Shown: in pieces, positions 1 to 50,810 of the stretch
Layout: each line of letters starts with the position of its first letter
How positions within the stretch are numbered: the first letter of the stretch is position 1
From: Candidatus Daviesbacteria bacterium RIFCSPHIGHO2_02_FULL_43_12
Lineage (GTDB): Bacteria; Patescibacteriota; Microgenomatia; Daviesbacterales; UBA10151
NCBI GenBank assembly: GCA_001776775.1
Contig: MFDD01000006.1
Coordinates: forward strand, 2,191-53,000
Reading direction: 5' to 3'
Length of the DNA stretch: 50,810 nucleotides
Translations under genes and position numbers: made by a program
The notes under the pieces: model-generated
Seen by the model: the letters and a program-made list of their open reading frames with translations, nothing else
Told to the model about the DNA's origin: nothing
The model's database searches: none

Positions 1-1
1 C

Positions 2-496
2 GGTCTGACAACTGCCGTCAACCAGGTTTTGGTTGTCTGGACAGCCACATACCCTACCTGGATCGGACTTTTCTTCATGCCCATCGGCAAATCTTTTCAG
101 CCAATATATATGGGAGGTTCCAGCGTCATCGTTTAAGCAGGCTTCGTCATCATAGGTCACATCTCCATGACCTTGGTCGACTGGAGGCTGATTATCTGAA
201 TTTGGATTAGTACCCGTATCGGGGTTGGGACAGCTAATTGGTTCAGCGCAAGAGTTTTTATCACAAAAAGCCTGACCATTTTCGTCAGTGGAAAAGTAGT
301 GCCAATAAACAGTGCCCTGACAGTTATTACCGGCATCACAGGAATCTCCGGTTGGAGCTCCGATCTGATACTGATCAGGAGCACCACAAGCCACTGGATC
401 CTCAGCCCGAACAGGCGTGACCACGGTCAAAAATGGCGTGACCAGCATGAGTAGTGACAAAAACAGGCAGATAGCTTTACGCAGAAAAATGTTCAT
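2..496 (-). CDS. Secreted Cys-rich protein, 5' part only (runs off the left edge; absent from the ORF track)
   Basis: Manual translation: MNIFLRKAICLFLSLLMLVTPFLTVVTPVRA-EDPVACG...CDAGNNCQG...FCDKNSCAEPISCP...VCGCPDNQNLVDGSCQT, open to the edge. Signal peptide with VRA cleavage site; ATGA overlap with the upstream gene's stop. Confidence 0.8.
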   Translation of the reverse strand, partial: MNIFLRKAICLFLSLLMLVTPFLTVVTPVRAEDPVACGAPDQYQIGAPTGDSCDAGNNCQGTVYWHYFSTDENGQAFCDKNSCAEPISCPNPDTGTNPNSDNQPPVDQGHGDVTYDDEACLNDDAGTSHIYWLKRFADGHEEKSDPGRVCGCPDNQNLVDGSCQT

Positions 497-1266
497 TGCT
501 TAGCTTTCGATAAAACTATATCCGGAACAGGCGTCAGCTGATTAAGTTTTAACTGCGCCTGAATCTGACCCCGAAGGCCAGCTTCGACAACCAATTTGAT
601 AGTTGTAGCCGGAGTCAAAGGAAAAAGCTCTTTGCCACCATTTACTTTAACATTGGCCAGATCCAGCTGCCAGGCCCCGTTAGCGGTGGTCAGAACAGCC
701 AAAGTGGCAGAATTAGTCGCATTTTTTAAAGTCAGATAGACGATCACTCCTGCAGCAGGAGTCTTTCTATCTGGTTCGAGAATTTTTCCATAAACCGGAT
801 TTGGCACTGTCGCCGCATTAAAAGTAGGTAGGGTTTTGAAAGAATAAAGCTTGGAACTCCAGATTCCTTGATAAACCCGAGCAAAATAAGTAGTCTCGGG
901 AGTCAGCCCATCTAGGGTTATCAAATGTGTATCTAGTCGGATATTACGATCAAAAACCTGCAGCTGGTCGTCCAATAAACCTCGTTTTAGATTGGGAAAC
1001 ACTCCGAATTTGCCAGATTTATTGACATACAATCGACCCTTAGTGGGCAGGTTGCTGGCCCAGGACAGTGTGACAGACCGATCCGAGACATTAGAAACTA
1101 CTATCGACTTTATTTCCGGATGAGGCTCCAGAGTTAAAGAGATCAGCCAAAGAACTAAAACCAGAGCCATAGTTCCTATAGCAAATATCAGTAGCTTAAG
1201 AGGCGATTTAAATAGACTAGAAATTTTGACCAGGAGGATGCGCAGAATGGAATTTGGGGCAGGCAT
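493..1266 (-). CDS. Membrane-anchored fibronectin type III / purple-acid-phosphatase N-terminal-like domain protein with carboxypeptidase-regulatory-like C-terminal domain
   Basis: N-terminal TM; VSNVSDRSVTLSW...HLITLDGLTPETTYF (FN3); PVYGKIL...GVIVYL...TTANGAW. Confidence 0.7.
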   Translation of the reverse strand: MPAPNSILRILLVKISSLFKSPLKLLIFAIGTMALVLVLWLISLTLEPHPEIKSIVVSNVSDRSVTLSWASNLPTKGRLYVNKSGKFGVFPNLKRGLLDDQLQVFDRNIRLDTHLITLDGLTPETTYFARVYQGIWSSKLYSFKTLPTFNAATVPNPVYGKILEPDRKTPAAGVIVYLTLKNATNSATLAVLTTANGAWQLDLANVKVNGGKELFPLTPATTIKLVVEAGLRGQIQAQLKLNQLTPVPDIVLSKAKQ

Positions 1267-1290
1267 ACATTTATATTAATAAATAAAAGT

Positions 1291-1707
1291 CTAATTAGAA
1301 AGAGGTAACACTACCCAACCGCGGCGGTTCGACTTAGGGACCTTCAGAGGAGAGGTTATAAATCGTTCAACCCTATCAATGAAAATAACTGTCCCAAACT
1401 GCGCACTTTCTTTATTCTTAAAGTAACTGACATCCTGTTCCATAGACCCGAAACTCAAATCTTTTCCATAAGCTTTTTTGATTATTTCAAAGTCTGTTTG
1501 GTCCAATCCTTCAAAAAAAAGTACCTTTTTAACTATAAACTGCCCGGAGATCTCCTGACCAGACGGCTTGATAAAAACTACATCTCCTTTGCTGACCTGG
1601 CCAAAAGGAACGAGTCTTTTATTGCTGAAACGCGTTTCGATGGTTTTACGGCCAGCGAAAATCTCTTTAACGGCTTGAGGAGTAAAAATAGCTAAGTGCC
1701 GGCGCAT
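1291..1707 (-). CDS. ASCH/PUA-like domain protein
   Basis: IFAGRKTIETR (GxKxxExR) and GDVVFIK motifs. Confidence 0.75.
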   Translation of the reverse strand: MRRHLAIFTPQAVKEIFAGRKTIETRFSNKRLVPFGQVSKGDVVFIKPSGQEISGQFIVKKVLFFEGLDQTDFEIIKKAYGKDLSFGSMEQDVSYFKNKESAQFGTVIFIDRVERFITSPLKVPKSNRRGWVVLPLSN

Positions 1708-1723
1708 ATATAGCTATCTTAGA

Positions 1724-1765
1724 TCGCAAATCTCAAATGTCAAATCTTGAATGTCAAATCTAGCA
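1724..1765. repeat. 7-bp-period array (TCTCAAA/TGTCAAA)
   Basis: tcgcaaa tctcaaa tgtcaaa tcttgaa tgtcaaa tctagca, between divergent genes. Confidence 0.85.
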
Positions 1766-1790
1766 AACTGTGCTATCATTAACACCTAAT

Positions 1791-1991
1791 ATGGCTGCAA
1801 AAATCCGAATTCCCGGCATTGACTTTTTGAGAGAGGTTAAGGTAGAATTGTCAAAAGTTATCTGGCCTAGCCGGCTAGAGACGGTTAAGCTTACGACAAT
1901 TGTTATTGTAGTCACAATTATCGTAGGCTTTTTTGTTTTAGGAATAGACTACGTACTAGCTTTTCTTTTGAAGCTAATAACTAGAACATAA
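1791..1991 (+). CDS. secE: Preprotein translocase subunit SecE
   Basis: FLREVKVELSKVIWPSR plus a single TM; precedes nusG. ATG at 1791 preferred over GTG at 1770, which overlaps a TGcTATCAT -10 box. Confidence 0.95.
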   Translation: MAAKIRIPGIDFLREVKVELSKVIWPSRLETVKLTTIVIVVTIIVGFFVLGIDYVLAFLLKLITRT

Positions 1992-2013
1992 GGAATGCAG
2001 ACTAAACTAATTT

Positions 2014-2859
2014 ATGACAGACGATAATACCAATTTAATACAAGATGACGTAGCTACCGACCAGGCAGATGTCACTACCATATCCGAACCTACCCAGGAT
2101 CAGGTAGAAGCGCTGAACGAAGAGACCTCAGACGATATGGCAGCCCACGAAGGTCAGGAGTCGAATGTGACTAATGAGTCGAACGAATCGGAAGCTAAGC
2201 AACAAGAAGAACTTGAACCTTCGACTCCTCCGACTCAGGCCGAAGGCCTAGACCCCTCCGACTCAAGTGAAGAACCAGCTAATAGCTCAGACGACCAACT
2301 TGCCACCGAAACGGCTACCCCGTCTGACAACCCTAACGCCCGCTGGTATATCGTACATACCGCTTCCGGGCATGAAAACCGAGTGGCCGCCGCCCTAAAA
2401 CAGCGTATCGAATCTGAACACCTGGAAGACAAGATCCTTGATGTCCTGGTCCCCACCCAGGATAAAATCGAGATCAAAAGCGGTAAAAAAGCCACTGTTA
2501 AAGAAAAGATCTTTCCTGGATATATCCTCGTTAAAATGATTTTAGACGACATCTCTTGGCTCTCTGTCCGCACAACTCCAGGGGTAACAGCTTTTGTGGG
2601 TATCGGTAATAAACCCACCCCTATTCCCGAGCATGAGGTGCGCACAATTATCAAGTTTATGACCCAAGGTGCCGCTCCTACCTTTAAAGATGTCTTTATG
2701 CCGAATGATACTGTCAAGATCGTTGACGGACCATTTACTGACTTTATCGGCAAGGTTGACTCTGTAGACAAAGAACATGGCAAGGTCCGGATATTAGTTT
2801 CTATCTTCGGACGAGAAACCCCAGTCGAGCTCGATTTTCTACAAGTCACCAAGCTTTAA
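2014..2859 (+). CDS. nusG: Transcription termination/antitermination factor NusG with long acidic N-terminal extension
   Basis: WYIVHTASGHE, KIFPGYILV, KOW motif DGPFTDFIGKV, FGRETPVEL. Confidence 0.97.
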   Translation: MTDDNTNLIQDDVATDQADVTTISEPTQDQVEALNEETSDDMAAHEGQESNVTNESNESEAKQQEELEPSTPPTQAEGLDPSDSSEEPANSSDDQLATETATPSDNPNARWYIVHTASGHENRVAAALKQRIESEHLEDKILDVLVPTQDKIEIKSGKKATVKEKIFPGYILVKMILDDISWLSVRTTPGVTAFVGIGNKPTPIPEHEVRTIIKFMTQGAAPTFKDVFMPNDTVKIVDGPFTDFIGKVDSVDKEHGKVRILVSIFGRETPVELDFLQVTKL

Positions 2860-2911
2860 ACTAATAGGTCTTCAAAATTATTCATTGCGCGGAGTGGTGT
2901 ATAATATTTAT

Positions 2912-3235
2912 ATGAATAATTTAGACACTATTCCTGGGTCCCCACAACCATCTGCTGAAGTTCCAAAACTGACTCAGGAAAATATTAAACATCCTGCACG
3001 GGGCATACTTGGCAGAGCTCTTTACTTTGCCGGTGCTCTTAGAGATAGAATCGTTCATTTTGCTACAAAGCCCGTTAACCCAATTGATGGCAGTTCTAGT
3101 TACCAGAGGTCCTCAGTACTGATACCGCCGTACTTGTCGGAACCGCAAAATCCTCCGGAAGCTACTCCCGAGCAGCCCTTAAGAGCCACTATCAAAGAGG
3201 TTACTCGTAATCTTCCGCTTTTTCCCCAGGGCTAA
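2912..3235 (+). CDS. Hypothetical Pro-rich protein
   Basis: ORF; TATAAT about 7 nt before MNNLDT suggests this ATG is the start. Confidence 0.55.
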   Translation: MNNLDTIPGSPQPSAEVPKLTQENIKHPARGILGRALYFAGALRDRIVHFATKPVNPIDGSSSYQRSSVLIPPYLSEPQNPPEATPEQPLRATIKEVTRNLPLFPQG

Positions 3236-3294
3236 ACTTAAAAATTTAGATTATTTTTAAGTTTAACTACGACAAACATGCTATCATTATATCT

Positions 3295-3792
3295 ATGCCT
3301 GAAACGCCTGAACAAATTGCCGCTGCCAATGCTTCGGCCAAAGAAGAATTTCGGCAGAGTGTTTTAGCTGGTGTAGCACACGCTGCGGAAGAGGAAAAAA
3401 AGACTACTCTTGTTGAACCTGAAGAATCTATTCAACAACCATCCGTTCCTTTAAAAGAAAGGCTCCATCAATGGAGTATCAAAGCTCGAGCTGGACTACG
3501 GCTTATACCTGAGGTCTTGACCATGAGAGATCGGGCTTGGGAAAATTATGCAGTTCGAGTTATTCGAAATGAACCGGGTCTCTCACCTAGGTTAATTACA
3601 ACTCTAGTTACTGAGGATCCAAAAAAATTCTTCGATGATCCTCGTTTTCGAGAAGTCTTAGCAGACAAGGCTGGATCAAACTTTAATCCAGTCGACGACT
3701 CTGCAATCCTGAGGCGTTCTATCATGCAGGCTCCTAATACATCTGCAGCACGAGCTCAATTAGAATCCAAACTACGAGTGACAGCTCCTTAA
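3295..3792 (+). CDS. Hypothetical protein
   Basis: 165-aa ORF with TGcTATCAT 7 nt before the ATG. Confidence 0.65.
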   Translation: MPETPEQIAAANASAKEEFRQSVLAGVAHAAEEEKKTTLVEPEESIQQPSVPLKERLHQWSIKARAGLRLIPEVLTMRDRAWENYAVRVIRNEPGLSPRLITTLVTEDPKKFFDDPRFREVLADKAGSNFNPVDDSAILRRSIMQAPNTSAARAQLESKLRVTAP

Positions 3793-3856
3793 CCCCAACC
3801 TCTTGCAAATCGAATCTAAAAAAGAGATAATACTCAGGTCAAATTAGTTCACAGCT

Positions 3857-4285
3857 ATGCCTGTACGCAAGATTAAAACTCTAATTAAACTCAATATCCC
3901 TGCTGGGGCTGCTACCGCTGCTCCTCCGGTCGGTCCAGCTCTGGGACAACATGGTCTGCCGATCATGGACTTTGTGAAACAATACAATGAACGCACCAAA
4001 GAACGGATGGGCAATATCTTACCGGTGGTGATCACCGCTTATGATGATAGGACCTTTACTTTTATTACCAAAGAACCACCTGTGGCTGAAATGATTAAGA
4101 AAGCTTTGCAGGTTGAAAAAGGTTCTGGCAAAGCCGGACGCGAATTTGCTGGCACTCTGTCCAAGAGTCAGGTTGAGGAGATTGCTAAAGCCAAGATGCC
4201 AGATTTAAATGCCAATTCTGTTGAAGCGGCCATGAAGGTCGTTGAAGGTACAGCCAGATCAATGGGAGTGAAAGTGGCAGCGTAG
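3857..4285 (+). CDS. rplK: 50S ribosomal protein L11
   Basis: [33 protein letters not shown]. Confidence 0.98.
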
Positions 4286-4327
4286 CTGCCATCCTGAGCT
4301 AGTGAGACGAGTCGAAGGATCCAAAAA

Positions 4328-5095
4328 ATGAAGAAATTAACGGAAGAAACAAAAGAACCAACAGAGAAAAAAATAGCAACTGCTAATAAGGCAGAAACTC
4401 CTGCTAAGAAAAAAGCCAAACTCTCTAAGGTAGCTAAAAAAACCACTAAAAAGGCCCGAAAACAAACTCGGGGAACAAAATATCAAGCAAAGGCCGAGCT
4501 GGTCGAAAGAGTCCGCAAATACCCCCTTACTGAGGCCATCGATTTGGCCAAACAAACTTCGTATACCAAGTTTCCAACTACCTTAGCCGTCCACATTAAT
4601 ACTTCCCAAGCAGGCGTCCGTGGACTAGTCACCCTTCCCTTTGCTGCTGGAAAAAAGCTCAGAGTTTTGGCTTTTGGTAAAGGGGCCAGCGAATCCGGAG
4701 CAGACCTGGTTGGAACCGATGAGACAGTCGCTGCGATTGAAAAATCCAAGATCGACTTTGATGTGGTGGTAGCTACTCCTGACTGGATGCCCAGACTAGC
4801 TAAAGTCGCTCGGGTTCTGGGTCCTCGGGGTCTGATGCCTAATCCGAAATCCGGAACTATTACCGATAATCTGGCTAAAGCTGTGGCTGAGCTGCAATCC
4901 GGAAAGACAGAATACAAGACTGAACCAAACGGTAAGGTGATTCATTTAGGCGTTGGCAAAGCTGAACAGTCAACCGCCGAGATCGCCGCCAATATCAAAA
5001 CCCTCTTTACCACTATCGGTAAATCCCGAGTCCAGCAGCTGGTCATCGCCCCAACCATGGGTCTAGGGGTCAAAATCGACCCAGCTTCAATATAA
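4328..5095 (+). CDS. rplA: 50S ribosomal protein L1 with Lys-rich N-terminal extension
   Basis: FDVVVATPDWM, LGPRGLMPNPKSGT, PTMG; follows rplK. Confidence 0.96.
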   Translation: MKKLTEETKEPTEKKIATANKAETPAKKKAKLSKVAKKTTKKARKQTRGTKYQAKAELVERVRKYPLTEAIDLAKQTSYTKFPTTLAVHINTSQAGVRGLVTLPFAAGKKLRVLAFGKGASESGADLVGTDETVAAIEKSKIDFDVVVATPDWMPRLAKVARVLGPRGLMPNPKSGTITDNLAKAVAELQSGKTEYKTEPNGKVIHLGVGKAEQSTAEIAANIKTLFTTIGKSRVQQLVIAPTMGLGVKIDPASI

Positions 5096-5163
5096 ATTAA
5101 AGTCATTAAGGTAATTAGAGCGATTAAAGCTTCATTAACGAAGCTAAAATCTGGGAAAAATAG

Positions 5164-5275
5164 CTCAGAGTGATGAGTTAAGAGTTCAGAGTAAAAATAA
5201 CTCTGCACTCTACATTCTACACTCTTAATTCTCGTCGCTCTTTCCTTGACTCTTGACCCTTGCCACTTGTCACTC
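5164..5275. repeat. Inverted pair of 7-bp arrays plus a third (CTTGNCN) array
   Basis: ctcagag tgatgag ttaagag ttcagag / spacer / ctctgca ctctaca ttctaca ctcttaa; then cttgact cttgacc cttgcca cttgtca. Confidence 0.85.
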
Positions 5276-5295
5276 CTGTCTATTACTATTAAGGT

Positions 5296-6228
5296 ATGCT
5301 CAAGCTGCCATTTGCAATTCCCCGTTTGGGAATAACCCAAATAATTATTCTGGTCTTTACAATCCTGACGGCTATTATTCCAATCACGGTTTTCTTGCTG
5401 TCTCAAAGTTATCGCTCCAGCAGTCATGCCTCTGAGCAAATAGATCAAAGTACCGGCCCCAAGACCACATCCCATGAAGTTCCCAAGGATTCACCTATTA
5501 AAGACCTCTTAGATAACTCCGCTTCAAATCCCCAGGCTTCTCCCGGTACCGAATCCGGGTCTGCTGATGAAGGTTTAACTGGACTAACTGCTCAGATAGT
5601 CGGACCGACCCTGGATTTTATTATCCAGCTCGAAGGACGACCTGCCAGCAGCCAAGCCGCAAAAATCTTTTTAGGAATAGCTACCGGCTCAGCTCAGCTT
5701 AAACCCAATTATTTATTGTCCTTTGCCATAGACGTACCGGCCAGCGGCAGCTACCAAGGGCTTTCTATCCAAGGACTAACTGTTGGCAGTGAGTATACCG
5801 CCTACCTCAAAGGTCCTCAGCAGATTGCTACCTCTTCGGCCTTTACTGTTAGTCCGAATAAAGCCAATCTAAACCCAACTGGAAACCCTCTCTTGATGCT
5901 GACTGGGGACTTAAACGACGATAATCGTATCGACTCCTCAGACCAGACTATCGCCGATAAAGCCACTGGTTCGAATAAAACATCGGGCAACTGGAATCCG
6001 ATCGTGGACTTTAATCTTGATGGAGTGGTCAATAACTTTGACCTCAATTATGTACGTAAAAACCAGGGTCTAACCGGAGCCTCGGGAGCCTGGTATTCTA
6101 GTCCTCCCATTGCCTCAAAGTCAGCATCCCTCGATACCTCACAAGCTATTGGTTCGCCTCTGTTGGAGTCTCCGTATAAACCCCAGGGGGTCTCTGATGG
6201 GTATTGGATGTGGATGCCGAGCTTCTAA
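5296..6228 (+). CDS. Membrane-anchored dockerin type I (EF-hand pair) domain protein
   Basis: N-terminal TM; GDLNDDNRIDSSD and DFNLDGVVNNFDL calcium loops. Confidence 0.8.
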   Translation: MLKLPFAIPRLGITQIIILVFTILTAIIPITVFLLSQSYRSSSHASEQIDQSTGPKTTSHEVPKDSPIKDLLDNSASNPQASPGTESGSADEGLTGLTAQIVGPTLDFIIQLEGRPASSQAAKIFLGIATGSAQLKPNYLLSFAIDVPASGSYQGLSIQGLTVGSEYTAYLKGPQQIATSSAFTVSPNKANLNPTGNPLLMLTGDLNDDNRIDSSDQTIADKATGSNKTSGNWNPIVDFNLDGVVNNFDLNYVRKNQGLTGASGAWYSSPPIASKSASLDTSQAIGSPLLESPYKPQGVSDGYWMWMPSF

Positions 6229-6229
6229 A

Positions 6230-6333
6230 CGCACCAACTTTTCGGATAAATCTCTTGATCTGTACTCGGTCGAGGTCACTCGGACCTCGAAAACAGGATA
6301 CCTTCCTTTTGATCGCACCAATATTTCGGATAA
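6230..6333. repeat. 20-bp direct repeat pair flanking a perfect 8-bp hairpin
   Basis: cgcaccaacttttcggataa (6230-6249) and cgcaccaatatttcggataa (6314-6333); TCGAGGTC-actcg-GACCTCGA between them. Confidence 0.8.
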
Positions 6334-6377
6334 CTTGACACTAATCTAGGCTATAGGATACAATTCAAAATAGAAAT

Positions 6378-6782
6378 ATGCGATCAGAACTTTCAAGACG
6401 TGTTGAGACAGTTCGTAAAGCAGCTGCAAGAGCAGGGATACTTGCTCTGGCTGTCCTTCCTTTGGCCTTACTTCCAACTGGTGCTGCTGCTCAGGAAGCT
6501 GTTACGCCAGCTAAGAGCTGCGTTAAGGATGCACTAGTACGTATCGAATCTTTGGGTGATGGATGGCACAATGTGCATTCCCGGGGAGATTGTTCTGAAT
6601 ACTATGGCGGAGTCTGGAGAACTAACCGTGCTGGCGGTGAGGTAGTTGCGATCAGAACCGGAAGATTACCAGATGGTACAGTCTGCCGATATAATGTACA
6701 TCAGGCAGGCGAAATGTATGCTGGCGGACTCTGGGGAGATCCTAAATGTAATGGTAAGGGTGTTAATGCCCTTCAGCGATAA
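6378..6782 (+). CDS. Small secreted protein with four Cys
   Basis: Signal peptide (basic N-region, hydrophobic core, AAA-Q); TTGACA-N18-TACAAT promoter upstream. Confidence 0.7.
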   Translation: MRSELSRRVETVRKAAARAGILALAVLPLALLPTGAAAQEAVTPAKSCVKDALVRIESLGDGWHNVHSRGDCSEYYGGVWRTNRAGGEVVAIRTGRLPDGTVCRYNVHQAGEMYAGGLWGDPKCNGKGVNALQR

Positions 6783-6809
6783 TCCTCACCACCCACAAAG
6801 CCCTCTAGG

Positions 6810-6839
6810 TTGACAAGTCACATACCGATCGGTTAAGAT
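6810..6839 (+). promoter_or_regulatory. Sigma70-type promoter of rplJL
   Basis: TTGACA-N18-TAAGAT. Confidence 0.7.
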
Positions 6840-6844
6840 ACTCC

Positions 6845-6995
6845 AGCTTGAGAAAGTATGCATCCTGAGCGAAGTCGAAGGAATAAGTCATACCGAGGCG
6901 TTAAGTAGATCGTTAATCGTTGGTCGTTAATCGAAAAGTCGATACACGATACATGATAATCGATACACCAAAACTCCTCGAAGAGGAGTTTTTTT
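6845..6995 (+). promoter_or_regulatory. Probable L10-leader-type attenuator
   Basis: 5' UTR of rplJ with ACCGAGG element; ends in terminator hairpin aaaactcctc-gaa-gaggagttttttt directly before the ATG. Confidence 0.55.
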
Positions 6996-7526
6996 ATGCC
7001 TAAAACACGCGCGCAAAAAGAAGATACAGTCAAAACCCTAACCGATCAGCTCTCCAGAGCTAAATCGGTGGTTTTTGCTAACTACCAAGGTCTGACCATG
7101 TCTCAGCTCTCTGTTTTGCGCTCTGAACTCCGCACTCAAAACGCTACCTTTAATATCACTAAGAACAATCTGCTTAAAATTGCTTTGAAAGGTGCTCATC
7201 TCCCAGAAACAGACGCAGGATCGATCACTGGTCCTATCGCTACCCTCCTGACCTTTGAAGACGAAATTACTCCTATCAAAGCCCTGACCAAAGCTATTAA
7301 AGATAACGGTATCGGTGAGATTAAGGGAGGTTTGCTTGACGGTGAATTTATGACTGCTTCAAAAGTAGTTCAACTCTCTACTCTTCCTAGCAAAGATCAG
7401 CTACGCGCTCAGGTAGTAGGTGCACTCGGATCTCCCTTGTATGGTATTGTCGGTGTGCTGCAGGCTAATTTACGCAATCTGGTTTATGCTCTGGATCAAA
7501 TCCGAATATCGAGAGGAGGTGAGTAA
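6996..7526 (+). CDS. rplJ: 50S ribosomal protein L10
   Basis: YQGLTM...LR...KNNLLKIAL, LPSKDQL. Confidence 0.96.
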   Translation: MPKTRAQKEDTVKTLTDQLSRAKSVVFANYQGLTMSQLSVLRSELRTQNATFNITKNNLLKIALKGAHLPETDAGSITGPIATLLTFEDEITPIKALTKAIKDNGIGEIKGGLLDGEFMTASKVVQLSTLPSKDQLRAQVVGALGSPLYGIVGVLQANLRNLVYALDQIRISRGGE

Positions 7527-7629
7527 ATAGTTAATAGTACGTTCGCTACGCTCACTTTTGGTTCGTAGTTCATAGTAGAACTACCACGAACCACGAACTA
7601 CAAGCGTAAGCGTACTATGAACCAACACT
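7524..7629. repeat. Inverted 7-bp arrays between rplJ and rplL
   Basis: taaatag ttaatag ... gttcgta gttcata gtag / ctaccac gaaccac gaactac ... tactatg aaccaac. Confidence 0.8.
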
Positions 7630-8139
7630 ATGACTGACGAAAATACAAATACTGAAGAAGTAAAAGAAGAAGCTAAAGTTGAAGAAGCTCCTGCCTCGTC
7701 TGACGCGAGTCAAGACGGGCCTAAAGAGGAGAAAAAAGCTTCCAAAGAAGTTTCCAAAGGGCTGTCTGACATCATCGAGAAAATCGAAAAACTATCTGTT
7801 TTAGAGCTCGCTGATTTAGTACATGCATTAGAAGACAAATTTGGTGTTACCGCTGCCGCCCCTATGGCTGTAGCTGGTGCGACAAGTGGTGCACCGACTG
7901 GTGACGCCACCCCAGCTGAAGAACAGACATCATTTGATGTTATTTTAACTAGTGCCGGAGCCAATAAGATCGGGGCTATTAAAGCAGTTCGAGAAATCGT
8001 TCCAACTTTAGGCTTAAAAGAAGCTAAAGATTTGGTTGAAGCTGCTCCAAAACCTGTCTTAGAAGGCGTCAAGAAGGAAGCTGCCGAAGAGGCTAAGGCC
8101 AAACTGACAGCTGCAGGCGCTACTGTGGAACTGAAGTAA
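7630..8139 (+). CDS. rplL: 50S ribosomal protein L7/L12 with acidic N-terminal extension
   Basis: [10 protein letters not shown]...[35 protein letters not shown]. Confidence 0.97.
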
Positions 8140-8159
8140 TTTTCAGTGCAATCTCTATA

Positions 8160-8202
8160 AAGAGGGCTAACCAAGTCAATTCCGGTTAGCTCTCTTTTTT
8201 TG
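8160..8202 (+). terminator. Rho-independent terminator after rplL
   Basis: agagggctaacc ... ggttagctctct followed by a T run. Confidence 0.85.
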
Positions 8203-8281
8203 TGGTTGAATTAAAAAAACTTAAGCCTGTAGTTAAAATACTTCTTGTCCTATAATTAATTATTTGTTTGTAGCTGAGTCA

Positions 8282-9706
8282 TTAAGCAGTGGCTAGCCGT
8301 AGCATAGGCATAGCTACAGTACTTTGGGATTCTAACTGAGCGCTTTGAGGGTAATAATAAGCTAATTCTAAGATCCGGTGTAGGTTTGTATCCAAAGCTG
8401 ATTCATCATCCATATCCATAGCCAGCACTTCTCTTTTTCGGGCCCTGGCTAGCTCAATGGTCGTCGTAAAACCTGGTCGAAGCTCTTTCTCTAGCTCCGA
8501 CCTTAGCTTATCGGTTAAATAATTAAGCCCATCTGGGGCAATCTCTTCTATTGTCTCACCCTGATCATTAGTACGGGAGATACGCATTTCCGCTGGCACT
8601 GCATCAAGAGTCGCCATATCTTGAGTGACAACTAACTTTTGAAGATCAGGCACTACCGGGACTATTTCTCCAGCAGCATTTTTGGTTTTAGTTGCCCCTT
8701 CATGAATACAATCTCCGCCAAGAACTGCTACCTCCCGTCCAATATGCCACCCCACCTGATCGCCTATATCTGACCACTCAGATTCTGGCTTACCTTTATC
8801 CTTAAGATTACCAATCCACCCACCGAGAGTCTTGACAATAAATTGCTTATCTTTGGTGCTTAAGTTTTTAAATCCTTCAGGATTTGTGACCTGACCTGTT
8901 CGCCGATCAACCCCAAGTGCCCTCTTAATTTTTCTATTCATCTGCCACTTAAGCTCCCTGACCTCGTACATCCCGGTTCGAAGCGCTTCTGGTGGTGCGG
9001 TAGCCGGAACGAGCATGTCGGACATCGCTCCGTAAATCACCTCTAGGGGTTCTCCCGATTGGGTGTTTTGAGCTAGGGTAAAGCCATTAAAAGCTCCTGG
9101 TTCGGTCGCAGCAATAGTTCGATGGATGATTTGGTCGTCATCTGGGCCTACCACAGAACTACTTCCTCCGTTGACAACCTGCAGGTCATATTGATGCACT
9201 TTAGCAATTGTGCTGGTCGCGCTATCTCCTTCATTTTTGCCTTCCCCCATTCCTCTCAGTCTTTGTCTCTCGATTTCAATCGCTTCATTTGCCTGTTCAT
9301 CGGCTGTGGGAGTGCGCGGAACCCAATTTTCCATAATCACCTTGTTATCTTTGACTACTGCATCATGTCCCGACATCGCGATTTTTGACCTACTTACTGC
9401 TCGGCGAAGACGAGGTTTAATTCCTTTCGGGCTGATTACCCGTATTGTGATCCCCCACAATTTCTCTAAGTCTTTCAAGACTTGATCGGTATGGCGACGT
9501 TGATGCATATCTTTGGGGTCAGGACTTTCGGGTCCATGCTCACGGCCAATCTCAGCTAGATTATCGGCAACTACATGACCAGCAATTTCCGTTTCGAAAG
9601 TTAGGGCTTTAGTTTCTGAACTGTTCATTTTTGATCTGATTGCTTCCGATATAGCTGCAGAAGGCGGATTAGTCAACGTAGATTCCATATACTTTATATA
9701 ATCCAA
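8282..9706 (-). CDS. Divergent HD-superfamily phosphohydrolase-like protein
   Basis: HQRRHT...GHD...NEGDSA...IAAT...MSD resembles the HxxxH / HD / NExxSA / D layout of HD proteins. Confidence 0.5.
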   Translation of the reverse strand: MDYIKYMESTLTNPPSAAISEAIRSKMNSSETKALTFETEIAGHVVADNLAEIGREHGPESPDPKDMHQRRHTDQVLKDLEKLWGITIRVISPKGIKPRLRRAVSRSKIAMSGHDAVVKDNKVIMENWVPRTPTADEQANEAIEIERQRLRGMGEGKNEGDSATSTIAKVHQYDLQVVNGGSSSVVGPDDDQIIHRTIAATEPGAFNGFTLAQNTQSGEPLEVIYGAMSDMLVPATAPPEALRTGMYEVRELKWQMNRKIKRALGVDRRTGQVTNPEGFKNLSTKDKQFIVKTLGGWIGNLKDKGKPESEWSDIGDQVGWHIGREVAVLGGDCIHEGATKTKNAAGEIVPVVPDLQKLVVTQDMATLDAVPAEMRISRTNDQGETIEEIAPDGLNYLTDKLRSELEKELRPGFTTTIELARARKREVLAMDMDDESALDTNLHRILELAYYYPQSAQLESQSTVAMPMLRLATA

Positions 9707-9836
9707 TGTTTACCATTTAGTTGTCAACTAATTTTTGTCTTTTGATCTATTGACACTATTTTGACCCTTATGATATACATAGTTACATACAAACTGTATA
9801 AAGATACGTTTTCTATCACTTTGTATGTAAATCTAT

Positions 9837-10049
9837 ATGACAACTACCAAAGTTTCACTCGATAATCTCCCTGACCTACTGACCGTTAAAGAAGTCGCTG
9901 AGGTCCTCAGAGTGTCTCCTCTGACTATCAAAAGATGGGGTAAAAGGGGCAAACTTCCCGCTATTCGGATCAACTCGAGGGGAGACAGACGCTACAAAAA
10001 GGAAGCCGTTTTATGGCTCCTGGGAATTACTCAAAAGACTTCAGTTTAA
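9837..10049 (+). CDS. Stand-alone MerR/excisionase-type HTH protein (BldC-like)
   Basis: LLTVKEVAEVLRVSPLTIKRWGKRGKL...RGDRRY. Confidence 0.88.
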   Translation: MTTTKVSLDNLPDLLTVKEVAEVLRVSPLTIKRWGKRGKLPAIRINSRGDRRYKKEAVLWLLGITQKTSV

Positions 10050-10078
10050 AGATAGTTCTCACTTCATTGAAACGATAA

Positions 10079-10807
10079 TCAGAATTCTTTAGAGATATCC
10101 GCAACAAGACCGCAGTGGTCACTCACCCCGGATACTACCCTAACATCTGAGACCTTAACTCCAGGTGTGGTGAAAATCCCATCAACTACTAGCTGCAGAT
10201 CACCTTTTAGGTGCAGCTCACCATCGATGGTGGTAGTAACTTCGGCCGGTATATTATCCTGATAAAGATCGACTATCTCTGTCCAAACTGGACGGCCGCG
10301 GGGAGCATTAAAATCGCCACATAGTATAAATTCTGGGAATTTGGTCAGAATACCAAATAACTCGTGCAGGTCGCTTAGCTGACGGTCATTAGGCCAACCA
10401 TTAGGAGTCCAGGTAAAGTGGGTGTTTAGTATGGTAAACTGCCTACCTTCTTTGGTTACCTTAATCCAGCCGACTACTTTGGATACCTCACCAGGAGTAT
10501 TTTGATCATAGGGAGGAACCTTGACCAAAGGATCAGTCAGTCCATAATAATTCTCCCCCATATCTTCGAAAGGCAGACGAGACAACAGAGCGATGCCCCA
10601 ATTGTCTTGACCCTTCTTGGCATAAGATTTTTGGCACATTGGATAAAACTTAAAATTACCTGCTGTAGCCTCTTGCAGTTTGGCGAGGTCAGACTCGAAT
10701 ACTTCTTGCAGTAAGACAACATCGGCAGATTCCTGCTTTAAAAAGGATACAACTTTATCCAGATGCCTACTTCCTTCAATATTGACACAAACCAGTTTAA
10801 GAGCCAT
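10079..10807 (-). CDS. Endonuclease/exonuclease/phosphatase (EEP) family protein
   Basis: N-terminal VNI, DVVLLQE, NTH, GDFN, SDH motifs. Confidence 0.9.
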   Translation of the reverse strand: MALKLVCVNIEGSRHLDKVVSFLKQESADVVLLQEVFESDLAKLQEATAGNFKFYPMCQKSYAKKGQDNWGIALLSRLPFEDMGENYYGLTDPLVKVPPYDQNTPGEVSKVVGWIKVTKEGRQFTILNTHFTWTPNGWPNDRQLSDLHELFGILTKFPEFILCGDFNAPRGRPVWTEIVDLYQDNIPAEVTTTIDGELHLKGDLQLVVDGIFTTPGVKVSDVRVVSGVSDHCGLVADISKEF

Positions 10808-10920
10808 TTTAAAAGTATATCACAAGAGTATCACGCAGGCATTAGCCACGAATCGCGCAATGTCAAGCTCTGAAATAATTCAATTCTTTACTTAACTTTT
10901 GAAAGTGCTATATTAAAACA

Positions 10921-11172
10921 ATGTTAGATAAAAATGATTTAAACCAGATTAAAGGACTTCTGGAGCAACAAACCGAGAACTTTGACCAAAAGTTAGAGAA
11001 ACAATCTGCCTCAATAGACAAGCAATTTAAGTCAATGAAGCAGGAGATTCTAAGAGCCATAAGAAAGAGCGAGAATGCGATTATCGCCTATTTCGATGAT
11101 GCTTATTTTGAGTTGAGAAAAAGGGTAGAAAGAATCGAAGAGTATTTAAAATTGCCTCCTCTAACTGGTTAG
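10921..11172 (+). CDS. Small coiled-coil hypothetical protein
   Basis: Heptad pattern, LRKRVERIEE; TGcTATATT 6 nt before the ATG. Confidence 0.7.
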   Translation: MLDKNDLNQIKGLLEQQTENFDQKLEKQSASIDKQFKSMKQEILRAIRKSENAIIAYFDDAYFELRKRVERIEEYLKLPPLTG

Positions 11173-11871
11173 TACCGACAAAACAAACTTCAGCAAACTT
11201 AGCTGCCGTTTGATCCTCCAGGGCTGAACCATTAATCTAAACAACCACTCTAAACCTATCTTCCTCATCCACAGAGGAGCCCGGGGCACGATTCCAGCAA
11301 TATAATCAAATGCTCCACCCACCCCCATAAAAACTTTAGCCTGAACGCTCTGCAGATGCCGAACAATCCACTTTTCCTGCTTAATATGCCCCAAAGCCAC
11401 AAACAGGATATCTGTCTGGGGAAGCTTACTTAAATCTTGAGTCGTTACCCCGGAATATAATACCTCTCCTCCATTCTCGGAAAAACTTATCTTTAAACCT
11501 GGGAAGCGGGCTTGTAACACTTCAGCGCACTTCTTAGCGACCCTGTCTTGCCCTCCCAAAAACCCAACCAACCAGCCGCTTTGGGCTGCCTGGCGACAGA
11601 GCTGTTCCATAAAGTCCACTCCTGGAACAATATTCTGTACACCTCCCAACCTTAAACCAACCCCATCGGGAATACTCAAGTCAGCTTTATTTAAAATCTC
11701 CCTAAATTCCGGGTCTTTTTGAGCAGACATCACGAACTCGGGGTTGGGAGTGACAACGTATCGCTTGTCGCTTGTCGCTTGTCGCTTGTCGGCTAGCCAG
11801 GAGGAGACAAGCTCTAAAGCCTCCGGCATAGACAGATCGTCAATTTTTACTCCCAGAACTGTTTTTATCAT
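11161..11871 (-). CDS. WecB/TagA/CpsF family glycosyltransferase
   Basis: VVTPNPE, PDGVG, KQEKWI, GVGGAFD, RAP, GLEWLFRL. Confidence 0.93.
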   Translation of the reverse strand: MIKTVLGVKIDDLSMPEALELVSSWLADKRQATSDKRYVVTPNPEFVMSAQKDPEFREILNKADLSIPDGVGLRLGGVQNIVPGVDFMEQLCRQAAQSGWLVGFLGGQDRVAKKCAEVLQARFPGLKISFSENGGEVLYSGVTTQDLSKLPQTDILFVALGHIKQEKWIVRHLQSVQAKVFMGVGGAFDYIAGIVPRAPLWMRKIGLEWLFRLMVQPWRIKRQLSLLKFVLSVLTS

Positions 11872-11886
11872 GTAGTTACTTAATAC

Positions 11887-13056
11887 TTAATACTTAATAC
11901 TTTCTAATACATTAAGTGTTTCCCTGGCTGCTTTTTCCCAACTAAACTTTTTTAGCTGCTCATGACCCTCTTTTATTAACTTCACTCTGAATTCTACATT
12001 CTGCATTCTCATCATACCCTCCAGAATACTCTCTAAGCTATATGGATCAACTAAAATAGCCGCGTTTCCGGCAACTTCTGGCATTGAAGAGATATTCGAA
12101 GTTAACACCGGGCAGTTACTCCCAAAGGCCTCCAGAATTGGCAGTCCAAACCCTTCAAAAAGAGACGGAAATGCCAAGGCTAAGGCATTTTCTAAAAGGA
12201 TTTTTTTCTCTTCGTCAGTAATAAATCCTGTAAATAAAACTCTATCAGAAATCCCCATGGCTTGAGGCTGATGGTAGATCTTAGCTGACTGCCAACCTTT
12301 GTTACCAGCAAGAACAAGTTTTAAAGAGTCGTCAGTCTCCAGACTCCAGTTTTCAGACTTTTTTGCTTTTTCTCTGATAGCTGATAGCTGATGACTGAAA
12401 GCTTCGATTAATCTCTCCAAATTCTTACGGGGTTGGATGGTACCTATAAATAAGAAATATTTTTGTCTTTCAAGTCCAAATTTTTGCATAACTCCCTCCT
12501 CCTTGTCACTTGTCTCTTGGTACTTGTCTCTAGTCGGTCCACCTTCATAGATTACCGTCACTTTTTTTGGGTCGATCCCAACTCTATCTACGAGATCCTG
12601 CTTTGTGGCCTGGGACACAGCGATCAAATGAGTTGCCGATTTAAGCTGCAGCTTAGTAATCGCTTTGAGGTAGAGGGCTTGTTTAAGTTGATGCAAACTT
12701 GGCAAGTACTCCGCTCCCAGATCGTGGATTGTCATCACAGTCTTTAACCCTGGTTTACGAAATAGAGGCAGGGTGTGGGAAGGGACAAACAGTAGATCCA
12801 GATTGTCAGTAAAGGTGTGTATCGCCAAGCCAACCTGAGTCCATAACCGAGGAAAATTAATTAATTTAAACTTAAAATTCTTTGGCCAATCTGATCTGTG
12901 AACTGTGAGCTGTGAACTGCGAACCGGCCTTAGATAGACGATATAAGTATTCTTTTTGTCAATCTCTGCTAAATGTTTTAGTAACTGATATGAATATTCC
13001 TCTGTCCCTGTCCGCCTTTCGATAAAAGCTCTTGACCCATCAATACCAATAACCAT
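11887..13056 (-). CDS. Glycosyltransferase family 4
   Basis: TIHDL, GTIQPRKN, PSLFEGFGLPILEA, FSWEKAA. Confidence 0.93.
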   Translation of the reverse strand: MVIGIDGSRAFIERRTGTEEYSYQLLKHLAEIDKKNTYIVYLRPVRSSQLTVHRSDWPKNFKFKLINFPRLWTQVGLAIHTFTDNLDLLFVPSHTLPLFRKPGLKTVMTIHDLGAEYLPSLHQLKQALYLKAITKLQLKSATHLIAVSQATKQDLVDRVGIDPKKVTVIYEGGPTRDKYQETSDKEEGVMQKFGLERQKYFLFIGTIQPRKNLERLIEAFSHQLSAIREKAKKSENWSLETDDSLKLVLAGNKGWQSAKIYHQPQAMGISDRVLFTGFITDEEKKILLENALALAFPSLFEGFGLPILEAFGSNCPVLTSNISSMPEVAGNAAILVDPYSLESILEGMMRMQNVEFRVKLIKEGHEQLKKFSWEKAARETLNVLESIKY

Positions 13057-13444
13057 AGCTATATGTTACTAGTTCCCAGTGACTAGTGACAAGTTTGGCT
13101 ATTTTCGTAAAAAATTCCTTTTCCATTTTTAGCTTGTATTTTTAAGGGTTAAATGATCATTTTCCAGATCACTTTTTTGAGTAAAAAAGATAACCTAAAT
13201 TGACAAATTATCACCAAATTTTGACCCTTCAAAAACTTCCTAGATTTTGAGCTTGTAAACTGAGAAATTGCCTCTTGACGGATCTGCAGACTTTTGTCAT
13301 GATAAATTTAAGGAAGAAATTCCTAGGAATTAGGTTCACAAGTTGGGGGTTTTATCTATTTAAATCGAATTTATCCCACCCTAAACTTCTAACTAAATCC
13401 TAGGCTTTCAACTGCCCGCTATCTGGAAAAGATAGTAAAAATAC

Positions 13445-16400
13445 ATGAATAAATTGCTTGGCAAGAGCATCTCGCCCAAGCAGACGGACCATTCGGCCGC
13501 ATCAAACGCGGCACGATCAAACGTGCCTGCCGAGTTTGACTCGGTGGCTTCATCTGTGGTGGCCAAACCAACCCGGGGTTTAATTTCTATTGGTAAAGCA
13601 GCAAAGTATCTGGGGGTATCGATTGACACTCTGCGTAACTGGGAGGAGCAGAAAAAGTTAGTCTCCATTAGGACGGCCGGGGGCAGTAGGAGATATAGGT
13701 TAACAGAATTAAAAAAGTTTGCGATTGCTACTCCTAAACTTGCCAGAAAAATAGAGCAGCACAGTCACCCTAACTTTGAAGATCTCAAGCCAATCTCAAA
13801 AGCTAAAATCCCTGCATCTATATATACTAATGAGCAGCAGGGCGAACATCACTTGGGTTACGCCCCCTCTCCGATCGCTCGGGCGATTAAACAGTTTAAC
13901 CCCAGCTCCATCTTGCCATTGCCACCACCCTTTGTTATCAAGGATAAACCCCGACACCAAGTTGCGAATCATCTTAAGAAAGCTTTACAAATGGGACTAG
14001 GGGGAATTGTTGCAGCCGGATTTATTGTCACCGCCATTATAGTTGGCAGTTACTTCATTAATCCCAGACAAACAAACCAACATTTTGCCCACTCCTCTGC
14101 CCTGTCTCCTTTTAATTCCCTTGCTAAGGGATACCTGTCTATGATACTGCCCCAGAAAGCTAGGGAGTTAGGTTTAAAGAAGTCGTCAGTCGTCAGCCCT
14201 CAGTCGTCAGATAATCTGATAGCTGACAGCGAAGCGAGTCTGAAAGCTGAAAACTCTTCCAACGTCCTGGCAATCATTAACCAGAGACCCGGAACCTTAA
14301 ACATTAACGCCAATACTGCCATCAACGGAACCTTATTGATCGAAGGTGGTGTTCGGGTTACCGGAACAGACGTCAGTGGCTTGCTCCAAAGCATTACCGG
14401 CGGAGATAATGTTACGATTGTCGGTGCCGACTCCCCCAACCCTACTATCTCTGTAACCCTTCCCTCTAATTTAGTTAATTCTTTTGCTACATCTAGTACC
14501 GGAACAAAAGTATCCGGGGATATTATCTTGGGTTCCGGATTATCCCTGGCTACTGCAACTAAAACTATCTCTGTCTCCACCCCAACCCTCTCTTCGGTCA
14601 GAAGTGCCGGTGGATGTTCTGGCTGTATTACTGATGATGATGTCGATAGCGCTCTGACTATCTCATCTTCCGGATCAGTTGCGGTCGGAGCATTATCCTC
14701 GGCTGTAACTATTGCAAAGGGAGGAACGGCACTGACCTCATATACAACTGGCGATATTCTTTATGCTAACTCCTCAGGGACACTCTCTAAATTGGCCATT
14801 GGAACATCTGGCCAATCTTTGGTCGTCACCTCTGGTCTACCTGCCTGGTCATCATCCGGTGCCGGAGTAACCTCCCTAAACAGCTTAACCGGAGAATTAA
14901 CGATAGCGGGGACTTCTAATCAAATCTCGGTGGCAGCATCCTCCACCACGGTGACACTATCTCTACCTTCGACTGTTACTACCACCAACTTAAATGCCTC
15001 GTCTGCCTTGCAGTTAAACGGCACCAATATTAATACCGGTGGAACTCTTTCTAATGTTGCCTACCTGGACACAGCCCAGACCTTTAGCGCAGCGCAGACC
15101 AACTCTACTGCCGGGGCTGCCTCTACCCCAGCCCAGAAACTAACAGGAGCCTGGTATACCGGAGGATCCGGCACAACCACCAAACCTCAACTACTGATTG
15201 AACCAAGCGGAACCACCACCAATGCCTGGTCAACCTCCGGCACTGGTATTGGAGTCAATGCCGCAGCTACCTTTGCCGGAAATTTAATTGATCTGCAGCA
15301 AGCCGCTAACTCCATTTTTTCAATTACCTCAGTCAGTAGTGCTGTTAATGGCTTTAACTTCCTGGCTGGGGCAACCGGATCAGGTGTAGCTATTAGTGCC
15401 GACGGTGGGGGGTCTGATACCAACATCCCTTTAAGTATTGATGCTAAGGGCTCTGGCTTAGTCAAGATTGCGGCTACCTCTACCGGCAATGTTGAGCTAG
15501 CCGGAGGGTCTGCAGCAACCGGATGTACGATCGCCAACTCCACCGGAGCCCTGACTTGTGCCGGGGATATTACCGGTGGCTCAACCGGAACAAGCGGCTA
15601 CTGGACAAGATCAGGAACAACCCTTTCTCCGGCTACAGCCGGGGATGCGATCACTACCTCAGGTAATCTTTCAACCTCAGGATCCGGCACATTATCGATT
15701 GCCGGAACAGCCACTTTTTCATCGACCATTAACACTAATACCTTTAGCTCAACTGCCTTAACCTTTGCCTCAGGCGCAACTACTGCGGTTATCTCGCCGG
15801 CTACAGCCGGAACACATATTGAAGTAGACTCCGGCGGTGGGACAGGGAATATTTTGCTGGGTGGAGGTTCTGGTTCGACCGGGTGTACTGTCTCTGATTC
15901 AACTGGAAACCTAACTTGTGCCGGATCTATTACCGGAGGATCAGAATCTAATCAAGGGTACTGGTCAAGATCGGGAACTACCCTTTCGCCTGTCACCACC
16001 GGGGATGCGATCACTACCTCAGGGAATATTTCTACATCAGGCTCTGGTGCAGTTACCTCAGCCGGGCTCTTAACCGGACAACTTGGTTTAACTATAACCG
16101 GTGCAACCACCAGTATTAATGCCTCCTCTAACTTTGCCACTAATATTAACACCGGCACCTCAACCGGAACTATCTCACTTGGTAACTCAAGCGCCGGAGC
16201 GATTGCCATATCCGGTTCTTCAACTTTCGGAGTAACGACTACTACATCAGCCCAAACTTTCACCAGTGCGGTTGTTTCCGGAACTACTACCTCTTCAGCT
16301 TTTGTCTTTACTGATTCAAGCTTAACTACTGGAACTGGATTGTATCTTGTCTCCTCATCTCTGACTTCTGGAAAACTGGCTCATATTGCTCCGACCTTTG

Positions 16401-19400
16401 CCGGAGCTGGAGTAACAGGCTACGGAGCCTATCTTGAAGGAGCTGATTCAACAACTTCCGCCAACACCGACTACCAACTTTACTCTACTCTAGCTTTATC
16501 AGGCAATGCTGCCAAAACTGGAGTGGGTATATATTCAACAGTAACCAGCTCTTCTACCACCGGAGATACATTAATAGGATTAGACTTGGCTACAAGTGCA
16601 ACAGGTGCCCTAGCTGCCACTCAAACTAGGACAATCTATGGTTTAAGGTCTCAGCCTGCATCAACCGGAGCTTCAAATAACTCTGATGATACATTAAATC
16701 TGTATGGCTCATACTTGGCTCCAACCTCTACCCTAGCCTTGGCTGGTACGACTAATGTTTATGGACAATACATCTCTAATATTGCGACCCATAACGCTGA
16801 TGCCGGAACTGTTAACTCCTATGGACTATATATTGCCAACGGCACCTCCTCTACCAACGGAACTAATACCAAATACGGACTTTATATTGCCACCCCGACC
16901 GGAGCCGATACTAATTATGCGCTCTATATCGCGGGAGGAAATGCCACTTTAGCTGACGGAGCCCTGCTTGACCTCTCGGCGATTAACCTCTCCTCAACTA
17001 CTGAAGGGTTATTGCTGCCTCAAAACGCCACCGCCTGTTCCAGCGCTACCGCTGAGGGACAAATCTGCTGGGACACCTCAACTGATACGCTATATATCGG
17101 TAAGAGTGGTTCAACCGCGGCTGTTGGCCAGGGTGATATCACTGCAGTTGGATCAATGACCTCGGGCGCCGCTTTTGCCGACTCCGGAGCTGATGATGAC
17201 TGGCTGGGACTTGGCTCCGGAGCAGGAAGAATCGAATTTGACGACCAAACTACCGATGAAGTGAATATCCTTTCAGCCAATGTCGGAATTGGTACTCAAA
17301 CTCCTGGAGGTTCCCTGGATGTCTCAGCTGCTAAGTCGCTAACTCCCTCTTTAACTGGAGCCTATCTTTCTTTTTCGGCCTCAACCCTAACTGACTCCGG
17401 TACCGCTGCCTCCGGGACACTGGCTAATGCAGCTTTTAACTCGATTGCCGCCCCGACCCTGGCTGCTACCAACACCTCAGTAGTGACAGACCATGCCTAT
17501 ACTCTATACCTGGCCGGACCCCCAACTGCCGGTACCAATGAAACAATTAATAATAGCTACGCCTTAGGAGTTAATGGTAAAACCCAGCTGGCTAATGCAG
17601 TTGAACTGTCCGGTTCAACCGATGCCACAACTACTGTTGGCACCCGGGTCGAGGGGGCCTGGTCAGTTACTAATCTAGCCGCCGGCACTAATACCTATAA
17701 TTACCGCCGGGCCATTACTGTCACTAATAACGACTCCTCCACTGCCCTGCCAACCAATTATGAGCTCACTATTACCTTAACCACTGGAGCCAGCTCACAA
17801 TCATCTGATGTTTGTGCAACCACCAAAAACGACTCCTCTGACCTGATTGTGGCGAAATTAACTGGCCCGACTGAGATTGCCAGAAATATTACCCGTACCT
17901 CGTGCGCTGCCGGGTCTCAACAGATTGTGGTTAAATTCTTAAATCAAGCTTCAATTGCCGCCTCTGGCACAGCTACCTATTATCTATATTATGGCAACTC
18001 CGGCAGCTCAAACACTGCTCCCACAACCTACTCAACCTCAGCAGTTGTCCTGGATAGTGCAGATAACGTTGGTTCGTGGACCAGTAATGATTCAACTAAC
18101 TTTGCTATTTCCCAGGAGACGACCATCAAACAAGAAGGGACAGGGTCAATCAAGGCAGTTGCTGTTCAAAACTGCTCAACTTGCGGAGATATCGGGGTAT
18201 TCGCAACCACCAACCAGGGACAATTACCGACAACGCGGGCGTATTTTAATACTACGGAAAGTGTTGTAATTGGTGGAACAGGTTATCTCTACTTTATAGG
18301 AGGTGACTGGGCACCAGTTCTTTCAACTGTGTATAAATCTACCATCACTACAGCTGGAGATCTCGGCTCATTTGTAACAACCTCCCAGGCACAGTTACCC
18401 CTTGGCCTATCCTACATGGCCTCAAATATCGTTGATGTTGGTGGTACAAATTATATCTATATTATCGGTGGCTACAACCCAACAACCTATTCAAGCGTAT
18501 ATAAGGCTCAAATTGGCTCAACAGGAAATATTGGAGCCTTTGCTACTACCTCACAAGGACAAATGCTTGAACTTATTTGGCAAAACGCATCTACCGTTGC
18601 AAGCATTAGCGGGACATCATATATCTATGTACTAGGAGATGCTGACGGAAATACTTCAGCCGTCTATAAAGGAATGATTAATCCAGCCAATGGTGATGTC
18701 GGGTCTTTTGCTACCACCTCACAAGGACAACTAAAGGTTGCCACTGTATTTGGAGACGCTACAACCGTCACTATTGGAGGAACTAATTATGTGTATATAG
18801 TAGGAGGAAATACTATTTCCACTGTTTATAAAGCTCAAATCGATACTTCAGCAAACATAGGTTCATTTAATTCTACCTCCCAGGGACAGCTGCCGGCAGT
18901 GATATACAATCCTGCAGTTAATCCTTTTACCATTGGCGGCACGAATTATCTATATGTCTCTGGTGGAGAAGTCTCAACTGTTTATAGAGCAACTCTTGAT
19001 GGTTCGGGTAATGTCGGTTCTTTTGTGACAACTGGGCAAGCACAATTTCCCGCAGCCATTAGAAGCCTGTCTAACATAGTCACTCTGGGTACTTCAAGTT
19101 ACTTCTACGGACTGGGGAATGGCAGTGCATCTGTTGTATATAAAGGAAAAATTACCACTACCTATGATCCATCCGGAGATGTCGGGGCATTTTCTACCAC
19201 ATCTCAAGGACAACTACTCGCTACTCGGCTTCAACTAGGCGGAGCATTGGTGGCTGTCGGCGGGACGAATTATATCTATGCAATCGGAGGGGATTCTGCT
19301 TCAACTGTTTATAAAGCCCAGATTGGATCATCAGGCAATGTCGGCTCATTTGATACTACCTCCCAGGGACAGCTACCGGCCAATATCGAACAAATTGAGA

Positions 19401-22400
19401 ATTCTATTACCACTGCAACTGTCGGAGGAACGAATTATGTCTATCTGGCAGGAGGAAGCGGCGGAGGCTCGGCTTTATATCGAACACAGGTTGATGCCTC
19501 GGGTAATTTGGGCTCTTTTGTAACCACCTCTCAAGGTCAATTAAAAGCAGCTCGGTACGGAACCGGCGCTATCACAGTCAATCAGGCCGGAACCTATTAT
19601 CTCTATAATATCGCCGGTTGGGATGGCGGCGCAGCTACTTCAACGGTATATAAATCTCAAATCGACACCTCCGGCAATGTCGGCTCATTTGATACTACCT
19701 CCCAGGGACAGCTACTGGCTACCCGATACGGAGTAATGGTTGGTCAGGCAACGATTGGTGGAACAAGCTATCTATATGCACTTGGCGGATGTTCTAACGG
19801 GTCTTGTGGAGCAGATGCTACCAGCACAGTTTATAAAGCCCAGATTGGATCATCAGGCAATGTCGGCTCATTTGATACTACCTCCCAGGGACAGCTACCG
19901 GCCAAACGTTGGGAGGGAGCGGTTGTCACACTCTCAATCATGGGCAACTTCCTCTATGTCATCGGAGGAGATGCCGGTACTGGCGCCACCCCCACTTCAA
20001 CAGTTTATAAAGCAGCTATTAACTCAACAGGAGACATTGGCTCTTTTGTGACTACAGGCCAGGCACAGTTACCGGCAAATAATGGGGCAAATCCGGCGGT
20101 GGTAACTAATACGGTTGGCTTTTCCTACCTCTATACCTTGGGTGGGACAACCACTTCAACAGTTTATAAAGCATCTCTGGGGGGTTACGGTGCCCAGCTT
20201 ACTACCTCTGCCAAAAACCTGACTGATTTAGGCGGTCTGCAAATGCAAGTGTATTCCTCCAGGACCGGAACTTATTTAACTTATGATGTTTCCGAAGACG
20301 GGGTGACCTGGACACCCACCTCCAACTCAATTACTATCTCAAGCGCCAACACCTGGGAAACAAAACAGCTGGATATCTCAGGGACTGCTAATGGAGCTAA
20401 AGACGGAATTACCAGAGTAAGAGTTCGGGCATCTGATACGACCTCTGGATTTACGATGTACTTTGACGATATGTCCGGCATTAGCACTGCTTTTAGCGGC
20501 TCATCCCCTTCGGTGGCCCAAGCTGCCAGAATAATCGGTGCAGCTAATTTAATGATTAATGCTCAGGGCACGGGGCTTGTCAGGGTAAATTATGACGCTA
20601 ACTCCAACACCATTGCCGGCTCCGGGGGGCTGACGGTCTATAACGGCGCGACTACTGCCTATTTACAAGTTGATGCTAATGGTAATGTCGTTGTTGGCCA
20701 AGGGGCGGCTCTGGCAACCACCGCCACCAACGGATTCTTATACCTACCCAGCTCTGCCGGCTTACCGACAGGAGTACCAACTTCATACACCGGCTCTTTG
20801 GCGATGGAATATGACTCAACTAATAATAAACTCTGTGTCTATAACGCAGCTTGGAAATGTTCGGCAGCCCTATCTGACTTTGCCGAGTGGGCACCGGCTC
20901 GCGGGGCTGAAATTGGAGATATCGTGGTAACCACCGACGAGGTTAATCCAATTGAGGATTCCGCTTCTCCTTTTATGCTGGGTAAATCCAGCATTGCTTA
21001 TGACCAAAAAATTGTCGGAGTTATCTCTAAATATGCTGAGGATAGTAACGACGCCCATGGCTATAAAAGATCTGATGATTACCACGCGGTGGCCCTGGCC
21101 GGACGTGTGCCAGTTAAAATTGCTTCAAATTCAGCTGCTATTAAAAGAGGCGACTACTTAACTTCTTCCTCTACTCCAGGACAGGCGATGAAGGCGACTA
21201 AACCTGGCCAAATAGTTGGTAAAGCACTCGAAGATTACGATCCCTTAATTAGCAATAAAACTGCAAATCCCGGTATGGTACTCGCTTTTATTCAGCCTGG
21301 CTTTGCTGATCCCCAAAATGCTTTAGCTAATCTATCAATTGAACCTGATGGAACCTTACTGGTGCCAAAATTAAAGGTTGGAGAATTAGGCCTCGATACT
21401 AAACTGTTTGCCCTGGAAGATAGAATTAATCAGCTCAGCCTGACGTCAACAAACACAGAAGATAACTTATTACTAAATAAGCTAGCAGCCTCAAGCGAGA
21501 CTATAGATCCAATTAACGTAGCTTCAAAGCTTCTAACCCTCGATCAAATTCAAGCCACGCAAACTGCGACTTTAGCAAAGCTTGAATCAAGAATCCTCAG
21601 TAATGAATCAAACATCAGTGATAAAGTAGCCTCATTGTCCGCTCAAATCGCTTCCCTCTCAGCAAAACTGGCGAATAAAGAATCCGACAGCGAATCTCTC
21701 TCAAAAGTTTTAGCTGCACAAATTGTCCAACTATCCGAGAAAATAAATTCCTTGCAGCTAAACAGCTCATCTTCAGCCATTGCCGAGGCAAGTAGCTCCA
21801 GCGTCTTCAAGAAATTCTTAGCTGATGATTTCCAACTCACCTCTCCTGATACTTTACTGGCAACAGGAAGTTCACAACTTGCCAGCTTAGCTGTGGCCTC
21901 GGAAGCTACCTTTTCTGGCCGACTAATCGCCTATGACACGATTATCTCCAACTCTTTTAAGTCTTTGGGCGAGACGTTCTTGGGTCAGACAACTATCGCG
22001 GAAGAAGTCAATGTTGACGGCACCCTTTCGGTAACAGGAAACGCCATTAATAGCATTGGGACACTTTATTTGCAAAGCGCTCCCCTTTCTACCAAGCTGG
22101 ATATCTTTGGAGGGAAGCTAGTCATTGATATAGACGGTAACTTGACTACATCAGGAGATATCAAAGCCACCAACCTTGAGATCACCGGAGCGTTGATCAC
22201 CCGGGCCGATGCCGGAGAAGATATTACCATTGGAGATGTAGTATATATTACTGAAGCAGGCACTATTAAAAGGGCCAATGCATCAGATGACTCGTCCTCC
22301 TTGGTGGTCGGTATCGCCGCAGAATCGGCAGAGCAGAATAAACCAGTTAGAGTGGCTATTAGTGGTCGGGTTGGTGGCTTTAAGAATCTGCAAGTCGGTA

Positions 22401-22870
22401 AACCGTATTTCTTGGGTAATAACGGAAAGCTGCTGACAGTGCCAACCAAAGCAGATACCAAAGTCATTCAGGTAGCAATTGCTTTCAATGAAAATAGCCT
22501 GCTTGTCCAGATCCATCCTGATGCCAGCATTAATTCCAAAGTCTTAGGTATTTCAGCCAGCGCTGAGGTCGATCCAAGCTTTAACCTTAAATCCGAGTCC
22601 CCATCTGGTAGTCTAAAAGAGCTGATTAATAATATCGACCAGCAAGAAGCCAGTGGGAGCGCCTCTTCTAGCAAAACTTTGACTGTTAACAACAACACCT
22701 TAGGGTTTTTGAGGGTTAGAAGTAACCCAACAGTTACTGCCGAAGAACTAACCAAGCTAAATATTGGTGATAAATTCCCCGTCCTAGAGCAGCAAAACGG
22801 TTGGTTCAAGATTGAATATACTCCTGCTAATTTCGGCTGGGTGCTAGGATCCTATGTCAGTGTCAAATGA
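13445..22870 (+). CDS. Giant membrane-anchored surface/adhesin-like protein with N-terminal MerR-type HTH
   Basis: ISIGKAAKYLGVSIDTLRNWE...RTAGGSRRY; TM at about aa 185-205; Thr/Ser/Gly-rich repeats; 12 kelch-like repeats; phage-tail-like DFAEW...GRVPVK module; coiled coil; C-terminal SH3b (LRVRSNP...GWFKI...GWV). Confidence 0.85.
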   Translation: MNKLLGKSISPKQTDHSAASNAARSNVPAEFDSVASSVVAKPTRGLISIGKAAKYLGVSIDTLRNWEEQKKLVSIRTAGGSRRYRLTELKKFAIATPKLARKIEQHSHPNFEDLKPISKAKIPASIYTNEQQGEHHLGYAPSPIARAIKQFNPSSILPLPPPFVIKDKPRHQVANHLKKALQMGLGGIVAAGFIVTAIIVGSYFINPRQTNQHFAHSSALSPFNSLAKGYLSMILPQKARELGLKKSSVVSPQSSDNLIADSEASLKAENSSNVLAIINQRPGTLNINANTAINGTLLIEGGVRVTGTDVSGLLQSITGGDNVTIVGADSPNPTISVTLPSNLVNSFATSSTGTKVSGDIILGSGLSLATATKTISVSTPTLSSVRSAGGCSGCITDDDVDSALTISSSGSVAVGALSSAVTIAKGGTALTSYTTGDILYANSSGTLSKLAIGTSGQSLVVTSGLPAWSSSGAGVTSLNSLTGELTIAGTSNQISVAASSTTVTLSLPSTVTTTNLNASSALQLNGTNINTGGTLSNVAYLDTAQTFSAAQTNSTAGAASTPAQKLTGAWYTGGSGTTTKPQLLIEPSGTTTNAWSTSGTGIGVNAAATFAGNLIDLQQAANSIFSITSVSSAVNGFNFLAGATGSGVAISADGGGSDTNIPLSIDAKGSGLVKIAATSTGNVELAGGSAATGCTIANSTGALTCAGDITGGSTGTSGYWTRSGTTLSPATAGDAITTSGNLSTSGSGTLSIAGTATFSSTINTNTFSSTALTFASGATTAVISPATAGTHIEVDSGGGTGNILLGGGSGSTGCTVSDSTGNLTCAGSITGGSESNQGYWSRSGTTLSPVTTGDAITTSGNISTSGSGAVTSAGLLTGQLGLTITGATTSINASSNFATNINTGTSTGTISLGNSSAGAIAISGSSTFGVTTTTSAQTFTSAVVSGTTTSSAFVFTDSSLTTGTGLYLVSSSLTSGKLAHIAPTFAGAGVTGYGAYLEGADSTTSANTDYQLYSTLALSGNAAKTGVGIYSTVTSSSTTGDTLIGLDLATSATGALAATQTRTIYGLRSQPASTGASNNSDDTLNLYGSYLAPTSTLALAGTTNVYGQYISNIATHNADAGTVNSYGLYIANGTSSTNGTNTKYGLYIATPTGADTNYALYIAGGNATLADGALLDLSAINLSSTTEGLLLPQNATACSSATAEGQICWDTSTDTLYIGKSGSTAAVGQGDITAVGSMTSGAAFADSGADDDWLGLGSGAGRIEFDDQTTDEVNILSANVGIGTQTPGGSLDVSAAKSLTPSLTGAYLSFSASTLTDSGTAASGTLANAAFNSIAAPTLAATNTSVVTDHAYTLYLAGPPTAGTNETINNSYALGVNGKTQLANAVELSGSTDATTTVGTRVEGAWSVTNLAAGTNTYNYRRAITVTNNDSSTALPTNYELTITLTTGASSQSSDVCATTKNDSSDLIVAKLTGPTEIARNITRTSCAAGSQQIVVKFLNQASIAASGTATYYLYYGNSGSSNTAPTTYSTSAVVLDSADNVGSWTSNDSTNFAISQETTIKQEGTGSIKAVAVQNCSTCGDIGVFATTNQGQLPTTRAYFNTTESVVIGGTGYLYFIGGDWAPVLSTVYKSTITTAGDLGSFVTTSQAQLPLGLSYMASNIVDVGGTNYIYIIGGYNPTTYSSVYKAQIGSTGNIGAFATTSQGQMLELIWQNASTVASISGTSYIYVLGDADGNTSAVYKGMINPANGDVGSFATTSQGQLKVATVFGDATTVTIGGTNYVYIVGGNTISTVYKAQIDTSANIGSFNSTSQGQLPAVIYNPAVNPFTIGGTNYLYVSGGEVSTVYRATLDGSGNVGSFVTTGQAQFPAAIRSLSNIVTLGTSSYFYGLGNGSASVVYKGKITTTYDPSGDVGAFSTTSQGQLLATRLQLGGALVAVGGTNYIYAIGGDSASTVYKAQIGSSGNVGSFDTTSQGQLPANIEQIENSITTATVGGTNYVYLAGGSGGGSALYRTQVDASGNLGSFVTTSQGQLKAARYGTGAITVNQAGTYYLYNIAGWDGGAATSTVYKSQIDTSGNVGSFDTTSQGQLLATRYGVMVGQATIGGTSYLYALGGCSNGSCGADATSTVYKAQIGSSGNVGSFDTTSQGQLPAKRWEGAVVTLSIMGNFLYVIGGDAGTGATPTSTVYKAAINSTGDIGSFVTTGQAQLPANNGANPAVVTNTVGFSYLYTLGGTTTSTVYKASLGGYGAQLTTSAKNLTDLGGLQMQVYSSRTGTYLTYDVSEDGVTWTPTSNSITISSANTWETKQLDISGTANGAKDGITRVRVRASDTTSGFTMYFDDMSGISTAFSGSSPSVAQAARIIGAANLMINAQGTGLVRVNYDANSNTIAGSGGLTVYNGATTAYLQVDANGNVVVGQGAALATTATNGFLYLPSSAGLPTGVPTSYTGSLAMEYDSTNNKLCVYNAAWKCSAALSDFAEWAPARGAEIGDIVVTTDEVNPIEDSASPFMLGKSSIAYDQKIVGVISKYAEDSNDAHGYKRSDDYHAVALAGRVPVKIASNSAAIKRGDYLTSSSTPGQAMKATKPGQIVGKALEDYDPLISNKTANPGMVLAFIQPGFADPQNALANLSIEPDGTLLVPKLKVGELGLDTKLFALEDRINQLSLTSTNTEDNLLLNKLAASSETIDPINVASKLLTLDQIQATQTATLAKLESRILSNESNISDKVASLSAQIASLSAKLANKESDSESLSKVLAAQIVQLSEKINSLQLNSSSSAIAEASSSSVFKKFLADDFQLTSPDTLLATGSSQLASLAVASEATFSGRLIAYDTIISNSFKSLGETFLGQTTIAEEVNVDGTLSVTGNAINSIGTLYLQSAPLSTKLDIFGGKLVIDIDGNLTTSGDIKATNLEITGALITRADAGEDITIGDVVYITEAGTIKRANASDDSSSLVVGIAAESAEQNKPVRVAISGRVGGFKNLQVGKPYFLGNNGKLLTVPTKADTKVIQVAIAFNENSLLVQIHPDASINSKVLGISASAEVDPSFNLKSESPSGSLKELINNIDQQEASGSASSSKTLTVNNNTLGFLRVRSNPTVTAEELTKLNIGDKFPVLEQQNGWFKIEYTPANFGWVLGSYVSVK
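19307..19905 (+). repeat. Identical DNA repeats among kelch units
   Basis: 77-bp identity at 19307-19383 and 19829-19905; its 43-bp core also at 19673-19715. Confidence 0.9.
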
Positions 22871-22948
22871 ATCTTTCAATCATAAACTACTGTTTTAGTA
22901 CCTCTTTTTCAGTAGTCGGCTACCAGAATTCTCGGCTTAATCTGTGGG

Positions 22949-25585
22949 TTACAGGAATTCCAGACTTGAAACAACCTTATCAAACTCGCTCATTAAGGGA
23001 GAGGTCGAGGGTTTAACCTTTAGATGAATGATTCGCTGATCCTTAGTTAAAATAAATTCCATGGCTGAAGCCAAGTCTGCTTCCTTCCAAACTGTCACTT
23101 CAGCATCAAATCCAGGGATCTGAGCCAAGCCTTTATTCTGAATTACCCCGCCAAACTTTAAACTGCTTGATTTTACCCATTCATCTTTTGATAAACCAAC
23201 AGGCAGGAATCCGGCAAAAAAACTAATCTTAAAACTTTGATCAGTCGAGGAGAGCGAGATGAAACTACCTTCTCTTTTGATAGTCCAATCCTGAGGATAT
23301 TTAAACTTAAATCCCTGGTTTGTCACAGTATAACTTTTCCAGTCTGTTACCGCTTGTTTAAGCTGAGACTGAATTATTCTACCCAGGCCATTTCGACCCT
23401 CGATTTTATAATCCTCGGTAGTAGCATTATCAAAAATAAATTGAAATTGTTGTTTAGCTTCATCCAGCTTGCCCAGTGAATAAAGGGTATTAGCTAAATT
23501 TAGCCTAATTGATAATTCCTTAGGTAAATAGGAAACCGCCTCATCAAAGTACTTTAGTGAACCAGCTAAATCTCCTCTTAGGGCAGTAAAAACAGCAATC
23601 CGATTTAATATTTCCGGGGAGAAAGGCGCAAACTCATAAGCTTTTTGCAGATAATCAAGAGATTTTTGTTTTACTTGCTGTTGTTTGCCAGTATCTACAT
23701 CTTTAGCAAATGGATCTTTCTGATCACTGATACTCCAAAAATAGTCAGATAAGTCAACAAAACTGGTGGCATATTCAGTTAAAATAGTATTGTAGGCACC
23801 GTTATAGTTCCGCTCTATATAAAAGGGTTTTTTATCTAAAAAATCCGGATCTCTAAATTTATACTGAAAATTCTTCTCGTCTGGCTGGAGTATATCTTTC
23901 GCTCCCAAGATTCGGTAGGCCAGTCCTGACTCGACTGCTTTTAGTCTCTCTTTGTCCAGAACTAATTTGCCAGAATCAGTTCCAGCCAAAACCGACTCTC
24001 TAAAAACCATTGGAGTCACATAGACCGGATAACCTTTATTAATCAGTTTCTCAATATACCAGTTCATTACTTCACGGTACTCCTCAAAACGATCTTTTTT
24101 TATCATTGTTTCCAGCTCAATAGGCATTAAATCCGGATTTTGCACTCTTAAATTATCCCGATACCAAGGCAAGATATACCACATATTAGACACAATCGGA
24201 AAAACATCCGATCGCCTTTTCACTGATTCATGTTCATATAAAGATAGTGAGTTAAAAAAATCTCCAGTCCCTATCAAAACGCTATTTTCTGGTAAATTCT
24301 GATACAAATTATCCGCGTAATCCAGGGAAACAAAGGTTCCAGAGCGATCCAGTTTTGGAAACCAATAGATCAAAGGGATCAGGGCCACTACTAAAGCTCC
24401 AATCAAAAAGGTAGATTTTAGTTTTGGTGTGATTCCTAAAAGAACTTTTAAGGCTAACCCCATTCCCGCCCCGATAAAAATAGTAAAGATTATATAGCTG
24501 GCGATAAACCAGGCCTCCTGGTTACCAGATAAGTAGATAATTCCAAAGGCAAGATTAGTTAAAGGGATAATAGCTAAACTTAAAAATAGTTTTTTATTTT
24601 TTTGGTAAATATAAATTGCCCCTAGAACAAGCACAGGTAGCAGTAGCGGAGTAAACTGAACAAACATTAGATAGATATACCTACCAAAAGACTCAGAAAA
24701 AACTGCCGAAGATCCGGTAAAGCCATTGATCGAATTTGTCCGAGGATCATGAATATCCAGACCCTCTCCTCTTAGGTGGCCTACGAAACGGGCGACTGTT
24801 TGCGGATCTCCCCAGTTTAAAAAAGGATGTGCACTGGCTCGGATTGGTAAATAACTGTAGATGGCGAAGGTTAAAATTACCGTTAGAAAAGCGGCTAATA
24901 CAAGTTTTTTCAAACCAATAAACTTCCAAAAAAATACCGTTGACAAAACCAAAGCCGGGACCACTTGAATAATTGTTGGGTTCGCCCCAGTAGCTATCCC
25001 TAAAACCACGGCAACTAACAAGATTCTGTTGAATAACCCCCTCTTGGCCGCTTTCGCGGTTATAACTAAAGTTATGATTACCATCATTAAAAAGTTAGTG
25101 AAGATATAGGACTCGCTATTTAGAGTTTGGGACCAAAATTCGTAGGAGAAGGCTAGGGTAAGCGAGGCAGCAGCAGCAATCAGATTAATCACCCCAGGGC
25201 TTAAAGTGGAGGTTTTAAGTTTTTTAAAAAGGCTAAAAGCTTTTGAGTCGGTTTTGGCTGAATCGATAAACTGAAAATCGCTAATAAAGAGCTTTCTAAT
25301 CAAAAAATAAACTAGGGTTAGGGTACCAAGTGAGGAAACGATTGAAAAAAGTTGGATTCTAAAGAGATCATTACCAAACGGTAGCCAGGTAAACAGATGA
25401 CCGATTAGCATATACAAGGGAAAGCCGGGCGGATTGGGAATACCCAAACTGGCTGCCCCGGCGACCATTGTTCCGGCATCAATGTAGAGGATGGATGTGG
25501 AGAGGGTTTTAAAATAGACGGTAAGCGTAACAACCCAAAGTGTAAAAAGAGGAAGATGTGGCAGTAAAAACCGCAAACGTTTCAT
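22949..25585 (-). CDS. DUF2723/TMEM260-like GT-C glycosyltransferase with TPR and PsbP-like C-terminal domain
   Basis: DAG...LGIPNPPGFPLY, FWSQ...ESY, YLPIRAS, NWGDP; TPR helices; FKYPQDW. Confidence 0.8.
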   Translation of the reverse strand: MKRLRFLLPHLPLFTLWVVTLTVYFKTLSTSILYIDAGTMVAGAASLGIPNPPGFPLYMLIGHLFTWLPFGNDLFRIQLFSIVSSLGTLTLVYFLIRKLFISDFQFIDSAKTDSKAFSLFKKLKTSTLSPGVINLIAAAASLTLAFSYEFWSQTLNSESYIFTNFLMMVIITLVITAKAAKRGLFNRILLVAVVLGIATGANPTIIQVVPALVLSTVFFWKFIGLKKLVLAAFLTVILTFAIYSYLPIRASAHPFLNWGDPQTVARFVGHLRGEGLDIHDPRTNSINGFTGSSAVFSESFGRYIYLMFVQFTPLLLPVLVLGAIYIYQKNKKLFLSLAIIPLTNLAFGIIYLSGNQEAWFIASYIIFTIFIGAGMGLALKVLLGITPKLKSTFLIGALVVALIPLIYWFPKLDRSGTFVSLDYADNLYQNLPENSVLIGTGDFFNSLSLYEHESVKRRSDVFPIVSNMWYILPWYRDNLRVQNPDLMPIELETMIKKDRFEEYREVMNWYIEKLINKGYPVYVTPMVFRESVLAGTDSGKLVLDKERLKAVESGLAYRILGAKDILQPDEKNFQYKFRDPDFLDKKPFYIERNYNGAYNTILTEYATSFVDLSDYFWSISDQKDPFAKDVDTGKQQQVKQKSLDYLQKAYEFAPFSPEILNRIAVFTALRGDLAGSLKYFDEAVSYLPKELSIRLNLANTLYSLGKLDEAKQQFQFIFDNATTEDYKIEGRNGLGRIIQSQLKQAVTDWKSYTVTNQGFKFKYPQDWTIKREGSFISLSSTDQSFKISFFAGFLPVGLSKDEWVKSSSLKFGGVIQNKGLAQIPGFDAEVTVWKEADLASAMEFILTKDQRIIHLKVKPSTSPLMSEFDKVVSSLEFL

Positions 25586-25607
25586 CAGCTAAAAGATTAT
25601 ACCGAGT

Positions 25608-26504
25608 TTAAGTTTTTCTAGCTAGTATCCCAATATTGCCGGCAGCTAAATTTAAAGTAAGGTTCTCCAAACCAGTAATTTTAAGTAACTTACTCCCCCA
25701 CGCTCTTAAAAACTTAGGGATGCCAGCCATCCTGATCCAGTAATAAAGCGGATAAGAGTTCACCACCTCAAAAACCTCCTCTACTTGAAAACCGTTTTGA
25801 GTAAATACGGCTCTTAAAGTTTTTTTATCAAATAAATAGATATGTTCTATATCAAAAATCGCTGATTTTTCTCCAAACAGCTGCACAGATAAACCTTTGG
25901 TGTTATGAACCACAAACAAAGCCTTGCCTCCTTGTTTAAGCAACTCTTGAGTGTCTTGAATAAAAGTGTTCGGATCGACCACATGATCCAGAGTATGAAA
26001 ACAGCAGATTAGATCAAAGCTTCCTTGGGGAAATAAATCCTTTATGAAAAGTGCTGTTTTGATATTTTGCTTGATACTTTGACTGGTTTGTTTAGTCATT
26101 TCTTTGCTTGGTTCAACTCCAAATAGTCTGGTCAGCCCAGCTTTTTTGAGTTCCTCCAGAAAAAAACCATTACCACAGCCGATTTCCAAAACTTTTGGGT
26201 TTTTTGGCAACCCGGATTTAATATCGACAAACAGTTTAAAGTAGGTTTTAATCAAATAAGGAATTTGCTCTGCATAGGAACAAACACTTTCCCTGTAAAA
26301 TTTAGCGATCTTTTGAATGTCTATAATCGGCGAAGAATAAATCAGACCACACCTACGACACTTCATAATCTGGTAATGAATCCTATCCGGAATCCTTCGA
26401 GCAGAATAGATTCCTCCAGATAGATCTTCTTTTTTAAAAGTAGCTGGAAATAAAACTTGGCTGAATTTGTTTGTCTTACAAAGACAGCAGTTGATATTTT
26501 TCAT
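25608..26504 (-). CDS. Class I SAM-dependent methyltransferase with N-terminal Cys-rich (Zn) motif
   Basis: CCLC...CRRC; VLEIGCGNG; FDLICCFHTLDH. Confidence 0.88.
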   Translation of the reverse strand: MKNINCCLCKTNKFSQVLFPATFKKEDLSGGIYSARRIPDRIHYQIMKCRRCGLIYSSPIIDIQKIAKFYRESVCSYAEQIPYLIKTYFKLFVDIKSGLPKNPKVLEIGCGNGFFLEELKKAGLTRLFGVEPSKEMTKQTSQSIKQNIKTALFIKDLFPQGSFDLICCFHTLDHVVDPNTFIQDTQELLKQGGKALFVVHNTKGLSVQLFGEKSAIFDIEHIYLFDKKTLRAVFTQNGFQVEEVFEVVNSYPLYYWIRMAGIPKFLRAWGSKLLKITGLENLTLNLAAGNIGILARKT

Positions 26505-26531
26505 TTCTTCGCTATTATAACTTGATAAGAG

Positions 26532-27257
26532 ATGATTAATAAATCAAAGTTAACATCGGATCAAAAACAGTTAAGAGTTAGAATTTTAGAGCTTAGCTTT
26601 AAGCTCAAACTCTCTCACCTTGGATCGTGCCTAAGCGCAGTCGATTTAATTAACGGAGTCTACGCAGTTAAAAAGCGCAACGAAAAATTTGTCCTTTCCA
26701 ATGGACATGCCGGCATGGCCCTATACGCAGTTTTAGAAAAATATGGCTATATTAAAGATGCCAAACTGATCAACGAGCTGATGATTCACCCTGATAGAAA
26801 CCCAAAAATCGGTATTCATGTCTCCACCGGCAGCCTCGGCCATGGCCTACCAATTGCCTTAGGGATGGCTCTGGCGGATAGAAAAAAGGCTGTCTATTGC
26901 ATGATCTCTGACGGAGAATGCACTGAGGGGAGCATCTGGGAGGCGTTTAGAATTGCTCATGAGCAAAAATTAGCTAATTTAAAGGTTGTTTTAAATGCTA
27001 ACGGCTGGGGTGCTTATAGCACGATCAACCTAACTACTCTCAAAAAAAGGATCAAGGCCTTTGGCTTTGCAGTAAGTGACATCAACGGCCATCGTCAGAT
27101 CGAGATAGTCCAAGCCTTAAAGCAGAAAAGCCGCTTTCCCAGTTTAATTTTTGCCAGAACAACTGTTGAACAGCTCCCTTTTTTAAAAGGTCAAGACGCC
27201 CATTATTTTGTAATGAACCCGAATGATTATCAATTAGCTAGGCAATTACTATCATGA
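26532..27257 (+). CDS. Transketolase-like N-terminal (ThDP-binding) subunit
   Basis: SHLGS, LSNGHA, STGSLGHGL, SDGECTEG...WEA. Confidence 0.9.
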   Translation: MINKSKLTSDQKQLRVRILELSFKLKLSHLGSCLSAVDLINGVYAVKKRNEKFVLSNGHAGMALYAVLEKYGYIKDAKLINELMIHPDRNPKIGIHVSTGSLGHGLPIALGMALADRKKAVYCMISDGECTEGSIWEAFRIAHEQKLANLKVVLNANGWGAYSTINLTTLKKRIKAFGFAVSDINGHRQIEIVQALKQKSRFPSLIFARTTVEQLPFLKGQDAHYFVMNPNDYQLARQLLS

Positions 27258-27757
27258 ACAAACTATCTATTCACCCCAGTCAGCGCGGCCACTTTGCCTT
27301 CTTTGTATTTCAGGCAATGAAGAAAAATAAAAGAATATGGGTGGTTACCAATGATTTAGGTTATAAAATGTGGGATCAGGTCAGGGAGAAATTCCCGGAG
27401 CGGTTTATCAACGCAGGAGCAGCCGAGCAGGCGATGCTCGATTTGGCGGTCGGGCTGGCTTTAGAGGGTAAAATTCCGATTGTCTATTCTATCACCAGCT
27501 TCCTGCTTTTTCGACCCTTTGAAACAATCAAAAACTACATTGATCACGAAAAGATTCCCGTTAAGCTAATCGGTGGTGGTCGAGACAGAGACTATCTGAT
27601 TGACGGACCCTCTCACTGGGCTAGCGAGGACAAACAGATCATGAAGATATTTAAAAATATTCATGTTGCCTGGCCGGAAAGTGTCGGAGAGATCGAGAAG
27701 CTGGTTAAAAAGATGCTGGTGGATCATAAACCCTGGTACCTCAACCTAAGAAGATGA
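27254..27757 (+). CDS. Transketolase-like pyrimidine-binding subunit (no C-terminal domain)
   Basis: PERFINAGAAEQ, RPFE, GPSH, YLNLR; ATGA-coupled to the previous gene. Confidence 0.88.
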   Translation: MNKLSIHPSQRGHFAFFVFQAMKKNKRIWVVTNDLGYKMWDQVREKFPERFINAGAAEQAMLDLAVGLALEGKIPIVYSITSFLLFRPFETIKNYIDHEKIPVKLIGGGRDRDYLIDGPSHWASEDKQIMKIFKNIHVAWPESVGEIEKLVKKMLVDHKPWYLNLRR

Positions 27758-28720
27758 GCGTTTGGCACCTTTTTTATGATCGTTAATAATCTCCTGGATG
27801 ATCGAGGCCGGACGAGACTTGACCTCTTCGAAAATCCGGCGGATATACTCACAAATAATTGATAACACAACCAGCTGAACACTACCCAAAAATAAGACAG
27901 ATATTAAAATAGTCAAAAACCCCTGGGGAGCACCTGGGATATAAAAGTACATCAATATATAAAATAATATCGCAAAAACTGACACCATCACGCTAAAGGC
28001 TGCCATATAAAAGACCCATTCAATCGGAGAATAAGAAAAAGAAAAGATAGCTTTGCGAGTCCAATCCAAGCCTTTAAAAATGCCGTTGGTCGAAACACCC
28101 GCACCAGAAAACCGCTCCGGCCGGGTATATTCGATTCCCGTTTGCCTAAAACCGACCCAGGCCCTTAAGCCTCTTAAGAAACGGTCTTTCTCCGGCAGAG
28201 AGTTGATTTGGTCAACAACCCGGCGGTCCATCAAAGAAAAGTCCCCGGCATCTAGTGGCACTTTGACATAGCTTAGTTTATTAAAAATGACATAAAACAT
28301 ATGATAGGCCCACTCCCAAACCTTACCCATACTTGGTTCTCTTTTTTTGCGAACTCCATAAACCACATCAAAGCCTTTGAGCCACTCTTTAACAAATTTT
28401 TCAATTAACTCCGGCGGATCCTGAAGATCGCCGTCCATTAAAATAACTGCCTGTCCGATGGCCTGCTTCATCCCCGAGGTAAAGGCACTTTGAGCCCCGA
28501 AGTTGCGGGAATGTAGCAAGACTGTCAATTTTTTATCTTTTTTGGCTAAATTTTTAAGGATCTCCTGAGAACCATCTGGGCTGGAATCATTAACATAGAT
28601 AATTTCATAGTTGGGGGTGATCTTTTTAAGACTTAGGGTCAACCTGTTATAGAGCTCCTGAATATTCCCTTGGTCCTTGTAGGCGATCGGAATGACTGAG
28701 ATTTTTTTCTGGGTTAACAT
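27746..28720 (-). CDS. GT2 polyprenol-phosphate glycosyltransferase (GtrB/YkcC-like)
   Basis: VNDSSPD, SRNFG, MDGDLQDPPE, GDFSLMDR, RFLRGL; two C-terminal TMs; start at MLTQKK. Confidence 0.9.
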   Translation of the reverse strand: MLTQKKISVIPIAYKDQGNIQELYNRLTLSLKKITPNYEIIYVNDSSPDGSQEILKNLAKKDKKLTVLLHSRNFGAQSAFTSGMKQAIGQAVILMDGDLQDPPELIEKFVKEWLKGFDVVYGVRKKREPSMGKVWEWAYHMFYVIFNKLSYVKVPLDAGDFSLMDRRVVDQINSLPEKDRFLRGLRAWVGFRQTGIEYTRPERFSGAGVSTNGIFKGLDWTRKAIFSFSYSPIEWVFYMAAFSVMVSVFAILFYILMYFYIPGAPQGFLTILISVLFLGSVQLVVLSIICEYIRRIFEEVKSRPASIIQEIINDHKKGAKRSSS

Positions 28721-28782
28721 ATCCAGAATATAGCACAAGCTAGTTCGTAGTTCATAGTAGATAGTTCGTGGGTAGTATTAGT

Positions 28783-29535
28783 TTACCGTTTTTGCTGGCG
28801 GTGCCAAAGCTCGATTAGAGAAAATAGTTTAAGATCTAAATTAAACGGCAGCAGCCGGATAGCGTGTAGCATAAAAAAAGCCCAATATGGATAATAGTAG
28901 GCTGGAGCTTTTTCGGTGATTGCTTCTTCCACACCAATGACTACTTGATCCAGGCTCAGCTGGAACGGCGCTGAGCTCTTAAACGGACTCATCCCCCCCT
29001 TGACCGGACCAAGTGAGACTGTTGTAAACTCAAAAGATGAGTTTTTATATCGCTGATAAAAGGCTTCAAAAGCTATCGACAGAGCTGCCTTACTAGAGCT
29101 ATACCCCACTCCTTCGATACTACTACCCCGCAGTCTAGCGATTGTGGAGATAGCGATAAAGTGGGCGGAGTCTAACTTTTTAAGTAATATCTCCACTCCT
29201 TTCATAACCGAGTAAAAATTAATTTGAAAATGTTGCTCAAGCAAGGCGAAGTTAAAATTAGGATGTAAATCATCTTCGAAGATCGCGGCATTAAAAATAA
29301 TCACCTCCGGCACAAAGTTTTGTCTATCCATTTTCGATATTACTTTCGACCAGGCTAATGGCGAACCGATGTCGACACTGATGTAATCAAAATACTCTTT
29401 ACCAACTTGCTTTTGAAGTTTCTCTAACAGTTTCTCTCTTCTGGCCAAACCAAAAACCCGATGTCCCTTGCCTACCAAGCTAACAACTAACTCCCAACCT
29501 ATGCCTGATGAAACTCCGGTGATTAAGATATTCAT
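28783..29535 (-). CDS. Short-chain dehydrogenase/reductase
   Basis: TGVSSGIG, NAA, YSSSK. Confidence 0.9.
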   Translation of the reverse strand: MNILITGVSSGIGWELVVSLVGKGHRVFGLARREKLLEKLQKQVGKEYFDYISVDIGSPLAWSKVISKMDRQNFVPEVIIFNAAIFEDDLHPNFNFALLEQHFQINFYSVMKGVEILLKKLDSAHFIAISTIARLRGSSIEGVGYSSSKAALSIAFEAFYQRYKNSSFEFTTVSLGPVKGGMSPFKSSAPFQLSLDQVVIGVEEAITEKAPAYYYPYWAFFMLHAIRLLPFNLDLKLFSLIELWHRQQKR

Positions 29536-31262
29536 TGATTTAAGTTTTTAAGTGTTTGCTCGATATTTAGCTTTGAATGCTGCTCCAAGAGTATCTCCAT
29601 ATTTTGCTTAGCATTTAGATGACTTGGGTCAAGCCTTAAGGCCTTGAGAAAATTCTCCAGTGCCTCTTGAAAATGTCCCTGCTGGGTTAAAACAACCCCT
29701 AGATTATTGTAGTTGGTTGGTGAATTAGGGTCTATAGCCAGGGCATTTGTATAGGCATTTTTGGCCAACTCTAGGCGCCCTAGGCTCATATATGTATTTC
29801 CCAGATTTATGTAGGAGCCCATTGACTTGGGCTTGTTCTTGATCGCCTGTAAGTATGAGTTTACGGCAAGCTCTTTTTGGTTTTTCCTTAAATAGGCATT
29901 ACCCAGGTTATAATAAGCGATTTCACTTTGAGGAGTTTTTTTAGCAGTATCCAACCACAGACTCAGAGCATCGTACCACACAGTGTTACGCAAAAAAGTA
30001 AGTACTAAGTAGCTTGTAGCGAGTAGTAGTACGGCTATAATCTTCAACCTTTCATTGAAAGTCTTTGATGGCTGTTTAGAGACTACGAAATTAAGATTTA
30101 GAATCAAATACGCTAAAAGTAAACAAAAACCAACCGAGGGTATATATAAATATCTCTCAGCCATAAATTCCTGAACTGGCATAAGGTTTGAAGCTGGAAG
30201 CAAGCTCAAAAGCAACCAGCCAATGGAGAAGGTGATTATCGGATATTTTCTTCTTAGTCTAAAGGCTAGGATGAATAATAAGCCCAAAATTACGACTGCC
30301 GAAACAGTATAAATACTTAAAAAGTGCTGAGCAGCGATTGCCTCTGTTTTAAGATCAAGGTAATATCCAGACACTATCCCGCCCGGTAAAACATGATTAA
30401 TTGACTGGTTAACTGGGAGAACGAGCAGTTGAAGATATTTTAGTAATACCTTGGCCATGGTCAGCATCGTTAGATAAAAACTATCTAAGGGATAGTCTCC
30501 CCTGCCAATGGTCTGAATCGATACAACCCTAGCCAACAAGTAAATAAGCACCAAAGCTATTAAACCACCATAGATCAAGAGTTTTTTTCGAAGCAGAGAA
30601 ATGATTTTTGAGGGTGAAATCTTCAAAACCAGTAGATCGGTAAAGATTACAAGTACCGGCAGAGTCAGGGTGAGTTCGTAGGTAAAAAAGGCCAATCCGG
30701 CAAAGACTAATGATAAAAGGCTTTTTTTTCTCAGGTAGAGATAGAAGGCAGCTAAGAAAAAAGCTATTCCAATGGTATTGATACTAGAAGCGATATAGGT
30801 CACGGCCTCGGTATGGATTGGATGAACACCAAAGAAAAGCGCGGTTAGAAACGGCAGCAACTTCAGGTTTAACTTAAACTTCAACACCAGCTGTTCAACT
30901 ATCAAAAACACTAAAACTGTACAGATCAGATGCACAACCAGGGCCTGGAGATGCCAATCCCAGGAATTTTGGCCAAAGAGCTGATACAAGAGTAAATAAG
31001 ACACGCTTAAGCCCGGTCGAAAAGCTCCCAAAAATCTAGGTGGCAGCTGACCCTGTAACATTTCTGGCAAGCTCTCCCAACTTCTGATAGCGGACCAATC
31101 TTGAATAAAAAACTGGTCATCCCATACAAACTGGTTTTGAAAAATATTTGCATAGGCAGTTATTGTCAGTAAAACAACGACCAGTAGCTGGAGTCTTTGC
31201 TTAAATAAGTGGGTCATTGGTAACAGTCTTTTATCATAAAAAAGATTAATTAGCAGCCTCAA
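29532..31262 (-). CDS. TMTC-like GT-C membrane glycosyltransferase with TPRs
   Basis: FVWDD, FRP, HPIHTEAVTYI, ERYLYIPS, C-terminal TPRs; start may be MTHLF at 31217. Confidence 0.82.
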   Translation of the reverse strand: MRLLINLFYDKRLLPMTHLFKQRLQLLVVVLLTITAYANIFQNQFVWDDQFFIQDWSAIRSWESLPEMLQGQLPPRFLGAFRPGLSVSYLLLYQLFGQNSWDWHLQALVVHLICTVLVFLIVEQLVLKFKLNLKLLPFLTALFFGVHPIHTEAVTYIASSINTIGIAFFLAAFYLYLRKKSLLSLVFAGLAFFTYELTLTLPVLVIFTDLLVLKISPSKIISLLRKKLLIYGGLIALVLIYLLARVVSIQTIGRGDYPLDSFYLTMLTMAKVLLKYLQLLVLPVNQSINHVLPGGIVSGYYLDLKTEAIAAQHFLSIYTVSAVVILGLLFILAFRLRRKYPIITFSIGWLLLSLLPASNLMPVQEFMAERYLYIPSVGFCLLLAYLILNLNFVVSKQPSKTFNERLKIIAVLLLATSYLVLTFLRNTVWYDALSLWLDTAKKTPQSEIAYYNLGNAYLRKNQKELAVNSYLQAIKNKPKSMGSYINLGNTYMSLGRLELAKNAYTNALAIDPNSPTNYNNLGVVLTQQGHFQEALENFLKALRLDPSHLNAKQNMEILLEQHSKLNIEQTLKNLNQ

Positions 31263-33136
31263 TTTCTGGGAATTTTCTCATATTTTACCTCCCAGAAACC
31301 TGACATTTGGATTAGTATGAACTGCAACATTTGTTGTTTCATATGATCTGAACTATTTAGCTGCTTTAACATCTCTATCATCTCCGTTTCCCATACAACT
31401 ACTTTTACTCCCTGATCAATATTTTCCTTTAGGAAATCGCTCGTTTTATCTACATATAGATTAATCGAAAAAGGAACTATTTTTCCAATCTGTTTTAATC
31501 CCCAATGGTAATTCAAAAAAGTGTCGAATTGAGACAGAATCAATATCTCTGTCTGTTTGGGGTAGATAGAAAACATCTGGGTATTTTTCAAAACAGAGAC
31601 TTCATAATCGGAGATTGGAAAAACCTGACCTGCTAATACGTGGATTTTAGCTCTTTCTAACTTGCTAAAAATATGTCCACTAAAAATCACTATGGAGATA
31701 AGGATTAAAACTAGCCCTACAGCTTGGGGTAAGATCTTTTTGGAATGGCTTTTGGCAAAAGAGTCTAGGGATGTAAAAAAAAGTAAGACTAAAATTCCTG
31801 AGATATTTAGCAAATTATGATCATGAGACCTGCCATAGAAGTAGACTAACTCAACTAAAGTTAGCCCTAGCAACAAAAGCTTTAAAGGTTGTTTGCCTAG
31901 CCAAAAACAGCAGATCGGCAGTCCGGCAAAGATTAACCAAAATGGCGAATTCCAGGCTATTGGCATTAAACCAAGTTGCACTTTTTCGTAAAGCTTAGCT
32001 GCCGGAGAGGTTAAAGATTGAAAAAAATAAAGGTTAAAGATAGCCGCTATAGCTATAGGAAAGATTAACTGCCAAGCTTTTTTTAAAAGCTCTTTTCTCT
32101 CTTTTTTTGAGACTATATATTTGAGGACTAAACTTAATCCATAAACTCCCAGGTATAAAAATCCAAAAGAGTTATCAAAAATGTATAGCAAAGCAAATAC
32201 TGAGGCGCTAACCCAAGAGATGAATCCAAATCTCGCTGTTACTAAAAAAGCTATTAACCAAAGATCTAGCCTAAAAGGTTGAACTTGAGGCAACCTAATT
32301 GGATCATGGTTAATAGATAAGTATCGAATGATTACTAAAGCAACGACAAAAATAAATCTGAGGAACTTTTCTTCAATCAAATACTTGGAGGCTTGATAAT
32401 ACAAAAACAACCACATTACAAATAACACCCCCAGGATAACTTGCATCTGGTATATCTTTAGTTTAAGCATCATCATTAACTCAAATATCCACGTCCCGAC
32501 TACTCCATATTGGATGTAAAATGAACCAAGTTTTTCTCCTTGCAAAAGCTTTAGGGCAGGTCCGAGGTAATAACCAAAATCATAGATACTTGCTACATCC
32601 AGGCCAAAAATTACTAAGATTACCAAGCACAACCACCCAAATGACTTGACAAATCTAGGGTGTTTTTTAAAAAGAAGACTTTTGGAAACTAGATACCCAG
32701 AAGAAACAAGCACTAACGTCCCTAAAACCAAAGCTGCTATTTGAGGAAGACTAGCTAATCTAATGATCGGAGTCTGAATCTTCAAAGTCAGATACCCGGT
32801 TATAAGCAGCAAAACTACCAGCAAAAACTTTGATCTGAGCCAGGAGAAAGATTTAAGTCTGTAACTCAAGAATAAATAGCTCCCAATATATAAAAATCCT
32901 CCAATCAACATCACTTGGGGTTCTAGTCCGTCTCTAAATAAAAACTGTTGTTGCCACCAAAGCAAAGTCTTTGGATCGATCTCGGGATAAAACTGGTGGA
33001 TAGGCTTAAAAAACAGGTAGAATAAACTAAAGTAGCCCCAAAATAAACATAGGCTTAAGTTAAAAACCCCCAAAAGCTCTTTTTCTTTTAAAGATGAGCT
33101 TATTTCTTTTTTCAGTAGAGTTAAAGTTTGCACCAT
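31259..33136 (-). CDS. Polytopic membrane protein, possibly GT-C fold
   Basis: More than 12 hydrophobic segments; YDFGYY...QYG loop; lies within the glycosylation operon. Confidence 0.5.
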   Translation of the reverse strand: MVQTLTLLKKEISSSLKEKELLGVFNLSLCLFWGYFSLFYLFFKPIHQFYPEIDPKTLLWWQQQFLFRDGLEPQVMLIGGFLYIGSYLFLSYRLKSFSWLRSKFLLVVLLLITGYLTLKIQTPIIRLASLPQIAALVLGTLVLVSSGYLVSKSLLFKKHPRFVKSFGWLCLVILVIFGLDVASIYDFGYYLGPALKLLQGEKLGSFYIQYGVVGTWIFELMMMLKLKIYQMQVILGVLFVMWLFLYYQASKYLIEEKFLRFIFVVALVIIRYLSINHDPIRLPQVQPFRLDLWLIAFLVTARFGFISWVSASVFALLYIFDNSFGFLYLGVYGLSLVLKYIVSKKERKELLKKAWQLIFPIAIAAIFNLYFFQSLTSPAAKLYEKVQLGLMPIAWNSPFWLIFAGLPICCFWLGKQPLKLLLLGLTLVELVYFYGRSHDHNLLNISGILVLLFFTSLDSFAKSHSKKILPQAVGLVLILISIVIFSGHIFSKLERAKIHVLAGQVFPISDYEVSVLKNTQMFSIYPKQTEILILSQFDTFLNYHWGLKQIGKIVPFSINLYVDKTSDFLKENIDQGVKVVVWETEMIEMLKQLNSSDHMKQQMLQFILIQMSGFWEVKYEKIPRN

Positions 33137-33172
33137 TACATTCTAAGCAAACCCACTAATCTTTGCATACTC

Positions 33173-34795
33173 TTAATTTCTCGATTTTTGATACTGAATC
33201 AGCTCGATCTCTTGTTTCGCCTGGGAAAAGTTTGGATTTAAGATCAGTGTTTTTTGATATTCCACTAAGGCTTGATCGAGATTATTCTGCGCTTTATAGA
33301 CCAGAGCTAAACCATAGTGCATCGGGTAAAAATCTTTAATAAAAATAGCTTTTTCAAAGGTAGCCTTGGCCCTTGGTAAATCATTTAAGTTAAGATAGAC
33401 AAACCCTAAATTGTTTAGCGCCGGGTGATACTCAGAGTCAACCTCCAGAGCACTAAGATATTCCTCTTTTGCCTTAATTAATTGTCCCTCAGATTGGTAA
33501 ATAGCTGCCAGATTATAGTGAGCTGAAGCGCTCTGATTAGCTTTTAAACTAGCATTTAACCAGATAAACTCAGGTGTTTTCCAGACCTGATTATAAGTAA
33601 CGGTCAAAGCCATATATCCCAGTACAACAAGCAAATAGATAGTTGTTAAAACTTTTAGGTTGACCTTTTTACTAAGGAAGACGAATAAATAACCAATAAC
33701 TAAAGCAAATCCAACCGAGGGAAGATAAAGATATTTTTCCCCCATTACTACCTGTAGAGGGATGATTTGGGAAGCCGGGATTAAAGTAATTAAAAACCAA
33801 AACAGCCCAAAACTAATTAGGGGGTAAAATTCCTTAAGTTTAAAAGCAAGAAAGACCAATCCTAAAGCCAGTATTAGTCCTAGTAAGACACTGGGGTCAA
33901 GCAAGGACTCTTGGTCAATCAGCTGCTTTTTTATATCTACTCCCCCAAGCGTCGGTATTCCCCCTGGCAAAATATGAACTAAACTTAAATTAATTGGCAA
34001 ACTTAAAAGCTCTAAATATTTGACAAAGGCTTTAAGCATGACCAAAGCTGTTAAATAGAAACTGTCAGCTAAATACTCTCCTCTGTTTAAATTATGGGTA
34101 AAACTAAGTTTTAGTAAAAAGAAGACTAGTATCCCTAAAAAATAAACTAATTTTCCCTTCAGATAATCAAACTTTCTTTGAAAAGAAAGTTTTCTGATAG
34201 AAAAATCATAGGCCCAAAGAACAAACGGCAAAGTCAAAGTCATCTCATAGGTAAAAAAAGCGAGCAGGGCAAAGAGGATTGAAAGAAGTTTTTTATCTCT
34301 TTGATACATTAAAAAAGAGCTCAGGAAAAAGACTACTCCGGTCATCTCCATTGAAGCAGCGATATAGGTAATCGCTTCAGTATGGATTGGGTGAAGGCCA
34401 AAAAGCAGGGAGGTTAAAAAAGGAAGATAGTGAGAGAGCAAAGATTGAAGTCTAAGGGTCTTAACTAAGCTTTGGATAATTAAATAAACTAAGATTGTGG
34501 AGATTAGGTGGACTAGGAGTGAATGAAGATGATACCCGAGAGGGTTAGTTCCAAAGATTTGATAGTAAACGCCATAAAGCAGGCTCCTGAGTGGTCGATA
34601 GACTCCTTCGTGTCCGCCGGGTTGGTCTCCTGTGATTAAATTAATCAGGTTAAGCTGATGTGAGCTTTCCCAATTAACAATAAAATCAAAGTCATCAATC
34701 ACCAATTGATTGGCGAAGATAGTTGAATAAGAGAGAAGAGTTAAGGCTATGATGATAAATATTTGATTTTTTTGGGACTGAAAAAGATTAATCAT
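33173..34795 (-). CDS. TMTC-like GT-C membrane glycosyltransferase with TPRs
   Basis: LVIDD, YRP, HPIHTEAITYI, EKYLYLPS, TPRs. Confidence 0.82.
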   Translation of the reverse strand: MINLFQSQKNQIFIIIALTLLSYSTIFANQLVIDDFDFIVNWESSHQLNLINLITGDQPGGHEGVYRPLRSLLYGVYYQIFGTNPLGYHLHSLLVHLISTILVYLIIQSLVKTLRLQSLLSHYLPFLTSLLFGLHPIHTEAITYIAASMEMTGVVFFLSSFLMYQRDKKLLSILFALLAFFTYEMTLTLPFVLWAYDFSIRKLSFQRKFDYLKGKLVYFLGILVFFLLKLSFTHNLNRGEYLADSFYLTALVMLKAFVKYLELLSLPINLSLVHILPGGIPTLGGVDIKKQLIDQESLLDPSVLLGLILALGLVFLAFKLKEFYPLISFGLFWFLITLIPASQIIPLQVVMGEKYLYLPSVGFALVIGYLFVFLSKKVNLKVLTTIYLLVVLGYMALTVTYNQVWKTPEFIWLNASLKANQSASAHYNLAAIYQSEGQLIKAKEEYLSALEVDSEYHPALNNLGFVYLNLNDLPRAKATFEKAIFIKDFYPMHYGLALVYKAQNNLDQALVEYQKTLILNPNFSQAKQEIELIQYQKSRN

Positions 34796-36780
34796 ATCTT
34801 AAGTGAGCTGATAGTCCGATCAAAGACTTTCATCAACACTGAGTCTGCCGGCGAAACGATCACCTCAATAGTGGTTTTTCCTTTGGTCAAAAAAAACTGG
34901 AGTAAGTTGGAACTCCAAACTACAACTTTAGCTGAGTCAACATTTGGTATTTGGGCCAATCCCTGCTTAATAACTCGGCCTTCAGGTTGTAAATTTTTGT
35001 CCGAGAGGTTAAATATTATTTTAAATGATCCAGTTTGATTTGATAAACTAATATTTTGATCTTGTTTATCAATAATCCAATCTTGTGGATACTTAAAAGA
35101 AATTTTAGGGCTTGTGAAGGATACCTGATCCTGATTTAGCTTATCAATGACCATCTGAAGATTACCTAAGGCTGGTTGAAAACTGGGATTTATTTTAGTT
35201 GATTTGAAATAGACATCTCCTGCTTGATCTAATTTATTTTCTGAAAAATAAATATTGCCTAAGTTAAACCAACCCTCCCAAAAGAAAGGGTCCGCTTGGA
35301 CAGATTTTTGGTAGCTTTTTAGTGCTTCCTCGGTCTGGTTTTGCTGCTGATAGAGTTTAGCCGCTGAGGCTATGGCAACTGCAAAATGCAGATTAATTAA
35401 AAAAGCCTGCTGATAATCTTTCATCCCTAATTCAGGCTGATTGAAACCTAGATAAGCATTACCGCGCTGAAAGTAAGCATAAGCGTTATCGTCTGGATAA
35501 ATAGCTATATCATGACTCCAAAATATTAGCTCATTTCTCCAATCCATATTTCGAGTAAAAGTTAGGTAGCTAAAACTGACCACAATGATGGTGCAAACTG
35601 CCAAGCCTAAAGATCGATACTTACTTTTAAATATAAGATTTATCAGAAGTCCAGCTAAGAAGATACTTCCCAAAGAAGCTAGGTATAAAGATCTTTCATT
35701 TAACATTGAGCCCTGAGGTACGATTTCCAAAACTGGCAACAAGGAAAGAAGAAACCAACCAATACCAAAAGTTACCAAGGGCCATTTTTTAAAAAATTTA
35801 ACCATCAAAAAAACAATAGCAATCAATATCAAAAGAGCTACTAGAATATCTAAATTCAATAACGACTGCGCCTTGATGGCTTCAGTTCGATAGCCTCGGT
35901 ACACAAAAGCTTCTATTCCACTGGAAATAACATGATTGTTGGCCTGAGGAAAAGGATAGATAGTTAAAGTTAGATATTTAACTATGACCTTGGACATGGT
36001 CAGCATGGTTAGATAAACACTATCAGCTAAATACGGGCCCCTGGTTGTAGCATGAACAAGAAAAAATCTAATCACGATATAAAATACTGTTCCGGCTAAA
36101 AACGGCCAAATTAGTATCAATTTCTTTTTCCAGTTTTTTACTGTTATTTCTTTGAAGCAAACCTCTGACCAAAGGATTAGAATAGGGAGCATAAGGGTCA
36201 TTTCATAAGTGAAAAAAGCGAGTAGCCCCAGCAGATAAGAAACGTTATATTTCCAAGAGACACCAGCGTTTTTGCTGCCTTTATGAAGGTAGAGCAGATA
36301 AGCGCCTAACATCAGTGCGATTCCAGTCATATCCATCGAAGCGGCGATATAGGTGATTGATTCGGTATGGATGGGGTGGAGCCCAAAGAATAGCGCAGTT
36401 AAAAAAGGTATCCATGAGCTATCCTTGAGGCTAAATCTTTTAACTAACTCTTTGATGATAAAAAAAACTAAGGTTGTGCACACTAAATGAAGCAATATCG
36501 AATGAAGATGGTAAAAAAAGGTATTTGTCCCCCAGACTTGGTAGTAGACTAGGTAAAGCAAACTTCGGACTGGTCGGTATACTCCTTCATGGCCAGTAGG
36601 GACAGCCCCCTGCAGCGCTTTGGTGATATTTAAACTCCCTAAATAGTCTTTATTGATAAAGACTTTGTCGTCAATTATCGGTTGATTAAAAAAGATATTG
36701 GAAAAACTCAAAAAAGTCAGCGTCAGAATTATTAAAAGCTGAAGCCTGGTCTGATTTAGTTTCATCTTAGTAATTATCAC
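34792..36780 (-). CDS. TMTC-like GT-C glycosyltransferase with TPRs and PsbP-like C-terminal domain
   Basis: PIIDD, YRP, HPIHTESITYI, ERSLYL, RNMDW, TPRs, FKYPQDW. Confidence 0.82.
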   Translation of the reverse strand: MIITKMKLNQTRLQLLIILTLTFLSFSNIFFNQPIIDDKVFINKDYLGSLNITKALQGAVPTGHEGVYRPVRSLLYLVYYQVWGTNTFFYHLHSILLHLVCTTLVFFIIKELVKRFSLKDSSWIPFLTALFFGLHPIHTESITYIAASMDMTGIALMLGAYLLYLHKGSKNAGVSWKYNVSYLLGLLAFFTYEMTLMLPILILWSEVCFKEITVKNWKKKLILIWPFLAGTVFYIVIRFFLVHATTRGPYLADSVYLTMLTMSKVIVKYLTLTIYPFPQANNHVISSGIEAFVYRGYRTEAIKAQSLLNLDILVALLILIAIVFLMVKFFKKWPLVTFGIGWFLLSLLPVLEIVPQGSMLNERSLYLASLGSIFLAGLLINLIFKSKYRSLGLAVCTIIVVSFSYLTFTRNMDWRNELIFWSHDIAIYPDDNAYAYFQRGNAYLGFNQPELGMKDYQQAFLINLHFAVAIASAAKLYQQQNQTEEALKSYQKSVQADPFFWEGWFNLGNIYFSENKLDQAGDVYFKSTKINPSFQPALGNLQMVIDKLNQDQVSFTSPKISFKYPQDWIIDKQDQNISLSNQTGSFKIIFNLSDKNLQPEGRVIKQGLAQIPNVDSAKVVVWSSNLLQFFLTKGKTTIEVIVSPADSVLMKVFDRTISSLKI

Positions 36781-38306
36781 TTTGCCCGGTTTCTAACTAA
36801 ATTTAAAGCCTTCAGCCTCTCTTGAGCCGGGGTATATCCCGGGTTTAGAATGAGCACTGACTGATAGAGCTGAGTAGCTGTAGCCAAATCCCCCATCTGG
36901 GTTAAAATATTAGCCAGGTTAAACCGTGCTTCCCAGAAGCGGGGTTCATTGTCAATAGCTTTTTGATAATTTTTGATCGACTGATCAAAATTCTGGTTAT
37001 GATAATAAAAAATTCCTAAGTTATAAGGAGCCAGACTACTTTGGGGATGTTGCCTGGCTACTTTTTCCCAAAAAGTAATCGGATCCTTCCAATCAAGGTT
37101 TCGCGACACTGTCAAGTAACTGTAAAAAATCATCAGCAGGGTTGTAATAGTCACCCCCAGAAACTGATACCTTTTGCCATCTATCCTCGAAATCAAATAT
37201 GCTAGTAGCAAACAAAAGCCTATTGACCCAATATAGGTATATTTTTCCGAGATCGCTATTCCCTGGGGAAAGAGATAAGACACCGGTAAGAGAGAGGTAA
37301 AAAACCAAAACACACAAAAAGCAAATAGTCTAAATCGCTGTCGGAATTTGATGGCTAAGAATAGTAATCCAAAGACTATCAAAATACTAACTAGTATATC
37401 AATCTGAAAAGGATTCAGATTTCTAATCGCTTGCAGATTGGAATAATGAGTCGTAAATGATTCAAATCCCGGAGCCAGATCCTGAATATATGACAGGTTA
37501 ACTGGAAATAGTAATTTTGTAATATACATTACATACACTTTCATCATCACTAGTTGGGTTGCATAAAAGCTATAGCCCAGATATTCTCCTCTAGCCAGCG
37601 GGATATTTAGTATCCAAATCCGGATGACAAAAAAGCTCGCTACTAAGCCAAAGATCCCCAAGATCCGCTTGCCCCTTCTCAGTAGCTTCTTGACTGGAGT
37701 TTGGAGAATAAAAAATTCATAAAGGGCTATTAAAAGCGGTAGGGTGACCGTCATCTCGTAGGTAAAAAAGGCCAGAACGGCAAAGATAGCGCAAGCTATA
37801 AAATTTCGAGCCTTTTGATAAAAATAAAAGCTGGCCAGCATAAACACCACCCCTGTCATTTCCATCGAAGCGGCGATATAAGTAATAGATTCTGTATGGA
37901 TTGGATGCAGGCCAAAGAGAAGCGCGGTGAGAAAAGGTATGAGAGAAGAATTTGTAATCTTCCCAGCTTCAACCAGTTTTTTCACTATTAAATACACCAG
38001 TAAAGTGGAGACTAGGTGAACAGCTAAGCTGTGCAGATGATATCCAAAAGGGTTCGTTCCCCAAAGAGAGTAATAGATTAGGTAAAGCACTGATCTAATC
38101 GGTCTATAAATACCTTGATGGATTTGCGGAACATTTCCAGTTAGCAAATCTGGTAGATTTTTAAAACTTCTAATCTGTTCCCAGTCCGTAATAAAAGAGG
38201 TGTCGTCTAACACTAGTTGGTTAGGCAGAATATTTATGTATCCGAGAACTGTTAAAATAGCTACCAAAAGCAGCTGATATTTTTTTTGCTGGAATAACTT
38301 TGGCAT
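36777..38306 (-). CDS. TMTC-like GT-C membrane glycosyltransferase with TPRs
   Basis: LVLDD, YRP, HPIHTESITYI, RNLDW, TPRs; start MPKLF at 38306 avoids overlap with the divergent gene. Confidence 0.82.
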   Translation of the reverse strand: MPKLFQQKKYQLLLVAILTVLGYINILPNQLVLDDTSFITDWEQIRSFKNLPDLLTGNVPQIHQGIYRPIRSVLYLIYYSLWGTNPFGYHLHSLAVHLVSTLLVYLIVKKLVEAGKITNSSLIPFLTALLFGLHPIHTESITYIAASMEMTGVVFMLASFYFYQKARNFIACAIFAVLAFFTYEMTVTLPLLIALYEFFILQTPVKKLLRRGKRILGIFGLVASFFVIRIWILNIPLARGEYLGYSFYATQLVMMKVYVMYITKLLFPVNLSYIQDLAPGFESFTTHYSNLQAIRNLNPFQIDILVSILIVFGLLFLAIKFRQRFRLFAFCVFWFFTSLLPVSYLFPQGIAISEKYTYIGSIGFCLLLAYLISRIDGKRYQFLGVTITTLLMIFYSYLTVSRNLDWKDPITFWEKVARQHPQSSLAPYNLGIFYYHNQNFDQSIKNYQKAIDNEPRFWEARFNLANILTQMGDLATATQLYQSVLILNPGYTPAQERLKALNLVRNRAK

Positions 38307-38341
38307 TTTTAGGATGTATTTAGTAGAGTATACTAAAAAGC

Positions 38342-40111
38342 ATGGGTAAAAAGTCACGCTTAAAAAAACTGCAAAAGATAAAACAAACTGCTCAGACTAT
38401 TAAATCTCCTAAACCAAATGACTATACTAAAATAATTACTTACTGTGTCTATGGATTAACTTTCATAGCTATTTTTTATCTCAGCTTCCTTATCCTAAAA
38501 CCAGGCATCCCTGCCGGACACGATATCGCCGCTCACTATAGCCGAGCCAAAATGGTTTATGAAGCCATCACCCAAGGTCAATTTCCCGTTCGTTGGGTGG
38601 AGTGGACTTACAATGGCGCTAGCATACCATTATTCAACTTCTACCAATCTGGCTTTTATTATCTGGTCTTTGCTCTACACTTGTTGATCCCCTCTTTCGT
38701 CCTATCCATAAAGATCCTGGTGATCCTGCTCTGGTGGCTCGGAGCTGGCTTTATGTTTTTATTCATGAAGCGTTTTGGTTCTTTCTCAGCGATGGTATCC
38801 GCTCTTGTTTTTAGCTTTACACCGTATATTATTAGCGACGTCTTTGTCCGGGCAGCTTATCCGGAGTTTATGGCAATTACTTTCGCCATTGGACTGCTCT
38901 GGGCATTGGACAGGCTGGTTGTCACTCAAAATAAGATCTTTATCTTACTTGGCGCGGTGAATTTAGGGTTAGTAATTATTAGCCACTTACCTACTCTATT
39001 AATCCTCTCTCCCGTGATCGGTTTATACTTACTTACCGGATGTTTTCGATACTTAAATTTTAAGACCATTAAACTAATTTTAATCACTCTTTTTCTTGGG
39101 ATTGGTTTAGCCAGTTTCTATCTGTTGCCAGCTATGGCAGAGATGAACTTAATCCAGTCTGAACTCTTAACTACTGATTATTACGATTTTCATCGCCACT
39201 TCGCTTATTTTAGTCAACTTATTTATTCCCCCTGGGGATATGGTATCTCTGATGCAGGCTCAAATGACGGGATGAGCTTTCAGTTCGGAGCCTTGCAGTG
39301 GCTAATCATCGGTCTAACTGTGCTTACTTTAATTATCTTTAAAGCTCTCCGCAAAAATTTGCCTCACCGAGGGCTGCTGACTTTTTGGTTACTGATGATA
39401 CCTCCGGCGGTTTTTTTGATGACGAGTTCTTCGATCTATTTTTGGGAAAATTTTAAGTTTATCAGCTTTATTCAGTATCCCTGGCGTTATTTAATGATCG
39501 TTGCACTATCCTGTAGCTGTCTGGCTGGTTTACTGATTAGCTTGACTGGTGATTTAAGAATCAAGGCCGCTTTGGTAGTAGCCATGATCGCCGCTGTCTT
39601 TGTGTTCTATGGCCCGTATCTACATCCTTCTATAGAGTTGCCTGAGGAATTTTTTAAGATCGATTCGCCTGACTGGAAACAGAGCGAAGGTATGGTCAAG
39701 TATTCCTACTTAGAAAAAGGCTACCTCCCTAAAGGGGTCAGTGAACTAGCTCAGTCAAAAGACATCCCAAGATATCAAATTATCTCGGGTTCAGGCACAA
39801 TTCAAGAAAAAGTTGCTAATTATCACCAGTTTAAATTGGCAACTGAGTCCGATGGTCCATTTGGTTTGCTTATTAACACCCATAATTTTCCAGGATGGAA
39901 GGCTTTTATCGACCACCAAGAAGCTAGAATTGACTCAAATAACTCTTTTGGGTTTATGAACATCATTATCCCGCCAGGTATACATGAGGTTGAAATTATA
40001 TTTACCAATACTCCTATTAGGTCGTTGGCTAATAGTATCTCGCTAGTTACTTTTAGCGGTTTATTGGCGGCCACTTTTTGGTTTAGTTATAAAAAACTGC
40101 TTGCTTTCTGA
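38342..40111 (+). CDS. PTPS-related/YfhO-like membrane protein (GT-C superfamily)
   Basis: GHD...H, FPVRW, PLFNFY, QYPWRYL, FPGWKA. Confidence 0.75.
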   Translation: MGKKSRLKKLQKIKQTAQTIKSPKPNDYTKIITYCVYGLTFIAIFYLSFLILKPGIPAGHDIAAHYSRAKMVYEAITQGQFPVRWVEWTYNGASIPLFNFYQSGFYYLVFALHLLIPSFVLSIKILVILLWWLGAGFMFLFMKRFGSFSAMVSALVFSFTPYIISDVFVRAAYPEFMAITFAIGLLWALDRLVVTQNKIFILLGAVNLGLVIISHLPTLLILSPVIGLYLLTGCFRYLNFKTIKLILITLFLGIGLASFYLLPAMAEMNLIQSELLTTDYYDFHRHFAYFSQLIYSPWGYGISDAGSNDGMSFQFGALQWLIIGLTVLTLIIFKALRKNLPHRGLLTFWLLMIPPAVFLMTSSSIYFWENFKFISFIQYPWRYLMIVALSCSCLAGLLISLTGDLRIKAALVVAMIAAVFVFYGPYLHPSIELPEEFFKIDSPDWKQSEGMVKYSYLEKGYLPKGVSELAQSKDIPRYQIISGSGTIQEKVANYHQFKLATESDGPFGLLINTHNFPGWKAFIDHQEARIDSNNSFGFMNIIIPPGIHEVEIIFTNTPIRSLANSISLVTFSGLLAATFWFSYKKLLAF

Positions 40112-40177
40112 ATACCTCTGATCTATTTAGGGTATCTTGTGAGGGGGTAGCAGATTGAGTATAGTGGAGACCTGTAT

Positions 40178-41194
40178 ATGTTTAAATTCTCCAAACGAAT
40201 CGGTATAGATCTTGGTACTGCTAACTCCCTGGTTTATCTGGCTGGAACTGGTATTGTGATGAACGAACCGACAGTTGTGGCCGTTTCTACCGATGATAAT
40301 CGGGTGTTAGCTGTCGGCAATGAAGCTAAGGAGATGCTGGGCCGCACCCCCGGCAATATTCAAGCAACCCGACCAATGAGGGATGGGGTGATCGCCGATT
40401 ATGTCATTACTGAGGCCATGCTGCGCTACTTTATTGATAAGGTCTGTGGCTCTACCCGCTTCTTTAAGCCGGAAGTCATGGTCTGCGTTCCGGCGGGCGT
40501 CACCTCGGTTGAAAGAAGAGCTGTTCTAGACGCCACACTTAGTGCTGGGGCTAAAACCGCCTTTCTGATCGATGAACCACTGGCAGCCGCAATTGGGGCC
40601 AATATACCAATTGCCAACCCTTCTGGGAATATGATTGTCGACATCGGTGGCGGCACCGCCGAGGCAGCGGTGATCTGCTTGGGTGGGGTGGTTGTGCATA
40701 GCTCCGCTCGGGTTGGCGGGAATAAGATTGATGAGGCCATTATAAACCTTGTCCGTAAGAGATTTGGCTTGATGATCGGTGACCATCAAGCAGAAGAGGT
40801 AAAAATCCAGATTGGCATCGCTACCCTTCCTAAAAAAAATGAGGTCAAAGAGATGGAGGTCCGGGGCCGGGACGCCAGTACGGGCTTACCCAAAACCATT
40901 AGCATTAATTCTTTTGATGTTAATGAAGCTATCTCCGATGTCTTAAAAAAGATTATTGGTGCAGTTAAGGGAGTTTTGGAACAAACCCCTCCTGAGCTAG
41001 CCTCGGACATTATCGATAAAGGGATTGTCATGTCCGGAGGAACCTCTCAGTTACATAATTTGGATAAGCTTATGACCGAACAAACCGGTGTTCCCTGTCA
41101 CCTGGCGGAAAACCCGTTGTATTGTGTTGCCTTAGGGACCGGACTGGCCCTAGAAAATCTTGACTTATACAAAAGATCCGTGAGCAAGAGATAG
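40178..41194 (+). CDS. mreB: Rod shape-determining protein MreB
   Basis: IGIDLGTAN, RPMRDGVIAD, EPLAAAIGA, DIGGGT, TPPELASDI. Confidence 0.97.
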   Translation: MFKFSKRIGIDLGTANSLVYLAGTGIVMNEPTVVAVSTDDNRVLAVGNEAKEMLGRTPGNIQATRPMRDGVIADYVITEAMLRYFIDKVCGSTRFFKPEVMVCVPAGVTSVERRAVLDATLSAGAKTAFLIDEPLAAAIGANIPIANPSGNMIVDIGGGTAEAAVICLGGVVVHSSARVGGNKIDEAIINLVRKRFGLMIGDHQAEEVKIQIGIATLPKKNEVKEMEVRGRDASTGLPKTISINSFDVNEAISDVLKKIIGAVKGVLEQTPPELASDIIDKGIVMSGGTSQLHNLDKLMTEQTGVPCHLAENPLYCVALGTGLALENLDLYKRSVSKR

Positions 41195-41222
41195 AATTAA
41201 GTAATAATAGTAAAGCTTTATT

Positions 41223-42440
41223 CTATTTGAGGTTCAGGCCGTAAAGATTCGGCTGGGAAGCAGTTGGAGTGGGAATGGAAGAAACAATAATCAACCTGGA
41301 CCCATCCGGCCAGGAAAAGACAGAATCAGCTTCGACTTTACCGGCATAAAGTATTGATGTATTCGTGCCATCATATTCTAAGACAGAAATTGTGCCGTTT
41401 AAAAGCTCTGCTTCGGCCACATTTTTACCAGTGTTAGGAGAACCAGCGGGAGTGGGTGAAACAACCGGACCGGAAGTAACCTCGGTCAGTATCAGGTGCC
41501 TGGAATCCGCTAACCACATATAGGGTGTGGCTCTGCCCTCTTTAACATTAATCTCCGACAGGTCAAAAGACTTCCGCTCGGTCAGGTCAATGACTTTAAA
41601 TGAGGTCTCCCCGTCTCGAGAATACAAAAGCTTTGTTTCGTCTGGTGACCATTTTAGATAAGCGGCTTCGGAAGCCTCTCGGCGCATAGTTAAATCTTTA
41701 AGAGCTAGGACTCGGGAAGCAGTGGTGGTGGCCATATCCTGATCCCAAGTGGAAAGAGTGGCTTTAAGTATAGCGGTAATATCTTTGGGGGGGTCATTAA
41801 GACGATTAGCGTCCAATAATAAATTCTTATCCGGCAGACTGACCAGTAGCTGATTTGAATCCGGAGCCCAACGGAAAGAGGCTTTAGTCAGGTCAAGACC
41901 AGTCACCGCTGCCAAAATTTGATGCGGCTCCCTGCCTCTGGCAAAGGCAATTGGTTGCTCTTTCATATCCCAGACCCAGATACCACCCTTCTTGATAGAT
42001 AAAGGATTTGTCTCTCCTTCACCCGGAACCAAAAAAGCCACTCTCTGGTTATCTGGCGAGATGGTCAGATTAAGAGCCCCATTAAAGCTTAGGGGGTAGA
42101 TAGATGGAATGGCGGGAAAAAGAGTTGCTTTAACCTCGGTGACTAAACCCTGTTTAATCTCGATTTTTTTCTGCCAAGGAATAAAACCATCTTTGACAAT
42201 CTTAATCTCATAGAAGCGAGGCTCAAGAGAATTGACATTAGCATTGGTCGCAGTTGTTAGGTGTCCGTCAATATAGACCGAAGCCTGGTCAGGAGTAGAG
42301 GTCAGAGAAAGTATCCCTGTACCAAAGATAGTTTTGTTTTCTGGAGACAACCGATACCCCTTAGCCAAAAACACGGCTGCTGCTGCCAATCCACCTAAAA
42401 TAAGGAGGGTAACCAGGGTGAGTAAAAAGCGCTTACGCAT
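41223..42440 (-). CDS. PEGA domain protein with C-terminal beta-propeller (TolB-like)
   Basis: TM; GILSLTSTPDQASVYIDG...KDGFIPW; SPDN/WAPD/WSPD/WPDG blade motifs. Confidence 0.8.
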   Translation of the reverse strand: MRKRFLLTLVTLLILGGLAAAAVFLAKGYRLSPENKTIFGTGILSLTSTPDQASVYIDGHLTTATNANVNSLEPRFYEIKIVKDGFIPWQKKIEIKQGLVTEVKATLFPAIPSIYPLSFNGALNLTISPDNQRVAFLVPGEGETNPLSIKKGGIWVWDMKEQPIAFARGREPHQILAAVTGLDLTKASFRWAPDSNQLLVSLPDKNLLLDANRLNDPPKDITAILKATLSTWDQDMATTTASRVLALKDLTMRREASEAAYLKWSPDETKLLYSRDGETSFKVIDLTERKSFDLSEINVKEGRATPYMWLADSRHLILTEVTSGPVVSPTPAGSPNTGKNVAEAELLNGTISVLEYDGTNTSILYAGKVEADSVFSWPDGSRLIIVSSIPTPTASQPNLYGLNLK

Positions 42441-42479
42441 GTCTATGTATTGTACCGCATATTAGTAACGGGTAACAAG

Positions 42480-43199
42480 CTAGAATCCTTCTAATTTAGC
42501 TCTGACTATTAACCGATTGAGGAGTGTACCTGGCGGATCACAGGTCTGGAGTGTCAGGACTGGTTGGTCGTAGCGGTTTCTCAAAAAATCCAAGTCACTC
42601 GGACTGGCAATTTGCTTATCATAGACGATGTAGTCAAACCTGCGTCCTTTATAAAACATCACGACTCTATCCCCTAGCTCAAGCTCACGCAATAGATAAA
42701 AGATGGCATTGAAACGGATGATATTCCAAGGAGCATCAGTGGAGTGGGAAAAGATATATAAATTGCCAGGCTCTCCGGGAACTGTCGAACCGGCAACTGC
42801 GGCAACTCCCTGGGCCAGAGCGCTAGTATAGGACTTCTCGTCTGAAGGGTTAACATTAGGAACTACTTTGGCATTAGCATTGATCTTTTCAATCACGATG
42901 CCATAATCGGCTGAAACCGGGGTGATTGTTTGGGGAGCCAGATTCAGGAAACTTCCAAACTTGGCTTGAGGGCTAGACTGAGGCAGCACCACAGACCCGG
43001 TTGAGGAAGTAGCGGGTTGATCAATCGAGGTATCAAGATCAACAGTTCGAGAAATCCCTAAAATCTGATCTTTCCGAAAAGTGGCCTCGGCTAAAATAAC
43101 CGGTCCAAATTCAAAAGCCAGCGAAACCAAGGCGACAATCACTACAAAATTAGAAAGAGTCCGGATAGCCAGTACTATTTTAAAACGTTTTGAAGCCAT
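42480..43199 (-). CDS. Sortase
   Basis: N-terminal TM; GNLYIFSHS, LTLQTC, downstream catalytic Arg (NRLIV). Confidence 0.9.
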   Translation of the reverse strand: MASKRFKIVLAIRTLSNFVVIVALVSLAFEFGPVILAEATFRKDQILGISRTVDLDTSIDQPATSSTGSVVLPQSSPQAKFGSFLNLAPQTITPVSADYGIVIEKINANAKVVPNVNPSDEKSYTSALAQGVAAVAGSTVPGEPGNLYIFSHSTDAPWNIIRFNAIFYLLRELELGDRVVMFYKGRRFDYIVYDKQIASPSDLDFLRNRYDQPVLTLQTCDPPGTLLNRLIVRAKLEGF

Positions 43200-43311
43200 A
43201 TCACTAGTTTATAGTTTACGGTTCATAGTTCATAGTAGCTAAAAAGTGAGTTTACAGGATATCCTTTGTCTGACTATTAACCATCGACTATTAACCATGA
43301 ACTATTTTGTG

Positions 43312-43384
43312 TGACCCTGGAGGGACTTGCACCCCCGACCAACCCCTTAGGACGGGGCTGCTCTATCTACTGAGCTACAGGGCC
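43312..43384 (-). tRNA. tRNA-Arg(CCU), CCA not encoded
   Basis: GGCCCUG/CAGGGUC acceptor; UAGCUCAG D arm; anticodon loop GUCCUAA; upstream TGcTAGAAT. Confidence 0.9.
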
Positions 43385-43433
43385 TGGGAGTATTCTAGCA
43401 TTTATCACTTCTTAAGGATATAATTTGACAGCT

Positions 43434-43508
43434 CAGGGTGTAGCTCAGTTGGTAGAGCGCTCGTTTCGGGTGCGAGAGGTTTCGGCAGTTCAAATCTGCC
43501 CACCCTGA
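43434..43508 (+). tRNA. tRNA-Pro(CGG), CCA not encoded
   Basis: CAGGGUG/CACCCUG acceptor; anticodon loop UUCGGGU; GUUCAAAUC T loop; TATAAT upstream. Confidence 0.92.
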
Positions 43509-43861
43509 CTTATAGAACAGATAATCATTAAGGCGAATTAGATAGAGAAAATCACAAAAATTAATCTTTGTATAAATAGATATCTAAAAAATTAAGAGAT
43601 AAAAAGATTAGGCTTACACATCAACCTAATCTCCAGAGTAATAAATGTATACTAACTACTTAATTTTGGCGAAAAGTTTGATCACAAAATAGACTTTAGT
43701 TTTGGATATTTAAAACTTTTTTTTGGGGAGGTGATATATTTAGAAATAGTGGGGAAATTTAGCACTGAGTTTCTTCGTTTGCTAGAATATTGTTCGAGTG
43801 CAACCGAGAACTACTTGAGCTATTTTACTTCTCGCTAATCGCTCGAAGAATATTTCGGGGA

Positions 43862-44404
43862 TTAATCTCCAAACCAAAGTTCGATCTCCCGAGCAGCCTC
43901 CTCAATGGAGCCTGAAGCATGCACCAGATTTTGGATAGACCTTTTTTCAGCGTTAGCCGCGATGGCTGAATCAATCGCAAAATCTCCCCGAATCGTGCCT
44001 GGCAGAGCCACAGATGCGACTGTTGAACCGACCAGTTTACGTACAATCTCAATGGCGTGATTCCCCTCCCAGACCATGGCTAGAACAGGCCCAGACATCA
44101 GGTACTTAATATTAAACTGATGGATCATACGACCTATCTCCTTAGGGTCAGCTGTGCCTAAAGTAGCCATCGGATCCAGACCGTATTTTTGATAATCTCC
44201 CAAACTCTTACCCCCGACTGCCTCTAACCACTCATCAGTTACCGGATAATGATCCCTCGCTAACTGTTCGTTTGCCTGAGTGTATTTGGCATCTACCAGA
44301 TCAAGACCTACCTGCTCCAGGCGCTTGATGATCTCTCCGATTAAATGTCGGCGCATGCCATCTGGTTTAACAATCACTAAGGTTTTTTGGTTAAATTGAT
44401 TCAT
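43862..44404 (-). CDS. ndk: Nucleoside diphosphate kinase
   Basis: TLVIVKPDG, GPVLAMVWEG, PGTIRGDF, NLVHASGS. Confidence 0.96.
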   Translation of the reverse strand: MNQFNQKTLVIVKPDGMRRHLIGEIIKRLEQVGLDLVDAKYTQANEQLARDHYPVTDEWLEAVGGKSLGDYQKYGLDPMATLGTADPKEIGRMIHQFNIKYLMSGPVLAMVWEGNHAIEIVRKLVGSTVASVALPGTIRGDFAIDSAIAANAEKRSIQNLVHASGSIEEAAREIELWFGD

Positions 44405-44472
44405 AGTCTTCAGCTTTCAGTCTTCAGCTTTCAGATTAAGTAGTCTGATGACTGCTGTCTGACGACTGACAA

Positions 44473-45516
44473 CTATTTAATTTCTGTATCCTGGATATTG
44501 TAACTGCCACCTTCAAAAACGTCAACGAGCACAAGTCTTGGCTGCTGCAGATTGCGGGTCGAAGTAATTGCCCCGACTACTGTCATTTTTAGATTCGTGG
44601 AGGGCTCGGTGAAGTGCGAATAAAAGTGGGCATCTCCAGCAAAAACCTCTGCCACCTGAGCATTTTTGAATAGACCGATCAACTCTTCTGCCTGGGTTTT
44701 GAGCTTGGGATTAGTTTTACCCATCACATGATCAGAAGTGGGATGAAAGATAGGAATGCCCGCCATGATAAAAGTCAATTTCGACTTTTCTTCCTGAGCC
44801 AATTTTAGCTGTTCTTTGATCCACTCCATCTGGATACCATCGATTCCTAAATAGTTATCACTATTATAGAGCAGAATAAATCTTACTCCTGCTTTACTAA
44901 AACTCGCATAGGGTGAGCCGAAAACTTGGGTAAAATTGGTAGAAGGTGAACTATTTTTATCCCGCGAATCCCATAAATCATGGTCACCCGCTGTCAAATA
45001 ATAAGGTATATCTACTGTATCAAACTGCGCTTTAGTATTAACTAATTCATCAATTGTCCCCACATCCGAGTAGTCTCCTAAGCCAATCACAAAGGCCACC
45101 CCGCTATCCTTGGCCATCTTCAAAGCCTTAGTTAGATTAGCGTTGTCGTTATGCGAATCAGACACCACTGCAAAGGTAAATAATTTTGGCCCTTGGGGTG
45201 ACGGTGTCGGACTAGCCTCAGAATTCAAGTTGCCAGTCTTAGATTGAGATAGTAGGTCAGTAAAAAGACGCAGTGATGTCCGCGGGTCTACGGTCAAAAC
45301 CCCTTTAGCAACTTTTAGAAAGTCTTCTGAGGTAACCAGACTTCTTATATTTGGTAGTTCCGGTAATTTTATTGACTCTCCAGCAAAACGACCTAAAACA
45401 AAAAAGACGCCTAGACCAAATGTCGAGATCATTATCAGGCTCAAAAAAACCCTGACGATTCCTAGTGGTCCGCCCTGTCTTCGTTTTTTAGTTTCTTCTG
45501 AGTGACGTCCAAACAT
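44473..45516 (-). CDS. Membrane-anchored calcineurin-like metallophosphoesterase
   Basis: TM; SDSH, GLGD, GDHD, GDAH; start MFGRH. Confidence 0.88.
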   Translation of the reverse strand: MFGRHSEETKKRRQGGPLGIVRVFLSLIMISTFGLGVFFVLGRFAGESIKLPELPNIRSLVTSEDFLKVAKGVLTVDPRTSLRLFTDLLSQSKTGNLNSEASPTPSPQGPKLFTFAVVSDSHNDNANLTKALKMAKDSGVAFVIGLGDYSDVGTIDELVNTKAQFDTVDIPYYLTAGDHDLWDSRDKNSSPSTNFTQVFGSPYASFSKAGVRFILLYNSDNYLGIDGIQMEWIKEQLKLAQEEKSKLTFIMAGIPIFHPTSDHVMGKTNPKLKTQAEELIGLFKNAQVAEVFAGDAHFYSHFTEPSTNLKMTVVGAITSTRNLQQPRLVLVDVFEGGSYNIQDTEIK

Positions 45517-45526
45517 AATTTTCTCC

Positions 45527-47236
45527 CTACATCCTTTCTGGGGCTTCAATCCCCAACAGATATAGGCCAGATTTGATTGTATCAGTAACCCTTTCTGTTA
45601 GTTCTAGCCTAAAAGCTTCCTTGTCAGATTTGAGAATAGGACAGCGCTGATAAAAAAGATTAAAGGATTTTGCCAGGTCTAACAGATAAAAACAGAGGGT
45701 AGTTGAGCTAAGTTCTTGTGATGCTTTTTGAACTATAAGTGGGTAGTAAGTTAGTAGTCTGAGTACCTCCCGTTCTTCTTCTTGAAGATCTATGCCTTCC
45801 AGCTTTTCTTGACCCTTGACCTTTGACCCTTGACTCTGATTCCTTAACACCGACTGAGCCCTGGCATAGGTATACTGCACATAGGGACCAGAATCTCCCT
45901 CCAAGGATACCGACTTATCTATATCAAAAGATATATCAGTGGATGAAGCAAACTTTAACATATAAAACTTAACCGCCCCAACTGTCACCTGTTCGACAAT
46001 CTTCTCACCGTCTTCGCCTTTAATACTAGTTAGATCTGCGACTTTAGCTTTGACCATCTCCAGCAACTGCTCGGCAGTGACCACATTACCTTTACGCGAA
46101 GACATCTTGCCAGTTGTTAAGCTGACCAAGCCGTAAGATAGGTGCTTTTTCCTGCCTTTAAACCGCTCGTCAACCAACTCGATAGCCTTTAAAACCACTT
46201 CAAAATACCCCGATTGTTCAGATCCGACGATATGTAAGGCGATATCAAAGGGAAAAGCCTGTTCTTCAGCGAAAGCCAACCCTACCTCTTTGGCTTCATA
46301 GGTCGGATTACCAGCAGAAGTGATGAATACCCGACTATGTAGGCCATACTTCTCACCTGGAAAGATCACCGCTCCTTGACTCTCTTCAAAAACTCGACCG
46401 ACATTTTGCAAAACAATCTCTTTACCTCGCTTTTCGACCTCAGACTCCAGAAAAGAGTTATCAAAACTAGTCCCCATGCGGGTATAGAGTGTTTTTAAAT
46501 ACTCCAAGCTCCAGTTGGTGACTAGCTTCCAGAGTTCTACATACTCTAGGGAGCGCTGATAGATCTTTTTATTTAGGGTGTCTATCTCGGTTTTTTTAGC
46601 TGGGTCTTCCTCATAAGCTGAGTTGGCATGGACATAGGCCAGACCAAGAAATTTGAGTCTTTCGACTAAGCTTTTTTGCTTAGCCTCTTCAAACTGGTCT
46701 TGAAGGTTTATCACTCCCCAGAGAGTCTTTGCTAGAGGCAACCCTATATCTGAGCTGTAGGTAGCCCGGTAAACTTCATGACCGGCATTTTCCAGGAATC
46801 TCGCTAAAGCTTCTCCGAAGATCAGGTTCCTTAAATGGCCAATATGAAATTCCTTACTTAAGTTGGGTCCAGCGTATTCAACAAAATATTTTAGCTTATG
46901 TCCTCTACTATCCTTTATTTGCCGTTTGTCATCTACCATTCCTGAACGCAGTATCTGGTCTTTGATAAAAAAATTAATAAATCCAGGCCCCGCTACTTCG
47001 ACCCTGTCTACATACCGTGAACCGTGAACCGTGAACTCCTGACTAATAGCATTAGCAATCTCTTTAGGTGATTGATAGCGTTTACCGGCATCTTGATTAG
47101 ATAGCTGTAACGCTATATTGGTGGAGAAATCCCCAAACTTAGAGTTCTCGGGAAAGCTTAATTCTATCTTTTTAGCCGAAAATCCCAATTTTTCAACTGC
47201 TTTCTGTAAATCTTGCTCAAGTTGGAGGTAGATCAT
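45527..47236 (-). CDS. argS: Arginine--tRNA ligase
   Basis: FGDFSTNIA, GPGFINF, HIGH, KMSSRKG, GPYVQYTYAR, LGIEAPERM; start MIYLQ preferred (alternative 47314). Confidence 0.96.
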   Translation of the reverse strand: MIYLQLEQDLQKAVEKLGFSAKKIELSFPENSKFGDFSTNIALQLSNQDAGKRYQSPKEIANAISQEFTVHGSRYVDRVEVAGPGFINFFIKDQILRSGMVDDKRQIKDSRGHKLKYFVEYAGPNLSKEFHIGHLRNLIFGEALARFLENAGHEVYRATYSSDIGLPLAKTLWGVINLQDQFEEAKQKSLVERLKFLGLAYVHANSAYEEDPAKKTEIDTLNKKIYQRSLEYVELWKLVTNWSLEYLKTLYTRMGTSFDNSFLESEVEKRGKEIVLQNVGRVFEESQGAVIFPGEKYGLHSRVFITSAGNPTYEAKEVGLAFAEEQAFPFDIALHIVGSEQSGYFEVVLKAIELVDERFKGRKKHLSYGLVSLTTGKMSSRKGNVVTAEQLLEMVKAKVADLTSIKGEDGEKIVEQVTVGAVKFYMLKFASSTDISFDIDKSVSLEGDSGPYVQYTYARAQSVLRNQSQGSKVKGQEKLEGIDLQEEEREVLRLLTYYPLIVQKASQELSSTTLCFYLLDLAKSFNLFYQRCPILKSDKEAFRLELTERVTDTIKSGLYLLGIEAPERM

Positions 47237-47421
47237 AGTAGTTTTAAGTTTATCATAAATTGAGTCAACCACCTTCTCTGCAAAAGGGTCTGTTGGTAGA
47301 AAATTCTGCTGCATCTATATCCAGCGATGAATCAATTTAATTAATTATGTTAACCAAAACACTATCCAGACTATTCAAAACATATCGTAACATATCACGA
47401 ATTAATTGATAACTAATTTGG

Positions 47422-48552
47422 TTATACGATTATGTGCATAGCTGTCTCAACTAACTTTTTTAGGAACCCTGCTGTTTGCTTTAAATGTCTAAGTTGTAAC
47501 TTTTCCGAGTTTGAATGAGCATTGCTGCCTCCCCTTGAGACAGAGATCGTCGGGTAGCCTTTTCCGCTCAGATTATTGGCATCACTAGTGGAGAATGATT
47601 CTTTGAAGATTGGCTTCAGTCCTACCGATAGACTAGTTTGATAGCATAGTTTTGCTATTGCACTATTTTTATCCCCGTTGAAGGGTGGTATATAGCTAGA
47701 CTTCTTAATCTTAAATTTTATCTGGGTGTTAAATCGCTTGCCGATCTTTTGACTAATCTGACTAATTTTTTCTTCGACTGACTTTATAGTTTGATCCTTG
47801 AATGCCCTAATCTCGCCAGTAAGTGTTACTAAATCACACACTACATTCGTTGCTTCGCCTCCATGAACCTGTCCTATATTCAAGGTCCAACCTTGTTGAC
47901 TATTTTTACCTATTGGGAGGCTGTTTATCAGTGATGCAGATATCTTGACTGCATCTTTTCCTTTGTCATATGACTTTGCGGCGTGAGAGGCTAGCCCATG
48001 AACTTCGATTATGAAATTTTCATAGCCCAATGATTTATACACAAATACCCCTGGTAAATCAGAGCTGTCCAGATTAAAAACATATTTTATACTTGCTTTA
48101 TCAAACTTAAAAAATGAGGAACCCATTACCCCTGCTTCTTCGTGGGTAGTAAAGAAGAACAGCAAATTACAACTTAATTTACCTATGTCTAAGGATTCTG
48201 CTAACGCCAAGAGGCTGACGATCCCAGCTTTATTATCTGCTCCTAGAATTGTCTTACCCGTACTTGTAAACACTTTACCGTCAAACTTAACTTTTACTTG
48301 TTCCCCTAGCTTTTGGACTGTATCCATATGAGCACTAAAAACCAGAGTTTTATATTCAGGACTTACCTCTAAATAAGCATAGATATTTCCAGAGTTACTT
48401 TGATTCTTTTTTCCAGAGTCGTCTGTCCAAACTTTCCATCCAAGATCATTCATCTTGTTTGTAATCCAACCAGCGATATCTTTTTCATACCCGCTAGGCG
48501 AGCTTATCTCAGCTGCTTCTGTAAATAGTTTCACTAAATCTTTATTGATCAT
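47422..48552 (-). CDS. M20/M25/M40 metallopeptidase (peptidase T-like)
   Basis: SAHMDTV, LGADNKAG, HEE, GLASHA, SDAN, AHSNSE. Confidence 0.9.
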   Translation of the reverse strand: MINKDLVKLFTEAAEISSPSGYEKDIAGWITNKMNDLGWKVWTDDSGKKNQSNSGNIYAYLEVSPEYKTLVFSAHMDTVQKLGEQVKVKFDGKVFTSTGKTILGADNKAGIVSLLALAESLDIGKLSCNLLFFFTTHEEAGVMGSSFFKFDKASIKYVFNLDSSDLPGVFVYKSLGYENFIIEVHGLASHAAKSYDKGKDAVKISASLINSLPIGKNSQQGWTLNIGQVHGGEATNVVCDLVTLTGEIRAFKDQTIKSVEEKISQISQKIGKRFNTQIKFKIKKSSYIPPFNGDKNSAIAKLCYQTSLSVGLKPIFKESFSTSDANNLSGKGYPTISVSRGGSNAHSNSEKLQLRHLKQTAGFLKKLVETAMHIIV

Positions 48553-49912
48553 TTTTAAAGACTCCCTGGGCTTTCTTGATCAAGTGAGCTGCCTCGTAAG
48601 GATCGTCTTTGCCTGAGATGGCTACAGCGTAAAAACTATCTTCATATCCAGAATCCAAAACTGAACCGTTGAAAACAAATATGCCTTCAGCATTAGGGCC
48701 AGTTTTAGTAATCAGTAGTTTGTTATCCTGAAGAACCTCGATAACATGCTCGATCTTTGTACCTGGAGCAACCTTTAGTTTGGAAACCACCCAACCAATA
48801 CCATATTGACCCTCCCTTAATGCTAGTATCCAGGCTTTAGAGATTGTTGAAGCTCCTGGTCTGGTGTTTTCGTCATTACAAAGTGGAGCTCCAACTGGAA
48901 AACCTAGTTTTTCGCTGATATGAGGAGGCACGATCAACATCCCCATGGTGTGAGGTCCCCAGGCTTGGTGTTTGCTATAACCCTTGGCTAGCTTGTGACC
49001 TACTGCTAGAATCGGGTCTAAGTATTTTTTGTCAATCGGTTCTGCTCCAATTGCCCCTAGGGCACTTTGACCCTCCAACAAGTGAGCTTGTGCGCTGGTA
49101 AATTTATAGGATCCATCAAAATCGATAAAAGTGGCGATACTTACGCTCGTAGTATCCGGTACCCAACCTTGAACAACGCCACCTTCTTCGGGCGTAAATT
49201 CGTTGGGGAGATATTGACTGGGATGACCCCTAACGATATCTGCTATTGAGCTAATGAGGTGTCCCATACCTCCCGTAGAGTGGCTTACCTTAACCACTAC
49301 CTTCTCATATCCAGCCTGGGCCAGATTCAAGACAGCATCTTTGAGTTGACCCGGATGATAAATAGGTACTGTCATCGGAGTATAAATCCCACATTCACCG
49401 GCAAACTCTGATAACCCCACTTTTGTACCTGCCCAATTAGCAAACTTAGAGTTTCCATAATAAGGGACTCCAAGTTTCTGAGCTATGGCTTCCATCTCTT
49501 CTGTTTGATTAAAACCATATAGACTCATTGAAGACTCACCAGCAGATTTTTTGGCTACTTCCTCTGCCAAACTAGACAAAAACCCAGGGTTTGCTAGTAC
49601 TATCTGGTCGAGCGAGCCTCCTTTTATTTTATTGCCAGGGATCATCCAATGGGGATTATGATCTCCAAAGAGTTTGTTTCTATAGTGAGCTTCAGTTTTA
49701 GGCAAAGCCACCCTACTTATAAAGATCCCGGGATAGTTACCCATCGCCTCTCCAGCTTGCCTATGCTCATATAACATCTCTCCTTCAATTCCAGTGAGAA
49801 TCTTCGTATTCTTCTCTCCCTGAGAGGGTAGAACCACCAGATGTTTACCTCTTAATAAAGAGGTGTCAAATTCGGCATATTTTCCCAAATCAATCGGACT
49901 ATATTTTTCCAT
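48542..49912 (-). CDS. Putative ATP-grasp ligase (PGM1-like)
   Basis: GTK..., VVVKVSHSTGGMG, VVQGWV, CNDENTR (ExNxR-like). Confidence 0.6.
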   Translation of the reverse strand: MEKYSPIDLGKYAEFDTSLLRGKHLVVLPSQGEKNTKILTGIEGEMLYEHRQAGEAMGNYPGIFISRVALPKTEAHYRNKLFGDHNPHWMIPGNKIKGGSLDQIVLANPGFLSSLAEEVAKKSAGESSMSLYGFNQTEEMEAIAQKLGVPYYGNSKFANWAGTKVGLSEFAGECGIYTPMTVPIYHPGQLKDAVLNLAQAGYEKVVVKVSHSTGGMGHLISSIADIVRGHPSQYLPNEFTPEEGGVVQGWVPDTTSVSIATFIDFDGSYKFTSAQAHLLEGQSALGAIGAEPIDKKYLDPILAVGHKLAKGYSKHQAWGPHTMGMLIVPPHISEKLGFPVGAPLCNDENTRPGASTISKAWILALREGQYGIGWVVSKLKVAPGTKIEHVIEVLQDNKLLITKTGPNAEGIFVFNGSVLDSGYEDSFYAVAISGKDDPYEAAHLIKKAQGVFKNDQ

Positions 49913-49937
49913 ATTTTTCTCTCTGGGCTTTTACAAC

Positions 49938-50275
49938 TAAAAAGCCCTTGTAAATCCACCAATTACGATGAACTTACAAGGGCTCTCTTTCGAATTCAGA
50001 ATTCTTGAATTCAGATTTAAGAATTTACATTCTGCATTCTGAACTCTACATTCTGCATTCTTTAAGGGCGGTACCACCTTGTCTTAATTTCCAAAAAAAT
50101 CCTCCGCGGTTGCGAAGGAGTTCTAAAAGAAATTATCTCTTTCAGCGCTCCGTTACCGACACGCCTGACTCATTTTACAGTTTGTCTTCTGTCTTGGTCT
50201 TCCCAGGGGGTTTATCCAAGCTGCTTGTCTACTGCGGTAGACTTAAAATGCATTTCACTAACCTATTAAGTTGTG
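49938..50275 (-). promoter_or_regulatory. T-box riboswitch leader with intrinsic terminator
   Basis: Minus strand ACAAGG-TGGTACC-GCCC (50066-50082) can pair with downstream CCTTGT; terminator agcccttgtaa...ttacaagggct-tttt (49938-49984); TGgTATAAT promoter at the comEC stop. Confidence 0.85.
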
Positions 50276-50281
50276 TACGTA

Positions 50282-50810
50282 TTATACCACAACTCCTTGT
50301 TTCGTCAAATGAGCAAGGTGTTGGCCTCTCTGCTTTAGCCGTAAATACGCACCGAAAAGTAGTAAGTAATACCCTGCCCAAACGACAACTGGGAGAGTTG
50401 GAATATACATCTTATTAAAGGGAATACTATCAAACCAGTTCACAAGTTGCAGAAAGTACATCAAAAAAATATTCGGAATAATCCCCAGAGTCCACCCCAA
50501 GGGTGGCCAGATTAGACTCGCAACCAGAGCCATCAAACCGGTTAGCATAATTGGTGAAATAGTCCACAACACCAGGGCGTTAACTATCACTCCCAGCATA
50601 CTTAATTGATGAAAATTGGCCGCAATAATCGGCAAAGTCAGAGCTTGGGCCGCCAAAGACACTCCCAAGTCCTCTCGCATAACCTCTGGTAACCAAGCTA
50701 GATTGGCGACAACCAAGGGAGCTACCCTCACTACTGCCAGGGTGGCAGCAAATGACAGCTGAAAAGAGATCGAGAAAGCCCAGTTGGGGTTAAGCGATAA
50801 CATGACTAGC
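50282..50810 (-). CDS. comEC: ComEC/Rec2 competence protein, 3' part
   Basis: NP...SISFQLSFAAT, SLAAQALTLPI...F, multi-TM; runs off the right edge. Confidence 0.9.
   Translation of the reverse strand, partial: LVMLSLNPNWAFSISFQLSFAATLAVVRVAPLVVANLAWLPEVMREDLGVSLAAQALTLPIIAANFHQLSMLGVIVNALVLWTISPIMLTGLMALVASLIWPPLGWTLGIIPNIFLMYFLQLVNWFDSIPFNKMYIPTLPVVVWAGYYLLLFGAYLRLKQRGQHLAHLTKQGVVV

Follow-up and report, generated by a model that had tools for sequence, protein, structure and literature searches.

Palindromic modules of heptanucleotide repeats in a Candidatus Daviesbacteria genome

Introduction

Tandem repeats with a seven-nucleotide unit are a known kind of bacterial sequence. According to the passages of PMC4679880 and PMC4692102 that deal with their work, Mrazek, Guo & Shah (2007) found long heptanucleotide SSRs to be over-represented regardless of sequence and mostly intergenic, and proposed a polymerase register of ~7 nt as the cause. 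The sequence-independent excess of heptamers, from which the initial annotation of the DNA considered here inferred a dedicated generating mechanism or a 7-bp-register code, was already in print, together with a hypothesis of polymerase-register slippage. The STRR sequences of the heterocystous cyanobacteria Calothrix and Nostoc, so far as PMC4692102 and 10.1101/2022.06.06.494920 bear on them, comprise several heptamer units per genome, often near promoters or start codons. The TAACTGA repeats of Beggiatoaceae, Cyanobacteria and Bacteroidetes, in the relevant part of PMC4679880, occur in sets of 2–6 copies, mostly a few nucleotides upstream of start codons without a canonical ribosome-binding site.

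The arrays described below lie in a 50,810-nt stretch of DNA (the window) and are part of a genome-wide population of ~170 modules. The host, a member of Candidatus Daviesbacteria, is a small groundwater bacterium. What these repeats add to a known kind is a new lineage and an unusually fast turnover.

Period 7 is the sole enriched repeat period

The genome searched (1.12 Mb, 15 contigs) is enriched in repeats of period 7 and of no other period. Exact arrays of at least three copies number 30 at period 7 (16 with at least four copies) against 0 simulated or expected, while other periods within 5–15 give 0–3 (periods 8–15, 0–1), periods 1–5 lie at or below expectation when the genome is set against simulation, and homopolymers of at least 9 nt are avoided, with 5 in the genome as against 169 simulated. 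Exact self-match runs of at least 14 number 30 at lag 7, 5 at lag 14, 3 at lag 6 and 0–1 at the remaining lags from 2 to 15, three order-3 Markov simulations all giving 0. The excess survives codon-preserving shuffles, such that period-7 runs of at least 10 number 43 in coding sequence (0.8 in shuffles) and 19 in intergenic sequence (0.6 in shuffles), with other periods close to expectation. At a score threshold of 30, which admits weak rows, Tandem Repeats Finder (TRF) places 208 of 567 rows of the whole genome at period 7, periods 6 and 8–12 having 30–68 rows; in the window period 7 accounts for 22 of 37 rows, period 14 for 4 and periods 8–12 for the other 11. The plain lag-7 autocorrelation, proposed earlier as a check, is raised but barely (0.2570 against ~0.2545 at neighbouring lags that are not multiples of 3), and the period-7 signal is one of local arrays, with no genome-wide periodicity.

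That chance, composition or an assembly artefact produced the arrays is scarcely credible. Weak rows do pass the TRF threshold, and three of the 20 sites first listed (43205 and 43270 counted apart) have ~2 units or are degenerate: 7524 (~2 units by eye, nearest TRF row 7583–7598), 13066 (~2 units by eye) and 12328, the degenerate opposite arm of row 12374–12403. The other 17, however, have a TRF row within 5 nt, and the six units quoted correspond to TRF consensus units once rotation and strand are allowed for. Moreover, Markov, codon-preserving and mononucleotide shuffles give ~0 where 30–43 are observed, the identical sequence is present in contigs of several runs, and the trait recurs in independently assembled Daviesbacteria genomes; shuffles and independent assemblies together refute this reading.

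The features of the window, all located by TRF with any further evidence in brackets, are as follows.

1723..1761, single array ATCTCAA x5.6 (also read with period 14), 16 nt 5′ of the start of ORF 1291..1707 (−) (sequence); no fold, z = 0.0
5167..5232, inverted pair AGAGTTA (5167–5192) / ACTCTAC (5200–5225/5232) in the gap that follows the gene for ribosomal protein L1, 4328..5095 (Pfam L1); hairpin −24.2 kcal/mol, z −4.30, equalled by 0 of 200 shuffles
5244..5262, array CCTTGAC x2.7, 33 nt upstream of ORF 5296..6228 (+)
6909..6968, inverted pair ATCGTTA (6909–6933) / CGATACA (6940–6968) upstream of the L10 gene 6996..7526 (Pfam L10; sequence); fold z −2.02; a separate stem with a T-run follows at ~6970–6995
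7583..7598, array ACCACGA x2.3 inside a long hairpin (−34.2 kcal/mol) that fills the L10–L7/L12 gap 7527–7629 (C6 9717–9819)
11761..11791, perfect array TCGCTTG x4.4 (100% matches; translation) inside a WecG/TagA-family glycosyltransferase gene, 11161..11871 (−) (Pfam); metagenome contigs break and pile up here
11877..11902, perfect array TACTTAA x3.7 spanning a 15-nt gene gap and coding the last codons and stop of the GT4 gene (sequence, translation)
11986..12009, array TCTGCAT x3.4 in the GT4 gene 11887..13056 (−)
12328..12403 (−), in-frame palindromic module, a degenerate arm (~12328–12360) plus a CTGATAG x4.3 arm (12374–12403), in a GT4 loop of variable length among orthologues (orthologue alignment); fold z −1.90
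12502..12528, array CTTGTCA x3.9 in a loop of GT4 whose net length is as in most orthologues (alignment)
12892..12924, array TGAACTG x4.7 in the GT4 N-terminal loop, here 5–7 residues longer than in most orthologues (alignment)
14176..14262 (+), copy of the family B element in frame within ORF 13445..22870 (3141 aa), with TCAG/CTGA cores at 7-nt intervals (core match, in-frame peptide, alignment); fold z −2.69
28741..28767, lone array TAGTTCA x3.9, 2 nt from the start codon, in the 44-nt gap that separates the GT2 gene 27746..28738 (−) from the SDR gene 28783..29535 (−) (Pfam); no fold, E 0.0
43205..43306, array TAGTTCA x4.6 (43205–43236), 5 nt upstream of the sortase gene start, and a period-14 array (43272–43306) adjoining tRNA-Arg; the two paired at long range, fold z −2.65
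44405..44472 (−), family-B-type palindromic module filling the whole 68-nt gap from the metallophosphoesterase gene stop codon to the NDK gene start codon (Pfam); fold −24.9 kcal/mol, z −2.94
45808..45834, array CTTGACC x3.9 in arginyl-tRNA synthetase (ArgRS, 45527..47314 (−)), within a loop of variable length (20-sequence alignment)
47014..47036, perfect array ACCGTGA x3.3 in the ArgRS N-terminal loop, 2 residues longer than in relatives (alignment)
49992..50061, inverted pair GAATTCA (49992–50025) / CATTCTG (50028–50061) in a 369-nt gap; hairpin −23.8 kcal/mol, z −5.10

Anatomy and units of the modules

The arrays are short, with 3–5 tandem heptamers, and those that lie close together are usually reverse-complement arms, such that one strand by itself forms a hairpin with interruptions. 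Among adjacent pairs no more than 80 nt apart, 23 of 29 are reverse-complement-like, in agreement with the inverted pairing first described, and 1 of 29 is direct-like, compared with 13.8% and 15.2%, respectively, for random pairs of the same units. A reverse-complement match of at least 75% lies within 120 nt of 41 of 202 arrays and of 1 of 202 random places. When fold energy is compared with that of shuffles, 7 of 8 window modules have z between −1.9 and −5.1.

As the initial annotation had it, the period is fixed and the unit varies: 102 canonical units occur among the 208 TRF rows, and 110 of 173 modules group with no other on clustering. The units are nevertheless not arbitrary. Their information content after alignment by rotation and strand is 4.91 bits, that of random heptamers being 3.69 ± 0.14, and they have a loose consensus and fall into few unit families, GAACTGT being the commonest unit in the genome.

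One possible reading, to be held only tentatively, gives the arrays a function that depends on a 7-nt register. They would be either intercistronic RNA hairpins, which affect the processing or stability of mRNA or couple stop to start codons, or binding-site arrays for an oligomerising protein that recognises a 4–5-nt core every 7 nt. Comparable systems elsewhere are HutP with its UAG-N4 sites and the omega ribbon-helix-helix repressor with its heptad operators. The strong enrichment of inverted pairing, the folding of the window modules and the unit consensus speak for such a code; on the other hand, no single reader protein could be served by more than 100 units, and HutP and cold-shock domains (CSD) were not found in the genome. 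As for the dedicated mechanism or protein-binding code first suggested, no enzyme or binding protein emerged, HutP, CSD, Y1_Tnp and DDE_3 having no match.

Arrays in relation to genes

Density is ~9-fold higher between genes (95 arrays in ~92 kb, ~1 per kb) than within them (107 in 1,028 kb, 0.1 per kb); for arrays of other periods, 35 of 255 are intergenic. Many genic arrays keep the reading frame and lie in loops of essential proteins, ArgRS and LeuRS among them, and the location of half of all arrays inside genes counts against a functional code.

Several features of the gaps favour one. Convergent gaps are depleted, holding 2 of 94 arrays where ~8 would be expected from base share by our own arithmetic, and in co-directional gaps 22 of 76 arrays end no more than 8 nt from the start codon. 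Co-directional gaps with arrays are also more structured (−0.197 and −0.251 kcal/mol per nt, as against −0.132), and ~30 of 44, from an eye reading of dot-brackets, form one hairpin that begins at the stop codon and ends a few nucleotides short of the start. Heptamer runs at start codons are, in addition, discussed as regulators in the pertinent parts of the Beggiatoaceae (PMC4679880) and Nostoc (10.1101/2022.06.06.494920) papers. However, orthologous gaps are 0–10 nt, so that any intergenic insert must span stop to start, and inspection of the predicted folds reveals no T-run after the gap hairpins. Moreover, there is no bias in orientation to the downstream gene (24 vs 20), nor any asymmetry between sense and antisense folding (14 vs 18 and 7 vs 4) or G-U advantage of the sense strand.

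Family B, a dispersed element

Family B is a dispersed, MITE-like in-frame insertion element with insertion polymorphism, and the earlier statement that the arrays are not a single MITE is therefore only partly right, since it fails for at least one family. The 22-nt core (at most 2 mismatches) occurs 7 times in each of two genomes (G000 and G154) and in 6 of 301 genomes of the class, all of one family (5 of its 19 other members and none of the 281 genomes outside it); the reversed core, as control, gave 0 matches in the same genome search. Copies lie in frame in eight unrelated proteins with a conserved peptide, for example SSVVSRQSSESLKADSEASLK, the LeuRS insertion amounts to 12 residues against most orthologues, several intergenic copies start TAG... 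and finish ...CTA, and ~8 modules at one locus (L038) face gaps in a locus 90% identical (L052). Across nine copies from two genomes, all 32 invariant columns lie in or beside TCAG/CTGA cores 7 nt apart and the spacers vary, a point for the functional code. The units of this family have a fixed 4-nt core and three variable positions.

The spread of the core, the in-frame copies, the LeuRS insertion, the shared TAG/CTA ends and the gaps facing family-B modules, with the in-frame palindromic elements known in Rickettsia (PMC10969869, in the part concerned with them), argue for ordinary MITEs moved by a transposase, whose terminal inverted repeats are heptamer-periodic and later gain a few units by slippage. 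As an account of the modules at large this is improbable. The modules that cluster with no other are the majority, copies in the same genome vary freely at the spacers and are not near-identical, no target-site duplication is readable at the L038/L052 insertions, neither of the two transposase families tried was found, and the core has 0 exact matches in viral contigs. Perfect arrays of unrelated units and rewriting at the same site would also be left unexplained.

Distribution among relatives and turnover

The heptamer-array trait is common to relatives labelled Candidatus Daviesbacteria. Daviesbacteria loci, 267 kb in all, contain 19 exact period-7 arrays, spread over 10 of 16 loci; 169 kb of other CPR sequence contains 1 and 908 kb of non-CPR sequence 2. 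TRF rows per 100 kb are 42, 20 and 7.3, respectively.

At a given orthologous junction a heptamer hairpin is present only sporadically, in 5 of 14 genomes (8|7), 3 of 11 (14|13) and 1 of 11 (13|12), the gene pair abutting or overlapping in many of the remaining genomes, which counts against a functional code. Turnover is fast between genomes ~90% identical, with modules there or missing and units rewritten in place. L038 and L052 (90.6% identity over ~22 kb) have 14 and 3 modules, and one intergenic array, equal in length and place in both, differs at 4 of 7 unit positions in every copy; in LeuRS, the same loop holds 45-nt segments in four genomes, each of different heptamers. Comparison of orthologous loci thus shows place and length shared and units changed, and this retention of periodicity is a point for the functional code. 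Several genera are hit at the same junctions and loops.

A proposed origin by slippage in a 7-nt register

The best reading, with a probability of about 0.5, is that these palindromic heptamer modules are selfish or neutral and that they arise, and are kept homogeneous, through slippage and template switching in a 7-nt register. Their period specificity, anatomy, location, in-frame insertion, fast turnover and distribution among lineages are observed; the generator and the neutrality are both what we infer. Misalignment in replication or repair would create the arrays, resize them and keep them homogeneous, in the manner of the polymerase-register slippage put forward for heptanucleotide SSRs, while template switching inside the hairpin would keep both arms alike, and at least one family would additionally spread as a unit of ~70–100 nt. 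Selection would be a filter only, such that modules may persist in gaps preceding a gene start or, if stop-free, within genes, in frame at protein surface loops that tolerate them, and no sequence-specific function would be required.

This slippage reading is favoured by the enrichment of period 7 alone across so many canonical units, by the sporadic junction hairpins, the L038/L052 turnover and the differing LeuRS heptamers, by the higher density between genes, by the sharing of the trait among relatives and by the lack of orientation bias and strand asymmetry. The 30 perfect arrays, of which 21 lie in coding sequence, 5 at the edges of genes and 4 between genes, and which from their perfection are young, and the failure of a genome search to find MutS and MutL are in keeping with it. 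General slippage, however, fails for an excess confined to 7, since periods 1–6 and 8–15 are unenriched and homopolymers avoided in a genome where MutS and MutL were not found; in this the initial annotation was right. Necessarily, the 7-nt register becomes an extra assumption, short periods being unenriched even without mismatch repair.

Other observations also weigh against slippage. Contigs of four runs, which drop rare variants, contain no array length variants, and of the 14 indels with clean flanks that separate L038 from L052, none measures 7, 14 or 21 nt. The clustering of family-B invariant columns at cores spaced by 7 nt looks like motif constraint, and the loose unit consensus, the scarcity in convergent gaps and the repeated hits across genera also tell against slippage. 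Finally, an array in an essential gene has been rewritten without change of length, a state hard to reach by single steps of ±7 nt. Overall, the original observation is confirmed and its interpretation partly supported.

Comparison with known systems

The closest likeness is to the heptanucleotide SSRs of Mrazek and colleagues, as reported in the sources cited above, which share tandem 7-nt units of many sequences, denser between genes. The present arrays differ in belonging to a candidate-phyla-radiation lineage, in being short, with close ones usually inverted pairs, in that about half are in frame in genes, including those of aminoacyl-tRNA synthetases, and in their fixed-core unit families, one dispersed element and turnover at ~90% identity. 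The cyanobacterial STRR and contiguous heptamers, likened here by description and not by unit sequence, also have multiple units and some inverted pairs, but belong to a different phylum and are often much longer (26 copies quoted in PMC4692102); in-frame coding copies, present here, are not a described feature of them in the relevant parts of PMC4692102 and 10.1101/2022.06.06.494920. GAACTGT equals the TAACTGA of Beggiatoaceae at 5 of 7 positions in register, although the TAACTGA rotation class is absent from the 40 commonest units here, and the TAACTGA system, as PMC4679880 presents it, uses one unit almost exclusively with one inverted set reported, whereas the present genome has more than 100 units and a predominance of inverted pairs.

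With regard to palindromes, the REP/REPIN sequences with RAYT transposases, as outlined in PMC3116915, are likewise short, extragenic and of many copies, but have no 7-nt period, and in the present genome no Y1/RAYT transposase was found and module sequences are not conserved. The Rickettsia palindromic elements, from the description in PMC10969869, resemble the modules in being small in-frame palindromes that add a conserved peptide to unrelated housekeeping genes. They are, however, ~150 bp and not built of heptamers, unlike the elements here, which are ~70–100 nt long with an internal period of 7 nt and a variable copy number per arm.

Period-7 arrays in the window and the genome

Tandem Repeats Finder (TRF) returns 37 rows for the window, which covers positions 2191-53000 of contig C6; 22 of these rows are of period 7 and four of period 14. 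A row lies no more than 5 nt from 17 of the 20 array coordinates listed in the initial annotation. The exceptions are positions 7524 and 13066, which hold only about two units each, and position 12328, which is without a TRF row of its own and is a degenerate arm opposite the array at 12374-12403. Across the whole genome (1.12 Mb in 15 contigs), period 7 accounts for 208 of 567 TRF rows, against 30-68 rows at each of periods 6 and 8-12. Exact arrays of at least three copies number 30 at period 7, as against none in order-3 Markov simulations and 0-3 at periods 5, 6 and 8-11 (three at period 6 and 0-1 at periods 8-15, with periods 1-5 no higher than expected). Similarly, period-7 runs of at least 10 number 43 in genes, where codon-preserving shuffles give 0.8, and 19 in intergenic DNA, against 0.6 after shuffling. 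The proposal that period 7 stands out over other periods is therefore borne out. The plain lag-7 autocorrelation, which had been put forward as a check, is barely raised genome-wide, such that the signal is one of a population of local arrays, whose excess is clear.

Array density is 5.3 per 10 kb on the contig of the window (C6), 0.9 on the 382-kb C2 and 0 on C5, differences which could reflect chromosomal domains or binning. Homopolymers of at least 9 nt are strongly avoided in this genome, with five seen and 169 simulated.

Gene junctions, inverted pairs and hairpins

Merged arrays number 202 in the genome, 95 intergenic and 107 within genes, in DNA that is 91% coding by the 1,148 genes called in this analysis; start codons are approximate, since the gene calls were made for this analysis. 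Of 255 arrays with periods of 6 or 8-13, taken for comparison, 35 fall between genes. Convergent gaps hold two of 94 intergenic arrays, such gaps making up 8,014 of 92,466 intergenic bases. The initial annotation described many arrays as followed, after a spacer, by a reverse-complement-like array, and this inverted pairing is indeed above chance: 23 of 29 neighbouring pairs are reverse-complement-like (13.8% at random), while one of the 29 is direct (15.2% at random). The inverted pairs are mostly intergenic (18, with four in genes and one mixed), and their arm order, with the G/T-rich arm leading in 11, the A/C-rich arm in three and an ambiguous order in nine, comes from too few cases to be read.

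Among 360 co-directional gaps of 20-200 nt, 44 contain an array and are more structured than those that are array-free; in about 30 of the 44, as read by eye from the fold strings, a single interrupted hairpin begins at the stop codon of the upstream gene and reaches to within a few nucleotides of the next start. Seven of eight modules in the window, a module being one or more merged arrays, fold with z of -1.9 to -5.1 into helices of 4-6 bp, repeated every 7 nt with small internal loops between them. With starts taken as approximate, of the 76 arrays located in co-directional gaps 22 have an end within 8 nt of a start, and 44 are nearer to the start as against 31 nearer to the stop.

Window modules occupy the L1/L10/L7-L12 ribosomal protein cluster, the space separating two glycosyltransferase genes, the junction of a metallophosphoesterase gene with ndk, and a place beside a sortase gene and tRNA-Arg; others lie within the genes for ArgRS, a WecG-family glycosyltransferase and a GT4 glycosyltransferase, and within a 3141-aa ORF. 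Features of the window at or near these places are as follows.

6970-6995: canonical stem and seven T, abutting the start codon (ATG) of the L10 gene and lying just past a heptamer hairpin
7630-8139: L7/L12 ORF of 169 aa, which is extended by about 45 residues at the N-terminus and contains two 12-nt repeats (at 7654-7677 and 7732-7759)
13445-22870, + strand: the 3141-aa ORF, with an N-terminal MerR-type HTH (residues 48-84), a C-terminal bacterial SH3 domain and a remainder for which Pfam offers no explanation
14176-14262: copy of the family B element (see below)
44405-44472: palindromic module of family B type
43311-43509: divergent tRNA-Arg(CCT)/tRNA-Pro(CGG) pair, in a 662-nt gap with two arrays
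43862-44404: NDK ORF, matched in two parts by its Pfam model, a pattern suggestive of an insert

The stem at 6970-6995 may be an L10-leader-like attenuator; it has no match in Rfam, which over the window finds two tRNAs only and no family that covers the arrays.

Two conventional roles were considered for the arrays and rejected. As intrinsic terminators they are contradicted by the lack of T-runs after the array hairpins (by inspection), the canonical stem with its seven T at about 6970-6995 being separate from these, and by their rarity in convergent gaps. An A-/C-rich translation leader is contradicted by the arrays within 30 nt upstream of starts, which show no strand bias, the sense strand being A+C-rich in 24 and G+T-rich in 20. 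Folding stability is the same for the sense and antisense strands, and hence gives no support either way to RNA-level selection by G-U pairs. The base frequencies upstream of 1,134 called starts of the genome show a TATAAT-like -10 box at -12 to -7 (T 0.41, A 0.46 ... T 0.42), the most enriched 5-mers in the 20 nt before starts are GTATA, TATAA and ATAAT, and AAGGA precedes 54 genes only, all of which suggests many leaderless mRNAs and a weak use of Shine-Dalgarno sequences.

Units and families

That the unit differs between loci is confirmed, as 102 canonical units occur among the 208 period-7 TRF rows; a fully free choice of unit is not, as the units share a consensus. At the best rotation and strand the unit set holds 4.91 bits, against 3.69 ± 0.14 (maximum 3.98) for 20 composition-matched sets of random heptamers, and the aligned units read Y-Y-N-T-K-A-R. 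Variability within arrays differs weakly with aligned position, over a 2-fold range (0.058-0.128). When arrays within 80 nt are merged, the genome has 173 modules, which BLAST groups into clusters of 12, 10, 10, 7, 5, 4, 3, 3, 3, 2, 2 and 2, with 110 singletons. Assignment of arrays to families at up to 2 mismatches gave overlapping sets (78+36+82+69+55, more than the 202 arrays), and since arrays joined several families under this rule the per-family position matrices were set aside.

Copies within genes and the dispersed family B

Within genes are found 21 of the 30 perfect arrays of the genome. Both arrays of ArgRS lie in loops of variable length among 20 relatives, and those of the GT4 gene lie in three loops, where other genomes have other insertions.

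Family B is a dispersed element whose two arms carry TCAG and CTGA, respectively, spaced at 7 nt. An alignment of nine copies, drawn from two genomes, has 32 invariant columns, every one of them within these cores or adjoining them, while in the spacers three positions are variable. A 17-nt core has 20 matches at up to 3 mismatches. Ten gene contexts were examined: in eight unrelated proteins the element is in frame, in a common element frame, giving a peptide like SSVVSRQSSESLKADSEASLK, and in the remaining two it takes a different reading frame. With its in-frame insertion into unrelated ORFs and its conserved peptide, family B is RPE-like; its copy in LeuRS accounts for 12 residues that most orthologues lack. 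At up to 2 mismatches a 22-nt core occurs in six of 301 genomes of the class, with seven copies in the window genome and seven in another (G154), and the reversed core, as a control, has no match among the 301. All hosts are in the family to which the window genome belongs (five of its 19 other members, as against 0 of 281 genomes outside it). Exact matches to the core number 0 in viral contigs and seven in metagenome contigs.

It is for family B that a MITE, driven by a transposase, comes into question, this being the only family to combine many conserved copies with terminal inverted repeats (seven copies in the genome, with palindromic arms). It is also polymorphic for insertion, in that family B modules of one relative (L038) stand opposite gaps in another (L052). 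As an account of the arrays as a whole, however, a MITE appears improbable: 110 of the 173 modules are singletons, and the two transposase families searched, Y1_Tnp (PF01797) and DDE_3 (PF13358), have 0 matches in a genome rated 100% complete by marker genes. Controls for the domain searches were positive in known genomes, that for PF01797 in six of 14. Flanks of filled and empty sites align poorly, and ends that read TAG...CTA may hint at a target-site duplication.

Relatives and turnover

Comparative data come from loci of about 20 kb around the ArgRS gene, the nearest named relatives by ArgRS being MAGs labelled Candidatus Daviesbacteria. Period-7 TRF rows reach a density of 42 per 100 kb in 16 Daviesbacteria-like loci, as against 20 per 100 kb for 10 loci of other CPR and 7.3 for 51 loci outside the CPR, in which the commonest period is 9. 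Exact arrays of at least three copies follow the same order, with 19 in 267 kb (10 of the 16 loci), one in 169 kb and two in 908 kb, respectively. The two sole non-CPR cases are perfect arrays of 26 and 74 nt, with related units, in two Geomonas loci (L060 and L061) near position 8200, an equivalent place upstream of ArgRS.

Gene order is conserved among the relatives, and junctions can therefore be compared. A heptamer hairpin is present at junction 8|7 in five of 14 genomes, at 14|13 in three of 11 and at 13|12 in one of 11, and in many array-free genomes the genes abut or overlap at these places. The comparison of orthologous loci called for in the initial annotation thus finds hairpins present in a patchy manner, with units that vary from genome to genome. 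The first LeuRS loop has a 45-nt segment of equal length but with different heptamers in L037, L038, L040 and L041, whose LeuRS are 54-79% identical, and in the window genome it has a fifth unit and a family B insert. The second loop contains, according to genome, a family A array, a perfect array built of a different unit, family B elements or another element that is not heptameric, or it is empty. L043, which had counted at the LeuRS site solely through a run of N, was left out. In the Daviesbacteria genomes L052 and L055 these two LeuRS loops carry a second in-frame element, non-heptamer, with a peptide like GSEATPESKEDSGQARMT; these are the loops where L038 has heptamer modules.

Over about 22 kb L038 and L052 share 90.6% identity, and yet have 14 and three modules, respectively, about eight family B modules of the former standing opposite gaps in the latter. 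In one non-coding array upstream of LeuRS, length and flanks are equal between the two while the unit differs at four of seven positions, in every copy. Periodicity is thus kept while sequence is replaced, which requires ongoing homogenisation or replacement. Several in-frame indels of 9-15 nt between the two consist of short GC-rich palindromes and would appear to be another class of very small hairpin insert.

Changes of length by whole units were not seen. Contigs of four metagenome runs that cover the window (X6, X8, X9 and X11), which miss rare variants, are identical in sequence and free of indels, and of the 14 indels with clean flanks between L038 and L052 not one is of 7, 14 or 21 nt, the other 57 of 71 being in unalignable stretches. 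Assemblies do break at perfect arrays. At 11761-11791, 12368-12403 and 14181 the depth spikes and loose ends are due to repeat copies elsewhere, at least partly within the same genome, and inserted letters at 14198 match the copy of the repeat on contig C11.

Origin of the arrays

The reading that we prefer, at a probability of about one half, is that of palindromic heptamer modules, selfish or neutral, for which we infer a generator working by misalignment in a 7-nt register. Such a misalignment process would create and homogenise the modules, template switching within the hairpin would keep both arms alike, and selection would leave modules at gene junctions and in protein loops that tolerate them; family B would additionally spread as a unit. 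Doubt falls on the generator from the invariant cores and shared consensus, from the repeated use of particular sites, from the lack of any observed ±7n variant, and from the fact that no other period is enriched despite MutS (as MutS_V) and the MutL family having no match in the genome. These features also leave room for a functional 7-nt register, whether of protein binding or of intercistronic hairpins. This we consider possible but unlikely; for a binder of the HutP or CSD kind, the profile search finds neither domain encoded in the genome (PF09021 and PF00313, 0 matches).

More doubtful would be a dedicated writer/reader of 7-nt register in Daviesbacteria, which would make core-plus-spacer arrays, rewrite their units and spread them without a classical transposase. 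It would also make and maintain the inverted partners and keep position and length, even in an essential gene such as LeuRS, candidates being a polymerase or repair activity, a nuclease and an oligomerising binding protein. The one reverse transcriptase match in the genome is on C5, and since that contig is without a period-7 array the enzyme is not tied to the arrays.

The preference of bacteria for 7-nt units has been a standing question since heptanucleotide repeats were described. The present lineage provides a clean test bed, having a tiny genome, no MutS or MutL found, no other period enriched, dozens of perfect arrays, and close relatives that differ in both arrays and units, and these features make the polymerase-register and binding-code ideas directly testable. 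Moreover, the in-frame copies show that repeat DNA continually remodels loops in essential enzymes of these reduced bacteria, namely ArgRS, LeuRS and glycosyltransferases, which bears on annotation, alignment and phylogeny of CPR proteins, as the contig breaks at arrays bear on assembly.

Comparison with known systems

In the heptad operators of omega/ribbon-helix-helix proteins, each heptad, of defined consensus, is bound by one dimer; further points of comparison are the original description of STRR, Elhai's small dispersed repeats, mycobacterial MIRUs and HutP sites. The cyanobacterial STRR belong to heterocystous hosts, whereas the nearest named relatives of the present host are Candidatus Daviesbacteria MAGs. 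The TAACTGA system has a single unit, with related heptamers rarely repeated, in contrast to the 102 units found here, and its rotation class is outside the top 40 units of the genome. REP/RAYT elements differ in their expected Y1 transposase, PF01797 having 0 matches in this genome. With the heptanucleotide LSSR of the Mrazek type the genome shares both tandem 7-nt repeats beyond chance and heptamers that outnumber other 5-11-nt units.

An excess of heptamers whatever their unit, and the polymerase-register hypothesis, go back to Mrazek et al. 2007, as related in section 3 of PMC4679880 and in passages of PMC4692102. Runs of heptamers close to start codons or promoters have been described from Beggiatoaceae (PMC4679880) and Nostoc (preprint 10.1101/2022.06.06.494920), inverted heptamer pairs from Xanthomonas (PMC4692102) and in-frame palindromic elements from Rickettsia (PMC10969869). 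In the literature searched, no heptamer repeats were found linked to the candidate phyla radiation, Patescibacteria, Microgenomates or Daviesbacteria. What appears to be new is the lineage, the combining of short heptamer arms into inverted pairs, the core-plus-spacer families, the in-frame colonisation of essential genes, and the rewriting of units at one site between close relatives.

Follow-up and report, generated by a model that had tools for sequence, protein, structure and literature searches.

A giant membrane protein of Candidatus Daviesbacteria with a BldC-like helix-turn-helix domain and a candidate operator in its promoter region

The DNA-binding domain considered here has its nearest solved counterpart, in sequence and in fold, in BldC of Streptomyces (6AMA, 6AMK; accessible part of PMC5859096), a soluble protein of 68 aa consisting of a minimal MerR-type winged helix-turn-helix (HTH) that, like our domain, has neither coiled-coil nor effector domain. 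In the present case, however, the domain forms the cytoplasmic end of a membrane protein of 3141 aa (P0001). An N-terminal cytoplasmic DNA-binding domain followed by one transmembrane (TM) segment, with the remainder outside, is also the layout of ToxR, CadC and TcpP, but the ToxR-type proteins combine an OmpR-type winged HTH with a few hundred residues outside, whereas P0001 combines a BldC-type HTH with what appears to be a fibre of 2900 aa; Pfam found no OmpR-type domain (Trans_reg_C) in it at E ≤0.01. The soluble protein RacA of Bacillus subtilis interacts with DivIVA and has numerous binding sites along the chromosome, and the HTH of RodZ is XRE-type and binds MreB. RacA holds DNA at the cell envelope through a MerR-like winged HTH (5I44) that is among the fold matches of our domain; the candidate site of P0001 described below occurs once per genome, unlike the sites of RacA, and the NCBIfam RacA models gave no match to P0001. 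RodZ, which links MreB to the Rod complex according to the accessible part of PMC9804626, shares with P0001 the succession of HTH, linker, single TM segment and extracytoplasmic domain, and its hallmarks HTH_25 and DUF4115 had no Pfam match in P0001. Transmembrane regulators as defined in the accessible part of PMC10269533 (a DNA-binding domain and at least one TM segment) include P0001; the supplement gives 386 MerR, 350 MerR_1 and 151 HTH_17 cases among 50,302 such proteins, and the word Patescibacteria is absent from its accessible files. Very large, repeat-rich, N-terminally anchored extracellular proteins of small-celled bacteria, which P0001 resembles, have been described from CPR bacteria and Omnitrophota (bioRxiv 10.1101/2023.11.21.568195; accessible part of PMC8080830). 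The terms helix-turn-helix, HTH, MerR and DNA-binding are absent from the accessible text of that preprint, and literature searches confined to papers outside subscription journals, the accessible parts of PMC13278184 and of the preprint included, returned no description of an HTH-TM-giant architecture.

The stretch of DNA that we analysed, hereafter the window, comprises 50,810 nt of Candidatus Daviesbacteria bacterium RIFCSPHIGHO2_02_FULL_43_12 (GCA_001776775.1, contig MFDD01000006.1, positions 2,191-53,000); its features are collected in Table 1. An identical copy of P0001 is encoded on each of four contigs.

Table 1. Features of the giant gene and its surroundings, in positions of the window.
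Feature	Position	Strand	Basis
Stand-alone BldC-like HTH protein, 70 aa, family-wide invariant gene	9837..10049	+	HTH_17, 43 bits
Related half-site TTCCTAGATTT (reverse complement AAATCTAGGAA)	13237..13247	.	sequence comparison
Promoter-like TTGACG - 17 nt - CATGAT, TG extension	13275..13303	+	consensus scan, 9/12 matches
Perfect 14-bp palindrome AATTCCTAGGAATT, candidate operator	13318..13331	.	genome scan
Related site AAATCCTAGG	13395..13404	.	sequence comparison
P0001 ORF, 3141 aa, uninterrupted, bitopic membrane protein	13445..22870	+	ORF list, translation
GCAGACGGA, codons 12-15 (KQTD)	13480..13488	+	8-9-mer 5' of the HTH in many relatives, any frame
BldC-like MerR-type winged HTH, aa 46-92, predicted cytoplasmic	13580..13720	+	Pfam, AF2, PDB matches
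Disordered linker, aa 95-169	13727..13951	+	AF2 pLDDT <50, composition
Single TM segment, aa 187-205	14003..14059	+	Kyte-Doolittle 2.22, AF2 helix
Conserved extracytoplasmic stem, aa 206-290, motifs LSPFNSLA and VLA..LNIN	14060..14314	+	alignments
Short dispersed repeat copy, in-frame insertion (..KKSSVVSPQSSDNLIADSEASLKAEN..)	14176..14262	+	sequence comparison
Ser/Thr/Gly/Ala-rich, charge-poor region with paired Cys, aa 291-1500	14315..17944	+	composition, Cys positions
At least 10 Kelch-like repeats of ~55 aa, aa ~1590-2250	18212..20194	+	pattern scan
C-terminal bacterial SH3 (SH3_3), aa 3088-3139	22706..22861	+	Pfam, E 2.6e-9, 37.6 bits (cut-off 27)
MreB gene	40178-41194		

A preliminary description of this DNA had proposed an HTH at about aa 45-95, a Pro-rich linker, one TM segment and a huge repeat-rich region. 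Pfam, composition, Kyte-Doolittle hydropathy and AF2 all confirm this succession, and the segment that it had singled out, 13445-14060, opens exactly at the start codon and closes where the TM segment ends. With the whole of P0001 as query, PF00376 (MerR) matched aa 48-84 with an E value of 5.1e-10 and 39.4 bits (cut-off 28.2) and PF13411 (MerR_1) scored 26.5 bits (cut-off 21.6), while HTH_17, at 25.8 bits, stayed slightly below its cut-off of 27; with the first 252 aa alone the three scores were 43.3, 30.8 and 30.0 bits, respectively. AF2, run on a seven-sequence alignment, modelled the winged HTH confidently (aa 45-92, block pLDDT 86-91), left aa 1-42 and 95-169 disordered, and placed one helix at aa 170-205 and the helices of the stem at aa 207-241 (pLDDT 71-80). 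The linker contains 12 Pro among its 75 residues (16%), and linkers of this type vary in the alignment of relatives. A Kyte-Doolittle scan of the entire protein found one hydrophobic segment, that at aa 187-205. Five Lys or Arg residues precede it (aa 167-186) and one follows (aa 206-225); the mean net charge in 97 relatives is +2.0 before the TM segment vs +0.8 after it, and the long side holds all 16 Cys residues and the SH3_3 domain of P0001. These observations support the N-in (type II) topology that had been predicted, with the HTH inside and the ectodomain outside. An ATG lies within the ORF at codon 183, immediately before the TM segment, and a form of the protein without HTH is conceivable.

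The ectodomain of about 2900 aa is rich in Ser, Thr and Gly and ends in the SH3_3 domain. Ser, Thr, Gly and Ala make up 55-60% of aa 291-1500, a region with no match in Pfam, PHROG or PDB. The repeats that follow conform to the pattern VYK..G.[IV]GSF.TTSQ.QLP..GGTNY.Y..GG; in a relaxed Pfam search they scored 12-13.7 bits with Kelch_6 (cut-off 25.3), and over the ectodomain this search yielded only sub-threshold matches to Kelch_6, Phage_cement_2 and Shufflon_N. The ectodomain had no PHROG match and no match in a PDB sequence search, a single-sequence AF2 model of aa 1575-2260 was unusable (mean pLDDT 38), and a protein atlas search with aa 1-320 gave no usable match. The ectodomain would be fibre-like and is probably glycosylated, and the domain hints offered by the Kelch-like repeats and the SH3_3 domain suggest that it may act as an adhesin.

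The kinship of the HTH with BldC was borne out at two levels. The sole matches of the HTH in a phmmer search of the PDB were the BldC-DNA complexes 6ama and 6amk, and the top seven Foldseek matches were likewise BldC-DNA complexes (TM 0.71-0.82, 36-40% identity), followed by RacA-DNA (rank 10), SoxR-DNA, GlnR/TnrA-DNA and Xis. Using BldC contact positions drawn from the accessible part of PMC5859096, we inspected 171 HTH copies from 97 membrane-anchored relatives. Trp occupies the Trp31 position in 166 of them and Arg the Arg47 position in 167, Gly44 is represented by Gly in 142 and the position of Thr29 by Arg in 170; the wing motif SIRT.GG.RRYR is common to BldC and P0001. By our own mapping, P0001 is without equivalents of BldC Lys26, Lys33 and His46 (it has D61, E68 and S81), and the Glu16-Arg22 dimer contact is not kept (K51/G57). 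The NCBIfam BldC model NF033787 gave 23.5 bits, below its cut-off of 77, and the excisionase-family domain TIGR01764 a borderline 26.5 bits, below 28.8. P0001 also departs from the BldC feature of being a small protein made of a winged HTH only, having 3141 aa, a TM segment and an ectodomain. The classical MerR layout of coiled-coil and C-terminal effector-binding domain is absent from it, since the MerR_1 match spans profile positions 2-45 of 69 and AF2 predicts disorder at aa 95-169. The fold and the conserved contact positions suggest that the HTH is a DNA-binding domain.

The fusion of HTH, TM segment and giant ectodomain is real and conserved. Among the 150 best representative relatives (clusters), 98 have one or more HTHs followed by one TM segment within 20-260 aa; 22 of these 98 continue for at least 1000 aa beyond the TM segment and 10 have fewer than 50 residues outside. 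The HTH occurs in two to eight tandem copies in relatives, some of which comprise little beyond two HTHs and the TM segment. By our own count, 23 of the 61 genomes of the window's family encode a MerR HTH within an open reading frame that extends over 1000 aa or more. The HTH shares its reading frame with a long ORF at 13 related loci, where the frame begins just a few, or up to about 40, codons ahead of it; one of these ORFs is complete, with 2115 aa, and the other 12 continue past the end of the DNA examined. The ectodomains of the relatives, which carry FG-GAP, BNR or Peptidase_S74, are extremely diverse, and the HTH-TM-stem module is conserved.

New here is the palindrome AATTCCTAGGAATT, which lies 15 nt past the -10-like hexamer and 114 nt ahead of the ATG. 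Its perfect form occurs once in the window and once in the 1.12-Mb genome, and 4 of the 61 family genomes have it, once in each; every one of these copies precedes, by 100-290 nt, the segment that codes for the HTH in an ORF of 1949-3574 aa. The sequences flanking the copies are scarcely alignable. Loci with one mismatch number 11 in the 61 genomes; no HTH is encoded close to any of them, and a reversed-pattern control gives the same rate. In the window and in one other genome (G014) the palindrome follows the -10 box, and in two genomes (G013 and G049) it stands about 15 nt before a TTGACA. Rfam gave no match in 12900-13700, and a repeat search upstream of the giant gene listed only short repeats of doubtful weight, the 14-bp palindrome not among them. 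We rejected GCAGACGGA as a special element: the single copy in the window is one of 15 in the genome, near chance, and we list it only as a conserved position.

A sister subgroup has another recognition helix, TLRRW, and other promoter repeats, AATCTATGYA, which are 10-bp direct repeats filling the -35/-10 spacer. The eight loci with a TLRNW helix, four of which carry the full palindrome, contain TTCCTA 18 times and AATCTA twice, with at least two TTCCTA at seven of them; at the 29 TLRRW loci TTCCTA occurs six times and AATCTA 81 times, and 25 have at least two AATCTA. In three genomes (G000, G010 and G013) both gene types occur, each with its own type of motif. The tandem AATCTATGYAAATCTATG, allowing at most one mismatch, is unique and located at the giant gene's promoter in five of five genomes. 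The residue that distinguishes TLRNW from TLRRW is the equivalent of BldC Arg30, a base-reading residue according to the accessible part of PMC5859096, and is Asn in P0001. The type of cis-element thus appears to follow the type of recognition helix, although the association does not consist of independent events, since each helix type marks one of two lineages with a common descent. The one-component reading raised in the preliminary description gains new support from this, and from an operator-like palindrome kept in the promoters of relatives. Head-to-tail binding of the BldC type, also raised there, fits the sister subgroup with its direct repeats better than P0001, whose candidate site is a palindrome where that of BldC is a direct repeat; the tandem HTH copies of relatives are reminiscent of the multimers that BldC forms head to tail.

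We consider it about an even chance (roughly 0.5) that P0001, tethered in the membrane, is a one-component regulator exerting feedback on its own promoter. In such a scheme, the cytoplasmic BldC-like HTH would reach DNA from the membrane on its flexible linker of about 75 residues. We infer that its most likely target would be the unique palindrome AATTCCTAGGAATT in its own promoter region. The bound protein would act on its own transcription, most simply by repression, as AATTCCTAGGAATT closely follows the -10-like box in the window; the sign of this effect may be another, since the placement of AATTCCTAGGAATT relative to promoter-like hexamers varies between loci. Binding would also keep the locus at the membrane, and surface density, a ligand, host contact or proteolytic release may provide an input from the ectodomain. 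CPR bacteria have few recognisable regulators, and to our knowledge the control of their huge surface proteins is unknown. Should the HTH recognise an operator in the promoter of its own gene, a single polypeptide would form a minimal circuit between cell surface and gene expression, and BldC-type DNA binding would come to include membrane-anchored and tandem forms. The 47-residue domain and the 14-bp site are a directly testable pair, with the TLRRW helix and the AATCTATGYA repeats providing an internal control of specificity; the module is widespread, so a result would annotate many genes labelled only as helix-turn-helix proteins. More tentatively, one may picture a large, undescribed class in CPR bacteria of the Microgenomates type, in which every surface fibre, with a length reaching 6,800 residues, bears on its cytoplasmic tail a promoter-specific BldC-like module of its own in one to eight copies. 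Transcription and translation of the giant gene, membrane insertion of its product and the counting of that product would all take place at a single locus tethered to the membrane. Expression of the gene would depend on the state of its own ectodomain (density, host contact, cleavage), and in each such gene the recognition helix would evolve together with its operator.

Self-regulation from the membrane has a variant with a defined signal, in which binding to a host or surface leads to juxtamembrane or intramembrane proteolysis and a freed soluble HTH acts on the same operator. The topology, as in membrane-bound regulators, the long disordered linker ahead of the TM segment, and the diversity of ectodomains on a conserved HTH-TM-stem module, as expected of interchangeable sensor parts, speak for such a contact or load sensor. 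We nevertheless regard it as unlikely: the 10 of 98 anchored relatives with fewer than 50 residues outside imply that the module is workable without a sensor domain. It is also rather unlikely that the HTH serves as a structural tether, anchoring the locus or the nucleoid beneath the fibre as RacA does, without controlling transcription. Many dispersed sites would be expected of a nucleoid tether, whereas a genome that has the perfect palindrome has it a single time, in the promoter region of the giant gene itself, and the repeats of the sister subgroup occupy a regulatory position, the -35/-10 spacer. RacA-DNA at rank 10 of the fold matches, the high avidity implied by two to eight tandem HTHs, and relatives with scarcely more than two HTHs and a TM segment would nonetheless agree with a tether. 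The general chromosome tether entertained in the preliminary description is disfavoured because AATTCCTAGGAATT is present in a single copy.

The promoter elements might instead be bound by another factor, the HTH of the giant binding non-specifically or elsewhere. A small BldC-like protein is indeed encoded in every genome of the family; in the window it is the stand-alone HTH protein at 9837, whose presence, noted earlier, we recovered, and which shares 37% identity with the HTH of the giant across 41 aa. This 70-aa protein scored 45.8 bits with NF033787 (cut-off 77) and 16.6 bits with NCBIfam RacA (cut-off 165), and it does share with BldC the feature of being a small winged HTH only. It is nearly invariant across nine other genera of the family, however, whereas the elements differ, and so it does not explain the variation of the motifs; nor was it retained as a specific partner of the giant, the giants' HTHs and promoter motifs varying while it does not. 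The kind of element goes with the recognition helix of the giant itself, even within single genomes. Recognition of the elements by another factor is improbable. The HTH could also be a protein-binding adaptor that joins the fibre to a cytoplasmic structure in the way RodZ binds MreB; the window encodes MreB and the HTH-TM-outside layout is that of RodZ, but the HTH is of the MerR/BldC type rather than XRE-type, HTH_25 and DUF4115 are absent by Pfam, and both the basic DNA-contact positions and the specific cis-elements are conserved, which makes this very improbable.

Finally, an artefact is scarcely credible, whether a chimeric assembly at the dispersed repeat or a translation start beyond the HTH. 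A 31-mer with further copies in the genome does cause the de Bruijn graph to branch at 14222-14256, and the ATG at codon 183 is available as a start, but LSPFN..LA before the repeat and VLA..L.IN after it are neighbouring parts of one conserved module in relatives, the same fusion is found in 23 of the 61 family genomes, and M183 is not conserved in the alignment of relatives. The preliminary description had named misassembly and a downstream start as refuting its architecture and had asked for confirmation with reads; neither was borne out, given the relatives, the identical protein on four contigs and a single unitig that spans 13000-14244 (upstream region, HTH and TM segment) with zero differences in three runs.

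The preliminary description had depicted the giant protein of the window (P0001) as a MerR-type helix-turn-helix (HTH) domain followed by a proline-rich linker, one transmembrane segment (TM) and a huge ectodomain; all of these elements were recovered, at the coordinates it gave, by Pfam, a hydropathy scan and AlphaFold2. The HTH spans aa 48-84 (PF00376: 39.4 bits, cut-off 28.2; E = 5.1e-10), with aa 47-92 covered by MerR_1 and HTH_17, and a bacterial SH3 domain (SH3_3, aa 3088-3139) forms the C-terminal end of the ectodomain. In an AlphaFold2 model of the N-terminal region, built on a seven-sequence alignment, aa 45-92 comprise a strand, two helices, a beta-hairpin wing and a short helix (block pLDDT 86-91); aa 1-42 and 95-169 are disordered and a long helix spans aa 170-205. 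The linker contains 16% proline, and aa 187-205 are the sole membrane-spanning candidate in the whole protein. Five Lys/Arg residues were counted before it (aa 167-186) and one after it (aa 206-225). Among 97 relatives, mean net charge is +2.0 over the 15 residues preceding the TM versus +0.8 after it, and is higher on the pre-TM side in 71. All 16 cysteines, in close pairs, and SH3_3 lie on the long side of the TM. Charge, cysteines and SH3_3 back the type II topology proposed earlier and support an N-terminus inside the cell.

Searched by sequence against all PDB chains, the full-length giant matched only 6ama and 6amk, complexes of Streptomyces BldC with DNA. Chains of these entries also occupied Foldseek ranks 1-7 for the model (TM-score 0.71-0.82 on the target, identity 36-40%), with SoxR, RacA-DNA, GlnR/TnrA-DNA and mycobacteriophage Xis following. 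The domain scored 23.5 bits on the NCBIfam BldC model, whose cut-off is 77, and narrowly failed the excisionase model (26.5 versus 28.8 bits). Thus, the BldC-type assignment made earlier stands in the sense that the HTH is BldC-like but outside the BldC family proper. The DNA contacts reported for BldC include Lys26, Thr27, Thr29, Arg30 (base-specific), Trp31 and Lys33 in the HTH and His46, Arg47 and Arg48 in the wing; its head-to-tail interface includes Gly44, and its site per protomer is given as AATTXXXX(C) (PMC5859096). The equivalents in the giant, from the PDB-search alignment, are D61, T62, R64, N65, W66 and E68, then S81, R82 and R83, and G79. Among 171 HTH copies in 97 membrane-anchored relatives, W occupies the Trp31 position in 166 and R the Arg47 position in 167; G is found at Gly44 in 142 and R at Thr29 in 170. 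As these positions show, the DNA-facing surface is under constraint, and the single base-reading position, equivalent to Arg30, occurs in two states (R in 96 copies, N in 61).

The 388-bp region ahead of the gene contains a perfect palindrome, AATTCCTAGGAATT, 15 nt past a promoter-like TTGACG-17-CATGAT; the palindrome and the promoter elements are new in this analysis. The palindrome is present in a single copy in the window's genome (G000) and in each of three others (G013, G014, G049) among 61 genomes of the family, where our own arithmetic gives a chance expectation of ~0.5 copies in the ~59 Mb searched. Each of the four precedes, by 100-290 nt, the HTH-coding part of an ORF of 1949-3574 aa, and all four HTHs carry the same recognition helix, TLRNW. 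The sequences flanking the four sites are barely alignable. One-mismatch versions occurred at the same rate as hits to the reversed pattern, and none of the 11 such loci in the family genomes had an HTH nearby.

Genes of the sister subgroup, with a TLRRW helix, have a different and equally conserved promoter. At 15 of 29 TLRRW loci, two direct AATCTATGYA copies come immediately after TTGACA and occupy the spacer; a -10-like TACGAT, a third copy and an inverted copy come next. The tandem (up to one mismatch) was unique in all five genomes tested and located at the giant gene. In the 400 nt ahead of the HTH, TTCCTA occurred 18 times at the 8 TLRNW loci (at least two copies at 7) and 6 times at the 29 TLRRW loci (at 3); for AATCTA the figures were 2 (at none) and 81 (at 25). 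Because the two types are lineages connected by descent, these counts are not a statistical test. In three genomes (G000, G010, G013) the two gene types coexist, and each keeps to its own type of motif. Co-evolution of the recognition helix and a candidate operator would give such a pairing. An 8-bp inverted repeat, CAGACGGA ... TCCGTCTG, surrounds the start codon in the TLRRW subgroup (6 of 29 loci by a strict pattern); its 3' arm encodes a conserved N-terminal peptide, M(K/Q)(N/K)PS, and the repeat may form a translational hairpin. In the window's genome, a second HTH gene of membrane type, with two tandem TLRRW HTHs, has GCATAGATTT ahead of TTGACA and AAATCTATGC directly after the ATG. TTGACA followed by AATCTAGG also occurs at two non-HTH sites (Table), so AATCTAKG beside a -35 box may not be exclusive to HTH genes.

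We propose, with a probability of about 0.5, that the giant acts as a one-component regulator tethered to the membrane and that its BldC-like domain recognises the palindrome in the promoter region of its own gene. Since the palindrome in the window lies directly downstream of the -10-like box, its position suggests that binding would repress the gene, making the supply of a very costly protein self-limiting; it would also keep the active locus membrane-bound. The palindrome is ~15 nt upstream of a TTGACA in G013 and G049, so the sign of regulation could be either. The HTH giant offers an unusually concrete, testable domain-site pair. A variant in which the HTH is released upon a surface signal is unlikely, and a purely structural DNA tether slightly more so.

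Binding of the promoter elements by another factor is doubtful. The stand-alone HTH protein described earlier (70 aa) is present and BldC-like (45.8 bits on the NCBIfam BldC model; 37% identical to the giant's HTH). It is near-invariant, residue for residue, in the nine other genera where it was recovered (loci L120, L122-L129; ten genera with the window's), among them genera whose giants have one or the other type of motif; it is thus a conserved family gene that does not explain the locus-specific elements. Ten loci were fetched, one of them missed by the search pattern. The conserved stretch reads ..LLTV[KR]EVAEVLRVSPLTIKRWGKRGKLPAIRINSRGDRRYKKEAVLWLLGITQK.., and such conservation is unusually strong for a small regulator. 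A gene of this type lies within 4-24 kb of a giant HTH gene in G000, G006, G010, G013 and G016. A protein-binding, RodZ-like role of the HTH, set beside the kept DNA-contact positions, is improbable.

Used as query in an exhaustive HMMER search, the first 260 aa returned 1532 representative proteins at E <=1e-3 and 109 at <=1e-10. Among the best 150 of the 1532, one of them a piece of the giant itself, 98 carry at least one HTH, with a first hydrophobic segment within the next 20-260 aa: one HTH in 30, two in 66, three in one and seven in one (by a pattern search; eight by Pfam). The TM is followed by <50 residues in 10, 50-299 in 30, 300-999 in 36, 1000-1999 in 8 and >=2000 in 14; the longest protein reaches 6844 aa. 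No hydrophobic segment was found in 47 of the 150, 38 of which are <=300 aa. The ectodomains are diverse (FG-GAP, BNR with SH3_3, Kelch, the endosialidase-chaperone domain of phage fibres, an intein). The entire N-terminal module (HTH, NPKL, linker, TM, P.QT.QFF, LSPFN.LA, VLA..FLEIN) is common to a closer subgroup; among named public genomes, matches to the full module came from entries under the titles Candidatus Daviesbacteria or Microgenomates group, plus five MAGs carrying the label uncultured Gammaproteobacteria. The genome of the window measures 1.12 Mb, with a completeness of 100%. Strong MerR matches (E <=1e-9) occur in 46 of the 61 family genomes, and 23 (counted from the table of matches) have such a match within an open frame of at least 1000 aa; in a phylum sample of 121 genomes, the window's included, 27 have a strong match, in frames of at least 500 aa in 9 and at least 1000 aa in 5. 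The architecture, proposed for a search across CPR, is common within one CPR lineage. P0005, a relative of 623 aa, has eight tandem MerR HTHs ahead of one TM. P0006, P0007, P0010, P0013, P0016 and P0020 (185-246 aa) consist of just two HTHs with a TM at the C-terminus, so the HTH-TM module also occurs with no ectodomain at all.

The fusion proved genuine. Four contigs carry records of an identical 3141-aa protein, and 13000-14244 (upstream region, HTH, TM) is spanned without difference by one unitig in Logan contigs of three DNA runs, two being possible sources of the window and the third from the same study. The assembly graph branches at 14222-14256, where a 31-mer recurs in the genome (three exact copies, one with one mismatch, one with three) as part of a short repeat sitting in frame within several unrelated genes. 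LSPFN.LA before the repeat and VLA..L.IN after it adjoin in one conserved module of the relatives, so the join agrees with the arrangement in the family. At 13 related loci in public MAGs, the HTH shares its frame with a long ORF (12 extend past the fetched DNA; the complete one has 2115 aa), the frame opening only a few to ~40 codons upstream. A start at an ATG directly before the TM (codon 183, Met not conserved in relatives) could yield an HTH-less form; an untranslated HTH would not remain intact in so many genomes. An artefact, despite the graph branch, is extremely unlikely. Five copies of the dispersed repeat (~60-85 nt) were translated: they sit in frame in the giant and in PGK-like, ValRS-like, LeuRS-like and ATP-synthase-alpha-like ORFs, and all read ..SSVVS.QSSESL.ADSEASLKA(E/D)... 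The repeat resembles the in-frame palindromic elements of Rickettsia.

Table. Coordinates of features in the window and in related sequences
Feature	Location	Remark
Gene of the giant	13445-22870 (+)	single uninterrupted open frame, 3141 codons
Stand-alone HTH gene	9837-10049	
Palindrome	13318-13331	
Start-codon inverted repeat	L005-L008, L014, L098, L100, L102, L103	directly before and after start codon
Its 5' arm sequence only	13480-13488	within the giant's ORF
TTGACA and repeat-type element	6337-6366	ahead of unknown ORF 6378-6782
TTGACA and repeat-type element	32645-32660	inside ORF 31259-33136, opposite strand
Second membrane-type HTH gene	G000:C6:58272-58914	~5 kb past window's end; cut by contig end
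Flanking genes of the giant and row of paralogous ORFs	11161-13056 (-), 22949-28738, 29532-38357 (-)	
Dispersed repeat, window copy	14176-14262	causes the graph branch
Dispersed repeat, more copies in G000	C11:6825-6928, C14:217978-218034, C14:77199-77258, C6:55476-55541, C12:8275-8342, C3:33481-33560, C8:24812-24870	
Tandem heptanucleotide runs (GTCGTCA-type)	G000:C8:27959-28023, C2:331647-331691	related to 5' part of dispersed repeat
310-aa ORF	5296-6228 (+)	

Literature searches returned no description of a BldC-like HTH fused via a TM to a giant ectodomain, or of promoter elements of HTH giants. The giant falls within the broad definition of transmembrane transcription regulators used in PMC10269533; the supplement files searched place MerR-type domains in ~1.8% of 50,302 such proteins and do not contain the word Patescibacteria. 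Judged by their defining features, the giant belongs to none of the ToxR-like, RodZ-like, classical MerR and BldC family proteins.

The ectodomain is unexplained by any library searched (PDB sequences, PHROGs, Pfam). Residues 291-1500 are 55-60% Ser/Thr/Gly/Ala with few charges, and a pattern scan found at least 10 Kelch-like repeats of ~55 aa between aa ~1590 and 2250. The giant is flanked by WecG/TagA-, GT4- and GT2-type glycosyltransferases, a TMEM260-like protein O-mannosyltransferase with TPR, and a methyltransferase. The glycosyltransferases and the O-mannosyltransferase fit a glycosylated surface fibre, and an adhesin is a reasonable guess. Next come five large paralogous ORFs in a row, of which four have TPR repeats at the C-terminus, and the neighbourhood may be a surface-glycoprotein island. 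The 310-aa ORF gives a sub-threshold match to dockerin type I (21.4 bits versus 22.9).
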